From Mustelus asterias (lineage: Eukaryota), in the NCBI RefSeq assembly GCF_964213995.1, contig NW_027590191.1, positions 1 to 64,000 of the forward strand: a stretch of DNA of 64,000 nucleotides. Direction: 5' to 3'. Below the pieces are notes generated by a model that saw only the letters and a list, made by a program, of their open reading frames with translations, was not told the DNA's origin and searched no databases. Positions 1-64,000 of this stretch are shown here, one piece after another. How positions within the stretch are numbered: the first letter of the stretch is position 1; every line of letters starts with the position of its first letter. The position numbers were made by a program, and so were the translations under genes.

Positions 1-17
1 AATACTTATTTTTTTAA

Positions 18-750
18 TTTCCATGTTTTTGCATTTTTTATTTAAAATCTCACTTTCCATTTTGTTACCCCCTCTCCCTCCACCCCACTCGGGCCATCTC
101 TTACATTTCCTTTGTTCTGCCGTTAACACATTCTGATCTCTTATTTCCTTTTTCCTGCCATTTACACATTCTGATCTCTTAATGGGCAGCCTTCTTAGCC
201 ATGATCACAACCAATTAAATTCCCTTTGTTTTTTTTTATTGATATGTGACACTTCTGTCACCCATACCACAACCATATCCCTCACCATTACAGTATAAAT
301 CTCGTCCAAACTTATTTGTCTTCAGCTCTGACGAAGGGTCATCCAGACTTTGAGCATTCGCTCTATTCTCTCTTCACAGGTGCTTTCAGACCTGTTGAGA
401 TTTTCAAGCATTTTCTGTTCTTGCTCAGATTCCAGCATCCGCAGTAAATTTGTTTATATAAAGAGGCACTTGCCAGACAGACTTGTCCCTGATATACAAA
501 AAAAATGCTGAAATAGAAACAAAGCGCCAAGTTATCATGGATAGGTTAGATTAAACTCCTTGCAGACAATCTCCCTGATGTTCTAGTGGTTAGGATTCGG
601 TGCTTTTATCGCAGCGGATCGATTCCGGCTCAGGGGATGAAGATTTATTAACTTCTTGTAGCACATGGTTTAAGTGGAGATGGAATTACTTCCTGATCAA
701 AAACATGAGTGATACTGGTGCCAGTTTCAACAGCAGAGAGAAAAATCTGT
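18..750 (+). repeat. Segmental duplicate, copy 1 (paralog of about 15058-15750); includes a Penelope-like terminal repeat remnant and a tRNA-Glu pseudogene
   Basis: Colinear similarity to 15058-15750, e.g. TTTAAAATCTCACTTTCCAT, CATATCCCTCACCATTACAGTATAAATCTCGTCCA and GGAATTACTTCCTGATC occur in both. Confidence 0.9.
572..637 (+). pseudogene. tRNA-Glu pseudogene
   Basis: TCCCTGATGTTCTAGTGGTTAGGATTCGG...TCGATTCCGGCTCAGGGGA matches vertebrate tRNA-Glu with a 6-nt deletion in the variable/T region and a mutated anticodon loop. Confidence 0.85.
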
Positions 751-934
751 CGAGTCGTCAATCAATGATCACCATTGATGAGAAATAGATATCCGGTTGT
801 GAAACTTTCAATGTGCGGATAATGAGCAATGTGCAAATTTATCGATAGGGCAGTTTCCAGTGCCCGGATCTTAGGAGATGTTTCAGGAAATTCAGCCGTT
901 TAAATATCTCGTAAATATGAGCGTTTATTTTAGT

Positions 935-1235
935 CATTTGTGAGACTTAGACGTCACTGGCTCTCGTTGGAGGGCAGTTGAGAGTCAACCACATTGCGGT
1001 GGCTCTGGAGTCACATGTCGGCCAGACAAGGTAAGGGCGGCAGATTTCCTTCCCTAAAGTACATCAGTGAACCAGATGGGTGTTTCCGACAATCTACAAT
1101 GGTTTCATGGTTTCAGTAGATTCTAAATTGTTATTGAATTCAAATTTCACCATCTGCCGTGCTGGAATTCGGACCCGGGTCCCCAGAATATTAACTGAGT
1201 TTCTGGATTAATAATCTCACGATGATGCCACTAGG
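935..1235 (-). mobile_element. Shark SINE-like interspersed repeat (family B)
   Basis: Core GGCTCTGGAGTCACATGT..GGCCAGAC..GGCAGATTTCCTTCCCTAAAG recurs at about 19520, 30830, 45240 and 61850. Confidence 0.7.
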
Positions 1236-1444
1236 CCTTCCCCTCTTTATTCATGATGTGACCTGATTTTTAAACTGTCTATCACACTTTCCAATCTCTT
1301 CCATTTCTATTTCAATAGTTTATTCATTTTCTGACCACTTCTATGATAACTGAACTTTCCTATGTTCTGTTTTCCTCTCACTCAGTCGAGTTTACATGTT
1401 CCCTCGTTCCTCTTCTCCATCTGTTTTCAACTATCTTCACTTCT

Positions 1445-2598
1445 GAGTAAAATAAGGGCCCATGGTATTCGAGGCAAGGTACTAACATGGATTGACGATT
1501 GGCTGTCAGACAGAAGGCAGAGAGTTGGGATAAAAGGTTCTTTCTCAGAATGGCAACCGGTGACAAGTGGTGTCCCGCAGGGTTCAGTGTTGGGGCCACA
1601 GCTGTTCTCTTTATATATTAACGATCTAGATGACGGGACTGGGAGCATTCTGGCCAAGTTTGCCGATGATACAAAGATAGGTGGAGGGGCAGGTAGTATT
1701 GAGGAGGTGGGGAGGCTGCAGAAAGATTTAGACAGTTTAGGAGAGTGGTCCAAGAAGTGGCTGATGAAATTCAACGTGGGCAAGTGCGAGGTTGTACACT
1801 TTGGAAAAAAGAATAGAGGCATGGACTATTTTCTAAACGGTGACAAAATTCATAATGCTAAAGTGCAAAGGGACTTGGGAGTCCTAGTCCAGGATTCTCT
1901 AAAGGTAAACTTGCAGGTTGAGTCCGTAATTAAGAAAGCAAATGTAATGTTGTCATTTATCTCAAGAGGCTTGGAATACAAAAGCAGGGATGTACTTCTG
2001 AGGCTTTATAAAGCACTGGTTAGGCCCCATTTGGAGTACTGTGAGCAATTTTGGGCCCCACACCTCAGGAAGGACATACTGGCACTGGAGCGGGTCCAGC
2101 GGAGATTCACACGGATGATCCCAGGAATGGTAGGCCTGACATACGATGAACGTCTGAGGATCGTGGGATTATATTCATTGGAGTTTAGGAGGTTGAGGGG
2201 AGATCTGATAGAAACTTACAAGATAATGAACGGCTTAGATAGGATGGACGTAGGGAAGTTGTTTCCATTAACAGGGGAGACTAGGACGCGGGGGCACAGC
2301 CTTAGAATAAAAGGGAGTCACTTTAGAACAGAGATGAGGAGAAATTTCTTCAGCCAGAGAGTGGTGGGTCTGTGGAATTCATTGCCACAGAGGGCTGTGG
2401 AGGCCGAGACGTTGAGCGTCTTCAAGACAGAAATTGATAAATTCTTGATTTCTTGAGGAATTAAGGGCTATGGGGAGAGAGCGGGTAAATGGAGTTGAAA
2501 TCAACCATGATTGAATGGTGGAGTGGACTCGATGGGCCGAATGGCCTTACTTCCGCTCCTATGTCTTATGGTCTTATGGTCTTATGGTCTTATGGTCT
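1445..2598 (+). mobile_element. CR1-clade LINE, 5'-truncated young copy (RT C-terminal half, 3'UTR and tail)
   Basis: ORF 1362-2456 has SGVPQGSVLGP and KFADDTK motifs; (TCTTATGG)n tail at about 2563-2596; premature TGA at 2454 where the sister copy has CGA. Confidence 0.95.
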
Positions 2599-2737
2599 AA
2601 CGGGATTTTAATAACTAGATTGTATGTTTTATTTTGTGTTGCGCTCATTTCCTTTCTTTACGGATTTTTTTTAATAATCCCATCACTCACTCTGCCGCTC
2701 CTGCAGACACAGCTGAGTGGCTCTCACAGTCGCTGCA

Positions 2738-2776
2738 GGTTTTTGTATGGGACCTTCCTGTGTTTGTTACGCTGTG
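2738..2776 (-). other. V(D)J recombination signal sequence, 23-bp spacer (V1)
   Basis: Minus strand CACAGCG (2776-2770), 23 nt, ACAAAAACC (2746-2738). Confidence 0.93.
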
Positions 2777-3058
2777 GCTCATGGCACAGAGATAGGTGGC
2801 AGTGTCTGTAACTCCGGCGTCTCTCAGAGTCAGGGCACTGAATTTGTAGCCTCCACCGATTGAGGCAGTGATCCTCCCGCTTGGATCGGTTTCTCTTGTG
2901 GCCATCACCAGATGCTGGGGTGGCTGATTCGGGGACTGTCTGTACCAATGTATGTTGCTAAATGTAGTGGTCGTGGTGCAGTTCATGGATACGGTTCCCC
3001 CTTCACTAACAACCTTCCGCCGAGGAAGCTGCATCACCTCATCTGCTCCAGTCACCCC
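2777..3058 (-). pseudogene. T-cell receptor alpha/delta-type V segment V1; open V exon but apparently broken splice acceptor and leader
   Basis: GVTG-ADEVMQ...VSMNC...HWYRQ...DTATYLCAMS followed by a 23-RSS; the polypyrimidine tract ends in CACGG rather than CAG; candidate leader (ATG 3532, donor GTGAGC 3478) is frameshifted. Confidence 0.8.
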
Positions 3059-5301
3059 CGTGCAGGTCAGAGAGGAAAGCAGCAAAGAGAATCTCTAAAT
3101 TCGGAGCATTTTTCAGATCATATGAAATTTCTGCTGAAGCAGTTATCCAGGGAGTTCAGATTGGAACCAGGACCTGGGTTTAATATTCGGAAGAATTTAC
3201 AAGGAGTCAAATGCCTGCTTCGTGTCCAACTGAGGCGTCTATCTGTCGAACTGATGAAAGAAGCTGAGACTCGGGTTTTATCCGCCCACACTCACTGGCA
3301 TCGATTCTACTGGAATCGGAGATGAAGAATTGAAGCCGGACTAAATAAACCCCATCGGCAACCCCATGTTTCCGGTTACAAATCTCTCCCCACGTGTCTA
3401 ACTAGGAAACCATTCGCCCTTTCAGAACACTGAGTGAACCCAGCTCGGGGTGAACCCATTCACTGGCAGACAGCTCACCAGCTACCAACCCCAAAGCATG
3501 ACTGAGGACACAGGGAAATGCAGTGAGAGCATTCCGAGACACGGCAGCAAAATATACAGGGTGAAGCTTGGAAAGGGTGTCTTCAAACATCCAACTCCAC
3601 TTTGCAACAGGGAATGAACAATGTTATTCCATATTGGCACTTCATCAACCGGATGCCAGTTCCAACCATCCAGTGACTGAACTTCCCCGAGACTCACAGA
3701 GGCCAGCGCCTGCCGTAAGTGCAAGTCACCACCAGATGGTGATATTGTATTACTTTAATCGCAAGTGAAACTGCAGTTTGAAGTCACAGCTGAGTTTGGT
3801 TTTCTTGATATCAGCTGGCCTGGAAGAGGGCAGCCCAACATCATCACCACCATTTGAAAAGCAATTAGGAAATACATTCGGGACTCAACAACGAAGCCCA
3901 CACTCGGTCAAATTAATTTTAAAATAGTTTGTTTTGGAGATATTTGTGGTGTCTCGTCCCCCAGTGACCGAGAGTGGGGCGGAATTTCTATCAGTTTTAC
4001 GCTGTCTGAGCTGACCATATTTGGAGAGCTCCCTGATCACAAATACCATTCCAATAAAGCTCCTTCCGGACTGTTCAAGGCCAGTTGTGTGCAGAGTATT
4101 ATAGCATAGTGGGAAAGATATATAAAAAAACATAACCTATTTGAATAAAACAGAAAAAATCCATATAATTCATTCCTGGAATTATACTGTTTTTCCGTTA
4201 TCATCGCTGGTTCAGTATAGAATGTGCAGAGGTTAATTCCAAACTAAAATGATGTTTCCTTTGTGACAGGGACAAAAACGTGGGAGATAATATTAATAAA
4301 CTCCTCAAGGTCTCCTCAGAAATGATGACATTATGCCTTTTTGTCACCATCATGTTATTTGGTCTGTGATATCCTCTTCCCCAGAAATCAGTGGTGGCAA
4401 GTTCATTGAAAACAATTAGGACGGGGTGAGGTCGATTATTGAATGACCAGGGAGTCAGAGTATACAGGGGAGACATGGACAGACAGATGTCACAATTCAA
4501 TCCACCAGGATCTTATCAAATATCGGGCAGTCTCGAGGTGGCACAGTTGCCTACCCCAGCTCCGAATTTGGATGTTCACATGGCCACAAGTGGACTTATT
4601 ACATTATTTGATTACAAGTCGCCTTTATACAGAAGTTAAACGTCATAAATGCACTCATGATATTTTAATGTGCTTTTTGTCTCCTTTACTACCCTTTCCC
4701 CGCCTGCCCGCCTATGAAACAACCATTTATCATCTCCTCCCTCACTCTCCAGCAGCTTACAACTGGTCTGTTCAGAGCTATATTTAATCAGTGCGTGTTA
4801 CTGGATCAGAAACAGCGTATCTGCAACCAACATGTTCCACAAAGTAGTAACTGAGAATTGATAATGAGCTGCTTGTGCTTCAGGGTGTCTCCTGAGGCTA
4901 ATCTTGTTTCCCCTTTTCCTTTAACTATTGTTTTTCTGATGATCATTAACAAACCAACCCACACAGCAGAACGCTGTCTCCCACCAGGACATTGGCTGCA
5001 GCACAGATCGAGGTGTTTCCTTTCACTGACATCCAGCTCACACAGGACGTCGGATCATTGAGGGCGGGGATTATAACGGGTGGTTTCAGTTATAATTATG
5101 TGATGTTTGTCTGTTCCACTGCAGTTGTGCAGTTCATTTTCTCAGTCTCTCCTGCTAATTGTTGGCTGACAGTTTGATCCGAGGTCAATTTGGTTTCCTC
5201 TCGGGTGTGTATCTGAGCGCCTGCGAGGGCCGCTGCACTGCAACAGCTGCCGTCCAACTTAACGCTCAACAGAACAGAGCGCGCACCAACAATCCAAAGG
5301 C

Positions 5302-5340
5302 AGTTTTTGTGCAGGGGTGAGACTGCTTTCCATCACTGTG
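5302..5340 (-). other. V(D)J recombination signal sequence, 23-bp spacer (V2)
   Basis: Minus strand CACAGTG (5340-5334), 23 nt, ACAAAAACT (5310-5302). Confidence 0.95.
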
Positions 5341-5795
5341 ATAGCTGGAAAGCGCAGTAATACACGGCGACATCAGTCAGCTGCAGATCCGAAACGGTTA
5401 AACTGGTGAATTTAGTCGATGTCTGAAGCTCGATAGAGAAACGGTTTTTGGCTAAATCTGCTTTTTCTTCACGATTGTATGTATTTTTCCACACGATAAA
5501 CTCGGGATGGTTTCCTGGGAGTTGTCGGTACCAGTGAAATACATAGCTGCTCTGTGTAGTTTCATAGTTGCAGGTTAATATGAGCGCTGCTCCTTCTGCC
5601 TTAACATCTGAGGGTAGCGGCTGAGTGACAGAATCTCCATGACTTAAATCTGGAAAATAATATATCAATAAGGAAAAGTTTAGTCCGGTGGCTGATTGAA
5701 ATTTGATTCCAATCAAGCTTGGGGAATGAAGGAGCGCATCCACATTTACCTGTCAGAAATATTCCGCACACAACCCAGATGCTGAGCAGCCGCAT
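5341..5795 (-). CDS. T-cell receptor alpha/delta V gene segment V2, apparently functional (leader exon 5795-5750, intron 5749-5650, V exon 5649-5341)
   Basis: Leader MRLLSIWVVCGIFLT with phase-1 GTAAAT donor; TTTTCCAG acceptor; V exon DSVTQ...LTC...HWYRQ...DVAVYYCAFQL with both Cys and the Trp; consensus heptamer. Confidence 0.93.
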
Positions 5796-6344
5796 TGTCT
5801 CTGTCCGCTCTGTGAAAGGGGAGGGGGTTGGATATTTAGCCAACCGTTCTAAACCCCGCCCTCAATAATCTGCTGCCGTGTCTCAGGCTGTACTCACCTC
5901 ACCTCCTTGCTTTTCCATTGGTGCTGTGAGGCCGGCAGATAGCAAAGAGAATCACCCCGAGCTGCATTACAGTCACTATTCTTGCAGAGAAAATGCTTCC
6001 CAATTATCCACCAGAGTTGGGGAAGGAACACCTTCACCTTAATTGTACTAAAGAAAGTAAATAATTTTTGAATGAATTTGTCACTTTGTTTTCACGGATT
6101 TTGCTCCACTATCAGCGTAGTGATAACCATGACTGCAGTGAAATTCCTCTCACGGGCTTTAATTATTATTAATACATGAAGTAATGTCAGCGTTACTGGG
6201 AAGTCCAGATTTCAACTCCATTCCTAATTACCCTTGAGAAGGAGAGGGGATGTGCAGGTTCTTAAACTGCTGTGGTCTCTCCGGACTATTAACATGGTGA
6301 AAGAGGATGCGTAGCACATCTAGCTTTTCCAGTAATAGAAAGTT

Positions 6345-6580
6345 CCTCCCGGTGCTGCTGTTTCATCCCAAACTCCAAAGCTATGCAGGTTGGTGGATTG
6401 GCCAAGCTCACTTACCCCTTAGTGTCCCAAGATGTGTGTGTAGGTTAGGGGGATTAGCGGGCTGAATGTGCAGGCTTCTGGGGATAGGGCCTGAGTGGGA
6501 TTGTTGTCAGGGAGTCGGTGTAGGTTCAATGGGCCAAATGGCCTCCTCCTGCACTGTAGGGATTCGATGTTTCTATGATA
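6345..6580 (+). mobile_element. HE1-like shark SINE, partial
   Basis: GGATTGGCCAAGCT..CCCCTTAGTGTCC...GGCCAAATGGCCTCCTCCTGCACTGTAGGGATTC, same family as the full copy at 23589. Confidence 0.75.
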
Positions 6581-7589
6581 TTCAGGCAAGAAGATTTGAA
6601 AAAATGGAAAAGCATTGACTGTAGGAACCTGCAGCCGACATTGGAGCACGGTCATTGTCGCATCACACGTCACTATAGGTAACACACTCCAGTATATTCG
6701 ACCGTTCTGCTCTCAATGTTGAAAATGTTTTAAAGGCGAATGTTTTATTGAGAATGTCAATATCGAGACTGAGCTGCCGACCAGTGCTGTTGCTGAGGAA
6801 CTTTTGGCCATAGTTCCGTAGATGCCTGTTCAAATACCTATTTTTGGTTGCATTGAACTGCGTTGCAATCATTAATGTCCATTTATGTTAGGTATGAAAG
6901 TAAGTATCTGGCATATATTCACTGAGAGCGAGTCAATATCCCAATGCTAAAACTCGAGTAAAGCTGAAACGCCCTCTGGTGGCATTTGTTCGAATTATGA
7001 GCCTCAATGTTCCACTTCTCCCTGAGAGATTGCACAGGACTGTGTTGTGGTGTGGGAGATCCTCATACTTGGACAGTGTGCCTCGTGCAGTGGGGAAGAG
7101 AGTTATATTTTACTCTGAGAGATTTGGTTTGAAGCGCAGATTGGACACAAGGATGGATATCCATTTTGCCGGATGGGGAAAGGAGTTTGGCAAAGTGATA
7201 ATTTGTTCATATTTTATTCAAGATTCATTTTAAAAATTCAGAGAACATTTCACAGAAACTTTTTTAAAAAGTTCACAGAAGAGGACATAACGATTGATTT
7301 TCATATTGAGAACAGAGCACGTGTGCTCTGAGCTGCCCAATATATGTACAACTGTGACAGACACCAAAAACAGAAAACAGGAGCTCAACATAAAGAAAAG
7401 GAAACAATTGTGTATGTTGCGAAAAGATGAAAACAAAACATTGATGTTGCAGGCATCTGTCGCTCAGCAATGTGCAATGTAGGAGAAGTTGAACTGGCTG
7501 ACAAACTGTCCTCCAGATTCCCACTTCATGATAAATTTCAATAAAAGGTCGTTTCACAAATCAATCCTCAGCAATGGGAAGGAAGAGCA

Positions 7590-7653
7590 TGGATCCACCG
7601 AAACTTAAACCTGGATCGCTGGATCCAGAGTGCTCACAGTTAGACCAGCAATC
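7590..7653 (-). pseudogene. tRNA-Gln pseudogene (anticodon loop deleted)
   Basis: Reverse complement of tRNA-Gln: GGATCCACCGAAAC..GGATCGCTGGATCCAGAGTGCTCAC. Confidence 0.75.
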
Positions 7654-7762
7654 GGCTTCAAATTGTCGCTTAAAGCAATTGACCCACTTGTTGTTGCTGC
7701 CGCATTGAATGAAGGAGGTCACATGCTTTGAGTGACTATTTGCATCTGGCCGCTCTGTTCCT

Positions 7763-7834
7763 GGTTAAGTGGTGCGATGGTGAACACTCTGGACTCTGAA
7801 TTCAGTAATATGAGTTCGGATCTCGGTGAAACGT
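7763..7834 (+). pseudogene. tRNA-Gln(CTG) degenerate copy
   Basis: GGTT..GTGGTG.GATGGTGAACACTCTGGACTCTGAA...GAGTTCGGATCTCGGTG; acceptor stem mispaired. Confidence 0.8.
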
Positions 7835-8039
7835 TCCTTTTATTTGCTAAAGCCGGTGATTGGTTTGCTGAAGGACATTTTATTTGAAATTCTCAGAAAG
7901 TGAATTTTGGACTCTGAGGAAATTTCAGCAAATTCCAACGCAATCACATTGCAGACGATGCAGCGAATGATTCTCCTGGTGTTATTGCTTCAGCCCTCGA
8001 GGACGATTGCTCAAGAAAGCAAAGAGCTCGGGGGCAGAA

Positions 8040-8330
8040 TCAAAAATTCCCTGCAGTGCAGAAGGAAGCCATTCGGCCCATCGAGCCTGCGCCGCTAACA
8101 ATCCCATCCTGAACCTATCCGCATATACATACCCTCTTAGTCCTTCTGACACTACGGGCAATGTAGCATGGCCAATCAACCTACCCACACACCTTTGAAT
8201 TCTGCGCCGGATGCCCAGCGTCCTTCCACACACGCAGACACGGGGAGAATGTGCAAACTGCAGAAAGTCACTCGAAGCCAGAATTGAAACCCGGTGCCTA
8301 ACACTGTGAGGCAGCATTGTGCAACCGTGC
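8040..8330 (-). mobile_element. HE1-like SINE inside tRNA-Gln unit 1
   Basis: GCCATTCGGCCCATCGAG...CACGCAGACACGGGGAGAATGTGCAAACT. Confidence 0.8.
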
Positions 8331-8423
8331 CAGAAATGCCACAGAGGGCAGGGGTTCCCCAACCGGTATCATTCACTGAGCCCTTTCTCCCAATTTAAAC
8401 AAGACTTAGAACGGAAAGAATAG

Positions 8424-8495
8424 TGGCTCCAACGAAATTGGAACTCAGTTTGCTTGATTCACAGTCCAGAAAGCTAACCAGTTCACCATAGAACC
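8424..8495 (-). pseudogene. tRNA-Gln-derived pseudogene (anticodon mutated to GTG)
   Basis: 72-nt alignment to the tRNA-Gln reverse complement with many substitutions. Confidence 0.75.
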
Positions 8496-8664
8496 CACAG
8501 GCCTCTGGTTTGAGGCAGCAGGCCATTTTCCCAGATCTTTTTCTTAGTCACAGACACACACACACACACACACACACACATTTTCTGCAATGTGCATTGT
8601 CATTGAAGTTGAACTGGCTGTCAAATTGTCCTCTCGATTCATACTTTGTGAGAAAGTTAAACCT

Positions 8665-9010
8665 CGGTTGCCTCGGGAAAGCAGCCAACATAATTAAGCA
8701 CCCCTCGCACCCCGGACATTCTCTCTTTCACCTTCTTCCGTCGGGAAAAAGATACAAACGTCTGAGGTCACGTACCAACTGACTCAAGAACAGTTTGTGC
8801 CCTGCTGCCGTCAGACTTTTGAATGTACCTACCTTCTATTAAGTTGACCTTTCTCTGCACCCCAGCTATGACGGTGACATTACATCCTGCACTCTCTCAT
8901 TCCCTTCCCCATGAACGTTATGCTTTGTCTGTATAATGCGCAAGAAACAGTACCTTTCACTGTATACTAATACATGTGACAATAATAAATCAAATCAAAA
9001 TCAAATCAAA
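8665..9010 (+). mobile_element. Rex1/Babar-like LINE 3' end
   Basis: Encodes KAANIIKHPSHPGHSLFHLLPSGKRY; ends in AATAAATCAAATCAAA tail; same family as 28530-30120. Confidence 0.8.
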
Positions 9011-9053
9011 CATCATCTCGCAAATCAATCATCAGAATTGGCAAAGAAAAACA

Positions 9054-9125
9054 ACGTTCCAAGGAGATTCGAACTCAGATTGCTGGATTCAGACTCTAGA
9101 GTGCCCACAATTTCACCACAGAACC
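9054..9125 (-). pseudogene. tRNA-Gln(CTG) degenerate copy
   Basis: GAGATTCGAACTCAGATTGCTGGATTCAGA.....AGAGTGC..CACCACAGAACC. Confidence 0.8.
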
Positions 9126-9167
9126 AAATGCGTTTGGTGACGATTTGCAAGTGGCGCCCGTGTTCCC

Positions 9168-9239
9168 GGTTGTGTGGTGTAACGGTGAGCATTCTGAACT
9201 CTGAATCCAGTAATCTGAAATCAGATCTCGGTGGAGCCT
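9168..9239 (+). pseudogene. tRNA-Gln(CTG) degenerate copy
   Basis: GGTTGTGTGGTGTAACGGTGAGCA...CTCTGAATCCAG...TCTCGGTGGAGCCT; B-box broken. Confidence 0.8.
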
Positions 9240-9445
9240 CGCTTTCCTTTACTAAAGCCGATGATTGGTTTGCGGAAGGGTATTTTATTTATAATTGGCA
9301 GAAAGTGAAATTTTAATCTCTGAAGAAATTTCAGCAAATTCCACCGCATTTACATTGCAGACGATGCAGGAAATGATTTCCTAGCTTCATGGCTTCAGCC
9401 ACAGAGGACGATTGCTCAAGAAAATGAGGAGTTCGGAGGCAGAAT

Positions 9446-9740
9446 CATAGAACCCTTATGGTGTATAAGGAAGCCATTTGGCTCATCTACCCGGCACCAG
9501 CAGCAATCGCACCCAGTCTCCATCCCTGTAATCCCGCATATTTACCCAGTTAATCCCCTGACTCTAAGGGTAACGTAACATGACCAATCAACCTAATCCG
9601 CACATTTTTGTCTAAAAGGACGTGTGCTCGGTTTTCTTCCGCACATACAGACACGGGGAGAATGTGCAAACTGCACACAGTCACCCGAAGCCAGAACTGA
9701 ACACGGGTCCTGTTACTGGGAGGCAGCAGTGCCAACCACA
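9446..9740 (-). mobile_element. HE1-like SINE inside tRNA-Gln unit 2 (same site as in unit 1)
   Basis: Follows GGCAGAATC as in unit 1; CAGACACGGGGAGAATGTGCAAACT core. Confidence 0.8.
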
Positions 9741-9810
9741 GTTATTCTACCGATATAATTCGCTGAGTCATCTGCCCCAAGTTAAGCAGGAGTTCGGGCG
9801 TTGAGAATAG

Positions 9811-9882
9811 TGGTTTCATTGAGATTCGAGCTCGGATTGCTGGATTCAAAATCCAGAGTGCTCACCGTTACACCATGGAACC
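9811..9882 (-). pseudogene. tRNA-Gln(TTG) degenerate copy
   Basis: Minus strand GGTTCCATGGTGTAACGGTGAGCACTCTGGATTTTGAATCCAGCAATCCGAGCTCGAATCTCAATGAAACCA; T and acceptor stem mismatches. Confidence 0.85.
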
Positions 9883-10180
9883 AACTGGGCGCTGTTTTAA
9901 TGCGGGAGGTCTTTCACCCAAATCTCACACAAACACACTCTTGCTCAATTATTGCCAGGCTCCAGTCGGGTTTTTGTTTGACACCAACTGCTCCTCTGAT
10001 TCGACAGAACGTCAAAGAGTAGCGAAAGATGAAAAAAGAAAAACACTGATGCTACAAGCATCTGGCGCCAGAGTCTCAGCAATGTGTATTGACAAAGTGC
10101 CCTCTCGATTCGTACATGGTGACAAATGGAGAATAAATGTCATGGAGAAAATCAATTATCAGCATTGGTAAAGGAGAGCA

Positions 10181-10252
10181 AGGCTCCACCGAGATTTGAA
10201 CTCAGATCGCAGCATTGAAAGTTCAGCGAGCTCACCATTACACCACGGAACA
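10181..10252 (-). pseudogene. tRNA-Gln degenerate copy
   Basis: AGGCTCCACCGAGATTTGAACTCAGATCGC...GCTCACCATTACACCACGGAAC; anticodon arm disrupted. Confidence 0.8.
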
Positions 10253-10488
10253 CAGAGCACCGCAATGACTTGCAAATGACCTGCGAAACATGGCTATTTC
10301 TGGAGATATCTCCCGATAGGTCTTGCGATGAAATAATTTGAGATTTGGGGCACTCTGCCTTCTGAGCTTTTCTGATATCAACGGTGGCCTTTTACGACCC
10401 ATTGTTATCATACTTGCTGTTGCTGTCACATCGAATGAAAGAGATCAAATTGTTCGAGTGATCATTTGCCGGCAATGGGCGTGTTCTG

Positions 10489-10560
10489 TGATCTGTGGTG
10501 TACCGGTGAGCGCTCTGGAATCTGAATCCAGCAATTCGAGTTCGTATCGTGGCAAAACCT
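10489..10560 (+). pseudogene. tRNA-Gln(CTG) degenerate copy
   Basis: GTGGTGTACCGGTGAGCGCTCTGGAATCTGAATCCAGCAATTCGAGTTCG. Confidence 0.78.
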
Positions 10561-10855
10561 TGAGTTTTTTTGCTAAAGCCGATGATGGGTTTGCAGAAGG
10601 GCATTTTATTTTAAGTTGTCAGAAAGTGGAAATCTAAACACTGACGAAATCTCAGCAAATTCCACGGCATTCAAATTGCAGACGCTGCAGCGAATGCCTC
10701 TCCTGGCGTCATTGCATCAGCCCCAGAGGATGATTGCTCAGGAATACAATGCGCTGAGAGGCAGGGAAGCCACTGTAGACAGCGGAGTCCATCTTCATGT
10801 GTCGTGTCATTCACTCACTCATCTGTCCCAATTTAAAGAGTTCGGAGGCGAGAGG

Positions 10856-10885
10856 CCAGAGTGCGATCCGTTACACCATGGAATC
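10856..10885 (-). pseudogene. tRNA-Gln 5' fragment
   Basis: CCAGAGTGC...CGTTACACCATGGAATC at the position equivalent to 8424 and 9811 in the repeat unit. Confidence 0.65.
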
Positions 10886-10947
10886 GACAGCTCTGTGACC
10901 GAAGACACTAGGCTTGTCTCCCAAAACACACACACGTACCTACACTC

Positions 10948-10984
10948 GCTCTCTCTCTCTCTCTCTCACGCGCGCGCGCGAGCG

Positions 10985-11023
<39 letters not shown>
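10948..11023. repeat. Compound microsatellite (CT)n(CG)n(CA)n
   Basis: Directly visible. Confidence 0.95.
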
Positions 11024-11027
<4 letters not shown>

Positions 11028-11275
11028 TCAATAATTGCTGGACTCCATTCGAAGGGCTGTTGCTCCGGCACCAGCTGCTCCTTTCTTTCAACAGAGGAGT
11101 TAAAGAGAAGATAAAATATGAAAAGACATTGACGCGGCAGGCATCTGGCGCCAGAGGCTCAGCAATGCGCATTGGAATAGCAATTGAACTGGCTGACAAA
11201 TTGCCCTCTCGATTCGTACGTTGTGAAAAAATTGAACGAAACGCCCTTCGGCAAATCAACCATCAGCGTTGACCA

Positions 11276-11347
11276 AGGTTCCGCCGAGATTTGAACTCAG
11301 ATCGCTGGATTCAGAGTCCAGAGTGCTCACCATTACACCACGGAACC
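11276..11347 (-). tRNA. tRNA-Gln-CTG: tRNA-Gln(CTG), intact
   Basis: GGTTCCGTGGTGTAATGGTGAGCACTCTGGACTCTGAATCCAGCGATCTGAGTTCAAATCTCGGCGGAACCT; acceptor GGTTCCG/CGGAACC pairs fully. Confidence 0.93.
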
Positions 11348-11759
11348 AAACACACAATACCCGCCTGCAAATAATCATGCAATACCTGTGCCAGTCTGAA
11401 CAGCAGGGAGAAAAATCATTCCCATTCCACAATCCCGTCAATTACCCACAGCAATTCATACTGACATTGCCCTGCTGTTTCCTCCGAAAATAATGAGTAC
11501 TCTACCTGCAACTGCATTGAATTTCACTGCAGCTCACCACATTCAAACAGCAATGTTAGCATCGACCTGTTACAAACTCTGTTGTGGTCAATCTACTGAA
11601 CAGCATCAGCTGTTCACCCTCTATTTTCGTCGCATTGGAAGCCAGTGTGAAAATGTGAACAATTTCTAACCTTAACAGACAGGAAGGAGAGTGTGACTGT
11701 GGATAATTGGCACTGTGCACATTGCTGTAATCAGTACCTGGGAGAATCGGGCAGGTGGG

Positions 11760-11830
11760 ATCCTGGTCATCGAGTGGTGAGGGGTCGGCGTTTTCAGGGT
11801 CGCAGACTGGCTTCGATGTACTAAGATTTA
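11760..11830 (+). pseudogene. tRNA-Glu highly degenerate pseudogene (inverted paralog of 16752-16823)
   Basis: TCCTGGTCATCGAGTGGTGAGGGGTCGGCGTTTTCA...TTCGAT; sits at the matching position of an inverted duplication. Confidence 0.6.
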
Positions 11831-12889
11831 ATGGTTTTGATTTTTAAAAAACTTGAAGTACTTCCTGATCGATAGCAGCTCTGTCAGAATCAGTGGAGTG
11901 AGATTTGTAGTTGGCTTGCGAGCTGGAAATGTCACATGTGCAACAGGTAAAGGACAAACACAGATAGTGAAGGACAGTGATAGATTGTAAGGTTCTGCCG
12001 ATAGAGATCGTGATACAACGTAACGTCTGGGTGCTAATGGGCCAGATTTACCCGTTTACACTGACAAAAATATCACGCATTTCTGGATACAAATTCCCAG
12101 GCGAAGAAGAAAACTTCTCACCGAATGAACATTAAACTCTTTCACCTTTATTGATTGCAGTTTTCATTCCTTCACTGAGATCAACAAAGCGGGATGGAGA
12201 AAGATTCAGTTTGATTGGTGACGCTGCCGGAGGGATGGAGAGCTGGAGTTCACCCAGGAAAGCAGCAAAGATTAAACACGATGGAGTCTAACGTGGGGCT
12301 GCAATCAACGATTCTGAAATTACATCTGACATGCTGCGACTAAGCTAACCGTCCTCCTGCTGTAGCGATGCTTGCACCCTTTCTTAACATACGTGAAGCC
12401 AAACGCTGTTTCCATCTGGTGCCTCAGCTTGTTCTGAATTCAAAGTTTACAGTTAACCGATCAATAAAATCCCCACCGTTACAATGCATTCCTCTCAGTC
12501 AGCAGTAACATCATTCCCATCTTCTATTTATTTGCTGCACCTCCTTCCAAACATTACAAACTCCTCTTACATCTTTCACTCTGATCTTTTCTCTGAAACA
12601 TTTCATGATTAAACTTTTGAACTATTGTGGAAAATTTTGTGACGCTAAAAAGCTGTTCATTTCCAAGGGGGAGCTAAAGCACATTGACGCACACAGAGAA
12701 ACCCAGACACATACACGCACCCAGCGTGACAGAGGCCGAAGGAGAGACAACACACTGAAAACACAACCTGGTTCCGTCTCTGTTCCATTTCTGACTGCAG
12801 GTTCCGTGATGCTTTTGTGAATGAACGGAAATGTGAAACCGCCCGATTGTTTGGGTGGATTTGATTCAATTCGCTCTGTGGACACAGAG

Positions 12890-12967
12890 TTAAAACCAGG
12901 AATAATCAGAAGCGGGAAATCCCAATGGATTCAAACTCCATCACGTTAACCAGCCAGCCACGATGAC
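12890..12967 (-). pseudogene. tRNA-Ser degenerate pseudogene
   Basis: CCCAATGGATTCAAACTCCATCAC.TTAACCA...GCCACGA matches the tRNA-Ser reverse complement. Confidence 0.7.
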
Positions 12968-13342
12968 TGGCGCTCTGAGCTATGAAGCCAACCGCATGCC
13001 CATTTTAACAGTTACTCTTCTATAATCAGTGGAACGAGCATCAGAGCGAAGATTTTGTGGGTAATATTTGATTCATAGGAAATGTCTGAAATGGACAATA
13101 CGAAGTTCAAAGATGTTAATGGAAATCGGCAGAATTTGAAATGTGTCAGTTACTTTCAGTGATCACTGTCTGCCGTGTGTTTGCCGTGTGATTCTTCGTC
13201 AGAGCTTATTGCTGATGTTATATGTCTGACTTTTCCAACTCTAGTGCAAGTTCATCTAGCTGGAAGATTAATCTTGCTTCGCCCTTCTCAGATGCTGTGA
13301 GGTGTGTTTGCATTCAATGAAGAATTATAGAAAGTTATTCAG

Positions 13343-13406
13343 TTCTTGGGTGGAAATCAAACTCGAACCACCGTACTGAATCCTGACCACGAAACTTCCA
13401 GTGAAG
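13343..13406 (-). pseudogene. tRNA-Glu-like remnant
   Basis: GGAAATCAAACTCG...CTGAATCCTGACCAC resembles the reverse complement of tRNA-Glu. Confidence 0.45.
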
Positions 13407-13597
13407 CTGATTTAAGAGATTTGCAATTAGTTGATCATCATCGCTTTAGTCATTGCTTCATTTCAGGCCACTTTCGCCTGAGACACATTCACTCAATCAT
13501 GATATCAATTTATGATTCCAGTAAAACGCACCTCTTTCCTTGTGTTCAGATCCAATTATCCCCATAAACGGAGCAAATTCAAGATGTTCTACTTAGT

Positions 13598-13666
13598 TAT
13601 CGATTGTTATAAACCCCGGGCCCTGGCGGTGAAAACACTGATTCGGCACCAATAGATCACCCGGAC
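13598..13666 (-). pseudogene. tRNA-Glu(TTC)-like remnant
   Basis: AACCCCGGGCCCTGGCGGTGAAAAC.CTGA....CACCAATAGATCACC. Confidence 0.55.
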
Positions 13667-13882
13667 TCCACCATCACCAGCTCAATGTTGCACTTGTCCA
13701 TCATTCCTTGTGTCAGTGAGTCCATCCTCTCTTGCTCTCTAACACATAGCTTCCGTTTTGTTCCCAGACAGAGCAATTCCCGACTTAAATGCTGCAATAA
13801 CTCAACAGTTCAATTAAAGTTTCGTGAGAAACGAGAATAATTCTGAAATATGAATCAATGAGCAATAACAAGCATTTGGAAA

Positions 13883-13955
13883 TGTTTCTACGCGGTCTTG
13901 AACCAGGAACGTTTCGCGTGTGAAATGAACGTGATAACCACTACACTGCAGAAAC
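13883..13955 (-). pseudogene. tRNA-Val(CAC) degenerate copy
   Basis: TGTTTC...TTTCGCGTGTGA..TGAACGTGATAACCACTACACTGCAGAAAC; anticodon stem mispaired. Confidence 0.85.
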
Positions 13956-14157
13956 ACAGCAGTCCTTGCAGCTGAAGCAGGTTTACTGGAGAAGCAACAA
14001 AACTGCTTCCACAATCCCGTTAGTTTCTCATTTTACATTGCCTCTTCTGGTTCCTCTAATCAAAATGAATGATAATACATTCCACTGCGAAACATTTTGG
14101 CGATCACGTGTTTGACCAACTTTATTCTTAACGTTTAAAGCAAATTAAGTGAGTATC

Positions 14158-14240
14158 TGACGGTGGGGGAATTTGAACCCATTCCTCCACAAATAGCGCT
14201 CTCCTCAATTTAGTGTCCTCGAATTCTCATCAGTGACACC
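14158..14240 (-). pseudogene. tRNA-Leu-like remnant
   Basis: GGGGAATTTGAACCCA..CCTCC resembles the 3' half of tRNA-Leu in reverse complement; rest very decayed. Confidence 0.4.
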
Positions 14241-15057
14241 ATCAGAGGTGATTGCTACCAGAGCTGGTATTGGCAGTGAACAGAACCAATGAGGTGGGAT
14301 TGGATCACATGTCCCGTTGAGTCTCCTCCGCCACTGAAGATCAAGATGGGTCCCCAGCTCAACAACCACCTCATCTCAGGAATCAATTCAATGAAGCTTG
14401 GTTCCACCCAGACATGGAGAGAATAGAATGAATAAAAAAGAACAAAAGAGGGGAATTGGATGGAGAGACTGAGCGAGGGAATAACCGACGCAGATCGACA
14501 AAGAGAAAGATAGAGACGGAGTGGGGAAGACACTGAACGGAAAAAATGCCAATTCCATTTGATTTAAATTAAAGAAAAAGAAAGTTGAAAGCATTGAAAA
14601 CAGCCAATGCTATGGCCGTAAAAATATATTCTGGCAATGGTGCTGAAGAATTCAGATTCAGATCTTACCGCAATCCGAGCGAAGCTGTTCCTACGCTATA
14701 ACACTGCCATCTAACCGCCAATGCTTCAATTTGCCCAAGATTGCCCGGTTTACAAATATCAGGTCAAATCCAACGCCGCAAATTACCATCAGTCTACTCT
14801 TGATCATCAGTAACGTGACGGAAGGGGCAATAAACAATGGTATCAGGAGGAACTCCAATGCAAACTGGAGGAACATCGCCCGATCTCCCGATTCGGCACT
14901 GACTGCGTTCCAGAATTAACACTGAATTCAACAACTTCAGAGCATCTCCTTTCCTCCATCCTCACCCAATTTCCATTTATTTTGTTTTATTTCGTTTTAT
15001 CTTATTTATTTATTTTTATTATTTTATAACTTCTTATATATATCTATATATATATAT

Positions 15058-15750
15058 AATTTCCATGTTTTCCATTGTTTATTTAAAATCTCACTTTCCA
15101 TCTTGTTGCCCCCTCTCCCTCCACCCCACTCGGGCCGTCTCTTACATTTCCTTTGTCCTGCCATTTGCACATTCTGATCTCTTAATGGGCAGCCAGCAGC
15201 ACCCTTCTCAGCCATGATCACCACCATTAAAATTCTCTTTTTCTTAATTTATATGTAACACCTTTGTCACCCACCCCACACCCATATCCCTCACCATTAC
15301 AGTATAAATCTCGTCCAGATTTCTTTGTCTTCAGCTCTGACGGAGGCCATCCAGATTTTGAACGTTCGCTCTATTCTCCCTTCACAGGTGCTTTTAGACC
15401 TGTTGAGATTTTCCAGCATTTTCTGTTCTTGTTTTAGGTTCCAGCATCTACAGTAAGTGTGTTTATATCAAGAGACACTTGTCAGACAGACTTGTCCCTG
15501 GTATACAAAAAAAATGCTAAAATGGAAACAAAGCGCCAAGTTAGCATGGCTCGTTTAGATTAAAACACTTGCAGGCAGTTTCCTTGGTGATCTCGTGGTT
15601 AGCACTTGGCGCTTTCACCGCAGCGGTTCGATTCCTGGCCAGGGAATCAAGATTTCTTGTTTTTTTGCAGCACATGATTTAAGTGGAATTGGAATTACTT
15701 CCTGATCGAAAACAGGAGTGATGTTGGTGCCAGTTTCAACAGTACAGAGA
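15058..15750 (+). repeat. Segmental duplicate, copy 2 (paralog of 18-750)
   Basis: Colinear with the window start over about 700 bp. Confidence 0.9.
15581..15646 (+). pseudogene. tRNA-Glu(TTC) pseudogene
   Basis: TCCTTGGTGATCTCGTGGTTAG...GCTTTCACCGCAGCGGTTCGATTCC..CCAGGGAA; same 6-nt deletion as 572-637. Confidence 0.85.
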
Positions 15751-15857
15751 AAACTCCGTCGCATTCCACAAACCCGTCAATTACCCACAACAATTTGTAT
15801 TTGCATTGCCTCTTTTGGTTCCTCCAGTCAAAATGAATAATGATATATTCAAGTAGA

Positions 15858-16145
15858 ATCCCTATTGTACAGAAGGAGGTCGGTCGGCCCATCGAGTGCG
15901 CACCGACAACAATCCCATCCACGCCCTCTTCCCGGAAACCCACATATTTACCCTGACAATCCCGCTGACAAGCATAGCCAAGCAACCGAAATCACACATG
16001 TTTGGAAAGGAATCCGGAGCACACGGAGGAATCCCACGCAGACACGGAGAGACCGTGCAAACTCCACACAGAGTGCCCAGAGAAATTTAACCTGAGCCAC
16101 TGGCGCTGTGAGGCATCATTGCTAACCACTGTGCCACCGTGCCAT
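15858..16145 (-). mobile_element. HE1-like SINE
   Basis: Ends GCTAACCACTGTGCCACCGTGCC (reverse complement of the tRNA-derived head). Confidence 0.85.
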
Positions 16146-16751
16146 CCTTTCTACTGCATTTAATTTTACTGCAGTGTTAGTACCAACCTGTGATAAACCA
16201 TTTTGTGGTAATTCTGCTGATCAACATTAACTTATCAGCGTTAATGGACGGTGGTTTCCAGCCCCAAGTTGGGGGCCACTGTTTGTACAGAAGGAGGTTT
16301 GTACAGAAGAAGCAACTTTGCTGCTTTTCTCGGTGAACTCCAGCTCTCCATTCCTCCGGCAGCGTCACCGCTCAAACTGAGTCTTTCTCCATCCCGCGCT
16401 GTTAATTTCACAGTTACTGCTTTCTGAGTGAAAACTGCCTCCACTTCACTGGAGGTCGGAGAGTTACAATTAAAGGTCTTCTTGTCACTGAGTCCGAGAT
16501 TTGGACCCAGACCTGCGAGGTATTTGTGTCAGTAGAAACAATAAAATCTACTCCACCAACAGCCAGATTTTAGCCCGCACCACCATCTATATCGTCAGCG
16601 CGTTGTATCCTATTTCTCTCTTTTTTTTTGTTCTTGACATGTGACATTTCCAATTCAGACACAAAAGAGGAAATCTACCTACTATTGATTCCCACAGAAC
16701 TGGTACAAACCTGGAAGTAACGCAGGATTTTTACGCAGCAACAAATCGACT

Positions 16752-16823
16752 TTCCCTGACCGGGAATCGAACCCGGGCCGCGGCGGTGAGAGCGCTGAAT
16801 CCTAACCACTAGACCACCAGGGA
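16752..16823 (-). tRNA. tRNA-Glu-CTC: tRNA-Glu(CTC), near-intact
   Basis: TCCCTGGTGGTCTAGTGGTTAGGATTCAGCGCTCTCACCGCCGCGGCCCGGGTTCGATTCCCGGTCAGGGAA; one G-to-A change gives an A-C mismatch in the anticodon stem. Confidence 0.9.
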
Positions 16824-17469
16824 AGCTGGCTCTACAACTTTAAAAGATTGATTTATCCATGAGCCTTCTGCCTTTTATTTTTATTTCAGACTTTTTATTT
16901 ACCAAAAACAAGTTTCTCCTTTAAATTGTCATGTTTAGATCGAACCCAAAAGGGACTGTTCAGCCAATGAAAAGAGCGAAACCTGTTAGCTGCAACATGA
17001 AATCGACCGTGAGGTGAAATAGTCCCGCAGCTGGTCATGTGGCACTTTCAATTTCCAAAACCCACCAAACTCATCACTGTGGCTTCTGTGAAACTGGCAA
17101 AGTAACACACGGCAGACATTCACCACGGAGAGCAATTGGCAGAACTCATTTATGAAACATTATCCTGTCGCTTCTCTTCCTGTTTCTGTCACTGCCTCTC
17201 ATCCAGCTCCCTCTGGTTGTCCATTTCCCAGGGTCAGTTAGCTGCTTGATACAGACACAGAGAGTTGGTGAACCCGATCTTCACCTGGAAAACAAGGAAA
17301 GCGAATGTATGACACACGGCATTGAGAGGAGATGGAGTTTTGAAATAACAGTACAAAGAGACACAGATATCTCATTTTCCTGATCCAGTTCCTGATTGCA
17401 GGAACGTACACAGTGCCAATTATCAACTGTCACACTCTCCTTCCAGCCATGAGCACGGAGTTAAGTTTT

Positions 17470-17940
17470 GAAGTGTTTGAAGTCTTGCTACAGTTATTCA
17501 GGGTTTGGTTGAGACCACATTTGGAATAGTGTGTTCAGATTGCATCTCCCCATTTTAGACAAAATAAAAGCAAAATCTGAGGATGCTGGAATCTGAATCA
17601 AGAACAGAAAAAGCTGGAAAATCTCAACAGCGTTAACGAGAAAGAATAGATAGCATTGAAAAACTGCAGGGATTCTATCATTCTATGAGTTTGATAGGGT
17701 GGATGCTGAGACATTATTTTCCCTGGTCCGGGAATCTAAAGCACGGGGGTACAATCTCAGGATAAGGCGCTGATGATTTAGGACTGCGATGAGCAGACAT
17801 TTCTTCACTTAAAGGAGCGTGAATTTTGGGAATTCTCTATGCAAGAGGGTTGTAGATGCTCCATCATTGAACACATTTCAGTTCGGGTTGGATAGATTTA
17901 TGATCTATTCAGGAATGAATGGAAGCAGGGATATGGAATT
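17470..17940 (+). mobile_element. Decayed CR1 3' fragments with an inserted Penelope-like remnant
   Basis: GGTTGAGACCACATTTGGAATAG.GTGT; GATAGGGTGGATGCTGAGA...TGGAATTCTCTA. Confidence 0.6.
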
Positions 17941-18189
17941 GGAACAAATGCTCAGCCACAAATTAATGTTTCCATTCTAATTGCTAAGCTTAATGGTATA
18001 ATGAAAGCATGTATATAATATCATATGTAATATGTCTGAAGTCAATAGTCATTAAATAATGTTGGTGACAACAGATAACAGTACAGCTGGTAACACTTGG
18101 GAGCTATTTTTTATTGACGACCACGGACCCATTGCCAACACACAACTGTTTGCCTATGAATGCAGATGGTGAGAAAACAGGAAAATCAC

Positions 18190-18254
18190 CGTCCCTGGGT
18201 GGTCTCAAACCACCAACCTTCTGGTTAACAGCCGAACGATTGCGCCACAGAGAC
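18190..18254 (-). pseudogene. tRNA-Asn(GTT) pseudogene with 9-nt D-arm deletion
   Basis: CGTCCCTGGGTGG...GGTTAACAGCCGAACG[deletion]ATTGCGCCACAGAGAC. Confidence 0.88.
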
Positions 18255-18944
18255 TAAGACAGCAGCTACTGGCGATATTCTAATCGAGGGTGTCAATAAC
18301 CACAATTCTCTTTCTGCAAAACCTGTTCCAGAACTGCAGCATGACCGCACCGTTTCGAATTCTATCCAAGTATCTTTGGTTACGTTGATCCCGCAGCATT
18401 TCTGTAGTGTGTTGGTCATTCTCTTTTTCCTATGAACGTGTAGGTAAAATGAATCCATGTCTCTTATCACAGGGAGGAATTCAACGGGAGGGAAGGGAAC
18501 TGACCACCAGAAGCCCAAGGATCCAATAGTTTCCACTCAATCATCAATAACACCATTCACAGCTGCACCTGCATCCAAATATTGTGACCCATTTCCCTCA
18601 GGATTTGTTCCAAGATTTAATATTTTCCTTGTTTTCTCCTCATTTTGAAATGAGATTCGCTTCAATGTACAACTCAAATGGAATTGGAAACCTGACGGAC
18701 TAATAGTCACTGGGTAGCATAAACCCCATGGTGTTCATTTCCAGATTCACAACACTCAGCTTTTCAATCAAATGGAGGAATCTACTACTGAAACGTTTTG
18801 GAAAGTTGGTATGAATATTGTTTGTGACTCACTCAGATACTGTTTAAATGATACTCGAAGGTTCAGTGCGCTGGATATAATCCATAAACGTTTTGCTGAG
18901 CTTGTGTTCGGTGTATTGCGAGTTTTGAACGGGGTTGAAGACTT

Positions 18945-19100
18945 ACCTGGATAGTCACATGAGCAGCCTGGGAATGGAGGGATACAAACGATTGGTCTAG
19001 TTGGACCAAGGAGCGGCACAGGCTTGGAGGGCCGAATGGCCTCTTTCTGTACTGTAGGGTTTCTATGATTCTATGATACTGTTCTTTGTTCTTTGTTCTT
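18945..19100 (+). mobile_element. CR1 3'-end insertion
   Basis: GGCTTGGAGGGCCGAATGGCCT plus (TTCTTTG)n tail; absent from the inverted paralog at about 31452; TTGAA on both sides. Confidence 0.75.
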
Positions 19101-19359
19101 TGAATCTTGTGTCCCAGGGATGGGCGGTAACCCACTAATTGAAGCGGCAGTCGCCGCTTTTCTGCTGGCAGCGGATGGATGATTGGAGAATGCGGGGTAA
19201 AATGCTGCTGCTTGTCCCTGTCTCACTTACTGTGGAGCTGGTGAAGAGAGAATCATTGATGCGTTTGTTCCCCGTCTATGTTGCCTCGAATGACTGTTGT
19301 TAACGGAGGTGATGCTGTAGAAGTCTTTAATAATCTGACAAAAATCAGCCGAATGCAGT

Positions 19360-19454
19360 GCTCCAGTGGCGCAATCGGTTAGCGCGCGGTACTTATACAG
19401 CAGTACAGCCAGTGGGCGATGTCGAGGTTGTGAGTTCGAGCCTCACCTGGAGCA
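19360..19454 (+). tRNA. tRNA-Ile-TAT: tRNA-Ile(TAT) with 21-nt intron (19398-19418)
   Basis: GCTCCAGTGGCGCAATCGGTTAGCGCGCGGTACTTATA-intron-ATGTCGAGGTTGTGAGTTCGAGCCTCACCTGGAGCA matches vertebrate intron-containing Ile-TAT. Confidence 0.93.
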
Positions 19455-20249
19455 CGTGAGGTGGTGTTGGTGCTACTATCGCTCGACCAGCTACCATTTT
19501 GGGGACGGTTACGGTCGGTAGTGGAATTTGAATTCAATCAATAAAACCTCACATTGATGACCATGAAACAATTTCCGACTGTTGGAGGAACCCATACTCA
19601 TGTATTTTAGGAAGGAAATCTGCTGTTCTTGCCTGGCCTACTTGTGAATCCAGAGCCACAGCAATTTGCTTGCAACTCAACTAGGGATGGGCATTAAATG
19701 CTGGCCAGCGACGCCAGTGTTTCACGAATGACCAAAAGAAAAAGCCCGAATGTGCAGATTTGAGAGAAGCTTTCTGAACTGACAGAGCTGGAAACGGGAG
19801 CCAGTTAAAGATATTCAGTCGGGTTTGAGTGTGTACAGAAATGTGGAGGGGAAGGCGAAATGTAACATCGTGTAAGTTACTGTATTGAGCTAATATTCAG
19901 CAATAAACGTGAATTATTTCTATTTTCCTCACTCCGAGGTGAAACGTATCTACAAATGTTTCCTCCCGTTTTCGAATCGGGAATCTTTCGTGTGTTTAGT
20001 TGAATGTGATAAGTTGAACGTGCAGTTTAATTGTACTTCAGGGTTTCTGAAGTGTGGTGTTTTATACATTCACCTAACATACGAAAGGTTTCCTGTGTGA
20101 AATAGGAAACGAACTAACTCATCTCTCAGTGTGAGGAAACGTTACCTCATTTTCTTTTGTTATTAAATATTGAAAGAAAAAATTATCTCTCTGCCGAACT
20201 GCAGTTGCACTTCCCAAGTGTGAAATTATATTCTGCAAAATGCTCAGTT

Positions 20250-20520
20250 AAAATAAAGTTTATTTATTAGTCACATGTAAGGCTTACTTTAACACTGTAA
20301 CGAAGACACTGTCAAATTCTCTGGTCGCCAAACTCCGGCGCCTGTTCGGGTCAATGCACCGAACCAGCACGTCTTTCAGGCTGTGAGAAGAAACCGGAGG
20401 ATCCAAAGGAAACTCATGCAAACACGGGGAGAAAGTGCAAACGTCAAATAGACAGAGACCCAAACCGGGAATCGATCTTTAGCACTGTGAGATGGCAGTG
20501 TTAACTACTGTGCCACAGTG
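20250..20520 (-). mobile_element. tRNA-derived shark SINE (variant tail)
   Basis: AAAGTTTATTTATTAGTCACA...GGCGCCTGTTCGGGT...TAACTACTGTGCCAC; same family as 44747-45050. Confidence 0.8.
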
Positions 20521-21911
20521 CAACCACCCTCCCCCCTACCGCCCCCACACCCCCGCTACCGGCCCTACCGCTCCCCTCCCCCTCCCCCCACCCCCCCGGC
20601 CACCCAGACATGGTAAAAGAGAAAAGATGGAACAAACGTCATTTACTGATTCTAATGTTTCATGTCTGCCGCATGAAAAGGGTTTTTTAGCCGAAATGTA
20701 CTTCCACAAATCAGGTTATAAAGTTAAATCAGACTGTACTGTTGGACCATCTCGTCGCTTTTATCCTGAGCGGACTTTGTGTACTGAAGGGATAATCACA
20801 TTCTATTCATATTTGCGCAGGTCCCAGGCGCTAAACGGGGCGGAAATGTTGTCAAAACTCACTGCTCTGAAGTTTCCGAATTGAAGTTTATTGTGAAATG
20901 TGAACTGAATTAGGTATCAATCGAAATATTTAATATTTACTCTTCACCATTTCATAGAAAACAGACACAGCTAAATCGCCAGTCCTTTTTGCTGGCAGGG
21001 GATGTTTGGAGAGTGGGGGCTGGAAGATTGCTGCTTCTCCCTGTCTCACTCACCGTGTAACGGAAAAATAGAGAATAATTAATGAGTTTGTTAGAATGGA
21101 ATAATTGAATGGATTTCTAATGGGTTAGTTAAGTCTAACAGTCAGAGCCCATCCATTGCAGACACATCCATGTCACCGGGAATCAACTCTCCTACAACTG
21201 TCAGACAGTTCACCCTTCAATCTCCTTCAATCTCCTCTGGTTCCGGTTCCCAAAGAGTTTCTAAAGATTCGCAAAGCTTGAGAGTGTTTTCTGGTTTGAT
21301 TCCTTCTCCATTTTCCCCACCTGCCAACTGACAATATTTTCCAAAATCTCCGCTCAATCATTCGCCTTGCATCATGTCCAGGGATGAGGAAATTCAGTTT
21401 TGTGGTGAGGTAATAGAGACCGGGACTGTACTCTTGAGAGCAACGTTAGTGAGATAGAGATTTCATGGAGCTGCAGGGAGAATTGGATGATTTGGAGAAC
21501 TCCTCCAAGGAGACAAAGATACGCGGAATGACCTCATTCGCTAATCAAAGATTCTATGATTCTCGTTGTTTCATGTCGCAGTCGCTTTATTTATTGTTAG
21601 ACACCTGAACAATGAGCAGGCGCAGGATGATCAGAGACTTCTGTCGAGTCAACTGGCGCTCTTTCCGGCCCAACAGTTCCGAGTGCAGCTGAAAGTCAAC
21701 GCGCGCTTCACTCAATATTGAGTCTGCGGTATCCCCACCCACAGCTTCCGTTTGCTGCTCTCACTCTGAACCGATTGTGTGATTGGACAGATTGCTGGCG
21801 TTGCGCCATTCCTCTCATTGGTTGGATAAGCAGTGCAATGGGACGGGGATCTGTACTTCTGTCTCTGACAGAGGATTTCTCTCACTGCTGAGTTACAGAC
21901 TGAGGAGGATC

Positions 21912-22422
21912 ATGGATAACTGACTCACTAAGACCCTCATCGTTATCTCACTCCTCAGTAAGGTTTTTTTCCTTCCCAGTAAAACTACATGCTCCTGCTG
22001 ACAGCTGAAACCCAGATGATATTGTTGCTAAAACATCAGTGATGGTGGAGATTATAATTGTATCGCTTAACATGAGGCTGACTCTGAATGTCATTATTGT
22101 TGTTATTTCTGTTAGAATGGAGCCATCAAGACAAAGTGGAACAACTGGGTCCTGAAATATCGGTTAAAGAGGAAAGTAATGTGACACGAACCTGTACGTT
22201 GGAAACTAGTCATTCTAATCCTTATGTATACTGTTATAGTCAGATTGCCTGGAAAGCGGCAGTGTACATGTTTCAGTTTATTGGAGCGCATGTGCAAAGG
22301 AACTCCGACCTCAATGATCGGGTTGCGTCTAAATTTGAATAAAAACCGAACAATACTAGCGAGCTAACGTTCATTAACACACTGATTTTCGACAGCGCCG
22401 TGTATTTCTGTGCCATGGAGCC
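21912..22422 (+). pseudogene. T-cell receptor alpha/delta V pseudogene V3 (leader 21912-21957, V exon 22116-22422)
   Basis: Leader MDN*LTKTLIVISLL with GTAAGG donor; V exon QDKVEQ...TC...YVYCYSQ (Trp lost), TAA at 22340, DSAVYFCAMEP. Confidence 0.9.
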
Positions 22423-22462
22423 CACACTGCTGCAGAGATATATCGAATGCGGTACAAAAACC
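22423..22462 (+). other. RSS of V3 (24-nt spacer)
   Basis: CACACTG, 24 nt, ACAAAAACC. Confidence 0.85.
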
Positions 22463-22644
22463 CCACACTGGCAGTTCCAGTCAGTAGCCAGCAGGGTGCG
22501 CTCACACACGCGCGGCAAATACAGTTTCCACAGAGTGACGGAGTTTCCTAACATTGCAGCAAAAAAACACTCAAAACATCTACTGGTGTGTCCAGTTGCA
22601 CAGTTACATTAATTGATGCACGTTACTTATGGTTGTAGAATCAT

Positions 22645-22800
22645 GAAATCATAAAATCCCTGCAGTGCAGACGGAGACCATTCAACCCATCGAGTCTGCG
22701 CCGACCACAATCCAACCCACGCCCTATTCCCGTAACCCCACATGTTTACCTTGATAATCCCTCTTCCACTCGGGTTAATTCAGCATGGCCAATCAACCTA
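22645..22800 (-). mobile_element. HE1-like SINE 3' part
   Basis: CCCTGCAGTGCAG..GAG.CCATTC..CCCATCGAGTCTGC...CATGGCCAATCAACCTA. Confidence 0.75.
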
Positions 22801-23588
22801 ATTGATATAAGATTGATCAATCGATCTGAGATACATTAAGTGGTTTTCCGCCTTTCTCTGCCTATTTGCTACTGACTGATTTATGAAAACTATGCCCATT
22901 TCCATTTCCCAGTCTTTAACGTAAACATTTAATGCTTTTTCTGTTACCTTGGAGATTCATTCAAACCTCTCCAATCTGGCTGCTCGGCTACTCGGTCCAG
23001 CTTTCCATCCACATCACTGATGAAGATTTCGCTTTGTATTGAATCATTTACTAACCCTGACACTCCTGGTGCTGGTCTGCAGTATGGAATTAATATTCGG
23101 CTGCCGCTCCTTCAGAGAGGCAAAGTTATAGAATTTCCAAAGTGACATTGGTATTGAGTTCAGCTCTTTGCAGATAAACCCTACCTGTGACCACACTACC
23201 GATGTTAATCCCTCACCCACAGCTTTCCTGTGCTCTACTAACTCTGATCAGTTTCAGCTGTGCTGTTTTGTTAGAGACGTTATTGTAGATACTGATGGTT
23301 GCTGCTTTTTCCTGTTTGGCACTGTTTGCATCAGCAGCCCAATGGGGTGGCAAGCTATACTTCCACTCTGAAAGAGGATTTCACATACCGCAAAGTAACA
23401 AATTCAGGGAACATCATGGAAATATCTCAGACCATTCATTATTCTATCATTTCTTATCAAGTAGATGCTCCAACTACAAAAGGGTCATCCTCCCCCCACC
23501 ACACCTGCTGTCCCAAACATGATTAATAACAAACTGCTTCTCATGTTGCTGTAAGGATGGATATTGTCATTCTCCATGTCAGAACAGA

Positions 23589-23923
23589 GGCGGCACGGTA
23601 GCACAGTGGTTAGCACTGCTGCTTCACAGCTCCAGCGACCTGGGTTCGATTCCCGGCTTAGGTCACTGTCTGTGTGGAGTTTGCACATTCTCCTTGTGTC
23701 TGCGTGGGTTTCCTCCGGATGCTCCGGTTTCCTCCCACAGTCCAAAGATGTGCGGGTTAGGTTGATTGGCCAAGCTAAAATTGCCCTTAGTGTCCTGGGA
23801 TGCGTAGGTTAGAGGGATTAGTGGGTAAATATGTGGGGGTAGAGCCTGGGTGGGATTGTGGTCGGTGCAGACTCGATGGACCGAATGGCCTCTTTCTGTG
23901 CTGTAGGGATTCTAAGATTCTAA
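23589..23923 (+). mobile_element. Full-length HE1-like SINE
   Basis: tRNA head GGCACGGTAGCACAGTGGTTAGCAC...GGTTCGATTCCCGG, V-SINE-like body, CR1-like tail ending (GATTCTAA)n. Confidence 0.9.
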
Positions 23924-24819
23924 GAGCCAGCAGGACTTGGGATCAGTTTGTTGCTGAATTGACAGTTGAAGAGGAAAGTAATCCCCTGTCGTTGGATGAC
24001 CAAATTCACTTTGTTCCTTTCATTTCCGCCAATAGGATGAATCGCAGATTCAAGGAGCTACGAGATCATTGGTTGCATTGAAGAACAAAAGAACGAGAAG
24101 CCGATAGGATGTCATCTGAGGTAGTTTTCCGTAAACCAATAAAAAGGGGCCTGGATGTGACTCATCTTCTTCCCAACTCTTGACTAAAGCAACTTCAGCT
24201 TCAACCCGCTCTGGTCAAATCCGCCGCGAACTCGCCGCAAACATGTCTCCTGTTATTCCGTATTTATTCCTCACAGCGGCAGCAAGTTGCTCAAGTCTGT
24301 GTTACACATCGTAACCACTCAGTATATTCTGCCGGGCAGCTCGCTCAGTGCAACGGGGAGGAGAAGGTGACCAGGGAATGGATTGATCCCAACATCGAAA
24401 TGTTATCTGGATCTCGCTGGTCTCAACGCTGCACAGATGGGATTAGGCCAACTTCCCCCTGGGAATGAGAGAGAATGATTTGGGCTGAGATTCAAGCTCG
24501 TCTGATACCAGTGAATGACTTTGGCAAACATCAAACTTCACACACACAGACCGTGAGCAAGTTCCAGTTATAGGGACTGAAGGCGAGGACCTGATCTTGT
24601 TCGAAAGAATAGAATATTTATGATGGAAGTTTTATTTAATCACCACAAGCGCCTCCCGCTCCACCCACTGAACTGCGTTATTTTTGACTGCGATTATTGT
24701 TCAAGCTGACGGCTGATTCAGCGGTGGGATGGGGTGGGGGTTGTGGGGGGGAGGGTTAATGGTATGGGGACAGAATGAAGTCTCTTTATTTAGTTTAATA
24801 CTTCTTTGGGTTCATACAG

Positions 24820-25122
24820 GACATTGTGGAGGAGATTCTGTTTCACAGGCATTGGCTGCAGTCACAGTCACTGAAGGAGATGATGTTCAGTTGTTCGGTC
24901 ATTAGTCCACTTCAAGCAACACTCCTTACTTATTCTGGACCGTCAGTAATCTAGTGGCTCCTTGGAGTATCGACTGTTGAGATATAGATACAGCGAGGAC
25001 ACTCAGAGATCACTGAGAGACTGTCTTTCACTGGAGCTCAATGATACATCCCGCACTGTCCCGCTGAAAGTGTAAGAAACAGAGCTGGCAGACTCCGGAG
25101 TGTATTACTGCGCACTGACTCC
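24820..25122 (+). pseudogene. T-cell receptor alpha/delta V pseudogene V4
   Basis: After CATACAG acceptor: HCGGDSVSQ...VTVTEGDDVQL, stops and frameshift around FW.RQ, then ELADSGVYYCALT. Confidence 0.88.
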
Positions 25123-25161
25123 CACAGAGACACAGAGCAGGGCTGAACCGGTACAAAGACT
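25123..25161 (+). other. RSS of V4, 23-bp spacer
   Basis: CACAGAG, 23 nt, ACAAAGACT. Confidence 0.85.
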
Positions 25162-28129
25162 CTCAGAGCCTCACTCAAGGTAGCGGAACTTTCGGCAAAT
25201 ATTGTGATCAGCGTGAGCCTGAAATGGAAACTGAAATCGTGGTGATTTCTCAAACTTTTAATTCTAGAAATGCTTTCATTAATAATAAATATTTGACCAG
25301 AATAACGAAATGGCGACAGTTCGAAGAATTTACGTTAGAATATACATAGAGTTTGATGTCCCAAAGTGTTTCCCCGTCACGATGGAAAACACAGCTGCCA
25401 ATTTGGACCCAGCATATCATTTCATCCAGTAATATTGCAGTGTTCTGTCTGTTTCAGTGATTGTGATTGATGAACAGATATCGAACAGGACATTTCTCCT
25501 GCTCTTCTTGGAAGCAATGGCCATGTGATGCATCACGTCCACCTGAGAGGGAAGACGGTGTCCTCGATTCAACAGGTCACCGAGTGGCTGGTGGCTCTGA
25601 CGGTGCAGCATTTCCTGAGCACTGCACTGTCTCCTCGGTAAGATCCCGGAGTGTTGTTCCTGACTGACTGCCGGTGTCCTGCGGAACGGAAAGAATCTCT
25701 GAACCGACTGGAGAAGGTATCCTGGAAATTCCAGGAGGTGGTGACCACTCATGAACCCAATCCTGGAAAAAATAGTGAAATGAAAGCAATACAATTAAAA
25801 ATGAACTTCACTGGGCCCCGTAGAAACAGGAGGACAACGAATTTACTCCTAGAATCAAATTTCACACGAAACGAGAAACTATTTTACTTTTATTGCGGCT
25901 TTTACAGATTCCAGATGTCCTAAAACACTTTCTAACTGCCGGAAGCTCATTCCCAGTGTAATCGCTGCTGTTATGTTAGAAACTGTATCAACGCAGAGAG
26001 CAGTGGGAATGTTCAATTATCAGTCAGAAAGGACTGTCACTCTGACCCTGGAGTAAAGGAATTGGGGAGTCCAGGAATTTCTGGGCTACTTCGATCTTGT
26101 CACAAACAGTAACCAAATGGACACCTCTTTCTCTTTCTCTCGGTTTCTCTCTCTCTCTTTATGCTACATTGAGGAACCACGTTGATTAGTAACATTGTGC
26201 TCATCGTCTTATCCATACTACCCAGCGACATTGGAATACATTGATTAATAAAATTCAATCTGAAAGCCTGCTGCGCCACCCTCCACATCTTCCAGAGGTT
26301 TCCATTAGATTGGTCAATGATTTTGCCTGAAAAAATACTGCAGCAGTTTCCATTACCTCCTGCAATATCACCAATGAGGAAACTCACCAGCTCTTACCAC
26401 CTGTCATTCAGCAGATTGGAAGAGTTTGAAAGCTGATCATCAACCTGTGCAATCGGAAAAGGATCACACATTCTGTAGACATAAGGTCCTGAAGTGGGAT
26501 TGGAACCCGAAGCTTCTGGTCCAGAAGACATCGTTCTGTGTCGGTGCTCCCATAATTCAAATAGAGACTCTTGTCCAAAATAAAATGTGTTTTCTGGTAG
26601 TGTCGCGACGCACAGATATTTTCTGTAACTCCAGCCGTCACCTGTAATCGCGGTGAACTGATGGATCTGCAAGTTTTATTCGCAGATGCTATGGAGCGCC
26701 ATCTAGTGGAATCTTGTCTGTGAAGAAGCAATTATCAATATGTTCCCCAATATTGCTGCATGATATTGCTGTGTTATTATTATTATGGCAGTTTATTTTA
26801 GGTTTTATTACTTTGATATTATTTCTGCATCTGATGTCTTTTTCACAAAATTTGCTATTTATGATTGAACTGAGAACATTTATCACAGTTTCTGACGCGC
26901 CTACTTGGATCGCACAGTACGTGTTCATTTCGATAAATAGATGAACTGAATGAAGTCACAACTCCACATGTGGCAATTTTGTATTGTTCATTTCGGAAGA
27001 ATGGAAGTTCCGAAAGCTCCTTAACATCAAACATAGATGCCGACCAAATAGCAATAAGCCAATTTACCAAAGAGCGATTTTTTTTTCTCACAGTGGTTTA
27101 CATTAGAAATAATAGCGACCAGACGGACTAACCGGATTTCCTTCCAACCGTTTCCAAACTTCCTTGATTGGGAACAAATCTGTCAGACCATTTCTGGACT
27201 TTCCCTCCCCTGGTGAAACGGTTTCCATTGTTGAAGCGTCTGTTCGGGATTATCATCTCCCCACCCTGCTTCATCTCGCTCGGTCTCTCCTGTCTTTGAT
27301 CTTAACCAGAAACGAAAGAAGATTCAGGAAACCGAACCAACTGCTTGAACTGTGCACTCAGCAATGATGTGTGTAGATTTATTCATGTGTTCTATAATCC
27401 ATGTGACTGATGATAAATATTGGATTTTTAAACTGTTTCACAAGAACAATAATAGACCCTCATTTTCTGCATCTAAGCCCTGGATTATTTTTCCTTCTTG
27501 TCTCCTCTAAATTAATATTTCGTTCTCAGTTTCTTTCGCTTCTCCACTATACAGTTTGCATATTTATATTTCTCGGAAAAAAGATACGGCGGTTTTTGGT
27601 TGTACTTCAGACAGAGCAGAATATTATGGGTGTCCTCCACCAGTCCCGTAGCATCAGAGGAAAATACACTGACAAGACACGCTGTGAATTTGCACTATTT
27701 TATGTTTTTTTTTTCAGGCCAACCATTAGTTCAACGAAGATAAACGCATTAATGCACTGAGAGCAGCCTGGTGTCCCCAGGGAGTGAGTGTTGGGGAAGA
27801 GAGATCACTGCGCTAAATATCGTTTAAATTGGTTATGGAAATTACAGGAAATAATCCAAAGAAAAAATAAGTAAGAATGGATCCGTCCCCAACACACCCA
27901 TTCCCAGTTACCCCATTCTTTTACCATGACCAATCCACCTCGGCTTTGAATGGTCCTACTTTATATAAAGCTGCCCTTTCTCTTCATCCTAGCTATGACT
28001 GTTACACGATATTCTGCACCCTCTCCTTTCATTTCCACCCCCCGCCCCCTCTACACTATGAAAAAGGCATGCTTTGGCGGTATAGCACCAGACACAGTGC
28101 TTTCACATTGGGACCCGCACACTGGTTCT

Positions 28130-28250
28130 GGGACTTGCCCTGCCAATCGGTCCTCACTTAGGGCACTAATGTCAATGTTGAAACGCCTGAGCTCCCAGGC
28201 AATGTCAGCACAACACCATTCCGGTCTGTCCCTGTTGGGATTGTCCATGA
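28130..28250 (-). mobile_element. RTE-clade LINE endonuclease N-terminal fragment
   Basis: MDNPNRDRPE...ELRRFNIDISALSE.RL.G is typical of the RTE APE domain start. Confidence 0.65.
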
Positions 28251-28529
28251 GGGCCCTGACATTTCAGATCCAAAGCTTATTTCATTTTTGCAAAAATGTA
28301 CTTCATTTGTAAAATATCTGGAAGAAGATTACAAACATTTCAAACTGGCCATCACGCGAAGTATAATAATATAAAGTTTCTATACATATATCATATTGCA
28401 ATCTGAGCTGCTTCAATACAGTCAAATAAATATTGCTGACATTGCAAAATGGTCATTACGAATGGTACAAAGGTATTTCAGTTTTTTTACACTCTGTTCT
28501 AGATGGTGGTGATTACCCCCGTGTTCTCT

Positions 28530-30120
28530 TGATTTGATTTGGTATGATTATTATTGTCACTTGTAATAGCATGCAGTGAAAAGTATTGTTTCTTTCGCAC
28601 TATACAGACAAAGCAAACCGTTCATAGAGAAGGAAGCAAGAGTGTGCAGATTGTAGTATTATAGTCATAGCAAGGGTGTAGAGAAAGATCAACTTAATGC
28701 AAGTTCAGTCCATTCACAAATCTGACAGCAGCAGGGAAGAAGCTGTTCTTGAGTCAGTTGGTACGTGACCTCAGACTTTTGTATCTTATTCACGACGGAA
28801 GAAGGTGGAAGAGCGAATGTCCGGGATGCCTGTGGTCCTTAGTTATGCTGTCTGCTTTGCCAAGGTAGCAGGAAGCGTAAACAGAGTCAATGGATGGGAG
28901 GCTGGTTTGCGTCATGGACTGGCTACATTCAAAAACTTTTGCAGGTTCTTGCGGTCTTGGGCAGAGCAGGAGCCATACCAAGCTGTGATACAATCCGAAA
29001 TAATGCTTTCTATGGTGCATCTCTAAACGTTGGTGAGAGTTGTAGCTGACATGCCAAATTTCCTTAGTCTTCTGAGAAAGTAAAGGCGCGTATTTCGTAA
29101 CTGCAGTGTCAGCATGGAAGGACCAGGACAGTTTGTTTATGACCGAGACACCTAGAAACTTGAAGCTCTCGACACTTTTCTATTTCATCCCCATTCATGT
29201 AGACAGGGGCATGTTCTCCTCTACGCTTCCTGAAGTCGATGACAATCGCCTTCATTTTGTAAACATTGAGGGAGAGATTATTGTCACCGCACCAGTTCAC
29301 CAGATTATCTATCACATTCCTGTACTCTGTCGCGTCATTGTTTGAGATCCAGCCCATTGTGGTGGTGCCGTCAGCAAACTTGAAAATCGAGTTGGAGGGG
29401 AAGTTATCCACACAGTCATCGGTGTATAAGAAGTATAGTGAGGGGCAGAGAACACAGCCTTGTTGGGCACCGGTGTTGAGGATGATTATGGAGGTGGTGT
29501 TGTTGCCCAGCTTTACAGATTGTGGCCTGTGCGTTAGGAAGTTCAGGATCCAGTTGCAGAGGAGGAGCCGAGGCCCAGGCCACGGAGTCTGGAGAAGTGT
29601 TTCGTGGGAATAATGGTGTTGAAGGCTGAGCTGCAGTCAATAAATAGGAGTCTGACATAGCTGTCTTTGTTATCCAGGTGTTCCAGGACCAGAGAGATGC
29701 CGTCTGCTGTGTACCTGTTGCGGCGGTAGGCAAACTGTAGTGGATCCAGGTAGTCCGGGAGGCTGGAATTGATTCCTGCCACGACTAGCCCTTCTGAACA
29801 CTTCAAAATGATGGATGTCGGAGCCACTGGACGATAATCATTGAGGCACGCTGCTTGGTTTTTCTCAGGTATCGGGATGATGGTTGTCTTCTTGTGGCAG
29901 ATAGGGACTTCAGATTGCTGTACAAAGAGGTTGAAGATGCCTGAGAATACCCCCAAAGATCAATCCCGGTTCAAGCTGATTCGCGCAGGATCTGAGTGCT
30001 CGTCCGGGATCCCCATCAGGGCCAGTCGCTTTCCGTGGGTTGACCTTCGAGAAAGCTACTCTGACATCTGCAATGGTGACCTCAGATACAGGTTCATCCA
30101 AGGCTTCTAGGTGGAGGGAA
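28530..30120 (-). mobile_element. Rex1/Babar-like LINE, 5'-truncated, frameshifted
   Basis: KATGPDG, CLNDYRPVA, LDPLQFAYR, SSAFNTI and KFADGTT motifs across ORFs 29910-30125, 29543-29956 and 29109-29411; ATCAA tail. Confidence 0.9.
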
Positions 30121-30149
30121 CGCATTGTTTCTGTAGTGCAGTGATTATC

Positions 30150-31520
30150 ACATTCACCAAATGAAAGTTTCCCGTTTCGAAAGCGGGCAGAAACATGTGT
30201 GAATGCTTTTAACCTCAGAGTGAGGAAAAGAACAATAATTCACGTTTACTTTTGAATATTAACTGAATACTTGATCTTACACTGTGTTACATTTACCCTT
30301 CCCCTTCACAGTTCTGCACACGTTCAAACTGACACAAAGTTTTTCACTGACTCTCGTTTCCAGCTGTGACCATTCAGAAAGTTTCCCTCAAACCTGCACA
30401 TTCCGGCTGATTGCAGTTGATTTGTGTCGGATTATTAAAGTCTCCTGCAGCAACACCTCAGTTAATAACAGTCACTGGAAGCCCCATTTCAGACGGGGAA
30501 ACACGCCCAACAAAGATGTTCTCTTCTCCGGTTCCACAGTGGGACAGGGACACGAGCAGGATTTTACCCCGCACTCTCCAATCACCCGCTGCCAGCAGAA
30601 ATTCGCGACTGCAGATGCATCTGTACGTTGTTTTAAACTCAGAATGTGGATCAATCATTTATTGTTGAAAATTAACTGAATGCAGTATTTTGCCCTTAAT
30701 GTTGCATTTCCCCATCCCTCTGCAGTTCTGTGTCCACTCAAACCCAATATTTTTAACTCAGACCCGTTTCCAGCTCTGACAGTTCAGAAAGCTCATCTCA
30801 AACATGCACATTCCGGCTCCTTCTTTCGTTCGTTCGTGGGACATAAGAGTCATTGACCAGTATTGATCGTCCGTCACTAGTTGAGAAGCAACTTTGCTGT
30901 GGCTCTGGAGTCACGTGTAGGCCAGACCAGCACATTCACTCCACTAAAGGGCATTAGTGAATCGTGCTTTTCCAACAAGGGACAGTGGTTGCATGGTCAT
31001 CAGTGGATTATTAATTTCAACCTTCTTTATTTTATTTAACTTCCACCAGCTGTCGTTGCGATCCCCAGAATAATACCACTGGGTCATTATCTCACCTGAA
31101 GCATCTGCGTCCGGGGAGACTCGAACTCAGAACCTCGGAATAACCCGCTGACTTCACTGCTGAAAAAGTACCGCGAGCTAACGGTTGCGCCACTGGAGCA
31201 CTGTTTTCGACTGATTTGCGTCCGGTTATTAATGGCTTCAGCAGTTTCATCTCCGTTAACAGTCACGCAAAGTCATATTTCAGTCTGGGAATCAAACCAT
31301 CAATGATTCGCTCTTCCACGTCTCCACAGAGAGTGAGACAGGCAGAAGCAGCAGGATATCAGTCCGCATTCTCCAATCACCCAATCGTTACCAGCAGAAA
31401 ATGACGACTGCAGCTTCAATCAGCGGGTTGCTGCTCATCCCTGGGACACAAGACTCAACCCAATTCAAACCTCCCAATACACCGAACACACGCTCAGCAA
31501 AAAATACATAGATTATACCC
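30150..31520 (-). repeat. Inverted segmental duplicate of about 18870-20200
   Basis: CATCCCTGGGACACAAG (31436) is the reverse complement of CTTGTGTCCCAGGGATG (19106); CAATACACCGAACAC versus TGTTCGGTGTATTG; shares the tRNA-Ile and the family B SINE. Confidence 0.88.
31106..31199 (-). pseudogene. tRNA-Ile(TAT) intron-containing pseudogene
   Basis: Minus strand GCTCCAGTGGCGCAACCGTTAGCTCGCGGTACTTTTTCAGCAG...; anticodon and acceptor stem mutated. Confidence 0.85.
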
Positions 31521-32205
31521 TGTTGTAGGTAAAAATACCTCTGAGTCTATTCGTCGATCAAAATACAGTGGTTTATTTGCACAATTGTGGGAGACTGTCC
31601 GATACCTAACATGGCCTCAGACTTTTCAGCAAATACAGGTTAAAAACATATATTTATACCCTCCCTGTCAGGTCCGCAATTTCCCAGGCCTCACACGTTC
31701 CCAGGCTGTGGCTTGTCTTCCATCGTGTGAACCGTGCTGCCTTGGCAGTTTCTTCGCGGTTGTCTTAAGGCCGTCACTGTTGTTCTCTGAACACAGGTGG
31801 GTTATCTTACTAATGTACAAGGTTATAGTCTCGCACAAAAAAGTTAACGGGCATGCAACAATTTATATATGTTCGTAGGTGCTTGTATAATGTATATCGG
31901 TACAGGTTATGATGAATATATATGAATGTATCATTATACAATCACAGAAGGCCTACATGTAGGCTTCTACTGTTACACAGCGGTACATATTAGGCTGGGT
32001 TAGCCACATTCCGGAACAGATTAGCCGGGCACAACATATTCTTGTATACCACAGCTGCTACCCTTATCTGTGCTTGGATACATGAGCATGAAAACACCCT
32101 AATGTAAACATGAGTTCTACAGTGTTTCTCACACAATCTCTAAATAGCACAGAATTCACTTTGGCACTTTGAGTATTAGAATTCATTAACCCATTCCCGT
32201 CTTCA
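31521..32205 (-). repeat. ERV 3' LTR
   Basis: TGTTGTAGG...CCCGTCTTCA, direct repeat of 43338-44036; preceded on the minus strand by polypurine tract GGGGGGGAG (32206-32214). Confidence 0.93.
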
Positions 32206-32349
32206 CTCCCCCCCGATTGGTCAGGTGCCAGGTGGTCCACACATGGCCCCATGACCAATTTAGAATCAAAGGTTACCAGCATATGGGCCCAGCTCCTTGT
32301 TCCGGAGGTCTGCCCCCTCTGCCTGTATAATGTATAATTATAATAAGAA

Positions 32350-33714
32350 TTATAATTCGGGCTGTTGCCGTTTTACAGCAGGTGTTCAATCATGCCATAC
32401 AAACATAGCAAACAATTACAATTACAATTAATACAATCAATCCATGCATCAGCTATGCACCCCACGACCCAAACCATTGCCCCAACCATCCCGGAGGGTT
32501 CTAATTGTGATACTGGCTCCCCTCATCCTGTATTGTTTCTGCCGCGTGTTTAATATGATCTGCTAAGCGAGATATATTCTCCAAAGCATCGGGAATGTAC
32601 GTACAGCATTCCGAGCCAACTGTGGCATATGTTCCTCCCTGGGAGGCTACCACATAATCGAGTGCCAATCGGTTCTGTGCTGCCACAGTGTGAATAGCTA
32701 CGACCTCTGCTGATATCTCAGAGACGGCCGTGCTCACCTCCTCGAACCCATCCTTAGTCTCATTCGCAATTCTCTCTAAGGTCGAGGCCATTCGTATAAG
32801 TTCTTGGGCTGCCTTTGCTGTCCCATAAAGTGGGTAGGCTATCATGAAGAACCATTCTGTCTCACTAATGGCTCGCCTAGCCGTAAGCAGGTGTATCTCG
32901 GTGTGGTCCCGTAAGTCAGTGTAATGGTGAATATGAGGCACCGCATATGCCAAATAACACGATCCTGCCCAATTCCAGGGAAGGCATGGATAGACATTGC
33001 TTCCACAGATAAAATAGGTACCATTATATGCAGTCATCGTGCTTACATAAGCGCGGAGAGACTAACCGGGATGATGGCTTTGGGGCACTGGATTGTGACC
33101 TGTACCATGGCCCAAGCGTCATTAGTGATATCAATCTGCTATATACAGTAGCTACGGTCAACAGGTATGGTTCCATTTCTTATCAGGCTGATAGATCCCC
33201 TTTGTTTATTTTTCACAACGAAGTAGGGTGGGGATTCTGATCTGTCATAGCTGGGCTGGTAATGTTTCTTAAAGGTCGATCAAGTACACCCTCCGCCCCC
33301 TAGCTTTAACACAACATCACTGTTGCTAACATTAAACGTACCCTGCATCGTGGTACCCAATGGGGTTTTGAATGTCAGTTTCCTTGTCCCTTTCTGGGTT
33401 CCATTCTGATTTAAAACCCATTCAATTACTTCCGGAGCTGATAAAGGGATAGGGCTTAAAGGAATTCCTCCCTTTCTTCCGTGCGTGGGAATGTGTGAAC
33501 AGACCCAGTACTTGCTCAGATCCGATTGTGATGCATACAGATAAGACATATACACAAAGGTGTTCATACAATAGACAGAGTCATCATTACAGAGATGTTC
33601 ACTGTGTCCCATCCCTAAATTCTCATAGTTCCATCTATACTTTCCCGCTACGGCTAACAGGGCCAGGGTCGTGAGAAGCAGCATGAAAATCATCTTATCT
33701 CTTACTAATAACAC
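32350..33714 (-). pseudogene. env: Retroviral envelope (gamma-type), frameshifted
   Basis: Hydrophobic signal peptide, YWVCSH, CLPWNWAGSC, cleavage site ARR/AIS, ISD QNRLALDY, CX6CC degraded to YX6CC, hydrophobic TM anchor near 32400-32440. Confidence 0.9.
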
Positions 33715-33854
33715 GCGCGACCGTTATACAATGGTCCAAAGGCTATACCGCCCGCGCGCAACTGTCCACAAACCCGTTCAGCTTGCTTGAAGGTCAGTCG
33801 TTGTCTGTACATTCCTGCAATGGGAGTATATCACATATTTTCCCAATTAGTTTC

Positions 33855-34220
33855 AGCATATTCTTTCAACTGAGTTTAATGCTTAATATTGCATATACTT
33901 ATCACTCATATCTTTACAGGCACAAGTCTCTCCACTAATTACAACTTCATACAGCCCATCCCATTTTCGTGCAAACCCTGATTTGTCAGGTAGTGTTTTC
34001 ACGAGGACGTCCCACTGTTGGGACGTCAGGGAGCATTTCAAGCTCTCTCTGCGTCTCTTATCTCCTCATTGTCTTGTACCAATTTGCGCATCCCTTTTAG
34101 TTGGGTGCTGAGTTCCAAAACATATCTCCTGATTTTATCTTTCAGTGGACTTACATCGGTCCCACCTGTTATGATGCTGTCTGGTAATTGCATCACCTGT
34201 CCTGTTATTAGCTCATAAGG
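33855..34220 (-). pseudogene. pol: Second, diverged integrase C-terminal fragment
   Basis: PYELITGQVMQLPDSIITGG...VKTLPDKSGFA.KW is paralogous to PYELMTGRAMQLPQSIITGG...VKTLPGKSGFAPKWKGPY at 36760-37125. Confidence 0.88.
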
Positions 34221-36325
34221 GAAACTAATTGGGAAAATATGTGATATACTCCCATTGCAGGGATGTACAGACAACGATTAGTATGGTGGGCAATACCTTT
34301 GGCCACAAAAGCCAGTGCATTATACATTCAACGACATACACCCCCCCTCCCCTCCCCGTCTCCCCTTGCATAGAAAGCTCAGTGCAAATCAAATAACACT
34401 TTGCACATCCATTCATTTGGATCTAATTCTATCAAAAGGCATCGCTTCCCTCTTTACAATCACATGCCATACAGCTCCGATCTTTATATGATGCATTCTT
34501 ACATTATATCTAATTTGGTCATTTGTTTGCCCACATTTGAAAGTGCGCTGTTTAAGCAGAAATTATCCTTCTAGAGACATATTGTCTCATAAGGTAAACA
34601 ACAGTGTTTCCTGGTCACAGATGTGTATGCTGCCGGACACAGCTCTTTAAAAACACAGATAACCGAATGAGCTATCTGTTGTGTTCAGTCGAATGTTGCA
34701 AGATTTTTGAGTCTGGCTGCAAATCCAGTCTCCAACTCTTTCTCTCTCTCTCAAGTAATCCGGTTTCACTTCCTGTCATGTTAATGCTAATTGTGCAAGT
34801 TATTACAAATTATGGCGAAGAATGGCTAGATGTGTGGAATAAACAGCCTTTTCTCCTACAGAATTATGTTTTATCAATACACAATATATAGAAATATATA
34901 AAATTGGTTAAGGCTCTTCAGGATTTGATATATCCAAACCCTCTTAATTTAAGCCGTGTCCATTTTTAAACTGCTCCAGATCAGAATACCTGCATTTTAG
35001 AACAATAACAAGCACAATACATATAACAATAACAATAGTTACTTGATTAGAAATGTTTTGGTTTGATTCCTAGCTGGCTAGGTGCTAAACCTTGAATAAT
35101 ATGCAATCCCAACGGTAATATATAATTTGAACATCATACTAGCCTTGAAAGTCACGTTATTATCATGTTACTTAAAACGAACTGGCAACACAAGTTCCAA
35201 CAATTCATGGTGTTCGATGGTTAGCAACTAACACAGATTAGAAATATTCAAGGCCAACATCTGTGTCTGTATTAACAACTGAGGTTTTAACTGATTAATC
35301 ACTGCTGTAACTTGGGGTAATCAGAACTACGATTCACTAATTTGATAGACTTTAAACTGACTCACAGACAGTATTTTCACCTCATTCTTTTGTTCCTGCT
35401 TTTCTATTTTTTTTCACAAATTTACTTATTTTTAACTTCTCGACTATATTCGTATACTTTCAACTTCAAGGCGAGGAAAAAACACATGGTCCTTCCAAGT
35501 TCTAACTCCTTTCTTAACATTAAAACAGTGAAGCAAACAACAACAAAACATTCACGCAACCACTTTGGTATTATAGGCGGGCACTCCCTTTTAGCCCGTC
35601 TGGCATTTAATACAGTTTCACGGTTGATCCATGTAACACATTTTAATTAGAATGCATTATGGCAGTATAATAATTCCCAGCATAACACACACACGCCCAT
35701 TCTACCTTATGTAACTCCCTTCTCTGTTAAATTTTGACTCTATATCTTAAAATTACTGCAAGTCTTATAACAGTATAGGACAGGATGGATTTGTTCTCTG
35801 CTTGTTTCAGCAGAGAGGCGGAGGGGTAAATTCACTCAGCTGAACATTAACAAGTGATTAATCATCACTTCAGATATGCAGAATGATTCTGTCCATTTAT
35901 CTTTTCAGTTTCAGTTCTATCAAGAATACATTTTACATTTAACAAAAACCTAATCCAAATCATCCACTTATTTTGATCACTTTTAGATATCCCTACTAAA
36001 TTAAGACATTTACACTGTCTTACAGACTCTCCGGTCTGCCTTTGTAATCAACACAGGCAGATACAAGACCGAATCTACTGTGTGCTTAAATGGTTAACTC
36101 TCCTTACGGCTCTACAGATGTAATGTGATGCTATTTTTCCCGCATTCCCCAAATCTCTGTCCGATGCACTATCGTAAAATTTCAACTTTGATCTGATATA
36201 CCCTATTCCACCACATGAGGCTCTCGATCGCACACTTTCATCTCTCTCTCTCTCTTTTCCTTTGTCAAGAGAGAGAGGGAGAGAAACTTACAGCCTGCTG
36301 GTGTTTAACCCTTTAATATCACGCT

Positions 36326-36736
36326 TCAAACTAACCAAGTGAGCCTGATTTGAGTTCCTTCTGTCTTTGCAGCGGCACCGGCACTGGTGTCTGTCATATT
36401 TATCGGGGCAATGACGGCTACCTTAGATTTTTGGTGATTATCTACACTGGGTCGATTCCACCACTTCTGTTCTCCCGTATCGGTATTTTGGAAGAACATT
36501 GGCAAGCCAGATACCTCCATATCTTTCCTTTGTTCGGCTTGCCGTACTAATCCTTTTCTCTCGGTCTCATCTTTCCTTTGCAGTCTTTCCTGTTCTGCTC
36601 TATCTCTTTTCTCTTTCTCATACCTCTCACATTCCCACTTCAACCTTTCCCAAGTCTTAGGGTTTTCCTCATTATCACATACATTGATTCCTCTTCTGCG
36701 TGTATTCTTCACCCTCTTAACTGTTTTGTTGCACAT
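36326..36736 (-). CDS. Orphan ORF directly downstream of pol (charged, helical; accessory or gag-like remnant)
   Basis: 136-aa ORF, KTWERLKWECERYEKEKRDRAEQERLQRK; no assignable motif. Confidence 0.35.
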   Translation of the reverse strand: MCNKTVKRVKNTRRRGINVCDNEENPKTWERLKWECERYEKEKRDRAEQERLQRKDETERKGLVRQAEQRKDMEVSGLPMFFQNTDTGEQKWWNRPSVDNHQKSKVAVIAPINMTDTSAGAAAKTEGTQIRLTWLV

Positions 36737-37338
36737 TACATGTTTTCCGATTGCGACCAGTGTATTCTTTCAACTGGGTCCAGTGTTTCCAGACACCCCT
36801 GCCTTGCATATCTATGCAGGCACAGATGTCTCCACTGATGATAACCTCATAGGGGCCTTTCCATTTGGGGGCGAATCCAGATTTTCCAGGTAATGTTTTT
36901 ACCATGACCTTGCTGCCCGCCGGGGGTATCTCCGGGGTCTGTTTAGTTCATTGTACTCATCTACCGCTATTTGTTTGTCCCGTACTGTTTGCTGTATATC
37001 TTTTAATTGGGAGCTTAATTCTAGTACATATCGTCTAATCTAGTCCCGTAATGGGCCTACAACTGCCCCTCCGGTAATGATGGACTGAGGCAGTTGCATA
37101 GCCCTTCCGGTCATTAGCTCATATGGTGTCAGTCCAGTGGTCCGATTTGTGGTGGCTCTGAGTTTCATTAATATGGCGGGTAATACTTCTGTCCATCTCT
37201 GTCCTGATTCCTGCATGGACTTTGCCAAGGAGGTCTTAAGTGTCCTATTCATACCTCCCACCCGCCCCGAGCTTTGAGGGTGGTAGCGTATGTGAAATTT
37301 CTGACTTATCCCCATCAATTTGGTCATCAGAATGGTCT

Positions 37339-37422
37339 AGTGGGCACATGAGCGGCGCAGGCTTGGAGGGCCGAAGGGCCTGTTCCTGTGCTGTATTGTT
37401 CTTTGTTCTTTGTTCCATTTAG
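37339..37422 (+). mobile_element. Short CR1 3'-end insertion within integrase
   Basis: GGCTTGGAGGGCCGAAGGGCCTG plus (TTCTTTG)n; flanked by GAATGGTCT at 37330-37338 and 37423-37431. Confidence 0.8.
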
Positions 37423-37500
37423 GAATGGTCTTTACAACCTTCCCCGTAAAGTGCGTGCCTTGTTCGGTGTCTATGTGCAAAAGCACCCCCATCTTGGGAT

Positions 37501-38599
37501 AAGACCATAAGACATAGGAGCGGAAGTAAGGCCATTCGGCCCATCGAGTCCACTCCACCATTCAATCATGGTTGATTTCAACTCCATTTACCCGCTCTCT
37601 CCCCATAGCCCTTAATTCCTCGAGAAATCAAGAATTTATCAATTTCTGTCTTGAAGACGCTCAACGTCTCGGCCTCCACAGCCCTCTGTGGCAATGAATT
37701 CCACAGACCTACCACCCTCTGGCTGAAGAAATTTCTCCTCATCTCTGTTCTAAAGTGACTCCCTTTTATTCTAAGGCTGTGCCCCCGCATCCTCGTCTCC
37801 CCTGCTAATGGAAACAACTTCCCTACGTCCATCCTATCTAAGCCGTTCATTATCTTGTAAGTTTCTATCAGATCTCCCCTCAACCTCCTAAACTCCAATG
37901 AATATAATCCCACGATCCTCAGACGTTCATCGTATGTCAGGCCTACCATTCCTGGGATCATCCGTGTGAATCTCCGCTGGACCCGCTCCAGTGCCAGTAT
38001 GTCCTTCCTGAGGTGTGGGGCCCACAATTGCTCACAGTACTCCAAATGGGGCCTAACCAGTGCTTTATAAAGCCTCAGAAGTACATCCCTGCTCTTGTAT
38101 TCCAAGCCTCTTGAGATAATTGACAATATTACATTTGCTTTCTTAATTACGGACACAACCTGCAAGTTTACCTTTAGAGAATCCTGGACTAGGACTCCCA
38201 AGTCCCTTTGCACGTTAGCATTATGAATTTTGTCACCGTTTAGAAAATAGTCCATGCCTCTATTCTTTTTTCCAAAGTGCAAGACCTCGCACTTGCCCAC
38301 GTTGAATTTCATCAGCCACTTCTTGGACCACTCTCCTAAACTGTCTAAATCTTTCTGCAGCCTCCCCACCTCCTCAATACTACCTGCCCCTCCACCTATC
38401 TTTGTATCATCGGCAAACTTGGCCAGAATGCCCCCAGTCCCGTCATCTAGATCGTGAATATATAAAGAGAACAGCTGTGGCCCCAACACTGAACCCTGCG
38501 GGACACCACTTGTCACCGGTTGCCATTCTGAGAAATAACCTTTTATCCCAACTCTCTGCCTTCTGTCTGACAGCCAATCGTCAATCCATGTTAGTACCT
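37501..38599 (-). mobile_element. Young CR1 LINE inserted in ERV integrase; near-identical to 1445-2598
   Basis: ORF 37578-38636 differs from ORF 1362-2456 at only about a dozen residues; splits integrase ARILAE/IPRWG. Confidence 0.95.
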
Positions 38600-41556
38600 T
38601 CTTCAGCGAGTATTCTGGCCATTGTAGTGGCAGCAAAATTTTTCATTGGGAATGCTTCTACCCACCTGGTAAATTAGTCAATTATTACCAAGCAGTAGGT
38701 TCTCCCGTGTGACTGCGGAAGAGGTCGTGTAAAGTCAATTTGCAGGTGTTCCCAGGTTCCCTTAGGGCGAGGTTGGTGCCACCTCTTGATTTGCACGGGT
38801 CTTCCGGGGTTGTGCTGTGGACAGGTTATGCACCGGTGACAATATCGGGCAATGTCCCGTCCCATTCCTTTCCATCACCATTCCTTCCCCACACTGGTCA
38901 TCATGGCATTACTTCCCACATGTGACAGCCCATGATGTAACCGCATCAGAGTATGCTGGATACATTCTGGGGCTAGGACTTTATCATTTAATCTCCATAT
39001 CTCCCCCCCCCCCCCCCCCCCCACCATCCCCATCATGTGTAGCTCCTTGAGCTTTCCACCTCACACGTTCTTCTTCAGGGGTATCAGCATGTAGCTGTGC
39101 GATGTCTATCGGGGTTTCGATTTTAGTCAAGGCGGCCGGCAAGGCCTGCACTTCCCTTGTTCCCAAGGCAGATCGTACCGCTTAGTCGGCTGCCGGGTTT
39201 CCCTTAAAGATTTACCACTCAGGACTTTGCTTGTCCGGTTCCTTGTGGTCTGCTTTTACCTTCAATACTGCGGCTTCCGATGGGAGCTCGCTGACTCCCA
39301 ATAAGGTTGTTATTATCTGGCCATGTTTAATTGGAGTGCCCCCGTTGTGATAAATCCCCTTCTCCCCCAAACTGTCATATAGCCGTGTATAATTCCAAAT
39401 GCATATCTACTATCGGTGTGAATGTTGACCCTTTTCCCCGCAGCCTCTGTAAAAGCCTGAGTCAAGGCTACAAGTTCCGTGACTTGCGCTGACATGCCTC
39501 CCTCTATCCTTCCTGCTTGAACAGTTTGTAGGTCCGCATTCACTACCGCCCATCCTGTTCGTGGTGACCCATCTACATATTTCCGTGATCCATCGACAAA
39601 TAGGACGTTGTCTGGTGCCTCCAGGGGCACGTCTTTTATTCTACCTTCCTCTACCTCTTCAGCTCCGTCCCCACACATGTGTGCGTTCCCTTCACCTAAC
39701 ATTCCTTCTGCGGGGTTCGTTCTCATGTCTCGTACAATGGTGATGGCCTTAGTGGGTGGGAGAAGCACTGCCTCCCCCTTTGCCCTTCTCATATTCGAGA
39801 CAGACCGCAATTTTCCTGTGTTCAGCATTTCTACCAAAGTATGTTTGGTGTGCAAGACAATAATCCCCGTCATGACGATGGGCTCGCTAACCTTTACTGC
39901 CCATGCCGCGCAATCTAGTGCGGCTATATATCTGGGTAACCCGGTTACTACGGAGCCCTCCACTGTGGAATACTGACCCATTGGCCGCTGTTTGTCCCCA
40001 TGGACCTGTGTGACTACTGCCGAAACCCCCCCCCCCCTCGTTATTACAATAGATGTGAAAATCTTTATTAGCGTTGGGCAGTCCAAGTCCCGGAGCTGTC
40101 ATTAGTTCTTCTTTTAGTTTACTATATGCCTCTTCCTGTTCTGATCACCACTTTATAACTTCTAGAGCGGGTTTCCACCCTTTTACTAGCCTTTGTATTG
40201 GTTCGGCTAGCCTGGCGAATTCTGGTATAAAGTTGTGACTGTAATTAAACAGTCCCAAAACCGTCCTTACCCCTCGGACGGTTACTGGTCTTGGCATTTG
40301 CTGAATGGCTGTTTTCCTGTCCAATGGCATTGTTTGCTCCCCTGGGATATCAGGTGTCCCAAATATAACACCGGCGCTTTCCCTATTTGGGCCTTCCTGG
40401 GGCTCGCTTTTAGTCCCTGTTCTTCTAAGTGTTTCAAGACTCAGTATAGCACTGTCTGATGTTCTGCTCTAATTTCGGAGGCTATTAAGATATCATCTCC
40501 ATACTGCAAAACTGTGCTCCCTTTTGGGACTTCTCCTTGTTCTAATATATTACTCATTACCCGGTTAAATATAGCCAGGCTGTTGTGGAAGCCTAGCGGG
40601 AGCCTATTCCATGTGTACTGTTTATCGCCCACGGTAAATGCAAATGTTTCTTGCGAATTAGGATCCAGGGGAATGGACCAAAACCCGTTGGCCATATCCA
40701 ATACCGTGAAGATTCCATGGGATGGTGACTACCCGTTTAAAATGGTGAAGGGGCGAGCCACGATGGGGTTTAGCTTGGGGGTCAGTTTATTTAAAGCTGT
40801 ATAATCAATGGTTAATCTATAGCTCCTGTCCAGTTTAGGCACCGGCCAAGTTGGGGAGCTGGTGGTACTAGTGGTATCCCGCAGGATCCCTCTCTTTACC
40901 AGTCCCGTCGCAATTTCCTCGACTGCCTTTTTGGCCTAGGGCTTAATCGGGTATTGTCGATGTGGTTTATGTTCTGGCCCGACCACTATTATAGGGTCAG
41001 TTTTGACTAATCCAGTATCTAGTTTCGATTCCGCCCACACACCGGGGATGGAGGTGCAGATGGCGCCAAATCCAATACCTTCTAACTGCCAGTCGCGTCC
41101 TGTTGCAGATGATGCATGGATGGTTCCTAAATGGTTTGCATATATTCCTACCCTGTCTTTTTTCCCATCGGCACGGGGCCAAATCAATTCATCTTTCCCG
41201 CAATCTATTAAGACATTGTATTCCTTCATTAGGTCATTTCCCATAATAGTTCCTTCATTAAATCAACATACATAAAATCGCATAGGTATATACAGGTTAT
41301 TAATTTCTACTAGAGTGGTTCCACTTAAGTAGGCAGGGGTCTTCTGTCCGTTAAAACCCCTTATATAGATCATTTTATTCGTGGTGGGCAAAGGTAGATC
41401 AGTGATAGATATGGAGGCTCCCGTGTCCACCAGCATTTCACATTGCCTGCCCCTTACTACTGCAGACAGGTAGATTCTACCCTCTTTTCTGCCCAGGCTT
41501 GCGCGGGCTGCCTCCCGTCAATACCCTCCCTCCTCAGTGAGGGGAAGGCGAAGCAG

Positions 41557-42900
41557 TTAACTCGGTCTGCTGTGCTTGCTCCAACAGGTGGCCTCAGTGT
41601 GGCCAACCTTATTGCAAAACAGGCAGGTCGGGCCTTTTCTACTGCCCCCCTTTGGAGCTCTACAGCCTCTGGCAAAGTCACCCGGTTTCCCACAATTATA
41701 GCACACACACTTGGGTTTAGCTTCTCCACTGTTTGCACTAATTGTTTCCTGTTTTATTCGTGGGTATGGTTTCTCATCTGGTCCGTCTCTAATTCCAGAT
41801 GCCCATTCTACTAATTCATCATAGTTCTGGGTATTGAGCACTCCCATGTTAAGGATTCTTTGGTGAGCTGGCGACAGCCCGTCTTTGAATGCTTGGAAAA
41901 AGGCTCTATCTGTTCGGGCAGTTTCGGGTATTCCCGAACATTCTTGGTATACTCTTAAGAGTTGCTCCCCAAATTCGGAGGCTCCTTCACCCCTTTGTTG
42001 TTTAATATTGGTAATTCTGGACCAATTGGTTGGCGCATTACCCAAGACTCATTGGACTTCCGCCTTAAACTGAGTAAATGGCTCAATCATTGCCTCGATC
42101 TCTGCGGTTGTCTCTGTCGCGAATGTCGACCTCCCGCTTCGGTAATCGAACCAAGCTTGGTCGGCGACATTAGCCGGGTCCGCTCCATCACCCATTAGTC
42201 TCTACTTATCCCGCGGGCAAGCAGCCCGTACCAACTGGTGTATATCCCGAAAATGTAACTGGTGTCCAACCCAAATGGTGTCCAGTTCTGCCCCAAATTT
42301 GCTATTGTTACTCCGGGGCTGGAGCCTTCCCAGGGATGCCAAAATCTGTTGTCTTTCACCTGGGGTAAAGGGTTTATATCGGGCAGTGGGATGCTGTAAA
42401 GTCCCGGCCCGAGTTATGGGCGCGAGATCATGGATCTCTTCCTCATCGGGGTCTCCCACTGGTGCCATGGGTTGTACGGCCGGCCCATAGGGAGGCAAGA
42501 ATCCTCTGACAGGGTCCTCTAAAAGTTGGTTTCGCTTTTCTAATTTGCTATTGCGTGTTTCCAACAGTTCATTTTTTGCTTTGGTCGTCAGCCCATTTCT
42601 TACCCGAGACTGAGACCTGTTCAATTAATCCGGCCAATTGGTGAACTAAGAGAACTCCAATTTTCTTAGTTCTGTCATTCTTTTATTTTCCCAACCATTT
42701 TCGTTGTTGGTCTAGTGGGTGGTCTAAATTCCGCCCCCCTTTGTTCAGCTGTTTAATGAGTTTGTCCCTCTTAGCCATATATTCATGTATCAGGGACCCC
42801 GGGCCCCACTGTCGTTGTCCCGCCACATCATTGATAAGGTTATACTCACCACCCTGGAGTCTTCTATTCTCCTTTCTCGCTCCCCCCCTCCAAGGTTTCA
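41557..42900 (-). pseudogene. gag: ERV gag, disrupted
   Basis: MHR-like IKQQRGE, two Zn knuckles CYNCGKPGDFARGC and CLFCNKVGHTEATC, PPY-containing region. Confidence 0.88.
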
Positions 42901-43317
42901 CTTAGCCGAGTTCGGTGATACCTGTCAGGGGTGATCAGATGCCTCCATACCACCACTTACACAATATTTTTATTAAGCTGGCTTTCACATGAAGGCTTGT
43001 CCTTCAACTCCGGCGATCACTCAGACAGTCTCTATCTATCACTCACGTCTGAACATCACACCTCAGGCACCCCTGACACCCACTTCAAGTTCCTAACATC
43101 AGCGTGGGAAATTTCTCCTCTTAACAGTCAGTTTAAGGCAGGGTACCAGAGTCAATTGCCTCCTTGACCGTACATGCTCAGTTCAGACGTCTTTCATCAA
43201 TTCAGACACTCTTTCATCACAGATGATCACCCACTATAGTTTGACCCACTTCATCAAGTTCAGTAATCTATTCCTGTGCCCCGGTCGTGGCCATTCGACC
43301 GGACCCGCAATCAGATT

Positions 43318-43335
43318 TCCCGGGTTTCGGCACCA
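43318..43335 (-). promoter_or_regulatory. Primer binding site, tRNA-Phe
   Basis: Minus strand TGGTGCCGAAACCCGGGA, 2 nt after the 5' LTR, complementary to the tRNA-Phe(GAA) 3' end TCCCGGGTTTCGGCACCA. Confidence 0.92.
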
Positions 43336-43337
43336 TT

Positions 43338-44036
43338 TGTTGTAGGTAAAAATACCTCTGAGTCTATTGGTCTGTCAAAATACAGTGGTTTATTTGCAAA
43401 ATTGTGGGAGACCGTCCGATGCCTAAAATGGCCTCTGACCTCTCAGCAAATACAGGTTAAAAACATATATTTATACCCCCCCTGTCACATTCAGTTTCCC
43501 AGGCCTCACAGGTTCCCAGGCTGTGGCTTGTCTTCCACCGTGTGAATCTTGCTGCCTTGGCGGTTTCTTCATGGTTGTCTCAAGGCCATATGACTGCTGT
43601 TCTCTGAACACAGGTGGGGTATCTTACTAATGTACAAGGTTACAGTCTCCCACAAACAACTTAACTGGCATACAACAATTTATATATGTTCGTAGGTACT
43701 TGTATAATGTATATCGGTACAGGTTATGATGAATATATATATGAATGTATCATTATACAATCACAGAAGGCCTACATGCAGGCTTCGACTGTTACACAGC
43801 GGTACATATTAAAGAATATAAAATGCTGGGTTAGCCACATTCTGCAACAGATGAGCCGGGAACAACATACTCTTGTATTCCACAGCTGCTACTCTTATCT
43901 GTTCTTGGATACATGGGCATGAAAACACACTAGCGTAAACATGAGTTCTACAGTGTTTCTCACACAACCTCTAAATATCACAGACTTCACTTTGAAACTT
44001 TGAGTATTAGAATTCATTAACCCAATCCCGTCTTCA
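43338..44036 (-). repeat. ERV 5' LTR
   Basis: Direct repeat of 31521-32205, adjacent to the PBS. Confidence 0.93.
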
Positions 44037-44049
44037 CCATCCATTTTGA

Positions 44050-44740
44050 ATCAGCATCGACCATTATCAGGAACATAGACACCATGAACAGTCCGGCACT
44101 GTCCCTGTGCAGCCACCTCTATGGCCGTCCTGGCCATTCCCAAGTGCGAAGAGTAGTGACTGGTGATAGTTCTGCCCTTGTTGATATTGCCAACACTGAC
44201 CCACAGGTAAATATCTGTATCCGTACCTGGCCACCAGACATGGCAATGTGGAGAATATTCAGTTTGCCACTCCTGGGTGGCCATAGTGAAGTTCAGCCAG
44301 GATGGGATGGTGAACCTGGCTCAGATGACACTCTTGAAACCCATAGGAGTATGCCATCTTCCACAGTCAGCTGCTCTCTGCCACTCCAATATAGGTTCAA
44401 TTCAGGCTGTAACGGCCTTTTGGTTTCCCCCATCAGCACTAGCTGCTTCAATTCATTCAGGAATGGGTAATTTTGCCTCCACAGCAGAATATTATTGGCT
44501 GCCACTGGGAAAGTTTCAAAAAAGTTCATGATTACCGTCTCTTCCATTGGGGGTACGACAATTGTCTGTTAATCGTAGCCAACTCAAGGCATCTGCCTTA
44601 GCGACTCGGCCTCCTGGAAGCTGTTCCAACCGATAATGGTAGGTGGACAGTAATAAAGCCCACAGCTGGATGTGGGTCGATGTTATGGGCTGCCCCACCA
44701 TGCAGGTACTTCCGGAATTTGTTTGCCCAAACTATCAATA
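44050..44740 (-). mobile_element. Ty3/Gypsy pol fragment (RNase H to integrase Zn finger)
   Basis: WALLLSTY, ADALS, LTVEDGILLW and HVWWPG.D.DI motifs. Confidence 0.75.
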
Positions 44741-44746
44741 TAGACG

Positions 44747-45050
44747 AGGTGTCACAGTGGTTAGCACTGCTGCCACCTAACGCCAGAGACCTGGGTTCAA
44801 TTCCTGGCTTGGGTCGTTGTATGTGCGGAGTCTGCACATTCTCTCCGTATCTGCATGAGTTTCCTCTGGTTGCTCTGGTTTCCTCCCACAGTCTGAAAGA
44901 CGTGCTCATTACGTGCATTGGCCATGTTAAATTCTCCCTCAGTGTACCCGAACAGGCACCAGTGTGTGGCGACGAGCCGATTTTCGCAGTAACTTCATTG
45001 CAGTGTTGATGTAAGCCTACATTTGATACTTTATGAATGTTAAACTTCCT
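44747..45050 (+). mobile_element. tRNA-derived shark SINE
   Basis: CACAGTGGTTAGCACTGCTGCC...GGTTCAATTCCTGG; tail CAGTAACTTCATTGCAGTGTT. Confidence 0.85.
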
Positions 45051-45239
45051 CTGAGTATGAATTGTTGAATATTGCTGGGAATCCTCATCTCGCTGTTCGT
45101 GTAAGTGCACGTGAATAAGTTCATAACTGGAAAAAAACAAACCTACAGCCAACTTTGAGGTTAAGTCCTCGATCAGAGGGATTGGGTGTTTATCCAGCTG
45201 TGAGAAACAAGTTCCCAGTACAAAATATTTTTATTCACT

Positions 45240-45550
45240 CTTGGGACTGGGGTGTCGCTGGCCAGCCAGCATTTATTCCCCACCCCTAGTTGCCCATGTT
45301 CAGAGGACAATTAAGTGTCAACCACTTGGAGTCACATTTAGTCCTGACCACATTAGTACGACAGATTTCCTTCCCTGGGACACTCGTGAACCAGATGTGT
45401 TTTTCGGAAAGGCGACAATGCTTTTATGGTCACCAGCTGATTCTGAATCCCAAATATATTTATTCAAATTCCACCATCTGCCGTGACGGGATTCGAACCC
45501 GGGTGCCCAGAACATTAGCTGAGTTTCTGTATTAATAGTCTAGTGATAAA
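45240..45550 (-). mobile_element. Shark SINE-like repeat (family B)
   Basis: Same family as 935-1235. Confidence 0.7.
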
Positions 45551-45727
45551 ACCACCAGTCCATCACATCCACGCCCTGATTGTACACACCCTGAGTTCGG
45601 GAAATCTAGACGCACCATATTATATACGTCTACAGGGCTCCCCGATTGGACAGCATTAACTGCCTCAATCAGGGAACTCATATTCCAATAACTCCCCCTG
45701 ATGGTTATCGTTAAAGTCATTAAGAGT

Positions 45728-46402
45728 TCTCTCTCTGTCTCTTTCTTTCTTTCTGTTCATCCCTCTCTCTATCTCTCTCTCTCTCTATGTCTCTCTCTCT
45801 GCCTATTTCTCTGTTTCTCTTACTGTCTCTCTGCATCTCCCTCATTCACCTTCCCTCTCACTCTTCCTCTTTGTCTCCTCCCCCTCTCAGTCTCACTCTC
45901 CTTCTCCCTCTCCTTCTCTGTCCCCCTTTTCTTATTTCTCTGCTTTCCTCTCTCTCTACATCGCTCTGTCTTTTGCTCTTGCTGTGTCCATTGTAATCAT
46001 TCAGTCTCACTGTTTCAAATTCGCTGGTGCTCTCTGTCTCTGTATCTGTTTCTCTCTGCCTCCCTTTCTGTCTCCCTTTCCGTCTTAGTCTCGCTCTCTC
46101 ATTGCATCCTCCCATCTATCTCGCTCTGTCTCCCTTTCTCATTCCCTGTCCATCTGCCTCACCATTTCCCCCAGTCTCTATCCCTGTCACTCTCGCTCTG
46201 TGAGAGTCCCTATCTGTCACTGTCCTTTCTCTCTGTCTCTCCCTCGGTCTCTCTGTTTCTTTCCCTCTGTTAGAAACTCTTTCAAAATCTGTCAGGCTGC
46301 AAGTCTTTGTGCCCTTCGCTCTCTGTCAATCTCTGTCTCTCTATCACTCTCACTGTTGCTCTCACTGCCCTCTCTCTCTTTATCTGTCACTCTTTCTGTC
46401 TC
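45728..46402. repeat. CT-rich low-complexity / microsatellite tract
   Basis: Directly visible. Confidence 0.9.
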
Positions 46403-47378
46403 TGTGAGGCTGTTTGTTGTTGATACTTTGAATGTCCAATAGGAAGAGTCAGGGGTCTTGTGGTTGTAGTTTCCTCCCAGGGTGTATTGAGTTGAAGAAT
46501 TGCAGTAAGAGGATATTTCAGTATATTTTTTAGCTGCTGCCTGAAGTGAGTCTGTGTGACAACATAAATTATAGTATTTGTGCAGCAACTTGTGAGTTGC
46601 AGCATGAAGCCCAATTCCATAACAAAATAATCTAACCATATCGACGACTTACCCAAATAGAACATCCGACTCCATATTGAATAAACCATTAATGTCGACC
46701 ATAAAAGGATGAAATTGGCTGAGATAACAAACAGTAAAATGATGGATTTCCTTCGACTCTCCATCTCAGGGTCGCTGGGATTTTCCCCACTGCTGTGAGT
46801 CCGGAGTCTCCTGCGGGCTCTGCTGCTCATTAAAATGTGTCTGATGGTGAAAGCATTGAGCAGCAGAATCAGGACGAATGGGACAGTCGGGGTTAGAATG
46901 TGGTGGAGGAACTCGATTGTTACCCAGACCACAGATTCCATAATAACCCCTCTGCCATCACAAAACCAGGGTGCGTTCGCCAGCCGATATCCATTTAATA
47001 ACATAAAATACCAGAAAATGTTATTTAAAGAGCTCAGCGCCGTCACTGTTCCCAGAACCACAGCCGCCGATTTCTCGCTGCAATATTTACTTTTCAGCTT
47101 GGGGCAGCAAATGGCCACAAATCGATCAAAGGTGAAAGTGACGGTGAACCAGACAGAACAGTCAGTGGCTGCATAAAGCAGGACGGCGTGGATGTTACAC
47201 ACGGGGACCGATGGCAGGAAATAAAACTGTTCCCAATAAACAATAGGAATGTGTCTCAATATCAGGTCGAGGATAACGACCAGCAGATCCCCCGCTGACA
47301 TGGCCACCAGGTAACGAGTGACACATTTGGACAGGCCACAGTTTCTGCTCGTCAGTGTCACTATTGTGATAATGTTCA
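46387..47378 (-). CDS. Rhodopsin-class GPCR, GPR139/GPR142-like, large coding exon (TM1 end to C-terminus); first exon not located
   Basis: Open frame with YLVAM..DLL, SVWFTVTFTFDRFVAIC and SCCTNT.IY; acceptor TTTCCTTCCTGACAG at 47379 precedes VNIITI. Confidence 0.88.
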
Positions 47379-47519
47379 CTGTCAGGAAGGAAATAAAGAA
47401 TAAAATTAGTAATGATTCAGGGGGAAAAATTGCCATTTAGACTGAGGACGGGTTAAAATAATAGAAACATGTAGACACACACAGAAGAATTCAATCTATT
47501 TTGTTAAAAATCCAGCACG

Positions 47520-47680
47520 TCCTTTGCAGTGCGAGAGGAAAGAGGAGCATCCGGAGGAAACCCACGCAGACACGGGGAGAAGGTCCAAACTCCACAGAAA
47601 CTGTGGCCCAAGCCTCGAATTAAACCGAGGTCCCTGATGCTGAGAGTCAGCAGTGCTGACCACTATGTCACCATGCCGCT
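47520..47680 (-). mobile_element. HE1-like SINE 5' part
   Basis: CCGGAGGAAACCCACGCAGACACGGGGAGA. Confidence 0.8.
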
Positions 47681-48094
47681 CCATGACAGCGACACAATGG
47701 TATACACTTGAGTGAGAGTTTTCCGGGGAGCACACAACATTGACCCTCACTCAGCTACATGTAAATAGCCCATCTACCTTGTGGGGGATTTGTAGTGTAA
47801 GAAGACTGTGGAAGTAAACCCTGTCAGAAGTCCCAGAATGGAGTCCTGTAGGTGGTAATCTGTCGTCCTTCAGACAGCTTACTGACAGCCCCTGCAGCAG
47901 AGCACTTAACACAAGTACCAGGGTTGGCTTTCAACAGTGGGAGAAAGCTTCAGCGTTCCGTGAATAGTGCCGTCCATAGTGCCCAGTGCGTTGGCTGCTC
48001 TCCCACTATGGCCTACAGGACCACTGAAGCTTAGTGAGTCCTCTCTCAGTAGGAAAGTTGTTAATCTATGCACGAGGTATGAAAAACTCAAACC

Positions 48095-49760
48095 AAGGCC
48101 GGTACCAAAGAAAAGCCAAGCAGGCTGCCTTAATGACTATCGTCCGGTGACTCTGACATTCAATATTATGAAATGCATCAAAAGATTAGTCATGGCATGA
48201 ATCAATTCCAGCCTCCCAGGTTTCCTGGATCCACTACAGTTCACCTACCTCCACCACAGATCCACAAACACCATCTCCCTGGACCTACAGTCAACCCTAT
48301 AACACCGACTCCTGTTTATCGAGTATAGCTCAGCCTTTAACACCATTATTCCTACAGAACTCATGTCCAAAATCCGTGTCCTGGGGCTCGGCTCGTGCCT
48401 CTGCAATTTGATCCTGAACTTCCTGACGCGCAGACAGCAATAAATAAGGACAGTCGACAACAACTCCTCCGAAATCATCCTCAACAGCGGTGCCCCACAA
48501 GGCTGTGTCCTCAGCTCCTTACTATACTCCTGAAACGCCGATGACTGTGCAGCCAAATTTCCCTCCAAATCGATTTCCAATTTTGCTGATGACACTACTG
48601 CAGTGGGTCGCATCTCATGAGATCGAGAACAGAGAAGACATAGAGAATCTGGTGAACTGGTGCGACCACTTCAATCTCTTCCTTAATGTCAACAAAGCAA
48701 AGGAGAGAGTCTTCGACTTCAGGAAGCTGACGGGAGTACATGCCCCTGTCTACATCAATGGGATGAAGTTGAAATGGTCGAGAGCATCAGGTTTTTATGG
48801 TTCCAGATCACCAGCAACCAGTCCTGGTCCGTCCACGAGGATCCTACAATTAAGAAACCCTACCAACGCCTCCATTTTCTCAGAGGTCTAAGGGCAATTC
48901 GCATGTCAGCTATGATTCTCTCCATCCTTTAGAGATACACCATAGAAAACATTCTTTCTGGTTGTATCACAGCGTGGTATGGCTCCTGCTCTGTTCGAGG
49001 CCGCAGGAAACTTCATGAATGGAACACAGTCCATCACTCAAACCTTCCTTTGACACTGTCTTCACTTCCCGATGCCTCGGAAAAGCAGCCTGACTGATTA
49101 AGGACCCTGCGCACCACGGAGATAAACTCTTCCAACTTGTTCCGTCGGAAAAAAAAGATGAAAAAGTCTGAGGACATGTACCAACTGACTCATAGAATCA
49201 TATAAACATTACAGTGCAGAAAAGGCCATTCGGCTCATTGAGTCTGCACCAACAACTATCCCACCCATGTCCTATCTCCTACGTCCCACATATGTACCCT
49301 GCTAATCCATCTAACATACATGTCCCGGGACCCAAATTGGCAATATATCATAGCCCATCAACCTAACCTGCATATCTTTGGACTGTGGGTGGAAACCAGA
49401 GCATCCGGAGGAAACCCACGCAGACCTATGAAGAATGTACAAGTTCCGCACAGAAAGCGATCCAAGCCGGGAATCGAACTCAGGTCCCTGTGAGACAGCA
49501 GCGCTAACCATTGTGCGATCATGCTGCCAACTCAAGAACAGTTTCTTCTCTGCCGCCAACAGACGTTTGAATGGACCTACATCGCATCAAGGTGATCTTT
49601 TTCTACACCCTCGCTATGACTGCAACATTACATTCTGCACTCTTTCCTTCCCTATGTACGGTATGCTTTGTCTGTATAGCACTGAAGGAACTATAATTTT
49701 AACTGTATACTAATACATGTTACAGTAATAAATCAAATCAATTGAGATCAAATCAAATCA
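48095..49760 (+). mobile_element. Rex1/Babar-like LINE, decayed, interrupted by an HE1-like SINE (about 49190-49525, minus)
   Basis: CLNDYRPV, GAPQGCVL and FADD motifs; CCAACT(G)ACTCA / CCAACTCA either side of the SINE; ATCAA tail. Confidence 0.85.
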
Positions 49761-50129
49761 GTCTTTCACATCTCAAGCTGGAACATCAGCATGATGTGCC
49801 CTGGCCTTCCCAATTACGTTATTGGTTGATGATGTAAACGGGACTGCTGTGATCAAGAATTAATTTCCAAGGCTCAATGTGGACACTGGGGAGCTGCGAG
49901 AAACTGGACTTACTCAAAATAATTCCTTTCCAGAGAAACACCACACGTTCTTGTAACCTTGGAAATCGCAACAGGCAATATGTGAGAATGGAGCTGATTT
50001 CAAAGTAAAAATAAGCTTCACTCGTGATGATGGAATCCCTGGGATTGACCCAGGGTCCCTGATTCTGTGAGGCAGCAGTGCTAACCACTGTGCCATAGTG
50101 CCACCCTATAAGGTGTCCTGGAGACATCC

Positions 50130-51830
50130 AAGATCACGCCCAAGACACCATCATCGCCATATACCTGGTCGGGAAATGATCGGAAAACTATCGGAGGGAC
50201 AGAATTAATCTGCACTTCGGGAGGTCAGAATTTATGAACAATAGTCAGCATGGCTTTGTCAGGGGGAGAGCACGTCTAACAATTTGCTGGAATATATTGA
50301 GGACGTGACTGGATGAGTAAATGAGTGAAGTGCAGTCGATGTAGCCCACATGGACTTCAGAGAAGCTTTTGACAAATTCCATATGGGAGAGTGAACAAGA
50401 AAGTGATAGCCGATGGGATCCAGGGCAACTTGGTAAATTACATTCAAAATTGGCTGAGTGGCAGGAGGCAGAGGTTAATGGTCGAAGGTTGCTTTTGTAA
50501 TTGCAAGCCTGTGTCCAGTGGGGTTCCACAGGGATCGATGCTGGGTCCCTTGCTGTTTGTAGTGCACATCGATGATCGAGACATGAATGTGTGAGGTATG
50601 ATCAATAAGTTCGCAGATCAAATGAAAAATTGGTGGTGTGGTAAATATTGAGGAGGAAAGCCTTGGATTACAGGAATCATAGAATCCTACAGTGCAGAAG
50701 GAGGCCATTCGGCCCATCGAGTCGGCTCCGACCACAATCCCAACGAGGCCCTATCCCCATAACACCATTCATTCACACGAGCGAGTCTCCCTGACACTAA
50801 TGCCTATTTAGCCTGGCCAATCCAACTGACCCAAATGTATTTGGCATGTGGGAGGAAACTGGAGCACCCGGAGGAAACGCACGCAGACACGGGGAGAATG
50901 TGGAAACTCCACACAGACTGTGACCCAAGCCAAGAATCGACCACACGTCCCTGGCGTTGTGGGGGAGCAGTGCTAGCCACGGTGCCACCGTGCCGAAGAA
51001 ACGGACAGGCTGGTCTGATGGGCAAATGGAATTTAAACCTGAAAAATGTGAGGGGGTGCATTTGGGTCGACTAACAGGGAAAGGAAATGCACAATGAGCA
51101 GTGTATGAGGAAGTGAAGAGGACCAGAATGAATTTGGGCTGCATATATGACGATCCCTGAAGGCAGCAAGTCAGGTAGATGAGTTGGTTAAGGCGACATG
51201 TAAGAAAGTTGCCTTTAGCTGCCGCAGCTTGGAATATATGAGCTGAGAGGTTGCGATGGAAGTGTACAAAATGCTGGCTGGACAAGAGCAAGAGTACTGC
51301 GTGCAGCTCTGGTCATCACACGACAGGAAGGATGTAATTGCACTGGAGACAGTGGAGAGGAGATTCACCAGGACACTGCCTGGCCTGAAGCTATGAAAAG
51401 AGGCTGGTTGGGCTGGGAGTTTTACCTTACAGCAGTGACGGCAGGAGGGGGAGCGGGTGTAGGGGGTGGTGGTGGGGAGTGCTTTCAGGTGGGGGGGACC
51501 TGAGTGATATGTACAAAATTATGTGGCACCTAGATACGGAGAAACTTTTTCCCTTTAGTAGAGGTGTCAATAACCAGAGGGGCACGGGTTTAAGGTAAAC
51601 GGCAGATTTTTGTGTGGATTTGTGGAAAAATGTTTCCATCCGCAGGGTACTGGGATCTGCAGCTCACGGCCTGAAAGGATGGTCGAAGCGGGAACAACCA
51701 CAAGAGTCATTTAGATCAGCAATTCAAATGCCAGAGCATACAAGGCTGTGGATAGAGTGCTGGAAAATGGGATTCAATTGGATAGGTGTTTGATGACCAG
51801 TTCAGCCATAATGGGCCAAATATCCTCATT
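50130..51830 (+). mobile_element. Decayed CR1 LINE with nested HE1-like SINE (about 50675-50995, minus)
   Basis: QHGF, SGVPQGSMLGP and KFAD motifs with frameshifts. Confidence 0.85.
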
Positions 51831-52144
51831 TTGTGCTGTTAAAATTCGATGACTGTGGGACCACCCTCAGCAGTGGCCCCATCACTTGCAGCTTTCACAG
51901 CGCTGGCTGGAATACCGACCACGTACCAAACCGATGTGGTAGCAAATGCACAATTGCAGCCAGCAGTGAGCTGCCTGGTCTGAGAGAGACATCTGTCAGC
52001 CCTCTGCTGCTGCAGCTAGTTTCAACACAGCAGCTGCTCCCAGATAGCCCGGTGGCACGCAGCTGTTCGTCAGCAACCCCCAACCGGAGAGAGCCCCACC
52101 CGCACCACCTGGACCAATCACCCCCCCTGCTCCACGCCAATTAC

Positions 52145-53300
52145 ATGCAGAGACACGAGAGCCCCTCGCTAACACACTGTCCATGCAGAGAGACAGCGAT
52201 ACCCCCTCCCAAACCCAGTGTCCATGCAGGGAGACAGCGAGGTCCCCTCCCTACCACATTGTCCAAGCAGAGAGGCAAGGAGGCCCCCTCCCTATCCCAC
52301 TGTCCATGCAGAGAGGCAGCGAGACCCCCTCCCTACCCCATTATCCATGCAGAGAGGCAGCGAGACAACCTCCCTTACCCACTATGCATGCAGAGAGGCT
52401 GCGAGGCCCCTCCCTACCCCATTGTCCATGCAGAGAGGCAGCGAGACCCCCTCCCTAACCCACTGTCCATGCCAAGGGACAGCGAGACACCCATCTCTAT
52501 CCCACTGTCCATGCAGAGAGACAGCAAGACCCCCTCCCTAACACACTGTCCATGCAGGGAAGCATCAAGACCCCATCCCTACTCCACTGTGCATGCAGAA
52601 AGACAGCGAGACCCCCTCCCTACCCCACTGTGCATGCAGAGAGGCAGCGAGGCCCCCTCCCTACCCCAATGTGCATACAGAGAGGCAGCGAGACTTCCTC
52701 CCAACCCCACTGTACATGCAGCGAGGCAGCGAGGCACCACTCCTTAACCCACTGTGCATGCAGAGAGGCAGCGAGGCACCCCTCCCTACCCCATTGTGAA
52801 TGCAGAAAGGCAACAAGACCCCCTCCCTACCCCAATGTGCATACAGAGAGGCAGCAAGACTTCCTCCCAACCCCACTGTGCATGCAGAGTGGCAGCGAGG
52901 CCCCCCTCCATAACCCACTGTGCATGCAGACAGGCAGCGAGACCCCACTCCCTACGCCATTGTTCATGCAGAGAGGCAGCAAGGCCCACTCCCTACAGCA
53001 CTGATGGCGTGCAGAGTGGCTGTAGGACCCCCGCACCCCCACGTGCAGTGTGGCAGCGGGGACCACCCCACCCCACAGACAGTGTGCAGAGTGCAGCGGG
53101 TCCCTCTCCCCCCAACAACCACGTGAGAGTGGCGCAGGGACCAACTTACCTCACCAACCGCATGCAGGGTGGAAGGGGGTCACCCTACGCCCCCAAGAAT
53201 CCCGTGCAGAGTTGCACGGGGCCGCTCTCTCTGTCAATGACCGCATACAGAGAGGCAGGGTCCCCTCTACCCCACCACCAATGACGCGCAGAGTTGCTTT
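52145..53300. repeat. Minisatellite, about 41-bp unit, roughly 20 good copies then decaying
   Basis: Unit CATGCAGAGAGGCAGCGAGACCCCCTCCCTACCCCACTGT(C/G). Confidence 0.92.
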
Positions 53301-53639
53301 GGGCCACCCTCCCTACGGCATCGGCCCACAAACCAAGGGCAAAGCTGCCATTAGGCCCCCTCCCTTCAGGCCCCCTCCCTTCAGGACCCGTCCCTTCAGG
53401 TCCGGCCCCTGCAGACCACGGCCTGTAGGCCCCGCTAACTTCAGGCCCCCTCCTGCAGACCCCACCACCTCAGCTCCCACTCCCTGGTACTGCCCAGTGG
53501 ACACTGCCCAAGGGGCACATACCTTTGCCCTCGACCATGCTCGTTGTTCTCAATGGACTTCGTTTCTACCGACGAGGTCCTCAGTACTCGTCCTCATACC
53601 CTCATATCTCTTTGTGCTATAACGCTCCACAACGCCCGA

Positions 53640-54085
53640 CCATTAACTGTACCGATTCGACCTACCAAATCCATCATATCACGTTCATCCAAATTAAACT
53701 CCATCTGCCATTCATCAGCGCACTGGCCCAATAGACCAAGATCCCGTTGCAATCCAGATTGCCTACTTCACTATCCACTATGCCACCAATCATGGTGTCA
53801 GCTGCAAACGTCCTAACCATGGCTCCTAAATTTCCATCCAAATCATTCATACTAAGGTTAAATTACAGTGGAACCAGCACTGATCCTTGAGGCACACCGC
53901 TAGTTACAGGCAACCAGATTGAAAAACAACCCACGACAAGCACTTCTGTCATCAGGCCAATTTGGTATCCAATTAGTTACCTCACCCTGGATCCTGTGAG
54001 ATTTAACCTTATGCAACAACCGACCATGCGGTACGTTTTCAAAGGCCTTGCTAAAGTCCAACGTCAGCTGCACTGCCCTCATTTA
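53640..54085 (-). mobile_element. CR1 RT fragment
   Basis: LDFSKAF..VPHGRL motif (ORF 53900-54082). Confidence 0.8.
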
Positions 54086-54289
54086 CGTGGTTGGTTACTC
54101 CTTGAAATCGGTGGGAGCAGAGTCTTTGAATCTTTTTAAGAAGGCGGTGTGAATATTACCAAGGGTTGGCAAGAATGTGGGATTGACATTACAATCAGAC
54201 CTTGAACGTTTCGAATAGCAGAGCAGGCTTGAGGGGCTGAATGGCCTACTCCTGCTTGTAATATGTATGTGTGCACACGGACAAGAGAG

Positions 54290-54980
54290 CCTCAATTTTG
54301 CAGGTGTCCAGATCACCAACAACCTTTCCTGGACCCTCCACGACGACACTATTATAAAGAAAGCCTACCAATGCCTCTACTTTCTCAGGAGGTTAAGGAA
54401 ATTTGGCATGTCCGCTACCCTCTCACCAACCTTTACAGATGCAAAATAAAAAGCATCCTTTCTGGTTGTATCACAACTTGGTATGGCTCCTGCCCTGTCC
54501 AAGACCGCAAGCAACTGCAATAGTCCATCGCACAATCCAACCTCCCATCCATTGATTCTGTCTACAGTTCCCGCTGCTTTGGAAAAGCAGCCAGCATAAT
54601 CAAGGAACCCTAGCACATTGCACAAACTCTCTTCCACCTTCCTCCATCGGGAAAAAAGATACATAAGTCTGCGCCCACGCACCAACCGACCCAAGAACCT
54701 AATGGACCTACCATATATTATGTTGATCTTTCTCTATATCTTAGCTACGACTATTACACTATATTCTGCAACCCCATATAAAAGCAAATTACTGTGGATT
54801 CTGAAATCTGAAACCAATCAGCTTTGACAAAGGATCATCTGAACTCGAAACGTCAGCTCTTTTCTGTCCGTACAGATATCTCTCAATTCGGCACCCCAGC
54901 CTTTCCATCTCTATGAACTTTGTCTGTGAAGCGCAAAAAAACAATAAATTCACTGTGTGCTAATATATGTGACAATAATA
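54290..54980 (+). mobile_element. Rex1/Babar-like LINE 3' fragment
   Basis: LYFLRRLRKFGMS and SILSGCITTWYG. Confidence 0.8.
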
Positions 54981-55629
54981 AACCTGTTCAAAAATAAGTT
55001 ATGGTAAACAACAATAAAAGTCTACTTTGATCCCAATGTATTACTGTGCCCAATGTTGAGCTCCACACTTTAGAAAGGATGGAGAGAATTTGGAGAGGGT
55101 ACAGAAGAGATTCCCGAGAATTGTTCAGGGCGAACGGAATATACAGTGACCTGGTTAAACTAGAGAAGCTGCTTTTGTTCTCCATAGAACGGAGAAGAAT
55201 ATTCGGAGAGTCGATCGAGGTCTTGAATATTATAAAGAGGTTAAATAACTTATATAGTTCCCGTCCTGCCCATCACAGGTACCGTCGTAGACGGGACACA
55301 GACCATGCAAAGGTCCGTTGACCTCAGGCGGGATTTTCCAGACTTGGGGTAATCTGGAGAAGCGCAAACATAATGTTTCCACTGTCATTACTACTTAAGT
55401 GGCAAATCGGGTTGTTTGTGTTGACTCTGGGGTTAATTTTACGATCCTGCATTGTTAGGAGAAAAGGCCTCTTGTTTTTGGACAGATTTGTTCCAGTGAG
55501 TTTGAGGTTTAATTTTTAAGAGATCTGAGCCTGCAGTTTACTTCTCAGTTTTCGCAGGGGCATCAAGCAAAAAAGATGAGTTCTCTGTCTCCCTGCTCTA
55601 TATGGAAAATCTGCTGGTTATCTCAATAA

Positions 55630-55830
55630 AAAGTCTCAAATCACCAGGCTAAAGACCAACAAGATTATTTGGAATCACGAGCGTCCTCAGAGCTACTCTT
55701 TCATCAGGTGACTGATGAAGGAGCAGCGCTCCAAAAGCTCGTGATTCCAAATGAACACCTTGGTCTTTAACCTGGTATTGTGAGATATCTAACGGTGCTC
55801 ACCCGAGTCCATCGCCGGAATCTCCACATC
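55630..55830. repeat. Palindromic short repeat (Penelope-derived or MITE-like); second copy at about 57275-57500
   Basis: ACCAGG.TAAAGACCAA...TTTGGAATCACGAGC / GCTCGTGATTCCAAA...TTGGTCTTTAACCTGGT arms around a short spacer. Confidence 0.7.
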
Positions 55831-56599
55831 ATGGTTGTCTCAGGGCAACATTTCGCCTTCCGGAAGGAAACTGCAGGCATCGAATCAATGCATTGCATTC
55901 AAGTGAGATTTTAGTTTATTCTGTGTGAAGCCTGTGAAAAAGGTTTTGACTATGAAAGGTTTTGGTTTATTGGATCAGGTTTGATATTCAATTCAGAGTT
56001 ATTTCATTATTATGGTTGTTTACTTTCTGTTGTTTTTGTTTGTAATTGATGAAAGGTATTGCTAATTTTCTGTCTACACATGTTAATTTTATTCTTAAGA
56101 AACTTAGTTTGATAAAAGTTCTCTGATCGGTTGGTGAATCATACCTGACTTGAAACTTATCAGGTTGATCCCAGCCAAACTCAGGATCCAAAACCTATGG
56201 TTCAGGCATTCTCCAAAAAGTATTTTTGAGTTTTAAACATGAACCATAACAAAAGGACATGAGGGAACTGGATGGGTTCTTACATCAATCGACAATGGTT
56301 TCGTGGTCATCATTAGTGAGACTAACTTTCAATTCTACTTTTTGTCAATTGAATTTAAATTCAAACAGCTCCTGTGATGGGATTTGAACCTGTGCACCAG
56401 GGCATGAGCCCAGGCTTAATGTTCCCCCTGGCTGGAGAATTATGATCTTTGTACCAGCATTTGTCATTGACGATTGAGACATTGTTGTCCTGTGAGAGTT
56501 GACCCATTAAGAAACGTAATCTTCCCAAGGAAACATGGAAAGTAGGAGCAGAAGGATGCCATTCAGCCCTTCCAGCCTGTTCCACCATTCATAAGGGCA

Positions 56600-57225
56600 A
56601 AGGGGAAGAGTACAATACAGGAACATGCCCTTTGGCCCTCCAAGCCTGCGCAAATCATCATGTCTCTCTGAACTAAAACTGTATGCACTCACGTTGTCCG
56701 GTTCCTTTCTTCCCCATCCTATTCATGTATTCGCCTGGATGCCACTTAAATGTCACTATCATACCTGCTCCCACCACCTCCCCAAGCAGCGCGTTCCTGA
56801 GATTCACTACACTCTGTACAAAAAGACTTGCCTCGCACATCTCCTCTAAACTGTTCCCCACATACCTTAAACCTATGGCCACTGGTGCTTGACTTTTCTA
56901 CCCTCGGAAGCAGGATCTGACTATCCACTTGTCCATGCCACTCAAAATATTGTAAACCTCTATCAGATCGCCCCTAAACCTTTGTCATTACAGTGAGAAC
57001 TAACCGAGTTTATACAATCAATCCCCATAGCTAATAGCCTGCAGAGCAGGCAACATTCTGGGAAACCCCTGCTGTACCCTCGCCAAAGGATCCTCATCCT
57101 TCTTGTAGTGCAGCAACCAGAATAGTACACAGTCTTCCAAATCAGGCCGAAGTAAGTTTCTGTACAGTTGCAGCATGGCCTGTCAATTTTTATACTCAAT
57201 GCCCCGACCGATGAAGTCAAGCATG
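56600..57225 (-). mobile_element. CR1 3' fragment
   Basis: GHRFKV...FF.Q.VVNL.N.L and CR1 3'UTR. Confidence 0.8.
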
Positions 57226-57509
57226 TTGTTCCCTTGTTTAAGAAATGAAGGAGGGGTAATCCAGGAAAGAAAATATGATGTGGAGATGCCGGTGTTGAAC
57301 GGAGGTAGGCACAGTAAGACGTCCCACAACATAAGGTTAACGTCTAACAGGTTTATTTTGTATCACGTGCTTTCGGAGTGCTGCTCCGTCATCCGCTGAT
57401 TGGACTCCACTCCACTCGCCTGATGATGTAGCAGCGCTCCGAAAGCTCGTGATACCAAATCAACCTGTTGGTCTTTAACCTGGTGGTGTGGGACTTCTGA
57501 CAGGAAAAT

Positions 57510-58620
57510 ATAAGCCGCTCTACCTGAGGTGGGGCCGATTTTGGAGAAGATACTGAGGGACACATATGAACATTGGAAAGAACATGTACGAGTAAGTGAC
57601 AGGCAACATGACTCTGTACGGAAAGGTCATGTCTCACCAATTTGATTTTGAAGAGGTGACCAAGTTAATTGATGAGGGAAGAGCTATGAATGTAGTTTAT
57701 ATGGACTTCAGTAAGATGTTTGACAAGGACCCACATGGCAGTCTGGTACAAAAACTAAAATCACATGGAATTTTGGGTGGGCTAGTTAGATGGACACAGA
57801 ACTGGCATAGTTATAGAAAACATAGATCAGTTTGATAGCTTGTTGTTCAGAATGGATAGCTGCAGCTAGTCGTGTTCCTCAGGGATCAGTGCTGGGACCT
57901 CTGTTCTTTGTCGTATATATCTGGAGGAAAATGTGGGAGGGCCGGATTAATAAGCATGCGGATGACATAAAGAGGCGGAGTTGCTGACAGTGCCGGGGAT
58001 TGTCAGAGGGTATAACAAGATATAAAGAGATTGGGCACAAAAATGGCAGATGGAGTTTAATCCGGACAAATGTGAGGTGATGCATTTTCGAGCAACACAT
58101 TTAGGTGTGAATTATACTGTAAATGGCAGAATCCTCAGGAAAATTAACATACAGAGGGATCTGGGCACGCAGGACCACAGTTCCACAGAAGTGGCAATAA
58201 AGGTGACCAAGGTGATTAAGAAGGCTAATTGTATGTTTAACTTCATCGGACAGGGCACTGAATACAGGAGTTGCCAAGTCATGTGACAGATCTAATAAAC
58301 CTTGGTTAGACCGCATTCTGGTCACCATACAGCCAGATGGCCGTGGAAGCTTTTGAGAGAATGCAAGGGAGGTTCACTAGGATGTTACCTGGTCTCATAG
58401 GCATTGGCCACAAGGAGATATTGAATAAACTATGATTGTTTTCACTGGAAAGGCGGAGGCTGAGGAGAGACCTGAGAGAGGTCTACACAATAATGAAAGG
58501 CATAGACAGGATGGATAGTCAAAGCGTTTTCCCCAGGGTGGAAGTGTCAAATACAAGGAGGCACAGGTTCAAGGTGAGAGGGGGAACGTTGAAGGGAGAT
58601 GTGCGGGGGACGTTTTCAGG
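57510..58620 (+). mobile_element. Decayed CR1 RT fragment
   Basis: VYMDFSK.FDK.PHG, MEFNPDKCEVMHF, FSLERRRLR. Confidence 0.85.
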
Positions 58621-58977
58621 AATATTGGGAATGGAGAGGGGACTGGGGATGAACGTTGTCGTGGAGAATTCCAATCACAGAAGGAGAATGTTGACATTGA
58701 GCGGCTGCCAGAGTGGGAACCAATGTCGCTCAATGAGCATAGGGCTGATGGGTAACCGGGATACGGTGTGGGTTAGGTTACGGGCAGCAGAGTCGTGGAC
58801 GAGCTGAGGCATATGGAGGATTCACGATGGGATTTAATTTTAAGTTTCTTTTTCAGCGTCACAAGTGGACTTACATCAACACTGCAATGAAGTTACTGTG
58901 AAAATCCCCTCGTCGCCACACTCTGGCTCGTGTTCGGGCAACATTGAGGGAGAGGTTCACATGGCCAATGCACCTCG

Positions 58978-60110
58978 AAGAAGATTAGGGCACACGGAGT
59001 TGGGGGTAGTGTGTTAAAGTGGATTGGGGACTGGCTATCCGACAGGAAGCAAAGAGTCGGAATAAATGGGTGTTTTTCCGGTTGGAGGAAGGTAACTAGT
59101 GGCGTGCCGCAGGGATCGGCACTGGGGCCGCAACTGTTTACCATTTATATAGATGATCTGGAGGAGGGGACGGAGTGTAGGGTAACGAAGTTTGCAGACG
59201 ACACAAAGATAAGTGGAAAAGTGAATCGTGTGGAGGACGGAGAAGATCTGCAGAGAGATTTGGACAGGCTGAGTGAGTGGGCGAGGATATGGAGTATAAC
59301 GTTGAGAAATGCGAGGTTATACACTTTGGAGGAAATAATAACAAATGGGATTACTATCTCAATGGAAACAAATTAAAACATGCTACCGTGCAAAGGGACC
59401 TGGGGGTCCTTGTGCATGAGACGCAAAAGCCCAGTCTGCAGGTACAACAGGTGGTCAAGAAGGCAAATGGGATGTTAGCCTATATTGCGAAGGGCATAGA
59501 ATATAAAAGCAGGGATGTCTTGATGCACCTGCACAGGGCATTGGTGAGGCCGCAGCTGGAATACTGTGTGCAGCATTGGTCCCCTTATATGAGGAAGGAT
59601 ATATTGGCATTGGAGGGAGTGCAGAGAAGGTTCACCAGGTTGATACCGGAGATGAGGGGTTTGGATTATGAGGAGAGGCTGAGGAGATTGGGTTTGTACT
59701 CGTTGGAGTTTAGAAGGATGAGGGGGGATCTTATGGAGACTTATAAGATAATGCGGGGGCTGGATAGGGTGGAGGCGGAGAGATTCTTTCCACTTAGTAA
59801 GGAAGTTAAAACTAGAGGACACAGCCTCAAAATAAAGGGGGGTCGGTTTAAGACAGAGTTGAAGGGGAACTTCTTCTCCCAGAGTTTGGTGAATCTCTGG
59901 AATTCTCTGCCCACTGAGGTGGTGGAGGCTACCTCGCTGAATATGTTTAAAGCGCGGACGGATGGATTCCTGATCGGTAGGGGAATTAAGGGTTATGGGG
60001 ATCAGGCGGGTAAGTGGTACTGATCCACGTCAGATCAGCCATGATCTTGTTGAATGGCGGGGCAGGCTCGAGGGGCTAGATGGCCTACTCCTGCTCCTAT
60101 TTCTTATGTA
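58978..60110 (+). mobile_element. CR1 LINE, 5'-truncated, one frameshift near 59290
   Basis: ORFs 59011-59376 and 59277-60023 with SGVPQGS and KFADDTK; 3'UTR ending TTCTTATGT. Confidence 0.93.
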
Positions 60111-60119
60111 TAACAGGCA

Positions 60120-61660
60120 TGTCTATCAAACCTTGGGAGGAAACCAGAGCACCCAGAGGAAACAGATGCAGACACGGGCAGAATGTGTAGAATTCGCACA
60201 GACAATGATCCAAGCCAGGAATCGAACCCAGGTCCCTAGTGCAGTGAGGCAGCAATGCTTAACACTGTGGCACCATGCCAACTATGGAGAAGGGCATTGG
60301 AATATTCAAGCCTGTAACTAACAAAGATGGGAGATGTAATCGGGGTGGAAGAATGTGGTCTTGCTGATGGAAAGCTGAGCTCCAGTACAGAAGAATGCTA
60401 AGTTTGTGAAGAGATTGGTTCAGACTTCGACATCAGCTGGGAGAGGGAGGTTTTTAGTCGATAGGCTCTGAGATCATGATGGGGCCTGGATGTGAAAGCT
60501 CTAATAGATCAACAGCATTACTCAGCACTGGCCACTGCCGGAATTGCTCGTGGAACCCAGAGTCCATCGGGAACCAGAAAGGGAAATTAATGTCAAACAA
60601 TCGGATTCACCAACATTTCTGTCATATCGCTGATTGGTTCGGGTCGTTACAGCACTGTAGAAATAGAGAGTAAATATATCTCTGCGCTGTTCAGCGAAAC
60701 ACTAAGAGAGCAGATGCAACATGAGTATGATACATAGTACACCCCACCCCTTCATGGTCTGTGTGTGTGTGAGCTCAGTCAGCCGGTTTTAACACAAAGC
60801 AAATAAGACCTTTCCTGCTCTGTATGTGGGACTCGCTCTCAGGGAAATCTCCATCGGGTTCTGTGGCACTACAAACGTGCTGGATGGGATAGATTGCAAA
60901 CACAAAACTGCTTGGGAGGCCGTGGCTTAGCGGTATTGTCATAGAATGATCGAATCACGACAGGGCAGAAGTAGGGCATTCGGCCCATTGTGTCTACACC
61001 GACCACAATACCACCCAGGGCCCACTCCCGTAAACGCACATATTTAGATGACTCATCTTTTAACACTAGGTTCGATTTAGCACGGCCAATCAACCTAACC
61101 CACACATCTTAGGACTATGGGAGGAAACCGGAGCACCCGGAGGAAATGCACTGTGACATGGGGAGAATGTGCAATCTCCATACAGACACTAGTTGTCTGT
61201 TGTCACTGGACTTTTAATCCAGAAACCCAGGATATTCCTCTGGGGACCCGCGTTCGAATCCCACCGTATCAGATGCTGAAATTTCAATTCAGTAAAATAA
61301 TTGTAATTAACAGTCTAATGATGACTCTGAAATCATAGAATCCCGACAGTACAGAATGAGACTAGTAAGCCAATCGAGCCTGCACCCAACAACAAGCCCA
61401 CTCAGGCTCTCTCCCTCAAACCCCACATATTTACCCCGGTAATGCCCCAGACAATTAGAGTCAATTCAACACGGTCAAATCACCGAAGCTGCACATTTTT
61501 GGAGTGTGAGTGGAAACTGGAGCACCCAATGGAAAGCCGCGCAGCCACAGAGAAAACGTGCAGACTCCATACAGACACTGACCCAAGCCAGGAATCGAAC
61601 CCATGTCCCTGGCGCTGTGAGGCAGTGGTCCTAACCATTATGCCCCATGCCAACGGAATC
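60120..61660 (-). mobile_element. Cluster of HE1-like SINE pieces (about 60130-60280, 60940-61190, 61330-61650)
   Basis: Repeated GGAGGAAAC.GGAGCACC and CAAGCCAGGAATCGAACCC motifs. Confidence 0.75.
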
Positions 61661-61849
61661 ATTATCAGTTGTTCTAAAAACACATCTGGTTCACTAAATT
61701 CGATGTCACTACGTGGTTTGACCTACACATGGCACTCAAATACACTCTGAAATGGAATGCAGTTAGGGATGGGAAATTAATATCCACGGTACAGCCAGCG
61801 AGTCCACATCTCGTAGAATGAAAAGCTAAAAACATTACCAGGCAATGGT

Positions 61850-62180
61850 GTTATTGTGGCCAGACTATTAATCCAGAAAAACAAACAAAAAATCATAAGG
61901 ACCAAGGTTCGAATCCCGTCACGGCCGGTGGTGGAAGTTGCACTCAATAAAAAAGTCTGGAATTAAGAATCTCCTCATGACTATGAAACCATTGTCGGAA
62001 AAACCCACCTGGTTCACTAATGTCCTTTACGGAAGGAAATGTGCCGTCCTTACCTAGTCTGGCCACATGTGACTCCAGACCCACAGCAATGTGGTTGATC
62101 CTCAACTGCCCTCGGGCAACGACGGATGGGCAATAAATGGAGTCCACCAAACGACACCCATGTCCCACAAATGAATAATT
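61850..62180 (+). mobile_element. Shark SINE-like repeat (family B)
   Basis: GGTTCGAATCCC B-box; GGTTCACTAATGTCCTTTA..GAAGGAAAT; GGGCAATAAATG tail. Confidence 0.75.
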
Positions 62181-62759
62181 CGCCTCTAAGATCTGGAATC
62201 TCTAAAGAGGACATTGATGAGTTGCTGTGGGCCCTCAGCAGCAGCACAGTTGCATAAACCCATATTATATTCCCCAATACTATTCACACCAATCGGCAGA
62301 ATCAACCCTGGTGCAGGGGAATCAACTCAGAGGAGCAAGAGCAGCCACAGGCAAAGCTAAAATGAGGAGTGTCGACTTGATGAATCTACAGATAACAAAC
62401 TGACTTGGAATGGAAGGTAGAAGGCAGGAGAATCAGTCTGAACAGCAGAATCAGATATATGACATTCCTCCAACCAGATCTAAGTTCTGCTGTTCTGCCA
62501 CATCGAGCCGTGGATGGTGGTGGACAATTAATCAAGCCACTGGATGACGAGGCTCCACAAATATCCACATCCTCCATGATGAATGATCGCAGCACATCAG
62601 TGCAAAAGATAAGGCTTTCGCAACAATCTTCAGCCACAATTGCCGAGTCTATGATCTAATTCGACCTCCTCGGGATATCCCTCGCATCACAGATGTTAGT
62701 CTTGAGCGAACTCGGTTCGCTCTATGTCGTATTAAAAGGTGCCTGATACTGGAGCGACC

Positions 62760-63860
62760 ATAAGATTAAAAGATCTAAGAGCAGAATTTGGCCATTCAGC
62801 CCATCGAGTCTGTCCTGCCATGCAATCATAGCTGATACATTTCTCAACCCCGTTCTCCCTCCCTTTCCCGTAAACGTTGATCCCTTTACCATGCAAGAAC
62901 ATAGCTTTCTCTTTCTTCAATGCACCCAATGACCTGGCCTCCGCTGCCTTCTGTAGCAATTCATTCCACAGACTCACCACAGGCTGGCTGAATAAATTCC
63001 TGCTTATCTCCATTCTAAATGTTCATCCCTTCACTCTGGGGTTGTGCCCTCGGTTCCTATTCTCTCCGACTGATAGAATTCTCTTTCCCACTTACTCTCT
63101 AATAAAGGCTTTTCAGTATTCTGTAAGTTTCAATTCGAAACCACCCCCACCCTTCATCCTTCGAAACTCCATCGAGTACAGATCCAGAGTACTCAAAATC
63201 TCTTTATACGTTAAGCCTTTCAATCCTGGGATATTTCTCGTGAACATCCTCTGGACTCTCTCCAAGACCAGCCCATACTTCCTTAGAAACGGGGTACAAA
63301 ATTGCCCACATATTCCAAACGTGGTCTGATCAGAGTCTTATAAGGCCTTGGCAGTACACCCCTGCTTTTGTATTCTGGTCCTCTCGAAATGAATACCAAT
63401 ATTGCATTTGTCTTTCTAAATACCAACTTAACTTGCAAGTGACCGAATCAATTCCTCCGCTATTTTTTGTCCTCCATTACTGCTTCTCCGGCGTCATTGC
63501 CAGCGGTCTTTTCTCTCCATTTCCCTTTCTATATCTAAAGAAAATCTTGCAATCTTATTTTATATTTCTGGCTCGCACACACTGAGATTGTATCTTCTCC
63601 CTCCTTGTTTTGTTTTCCTCTGTTGTTCTTCAAAGGATTTCCACTCCGCTGGCTTCCGACTAGTCTTTGCGACATTGTATTGCTTTTATGCTGTCCTTGA
63701 ATTCCCTCGTCAGCCATGGTTGCCTCGTCCTTCCCTGAGTATGCTTCATCTCCACATCATGCTTCTTCTTGGCATGAAATTTTGCTCTGCCTCCCGAATT
63801 ACGACCAGAAACTCCTGCCATTGCTGCTCCAACATCTTTCCTGCTAGGCTTCTCTCCCAA
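62760..63860 (-). mobile_element. CR1 fragments (3' end 62760-63450; upstream ORF2 piece 63530-63860)
   Basis: NLFSQ.VV.LWN.L, QPWLTRE and CR1 3'UTR. Confidence 0.8.
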
Positions 63861-64000
63861 TCAACAGCGGACAGCTCGAAGAACAAATCAAAGAGAAAAG
63901 AGCGGTACGGCACTGGAACAGACCGTTTGGCACTCCAAGCCTGCGCCGATCATGATGCCTGCGTAAATTACAACCGTATGAACTTACAGAGCCCCTATCG

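What the first reader, a model, noticed from the sequence alone, without database searches (positions are those of the whole stretch)
572..31199. TCR V gene segments interleaved with a dense tRNA gene and pseudogene cluster
Seen: four RSS-bearing TCR alpha/delta-type V segments (2.8, 5.3, 21.9 and 24.8 kb) flank about 20 tRNA genes and pseudogenes, with intact-looking Gln-CTG, Glu-CTC and Ile-TAT among them. Known: tRNA genes and TFIIIC B-boxes can act as chromatin boundaries and replication pause or fragile sites; tRNA clusters neighbour the human TRA/TRD locus and the extended MHC. Inference: Pol III units lying inside a V array may have co-amplified with the V segments, could affect V accessibility or locus contraction, and may reflect an old TCR-tRNA linkage.
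Basis: partly seen in the sequence, partly recalled or inferred. Interest (0 to 1): 0.8.

Follow-up and report, generated by a model that had tools for sequence, protein, structure and literature searches.

The report
Shark TCR segments co-amplified with tRNAs
In a shark, four T-cell-receptor variable segments flank about twenty mostly decayed tRNA gene copies, and this block was copied many times within an immune-gene region that also holds 19 intact copies of a likely TCR-delta constant gene; the tRNAs are likely passengers rather than regulators.

Summary
In detail: four RSS-bearing TCR alpha/delta-type V segments (one fully intact, one open, two broken) and 20 tRNA-gene-derived elements, about three near-intact. 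tRNA density is above background (Rfam: 6 in 64 kb; 0 in 280 kb sampled elsewhere). Co-amplification is shown: 9 of 13 close paralogs of the 5.3-kb V carry the same tRNA-Gln block.

A regulatory role is not supported. Intact V paralogs exist without tRNAs, decayed copies drift like spacer DNA (3.5% against 3.8%), and no tRNAs were found in 400 kb around D-J-C units. An old linkage could not be tested.

The window belongs to the known elasmobranch antigen-receptor complex (IgM clusters with scattered TCR V segments), here heavily duplicated. The larger surprise lies outside the window: 19 intact copies (18 distinct) of a likely TCR-delta constant gene, where published shark maps list at most one. 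Three are NAR-TCR miniclusters with a germline-fused V-D, resembling TCR-mu. Copy number and expression are unverified.

The scan earlier noted scattered Vs in this genome and a NAR-TCR minicluster in another; I found no note on the tRNA block or the copy count.

The parts
2738..3110 (-). V1: TCR alpha/delta-type V exon (open) with 23-RSS at 2738-2776; leader not resolved
5302..5795 (-). V2: intact TCR alpha/delta-type V gene (leader, intron, exon 5342-5644, 23-RSS 5302-5340)
   Evidence: best single-V relative is a Heterodontus protein at 65%
21910..22462 (+). V3: V pseudogene (stops in leader and framework 3, Trp lost, RSS with 24-nt spacer)
24820..25161 (+). V4: V pseudogene (frameshifts and stops) with degenerate 23-RSS
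572..635 (+). decayed tRNA-Glu copy (77% to best local copy)
7595..10559 (.). eight decayed tRNA-Gln-type copies on both strands (7595-, 7762+, 8425-, 9056-, 9168+, 9810-, 10180-, 10490+); most share 3' flanks, so DNA-level duplicates; the 10180 copy is a Gln body with a TTC anticodon
11276..11347 (-). tRNA-Gln(CTG), near-intact; T6 run 44 nt downstream; identical in 5 of 9 paralogous blocks
   Evidence: (65.5 bits)
13615..15646 (.). decayed Glu (13615-, 15580+) and Val (13882-) copies
16752..16823 (-). tRNA-Glu(CTC), one change from the paralogous copy (anticodon-stem mismatch); no T4 within 80 nt
   Evidence: (50.4 bits)
18190..18254 (-). tRNA-Asn(GTT) pseudogene with a 9-nt deletion
19360..19454 (+). 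intron-containing tRNA read as Ile(TAT), near-intact; T4 run 42 nt downstream (isotype label from the sequence and recall)
   Evidence: (50.5 bits)
19956..20102 (.). two Val remnants in opposite orientation
30126..31199 (.). decayed Val (30126+) and Ile-type (31113-) copies
5082..31792 (+). segmental duplication unit, repeated at 99.1-99.8% about 330 kb away on the same contig (the match runs to the end of the DNA fetched); donor switch near 5700-5900

Best explanation
The window is one copy of a repeatedly duplicated block in which TCR alpha/delta V segments sit beside a mixed tRNA gene cluster inside a shark antigen-receptor complex, and the tRNAs are likely passengers of that duplication rather than regulators of the V segments. 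Shown: the V-tRNA block recurs at many places, the copies are mosaics of one another, and most tRNA copies have decayed. Inferred: unequal crossing-over and conversion between near-identical blocks drive birth and death of both gene kinds; a few tRNA genes stay functional under ordinary selection; the intact V rearranges to one of the many D-J-C (delta) units or to the J-alpha array of the complex.
For: 9 of 13 close V2 paralogs carry the same Gln block; 3 lack it and 1 lies at a contig end. The six exact full-length Gln-CTG copies each lie 5.7-6.0 kb from a V2 or close paralog. The window switches from 0-1% to the C71:8.10 Mb block to 0.2-1% to the C159:334 kb block near 5.8 kb. Decayed Gln copies diverge 158/4502 (3.5%) against spacer 1997/51965 (3.8%), while the RSS diverges 2/429 and Gln-CTG 12/648. 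5 of 5 distant V paralogs have no tRNA-like element in about 9 kb upstream. 0 tRNA-like elements in 400 kb around D-J-C and J-alpha regions and in 130 kb over three IgH-cluster regions. On C159 1-284 kb the 10 Vs are no closer to tRNAs than circular shifts give (p = 0.37). Only 38 of 88 decayed copies keep the B-box core. IgM clusters, NAR-TCR cassettes and zinc-finger genes share scaffold C71, as in PMC12227049 section 6 and Table S1.
Against: A and B boxes of decayed copies are slightly spared (16.4% and 16.2% against 20.4% non-CpG mismatch; nominal p 0.004 and 0.03), though copies are not independent and references differ by isoacceptor. On the C71 grid, two of the three tiles with tRNA-like hits also held a V, so V fields and tRNA patches do tend to coincide. 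No chromatin or expression data were available. Background samples are small, hand-placed tiles, and the BLAST library is biased to local isotypes. Some near-identical copies may be haplotype duplicates or assembly chimeras.
Confidence: 0.68

Rival explanations
1. The tRNA genes and leftover B-boxes act as TFIIIC-bound boundaries or open-chromatin anchors that tune V accessibility or long-range contraction in this dispersed locus.
For: Slight sparing of A and B boxes; Gln-CTG conserved across blocks; density above background. TFIIIC and tDNA barrier activity is an established theme (search listing only).
Against: Intact V and RSS without tRNAs in 3 close and 5 distant paralogs; 50 of 88 decayed copies have a broken B core; no positional coupling; none near D-J-C.
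Confidence: 0.1
2. The tRNA cluster helps drive the instability: dense similar copies on both strands, or Pol III fork pausing, seed the breaks and unequal exchanges that amplified the complex.
For: Gln copies occur in both orientations, with internal duplications of about 800 bp at 70-73% identity; several block boundaries lie near tRNA copies (homology ends at 7415 and 31792).
Against: The one mapped donor switch lies at the V2 leader and promoter (about 5.8 kb), 1.8 kb from the nearest tRNA copy; the 31792 end is only the end of the DNA fetched; the tRNA-free delta D-J-C units are amplified just as strongly.
Confidence: 0.1
3. The tRNA cluster is an ancient neighbour of the TCR alpha/delta locus, kept since the jawed-vertebrate ancestor. 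This can hold together with the passenger reading.
For: Contigs of three other organisms match spacer and decayed-tRNA pieces of the block, e.g. 550 nt with 34 differences across the Gln-TTG copy. Local isotypes include Pro, Leu-AAG, Thr-TGT and Arg-ACG types, which I recall near human TRA/TRD (recalled, no call).
Against: No contig bridges V and tRNA. These isotypes occur in many vertebrate tRNA clusters (recalled). The histone-tRNA co-cluster described for sharks and rays is elsewhere: none of the best 150 of 734 histone candidates is on C71 or C159.
Confidence: 0.25
4. Most of the multiplicity is an assembly artefact (uncollapsed haplotypes or chimeric contigs).
For: Many copies are on unplaced contigs; C850 equals C71:12.27 Mb (0.0%); two C-alpha forms are present, so haplotypes may be retained; the window is a mosaic.
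Against: 18 distinct C-region sequences differ by 0.1-11%, with different intron lengths; a diploid gives at most two per locus; three lie on one scaffold at 93-98% over long blocks; unassembled contigs of run X1 hold several forms, one with 23 differences in 179 nt (X1 may be the source sample).
Confidence: 0.12

Closest known systems
Elasmobranch antigen-receptor complex (AgRC), Flajnik et al. 2025, PMC12227049 (abstract, passages, section 6, Table S1 read)
   Same: TCR alpha/delta and NAR-TCR V segments scattered in both orientations among IgM clusters over megabases (white shark chr 27, 8.2-17.1 Mb in Table S1); the same mix is on C71.
   Different: The paper's main text has no word 'tRNA' and describes TCR alpha/delta as a translocon; Table S1 lists at most one delta C model per species, against 19 copies here.
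Clustered, abundant tRNA loci of sharks and rays, Squalomix preprint 10.1101/2025.06.08.657570 (passages and section 6 read)
   Same: Elasmobranch genomes are rich in tRNA loci that cluster on a few chromosomes.
   Different: The cluster described lies with histone genes; this one lies with antigen-receptor genes and shows no histone hit. It is a mixed, mostly decayed cluster, unlike the regular tandem arrays on C16 and C11.
Marsupial and monotreme TCR-mu clusters, PMC7615758 (passages read)
   Same: Repeated cassettes, each with two V domains and its own C; the second V is pre-joined or of low diversity. Three delta copies here read NAR V-D-J, supporting V fused to D, J segments, C.
   Different: Here the second V is joined to D only and keeps a 23-RSS; the genes are shark NAR-TCR delta, so the likeness would be convergent; expression is untested.
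tDNA/TFIIIC chromatin barriers (search listing only; otherwise recalled)
   Same: Clustered tRNA genes with A and B boxes next to regulated genes.
   Different: Most boxes here are broken and no binding or barrier activity is shown.

Membership tests
TCR alpha/delta V segment | V-set exon with conserved Cys, Trp and YYC motif | tested here: met
   V1 and V2 match Pfam V-set; V3 and V4 are recognisable but broken
TCR alpha/delta V segment | 3' RSS with 23-nt spacer | tested here: met
   23 nt in V1, V2, V4; 24 nt in V3
TCR alpha/delta V segment | Closest relatives are chondrichthyan TCR alpha/delta V | tested here: met
   For V2: 51-65% to shark and ray proteins, two named TCR alpha-like and one a full V-J-C chain; no tree was built; alpha versus delta use cannot be told
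TCR alpha/delta V segment | Rearranged and expressed in T cells | not testable with these tools
   No repertoire data were reachable
Elasmobranch AgRC | TCR V segments linked to IgH clusters, NAR-TCR and TCR alpha/delta J-C | tested here: met
   Met for paralogous blocks on C71; contig C159 itself is unplaced and showed no C exon in 284 of 803 kb
Elasmobranch AgRC | Synteny with PSMB5 and UrIg2 | not tested
   Not searched
Elasmobranch AgRC | TCR alpha/delta as a single translocon with one delta C | tested here: not met
   19 C copies; none found directly upstream of the J-alpha array at C71:18.4 Mb, where sampled tiles at 18.0-18.37 Mb hold zinc-finger genes
TCR delta constant (the 19-copy gene) | C1 domain plus TCR alpha/delta-type transmembrane exon | tested here: met
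   Pfam C1-set over cut-off; TM exon matches human alpha (30.9 bits) and delta (30.5 bits) equally, so it does not separate them
TCR delta constant (the 19-copy gene) | Preceded by D (12/23 RSS) and few J segments, unlike alpha | tested here: met
   6 of 19 examined: free D plus 3-4 J in 2, V-fused D plus 2-3 J in 3, J without a D found in 1; a separate C follows a long J array at two places
Functional tRNA gene | Cloverleaf, intact A and B boxes, T-run terminator | tested here: inconclusive
   Gln-CTG and Ile-TAT pass Rfam and have T-runs at 44 and 42 nt; Glu-CTC has a stem mismatch and no T4 in 80 nt; 17 of 20 are decayed
Functional tRNA gene | Pol III transcription | not testable with these tools
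   No ChIP or small-RNA data
tDNA/TFIIIC boundary element | B-box conserved in non-functional copies | tested here: inconclusive
   16.2% against 20.4% mismatch; 38 of 88 intact
tDNA/TFIIIC boundary element | TFIIIC binding and barrier or looping activity | not testable with these tools
   Needs chromatin assays

The most novel reading that the evidence does not exclude
In this shark lineage TCR-delta has left the single-translocon plan: segmental amplification of the antigen-receptor complex produced about ten or more working D-J-C delta units per haploid genome, scattered among IgM clusters, V fields and a co-amplified tRNA cluster. Some are self-contained NAR-TCR miniclusters with a germline-fused supporting V-D, a shark counterpart of TCR-mu. 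Scattered Vs such as the window's would then have many nearby targets, raising an Ig-like locus-exclusion problem for T cells.
Probability: 0.5. Interest if true: 0.75.

Novelty: new variant of a known kind. Interest (0 to 1): 0.5.

Why it matters
The tRNA-V neighbourhood itself is mostly a record of how the shark antigen-receptor complex grows by block duplication. It offers a natural experiment, because near-identical V genes exist with and without the tRNA block. The multi-copy delta constant gene matters more. Shark TCR genes are described as translocons and shark Ig genes as miniclusters (PMC6795676 passages; PMC12227049 section 6). A shark with many intact delta D-J-C units, some TCR-mu-like, would show a TCR locus moving to cluster organisation and would make locus exclusion in gamma-delta T cells testable.

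Tried and rejected
Histone link: rejected; none of the best 150 of 734 histone candidates is on C71 or C159. Retroposed origin of the Gln copies: rejected; most share 3' flanks and longer duplicated units. ARAGORN at lowered thresholds gave too many chance calls to use. Word-index protein searches found nothing for V2. Pfam PF09291 found no C-alpha. PDB searches did not type the V or C beyond Ig-like, and the TM exon did not separate alpha from delta. Sequencing runs: no RNA holder listed among those holding the delta C stretch. Contig depth was not used as copy number. Minimum-energy folds of five tRNA copies were uninformative (z -0.2 to -2.1). A codon count for V2 paralogs included one distant paralog and is not used. 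Deiss 2019, Ott 2021 and Criscitiello 2006 were not held, and the supplementary PDF of PMC12227049 was not read; any of these may bear on delta C copy number.
Full report
Observation. An RSS scan of both strands found four sites in the 64 kb, each behind a V exon, at 2776, 5340, 22423 and 25123. V2 (5302-5795, minus) is intact, with leader, intron, open exon and 23-RSS. V1 has an open exon and good RSS, but its leader was not resolved. V3 and V4 are pseudogenes. The best single-V relatives of V2 are shark and ray proteins at 51-65%, some named TCR alpha-like. With a library of this genome's own tRNAs, BLAST gave 32 hits: 20 derived from tRNA genes and 12 SINE heads, which I set aside; a reversed control gave 0 (the SINE family name HE1 is recalled). 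Six pass Rfam's cut-off and five pass ARAGORN. Seventeen of the 20 form one block at 7.6-20.1 kb between the V pairs. Gln-CTG, Glu-CTC and an intron-bearing Ile-TAT are near-intact; Glu-CTC has an anticodon-stem mismatch and no nearby T-run.

Density against background. The window is the start of contig C159 (803 kb) of a 3.68-Gb genome. Rfam found 0 tRNAs in 28 hand-placed 10-kb tiles on other contigs, 6 in 15 of the 20 grid tiles of scaffold C71, all within three tiles, and 14 in 15 of the 20 further tiles of C159. The BLAST library found 68 elements in C159 1-284 kb, 13 in 4 of 20 C71 tiles and 1 in the 28 other tiles; the library is biased to local isotypes. Regular tandem tRNA arrays elsewhere are denser in intact genes, with 10 in 10 kb on C16. 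The cluster is therefore real, patchy and mostly decayed. Sharks are already reported to have many clustered tRNA loci (10.1101/2025.06.08.657570, passages and section 6).

Context. V2 has 1762 candidates in the genome. The 150 scored lie on 64 contigs, including C71 from 6.5 to 17.4 Mb in both orientations. C71 and the same unplaced contigs carry IgM-type C exons. At C71:7.05-7.36 Mb I read complete IgM clusters, a NAR-type V-D-J with its supporting V, other TCR Vs and then tRNAs. Zinc-finger genes lie in every tile sampled at 18.0-18.37 Mb. This is the antigen-receptor complex of Flajnik et al. 2025 (PMC12227049: abstract, passages, section 6 and both parts of Table S1), where TCR Vs lie between IgH clusters. 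Scattered Vs are thus known. The word tRNA does not occur in that paper's main text.

Co-amplification. Window 5082-31792 recurs at 99.1-99.8% on the same contig 330 kb away. Of 13 close V2 paralogs, 9 carry the same Gln block, 3 lose homology at window position 7415, and 1 is at a contig end; in the one of those three that I read further, an IgM cluster lies upstream. Of the 40 best genome hits, 30 for Gln-CTG and 34 for Ile-TAT lie on contigs that also carry V, IgM or delta C hits; this ranking favours recent paralogs. The window is a mosaic: left of about 5.8 kb it is within 0-1% of the C71:8.10 Mb block, and right of it within 0.2-1% of the C159:334 kb block over most bins. That fits exchange between paralogs, though an assembly chimera is not excluded.

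Passenger or regulator. Between paralogous blocks, decayed Gln copies differ by 3.5% and spacer by 3.8%, the RSS by 0.5% and Gln-CTG by 1.9%. Selection thus appears to keep the RSS and one tRNA, not the relics. Five of five distant V paralogs have no tRNA-like element in about 9 kb upstream. None was found in 400 kb around D-J-C and J-alpha regions or in 130 kb over three IgH-cluster regions. On C159 the ten Vs are no nearer to tRNAs than circular shifts give (p = 0.37). Against my reading, A and B boxes are slightly spared in 88 decayed copies (16.4% and 16.2% against 20.4%; nominal p 0.004 and 0.03), but only 38 keep the B core and the copies are not independent. No chromatin data could be examined. 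I put the passenger reading at about 0.68 and a boundary role at about 0.1.

Age of the linkage. Contigs from organisms B, C and D match spacer and decayed-tRNA pieces of window 5000-10700, but none bridges a V to a tRNA. The DNA is shared with relatives; the linkage is not shown. Histone clusters are on other contigs, so this is not the histone-tRNA supercluster. The human chromosome 14 parallel is recalled and untested. Searches listed no paper on tRNAs within a shark TCR locus; PMC3964593 and PMC10751288 (passages) do not contain the word.

The larger finding. Searching for the C gene that these Vs could use, I found 19 C exons and 19 matching transmembrane exons: three on C71 (7.14, 11.04, 12.27 Mb) and 16 on unplaced contigs. 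All 19 Ig exons are open. The transmembrane exon was printed intact for 18 and has no stop in the 19th. Over 4 kb, 18 are distinct: 16 copies differ by up to 3.0% (one pair identical) and three differ from them by 9-11%. The transmembrane exon matches human alpha and delta equally, so the delta label rests on layout. Of 6 copies examined upstream, two have a free 12/23 D and 3-4 J segments, one has J segments and no D found, and three (C436, C119, C96) have a NAR V-D-J, then a supporting V fused in the germline to the D with the D's 23-RSS kept, then J segments and C. A different C follows a long J array at only two places, C71:18.43 Mb and C546, 87% alike; this is likely C-alpha. Two haplotypes cannot explain 18 forms, so at least nine or ten loci are implied if the assembly is right. 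Unassembled contigs of run X1 hold several forms, while runs X5 and X8 from other organisms show one contig across the exon (X1 may be the source sample, and depth was not used).

Comparison. Table S1 of PMC12227049 lists at most one delta C per species, and a review states that cartilaginous-fish TCR genes are translocons (PMC6795676 passages). A newt has two delta clusters (PMC12698447 passages). [quoted passage not shown] Searches listed nothing on multi-copy shark delta C, but three key nurse-shark papers were not held. Earlier scan notes agree that scattered Vs are normal here and report a NAR-TCR delta minicluster in another genome; they are unchecked leads.

Verdict. The V-tRNA arrangement is real and co-amplified, and most likely a by-product of runaway segmental duplication of a known complex. 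As posed it is of moderate interest. The multi-copy, partly TCR-mu-like delta locus raises the overall score to 0.5, pending copy-number and expression tests.

Noticed in passing
G000 C71:7.14, 11.04, 12.27 Mb and 16 unplaced contigs (L077-L093, L101-L116): 19 intact copies (18 distinct) of a likely TCR-delta constant gene with J segments upstream where examined; published shark maps list at most one.
   Followed up: partly
L165:2380-3120 (C436), L171:5830-6560 (C119), L175 (C96): Self-contained NAR-TCR miniclusters: NAR V-D-J, supporting V fused in the germline to D-delta with its 23-RSS kept, J segments and their own C, resembling TCR-mu.
   Followed up: partly
C71:18.40-18.43 Mb (L094-L097) and C546:233-243 kb (L117): Two diverged J-array plus C (likely alpha) units, 76-87% alike over the C region; either very divergent alleles or two loci. 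The C71 unit is preceded by zinc-finger genes in all sampled tiles rather than by a delta C.
   Followed up: partly
window 46387-47436 (-): Open 349-aa frame of a rhodopsin-family GPCR (Pfam 7tm_1, 7.9e-18); earlier notes report orphan GPCRs in shark TCR regions.
   Followed up: no
window about 32000-45300 and 1439-2587: Retroelement remnants: reverse-transcriptase (37578-38642) and RNase H (39313-40098) frames, an envelope-like stretch near 32.4-33.7 kb seen by eye, and young 1.1-kb LINE-like insertions at 98-99% identity to other copies. No tRNA-gene copies were found in 31.2-64 kb.
   Followed up: no
window 5700-5900: Switch of closest paralog at the V2 leader and promoter: recombination between blocks or an assembly chimera.
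   Followed up: partly
window 10180-10253; C159:242404 and 265462; L030:4773: Anticodon-shifted tRNA bodies (Gln body with TTC or TCG, Cys body with GGA, Asn body with GCT), probably decay but miscoding if expressed.
   Followed up: no
C71:7.091 Mb (L068): Two stacked 23-RSS behind a supporting V-delta; an earlier scan note describes such stacks.
   Followed up: no
C16:97.2-98.6 Mb (L019) and C11:103.4 Mb (L020): Regular tandem tRNA arrays (Lys-TTT with Thr, 1.8-kb period; Cys-GCA), unlike the mixed cluster in the window.
   Followed up: no
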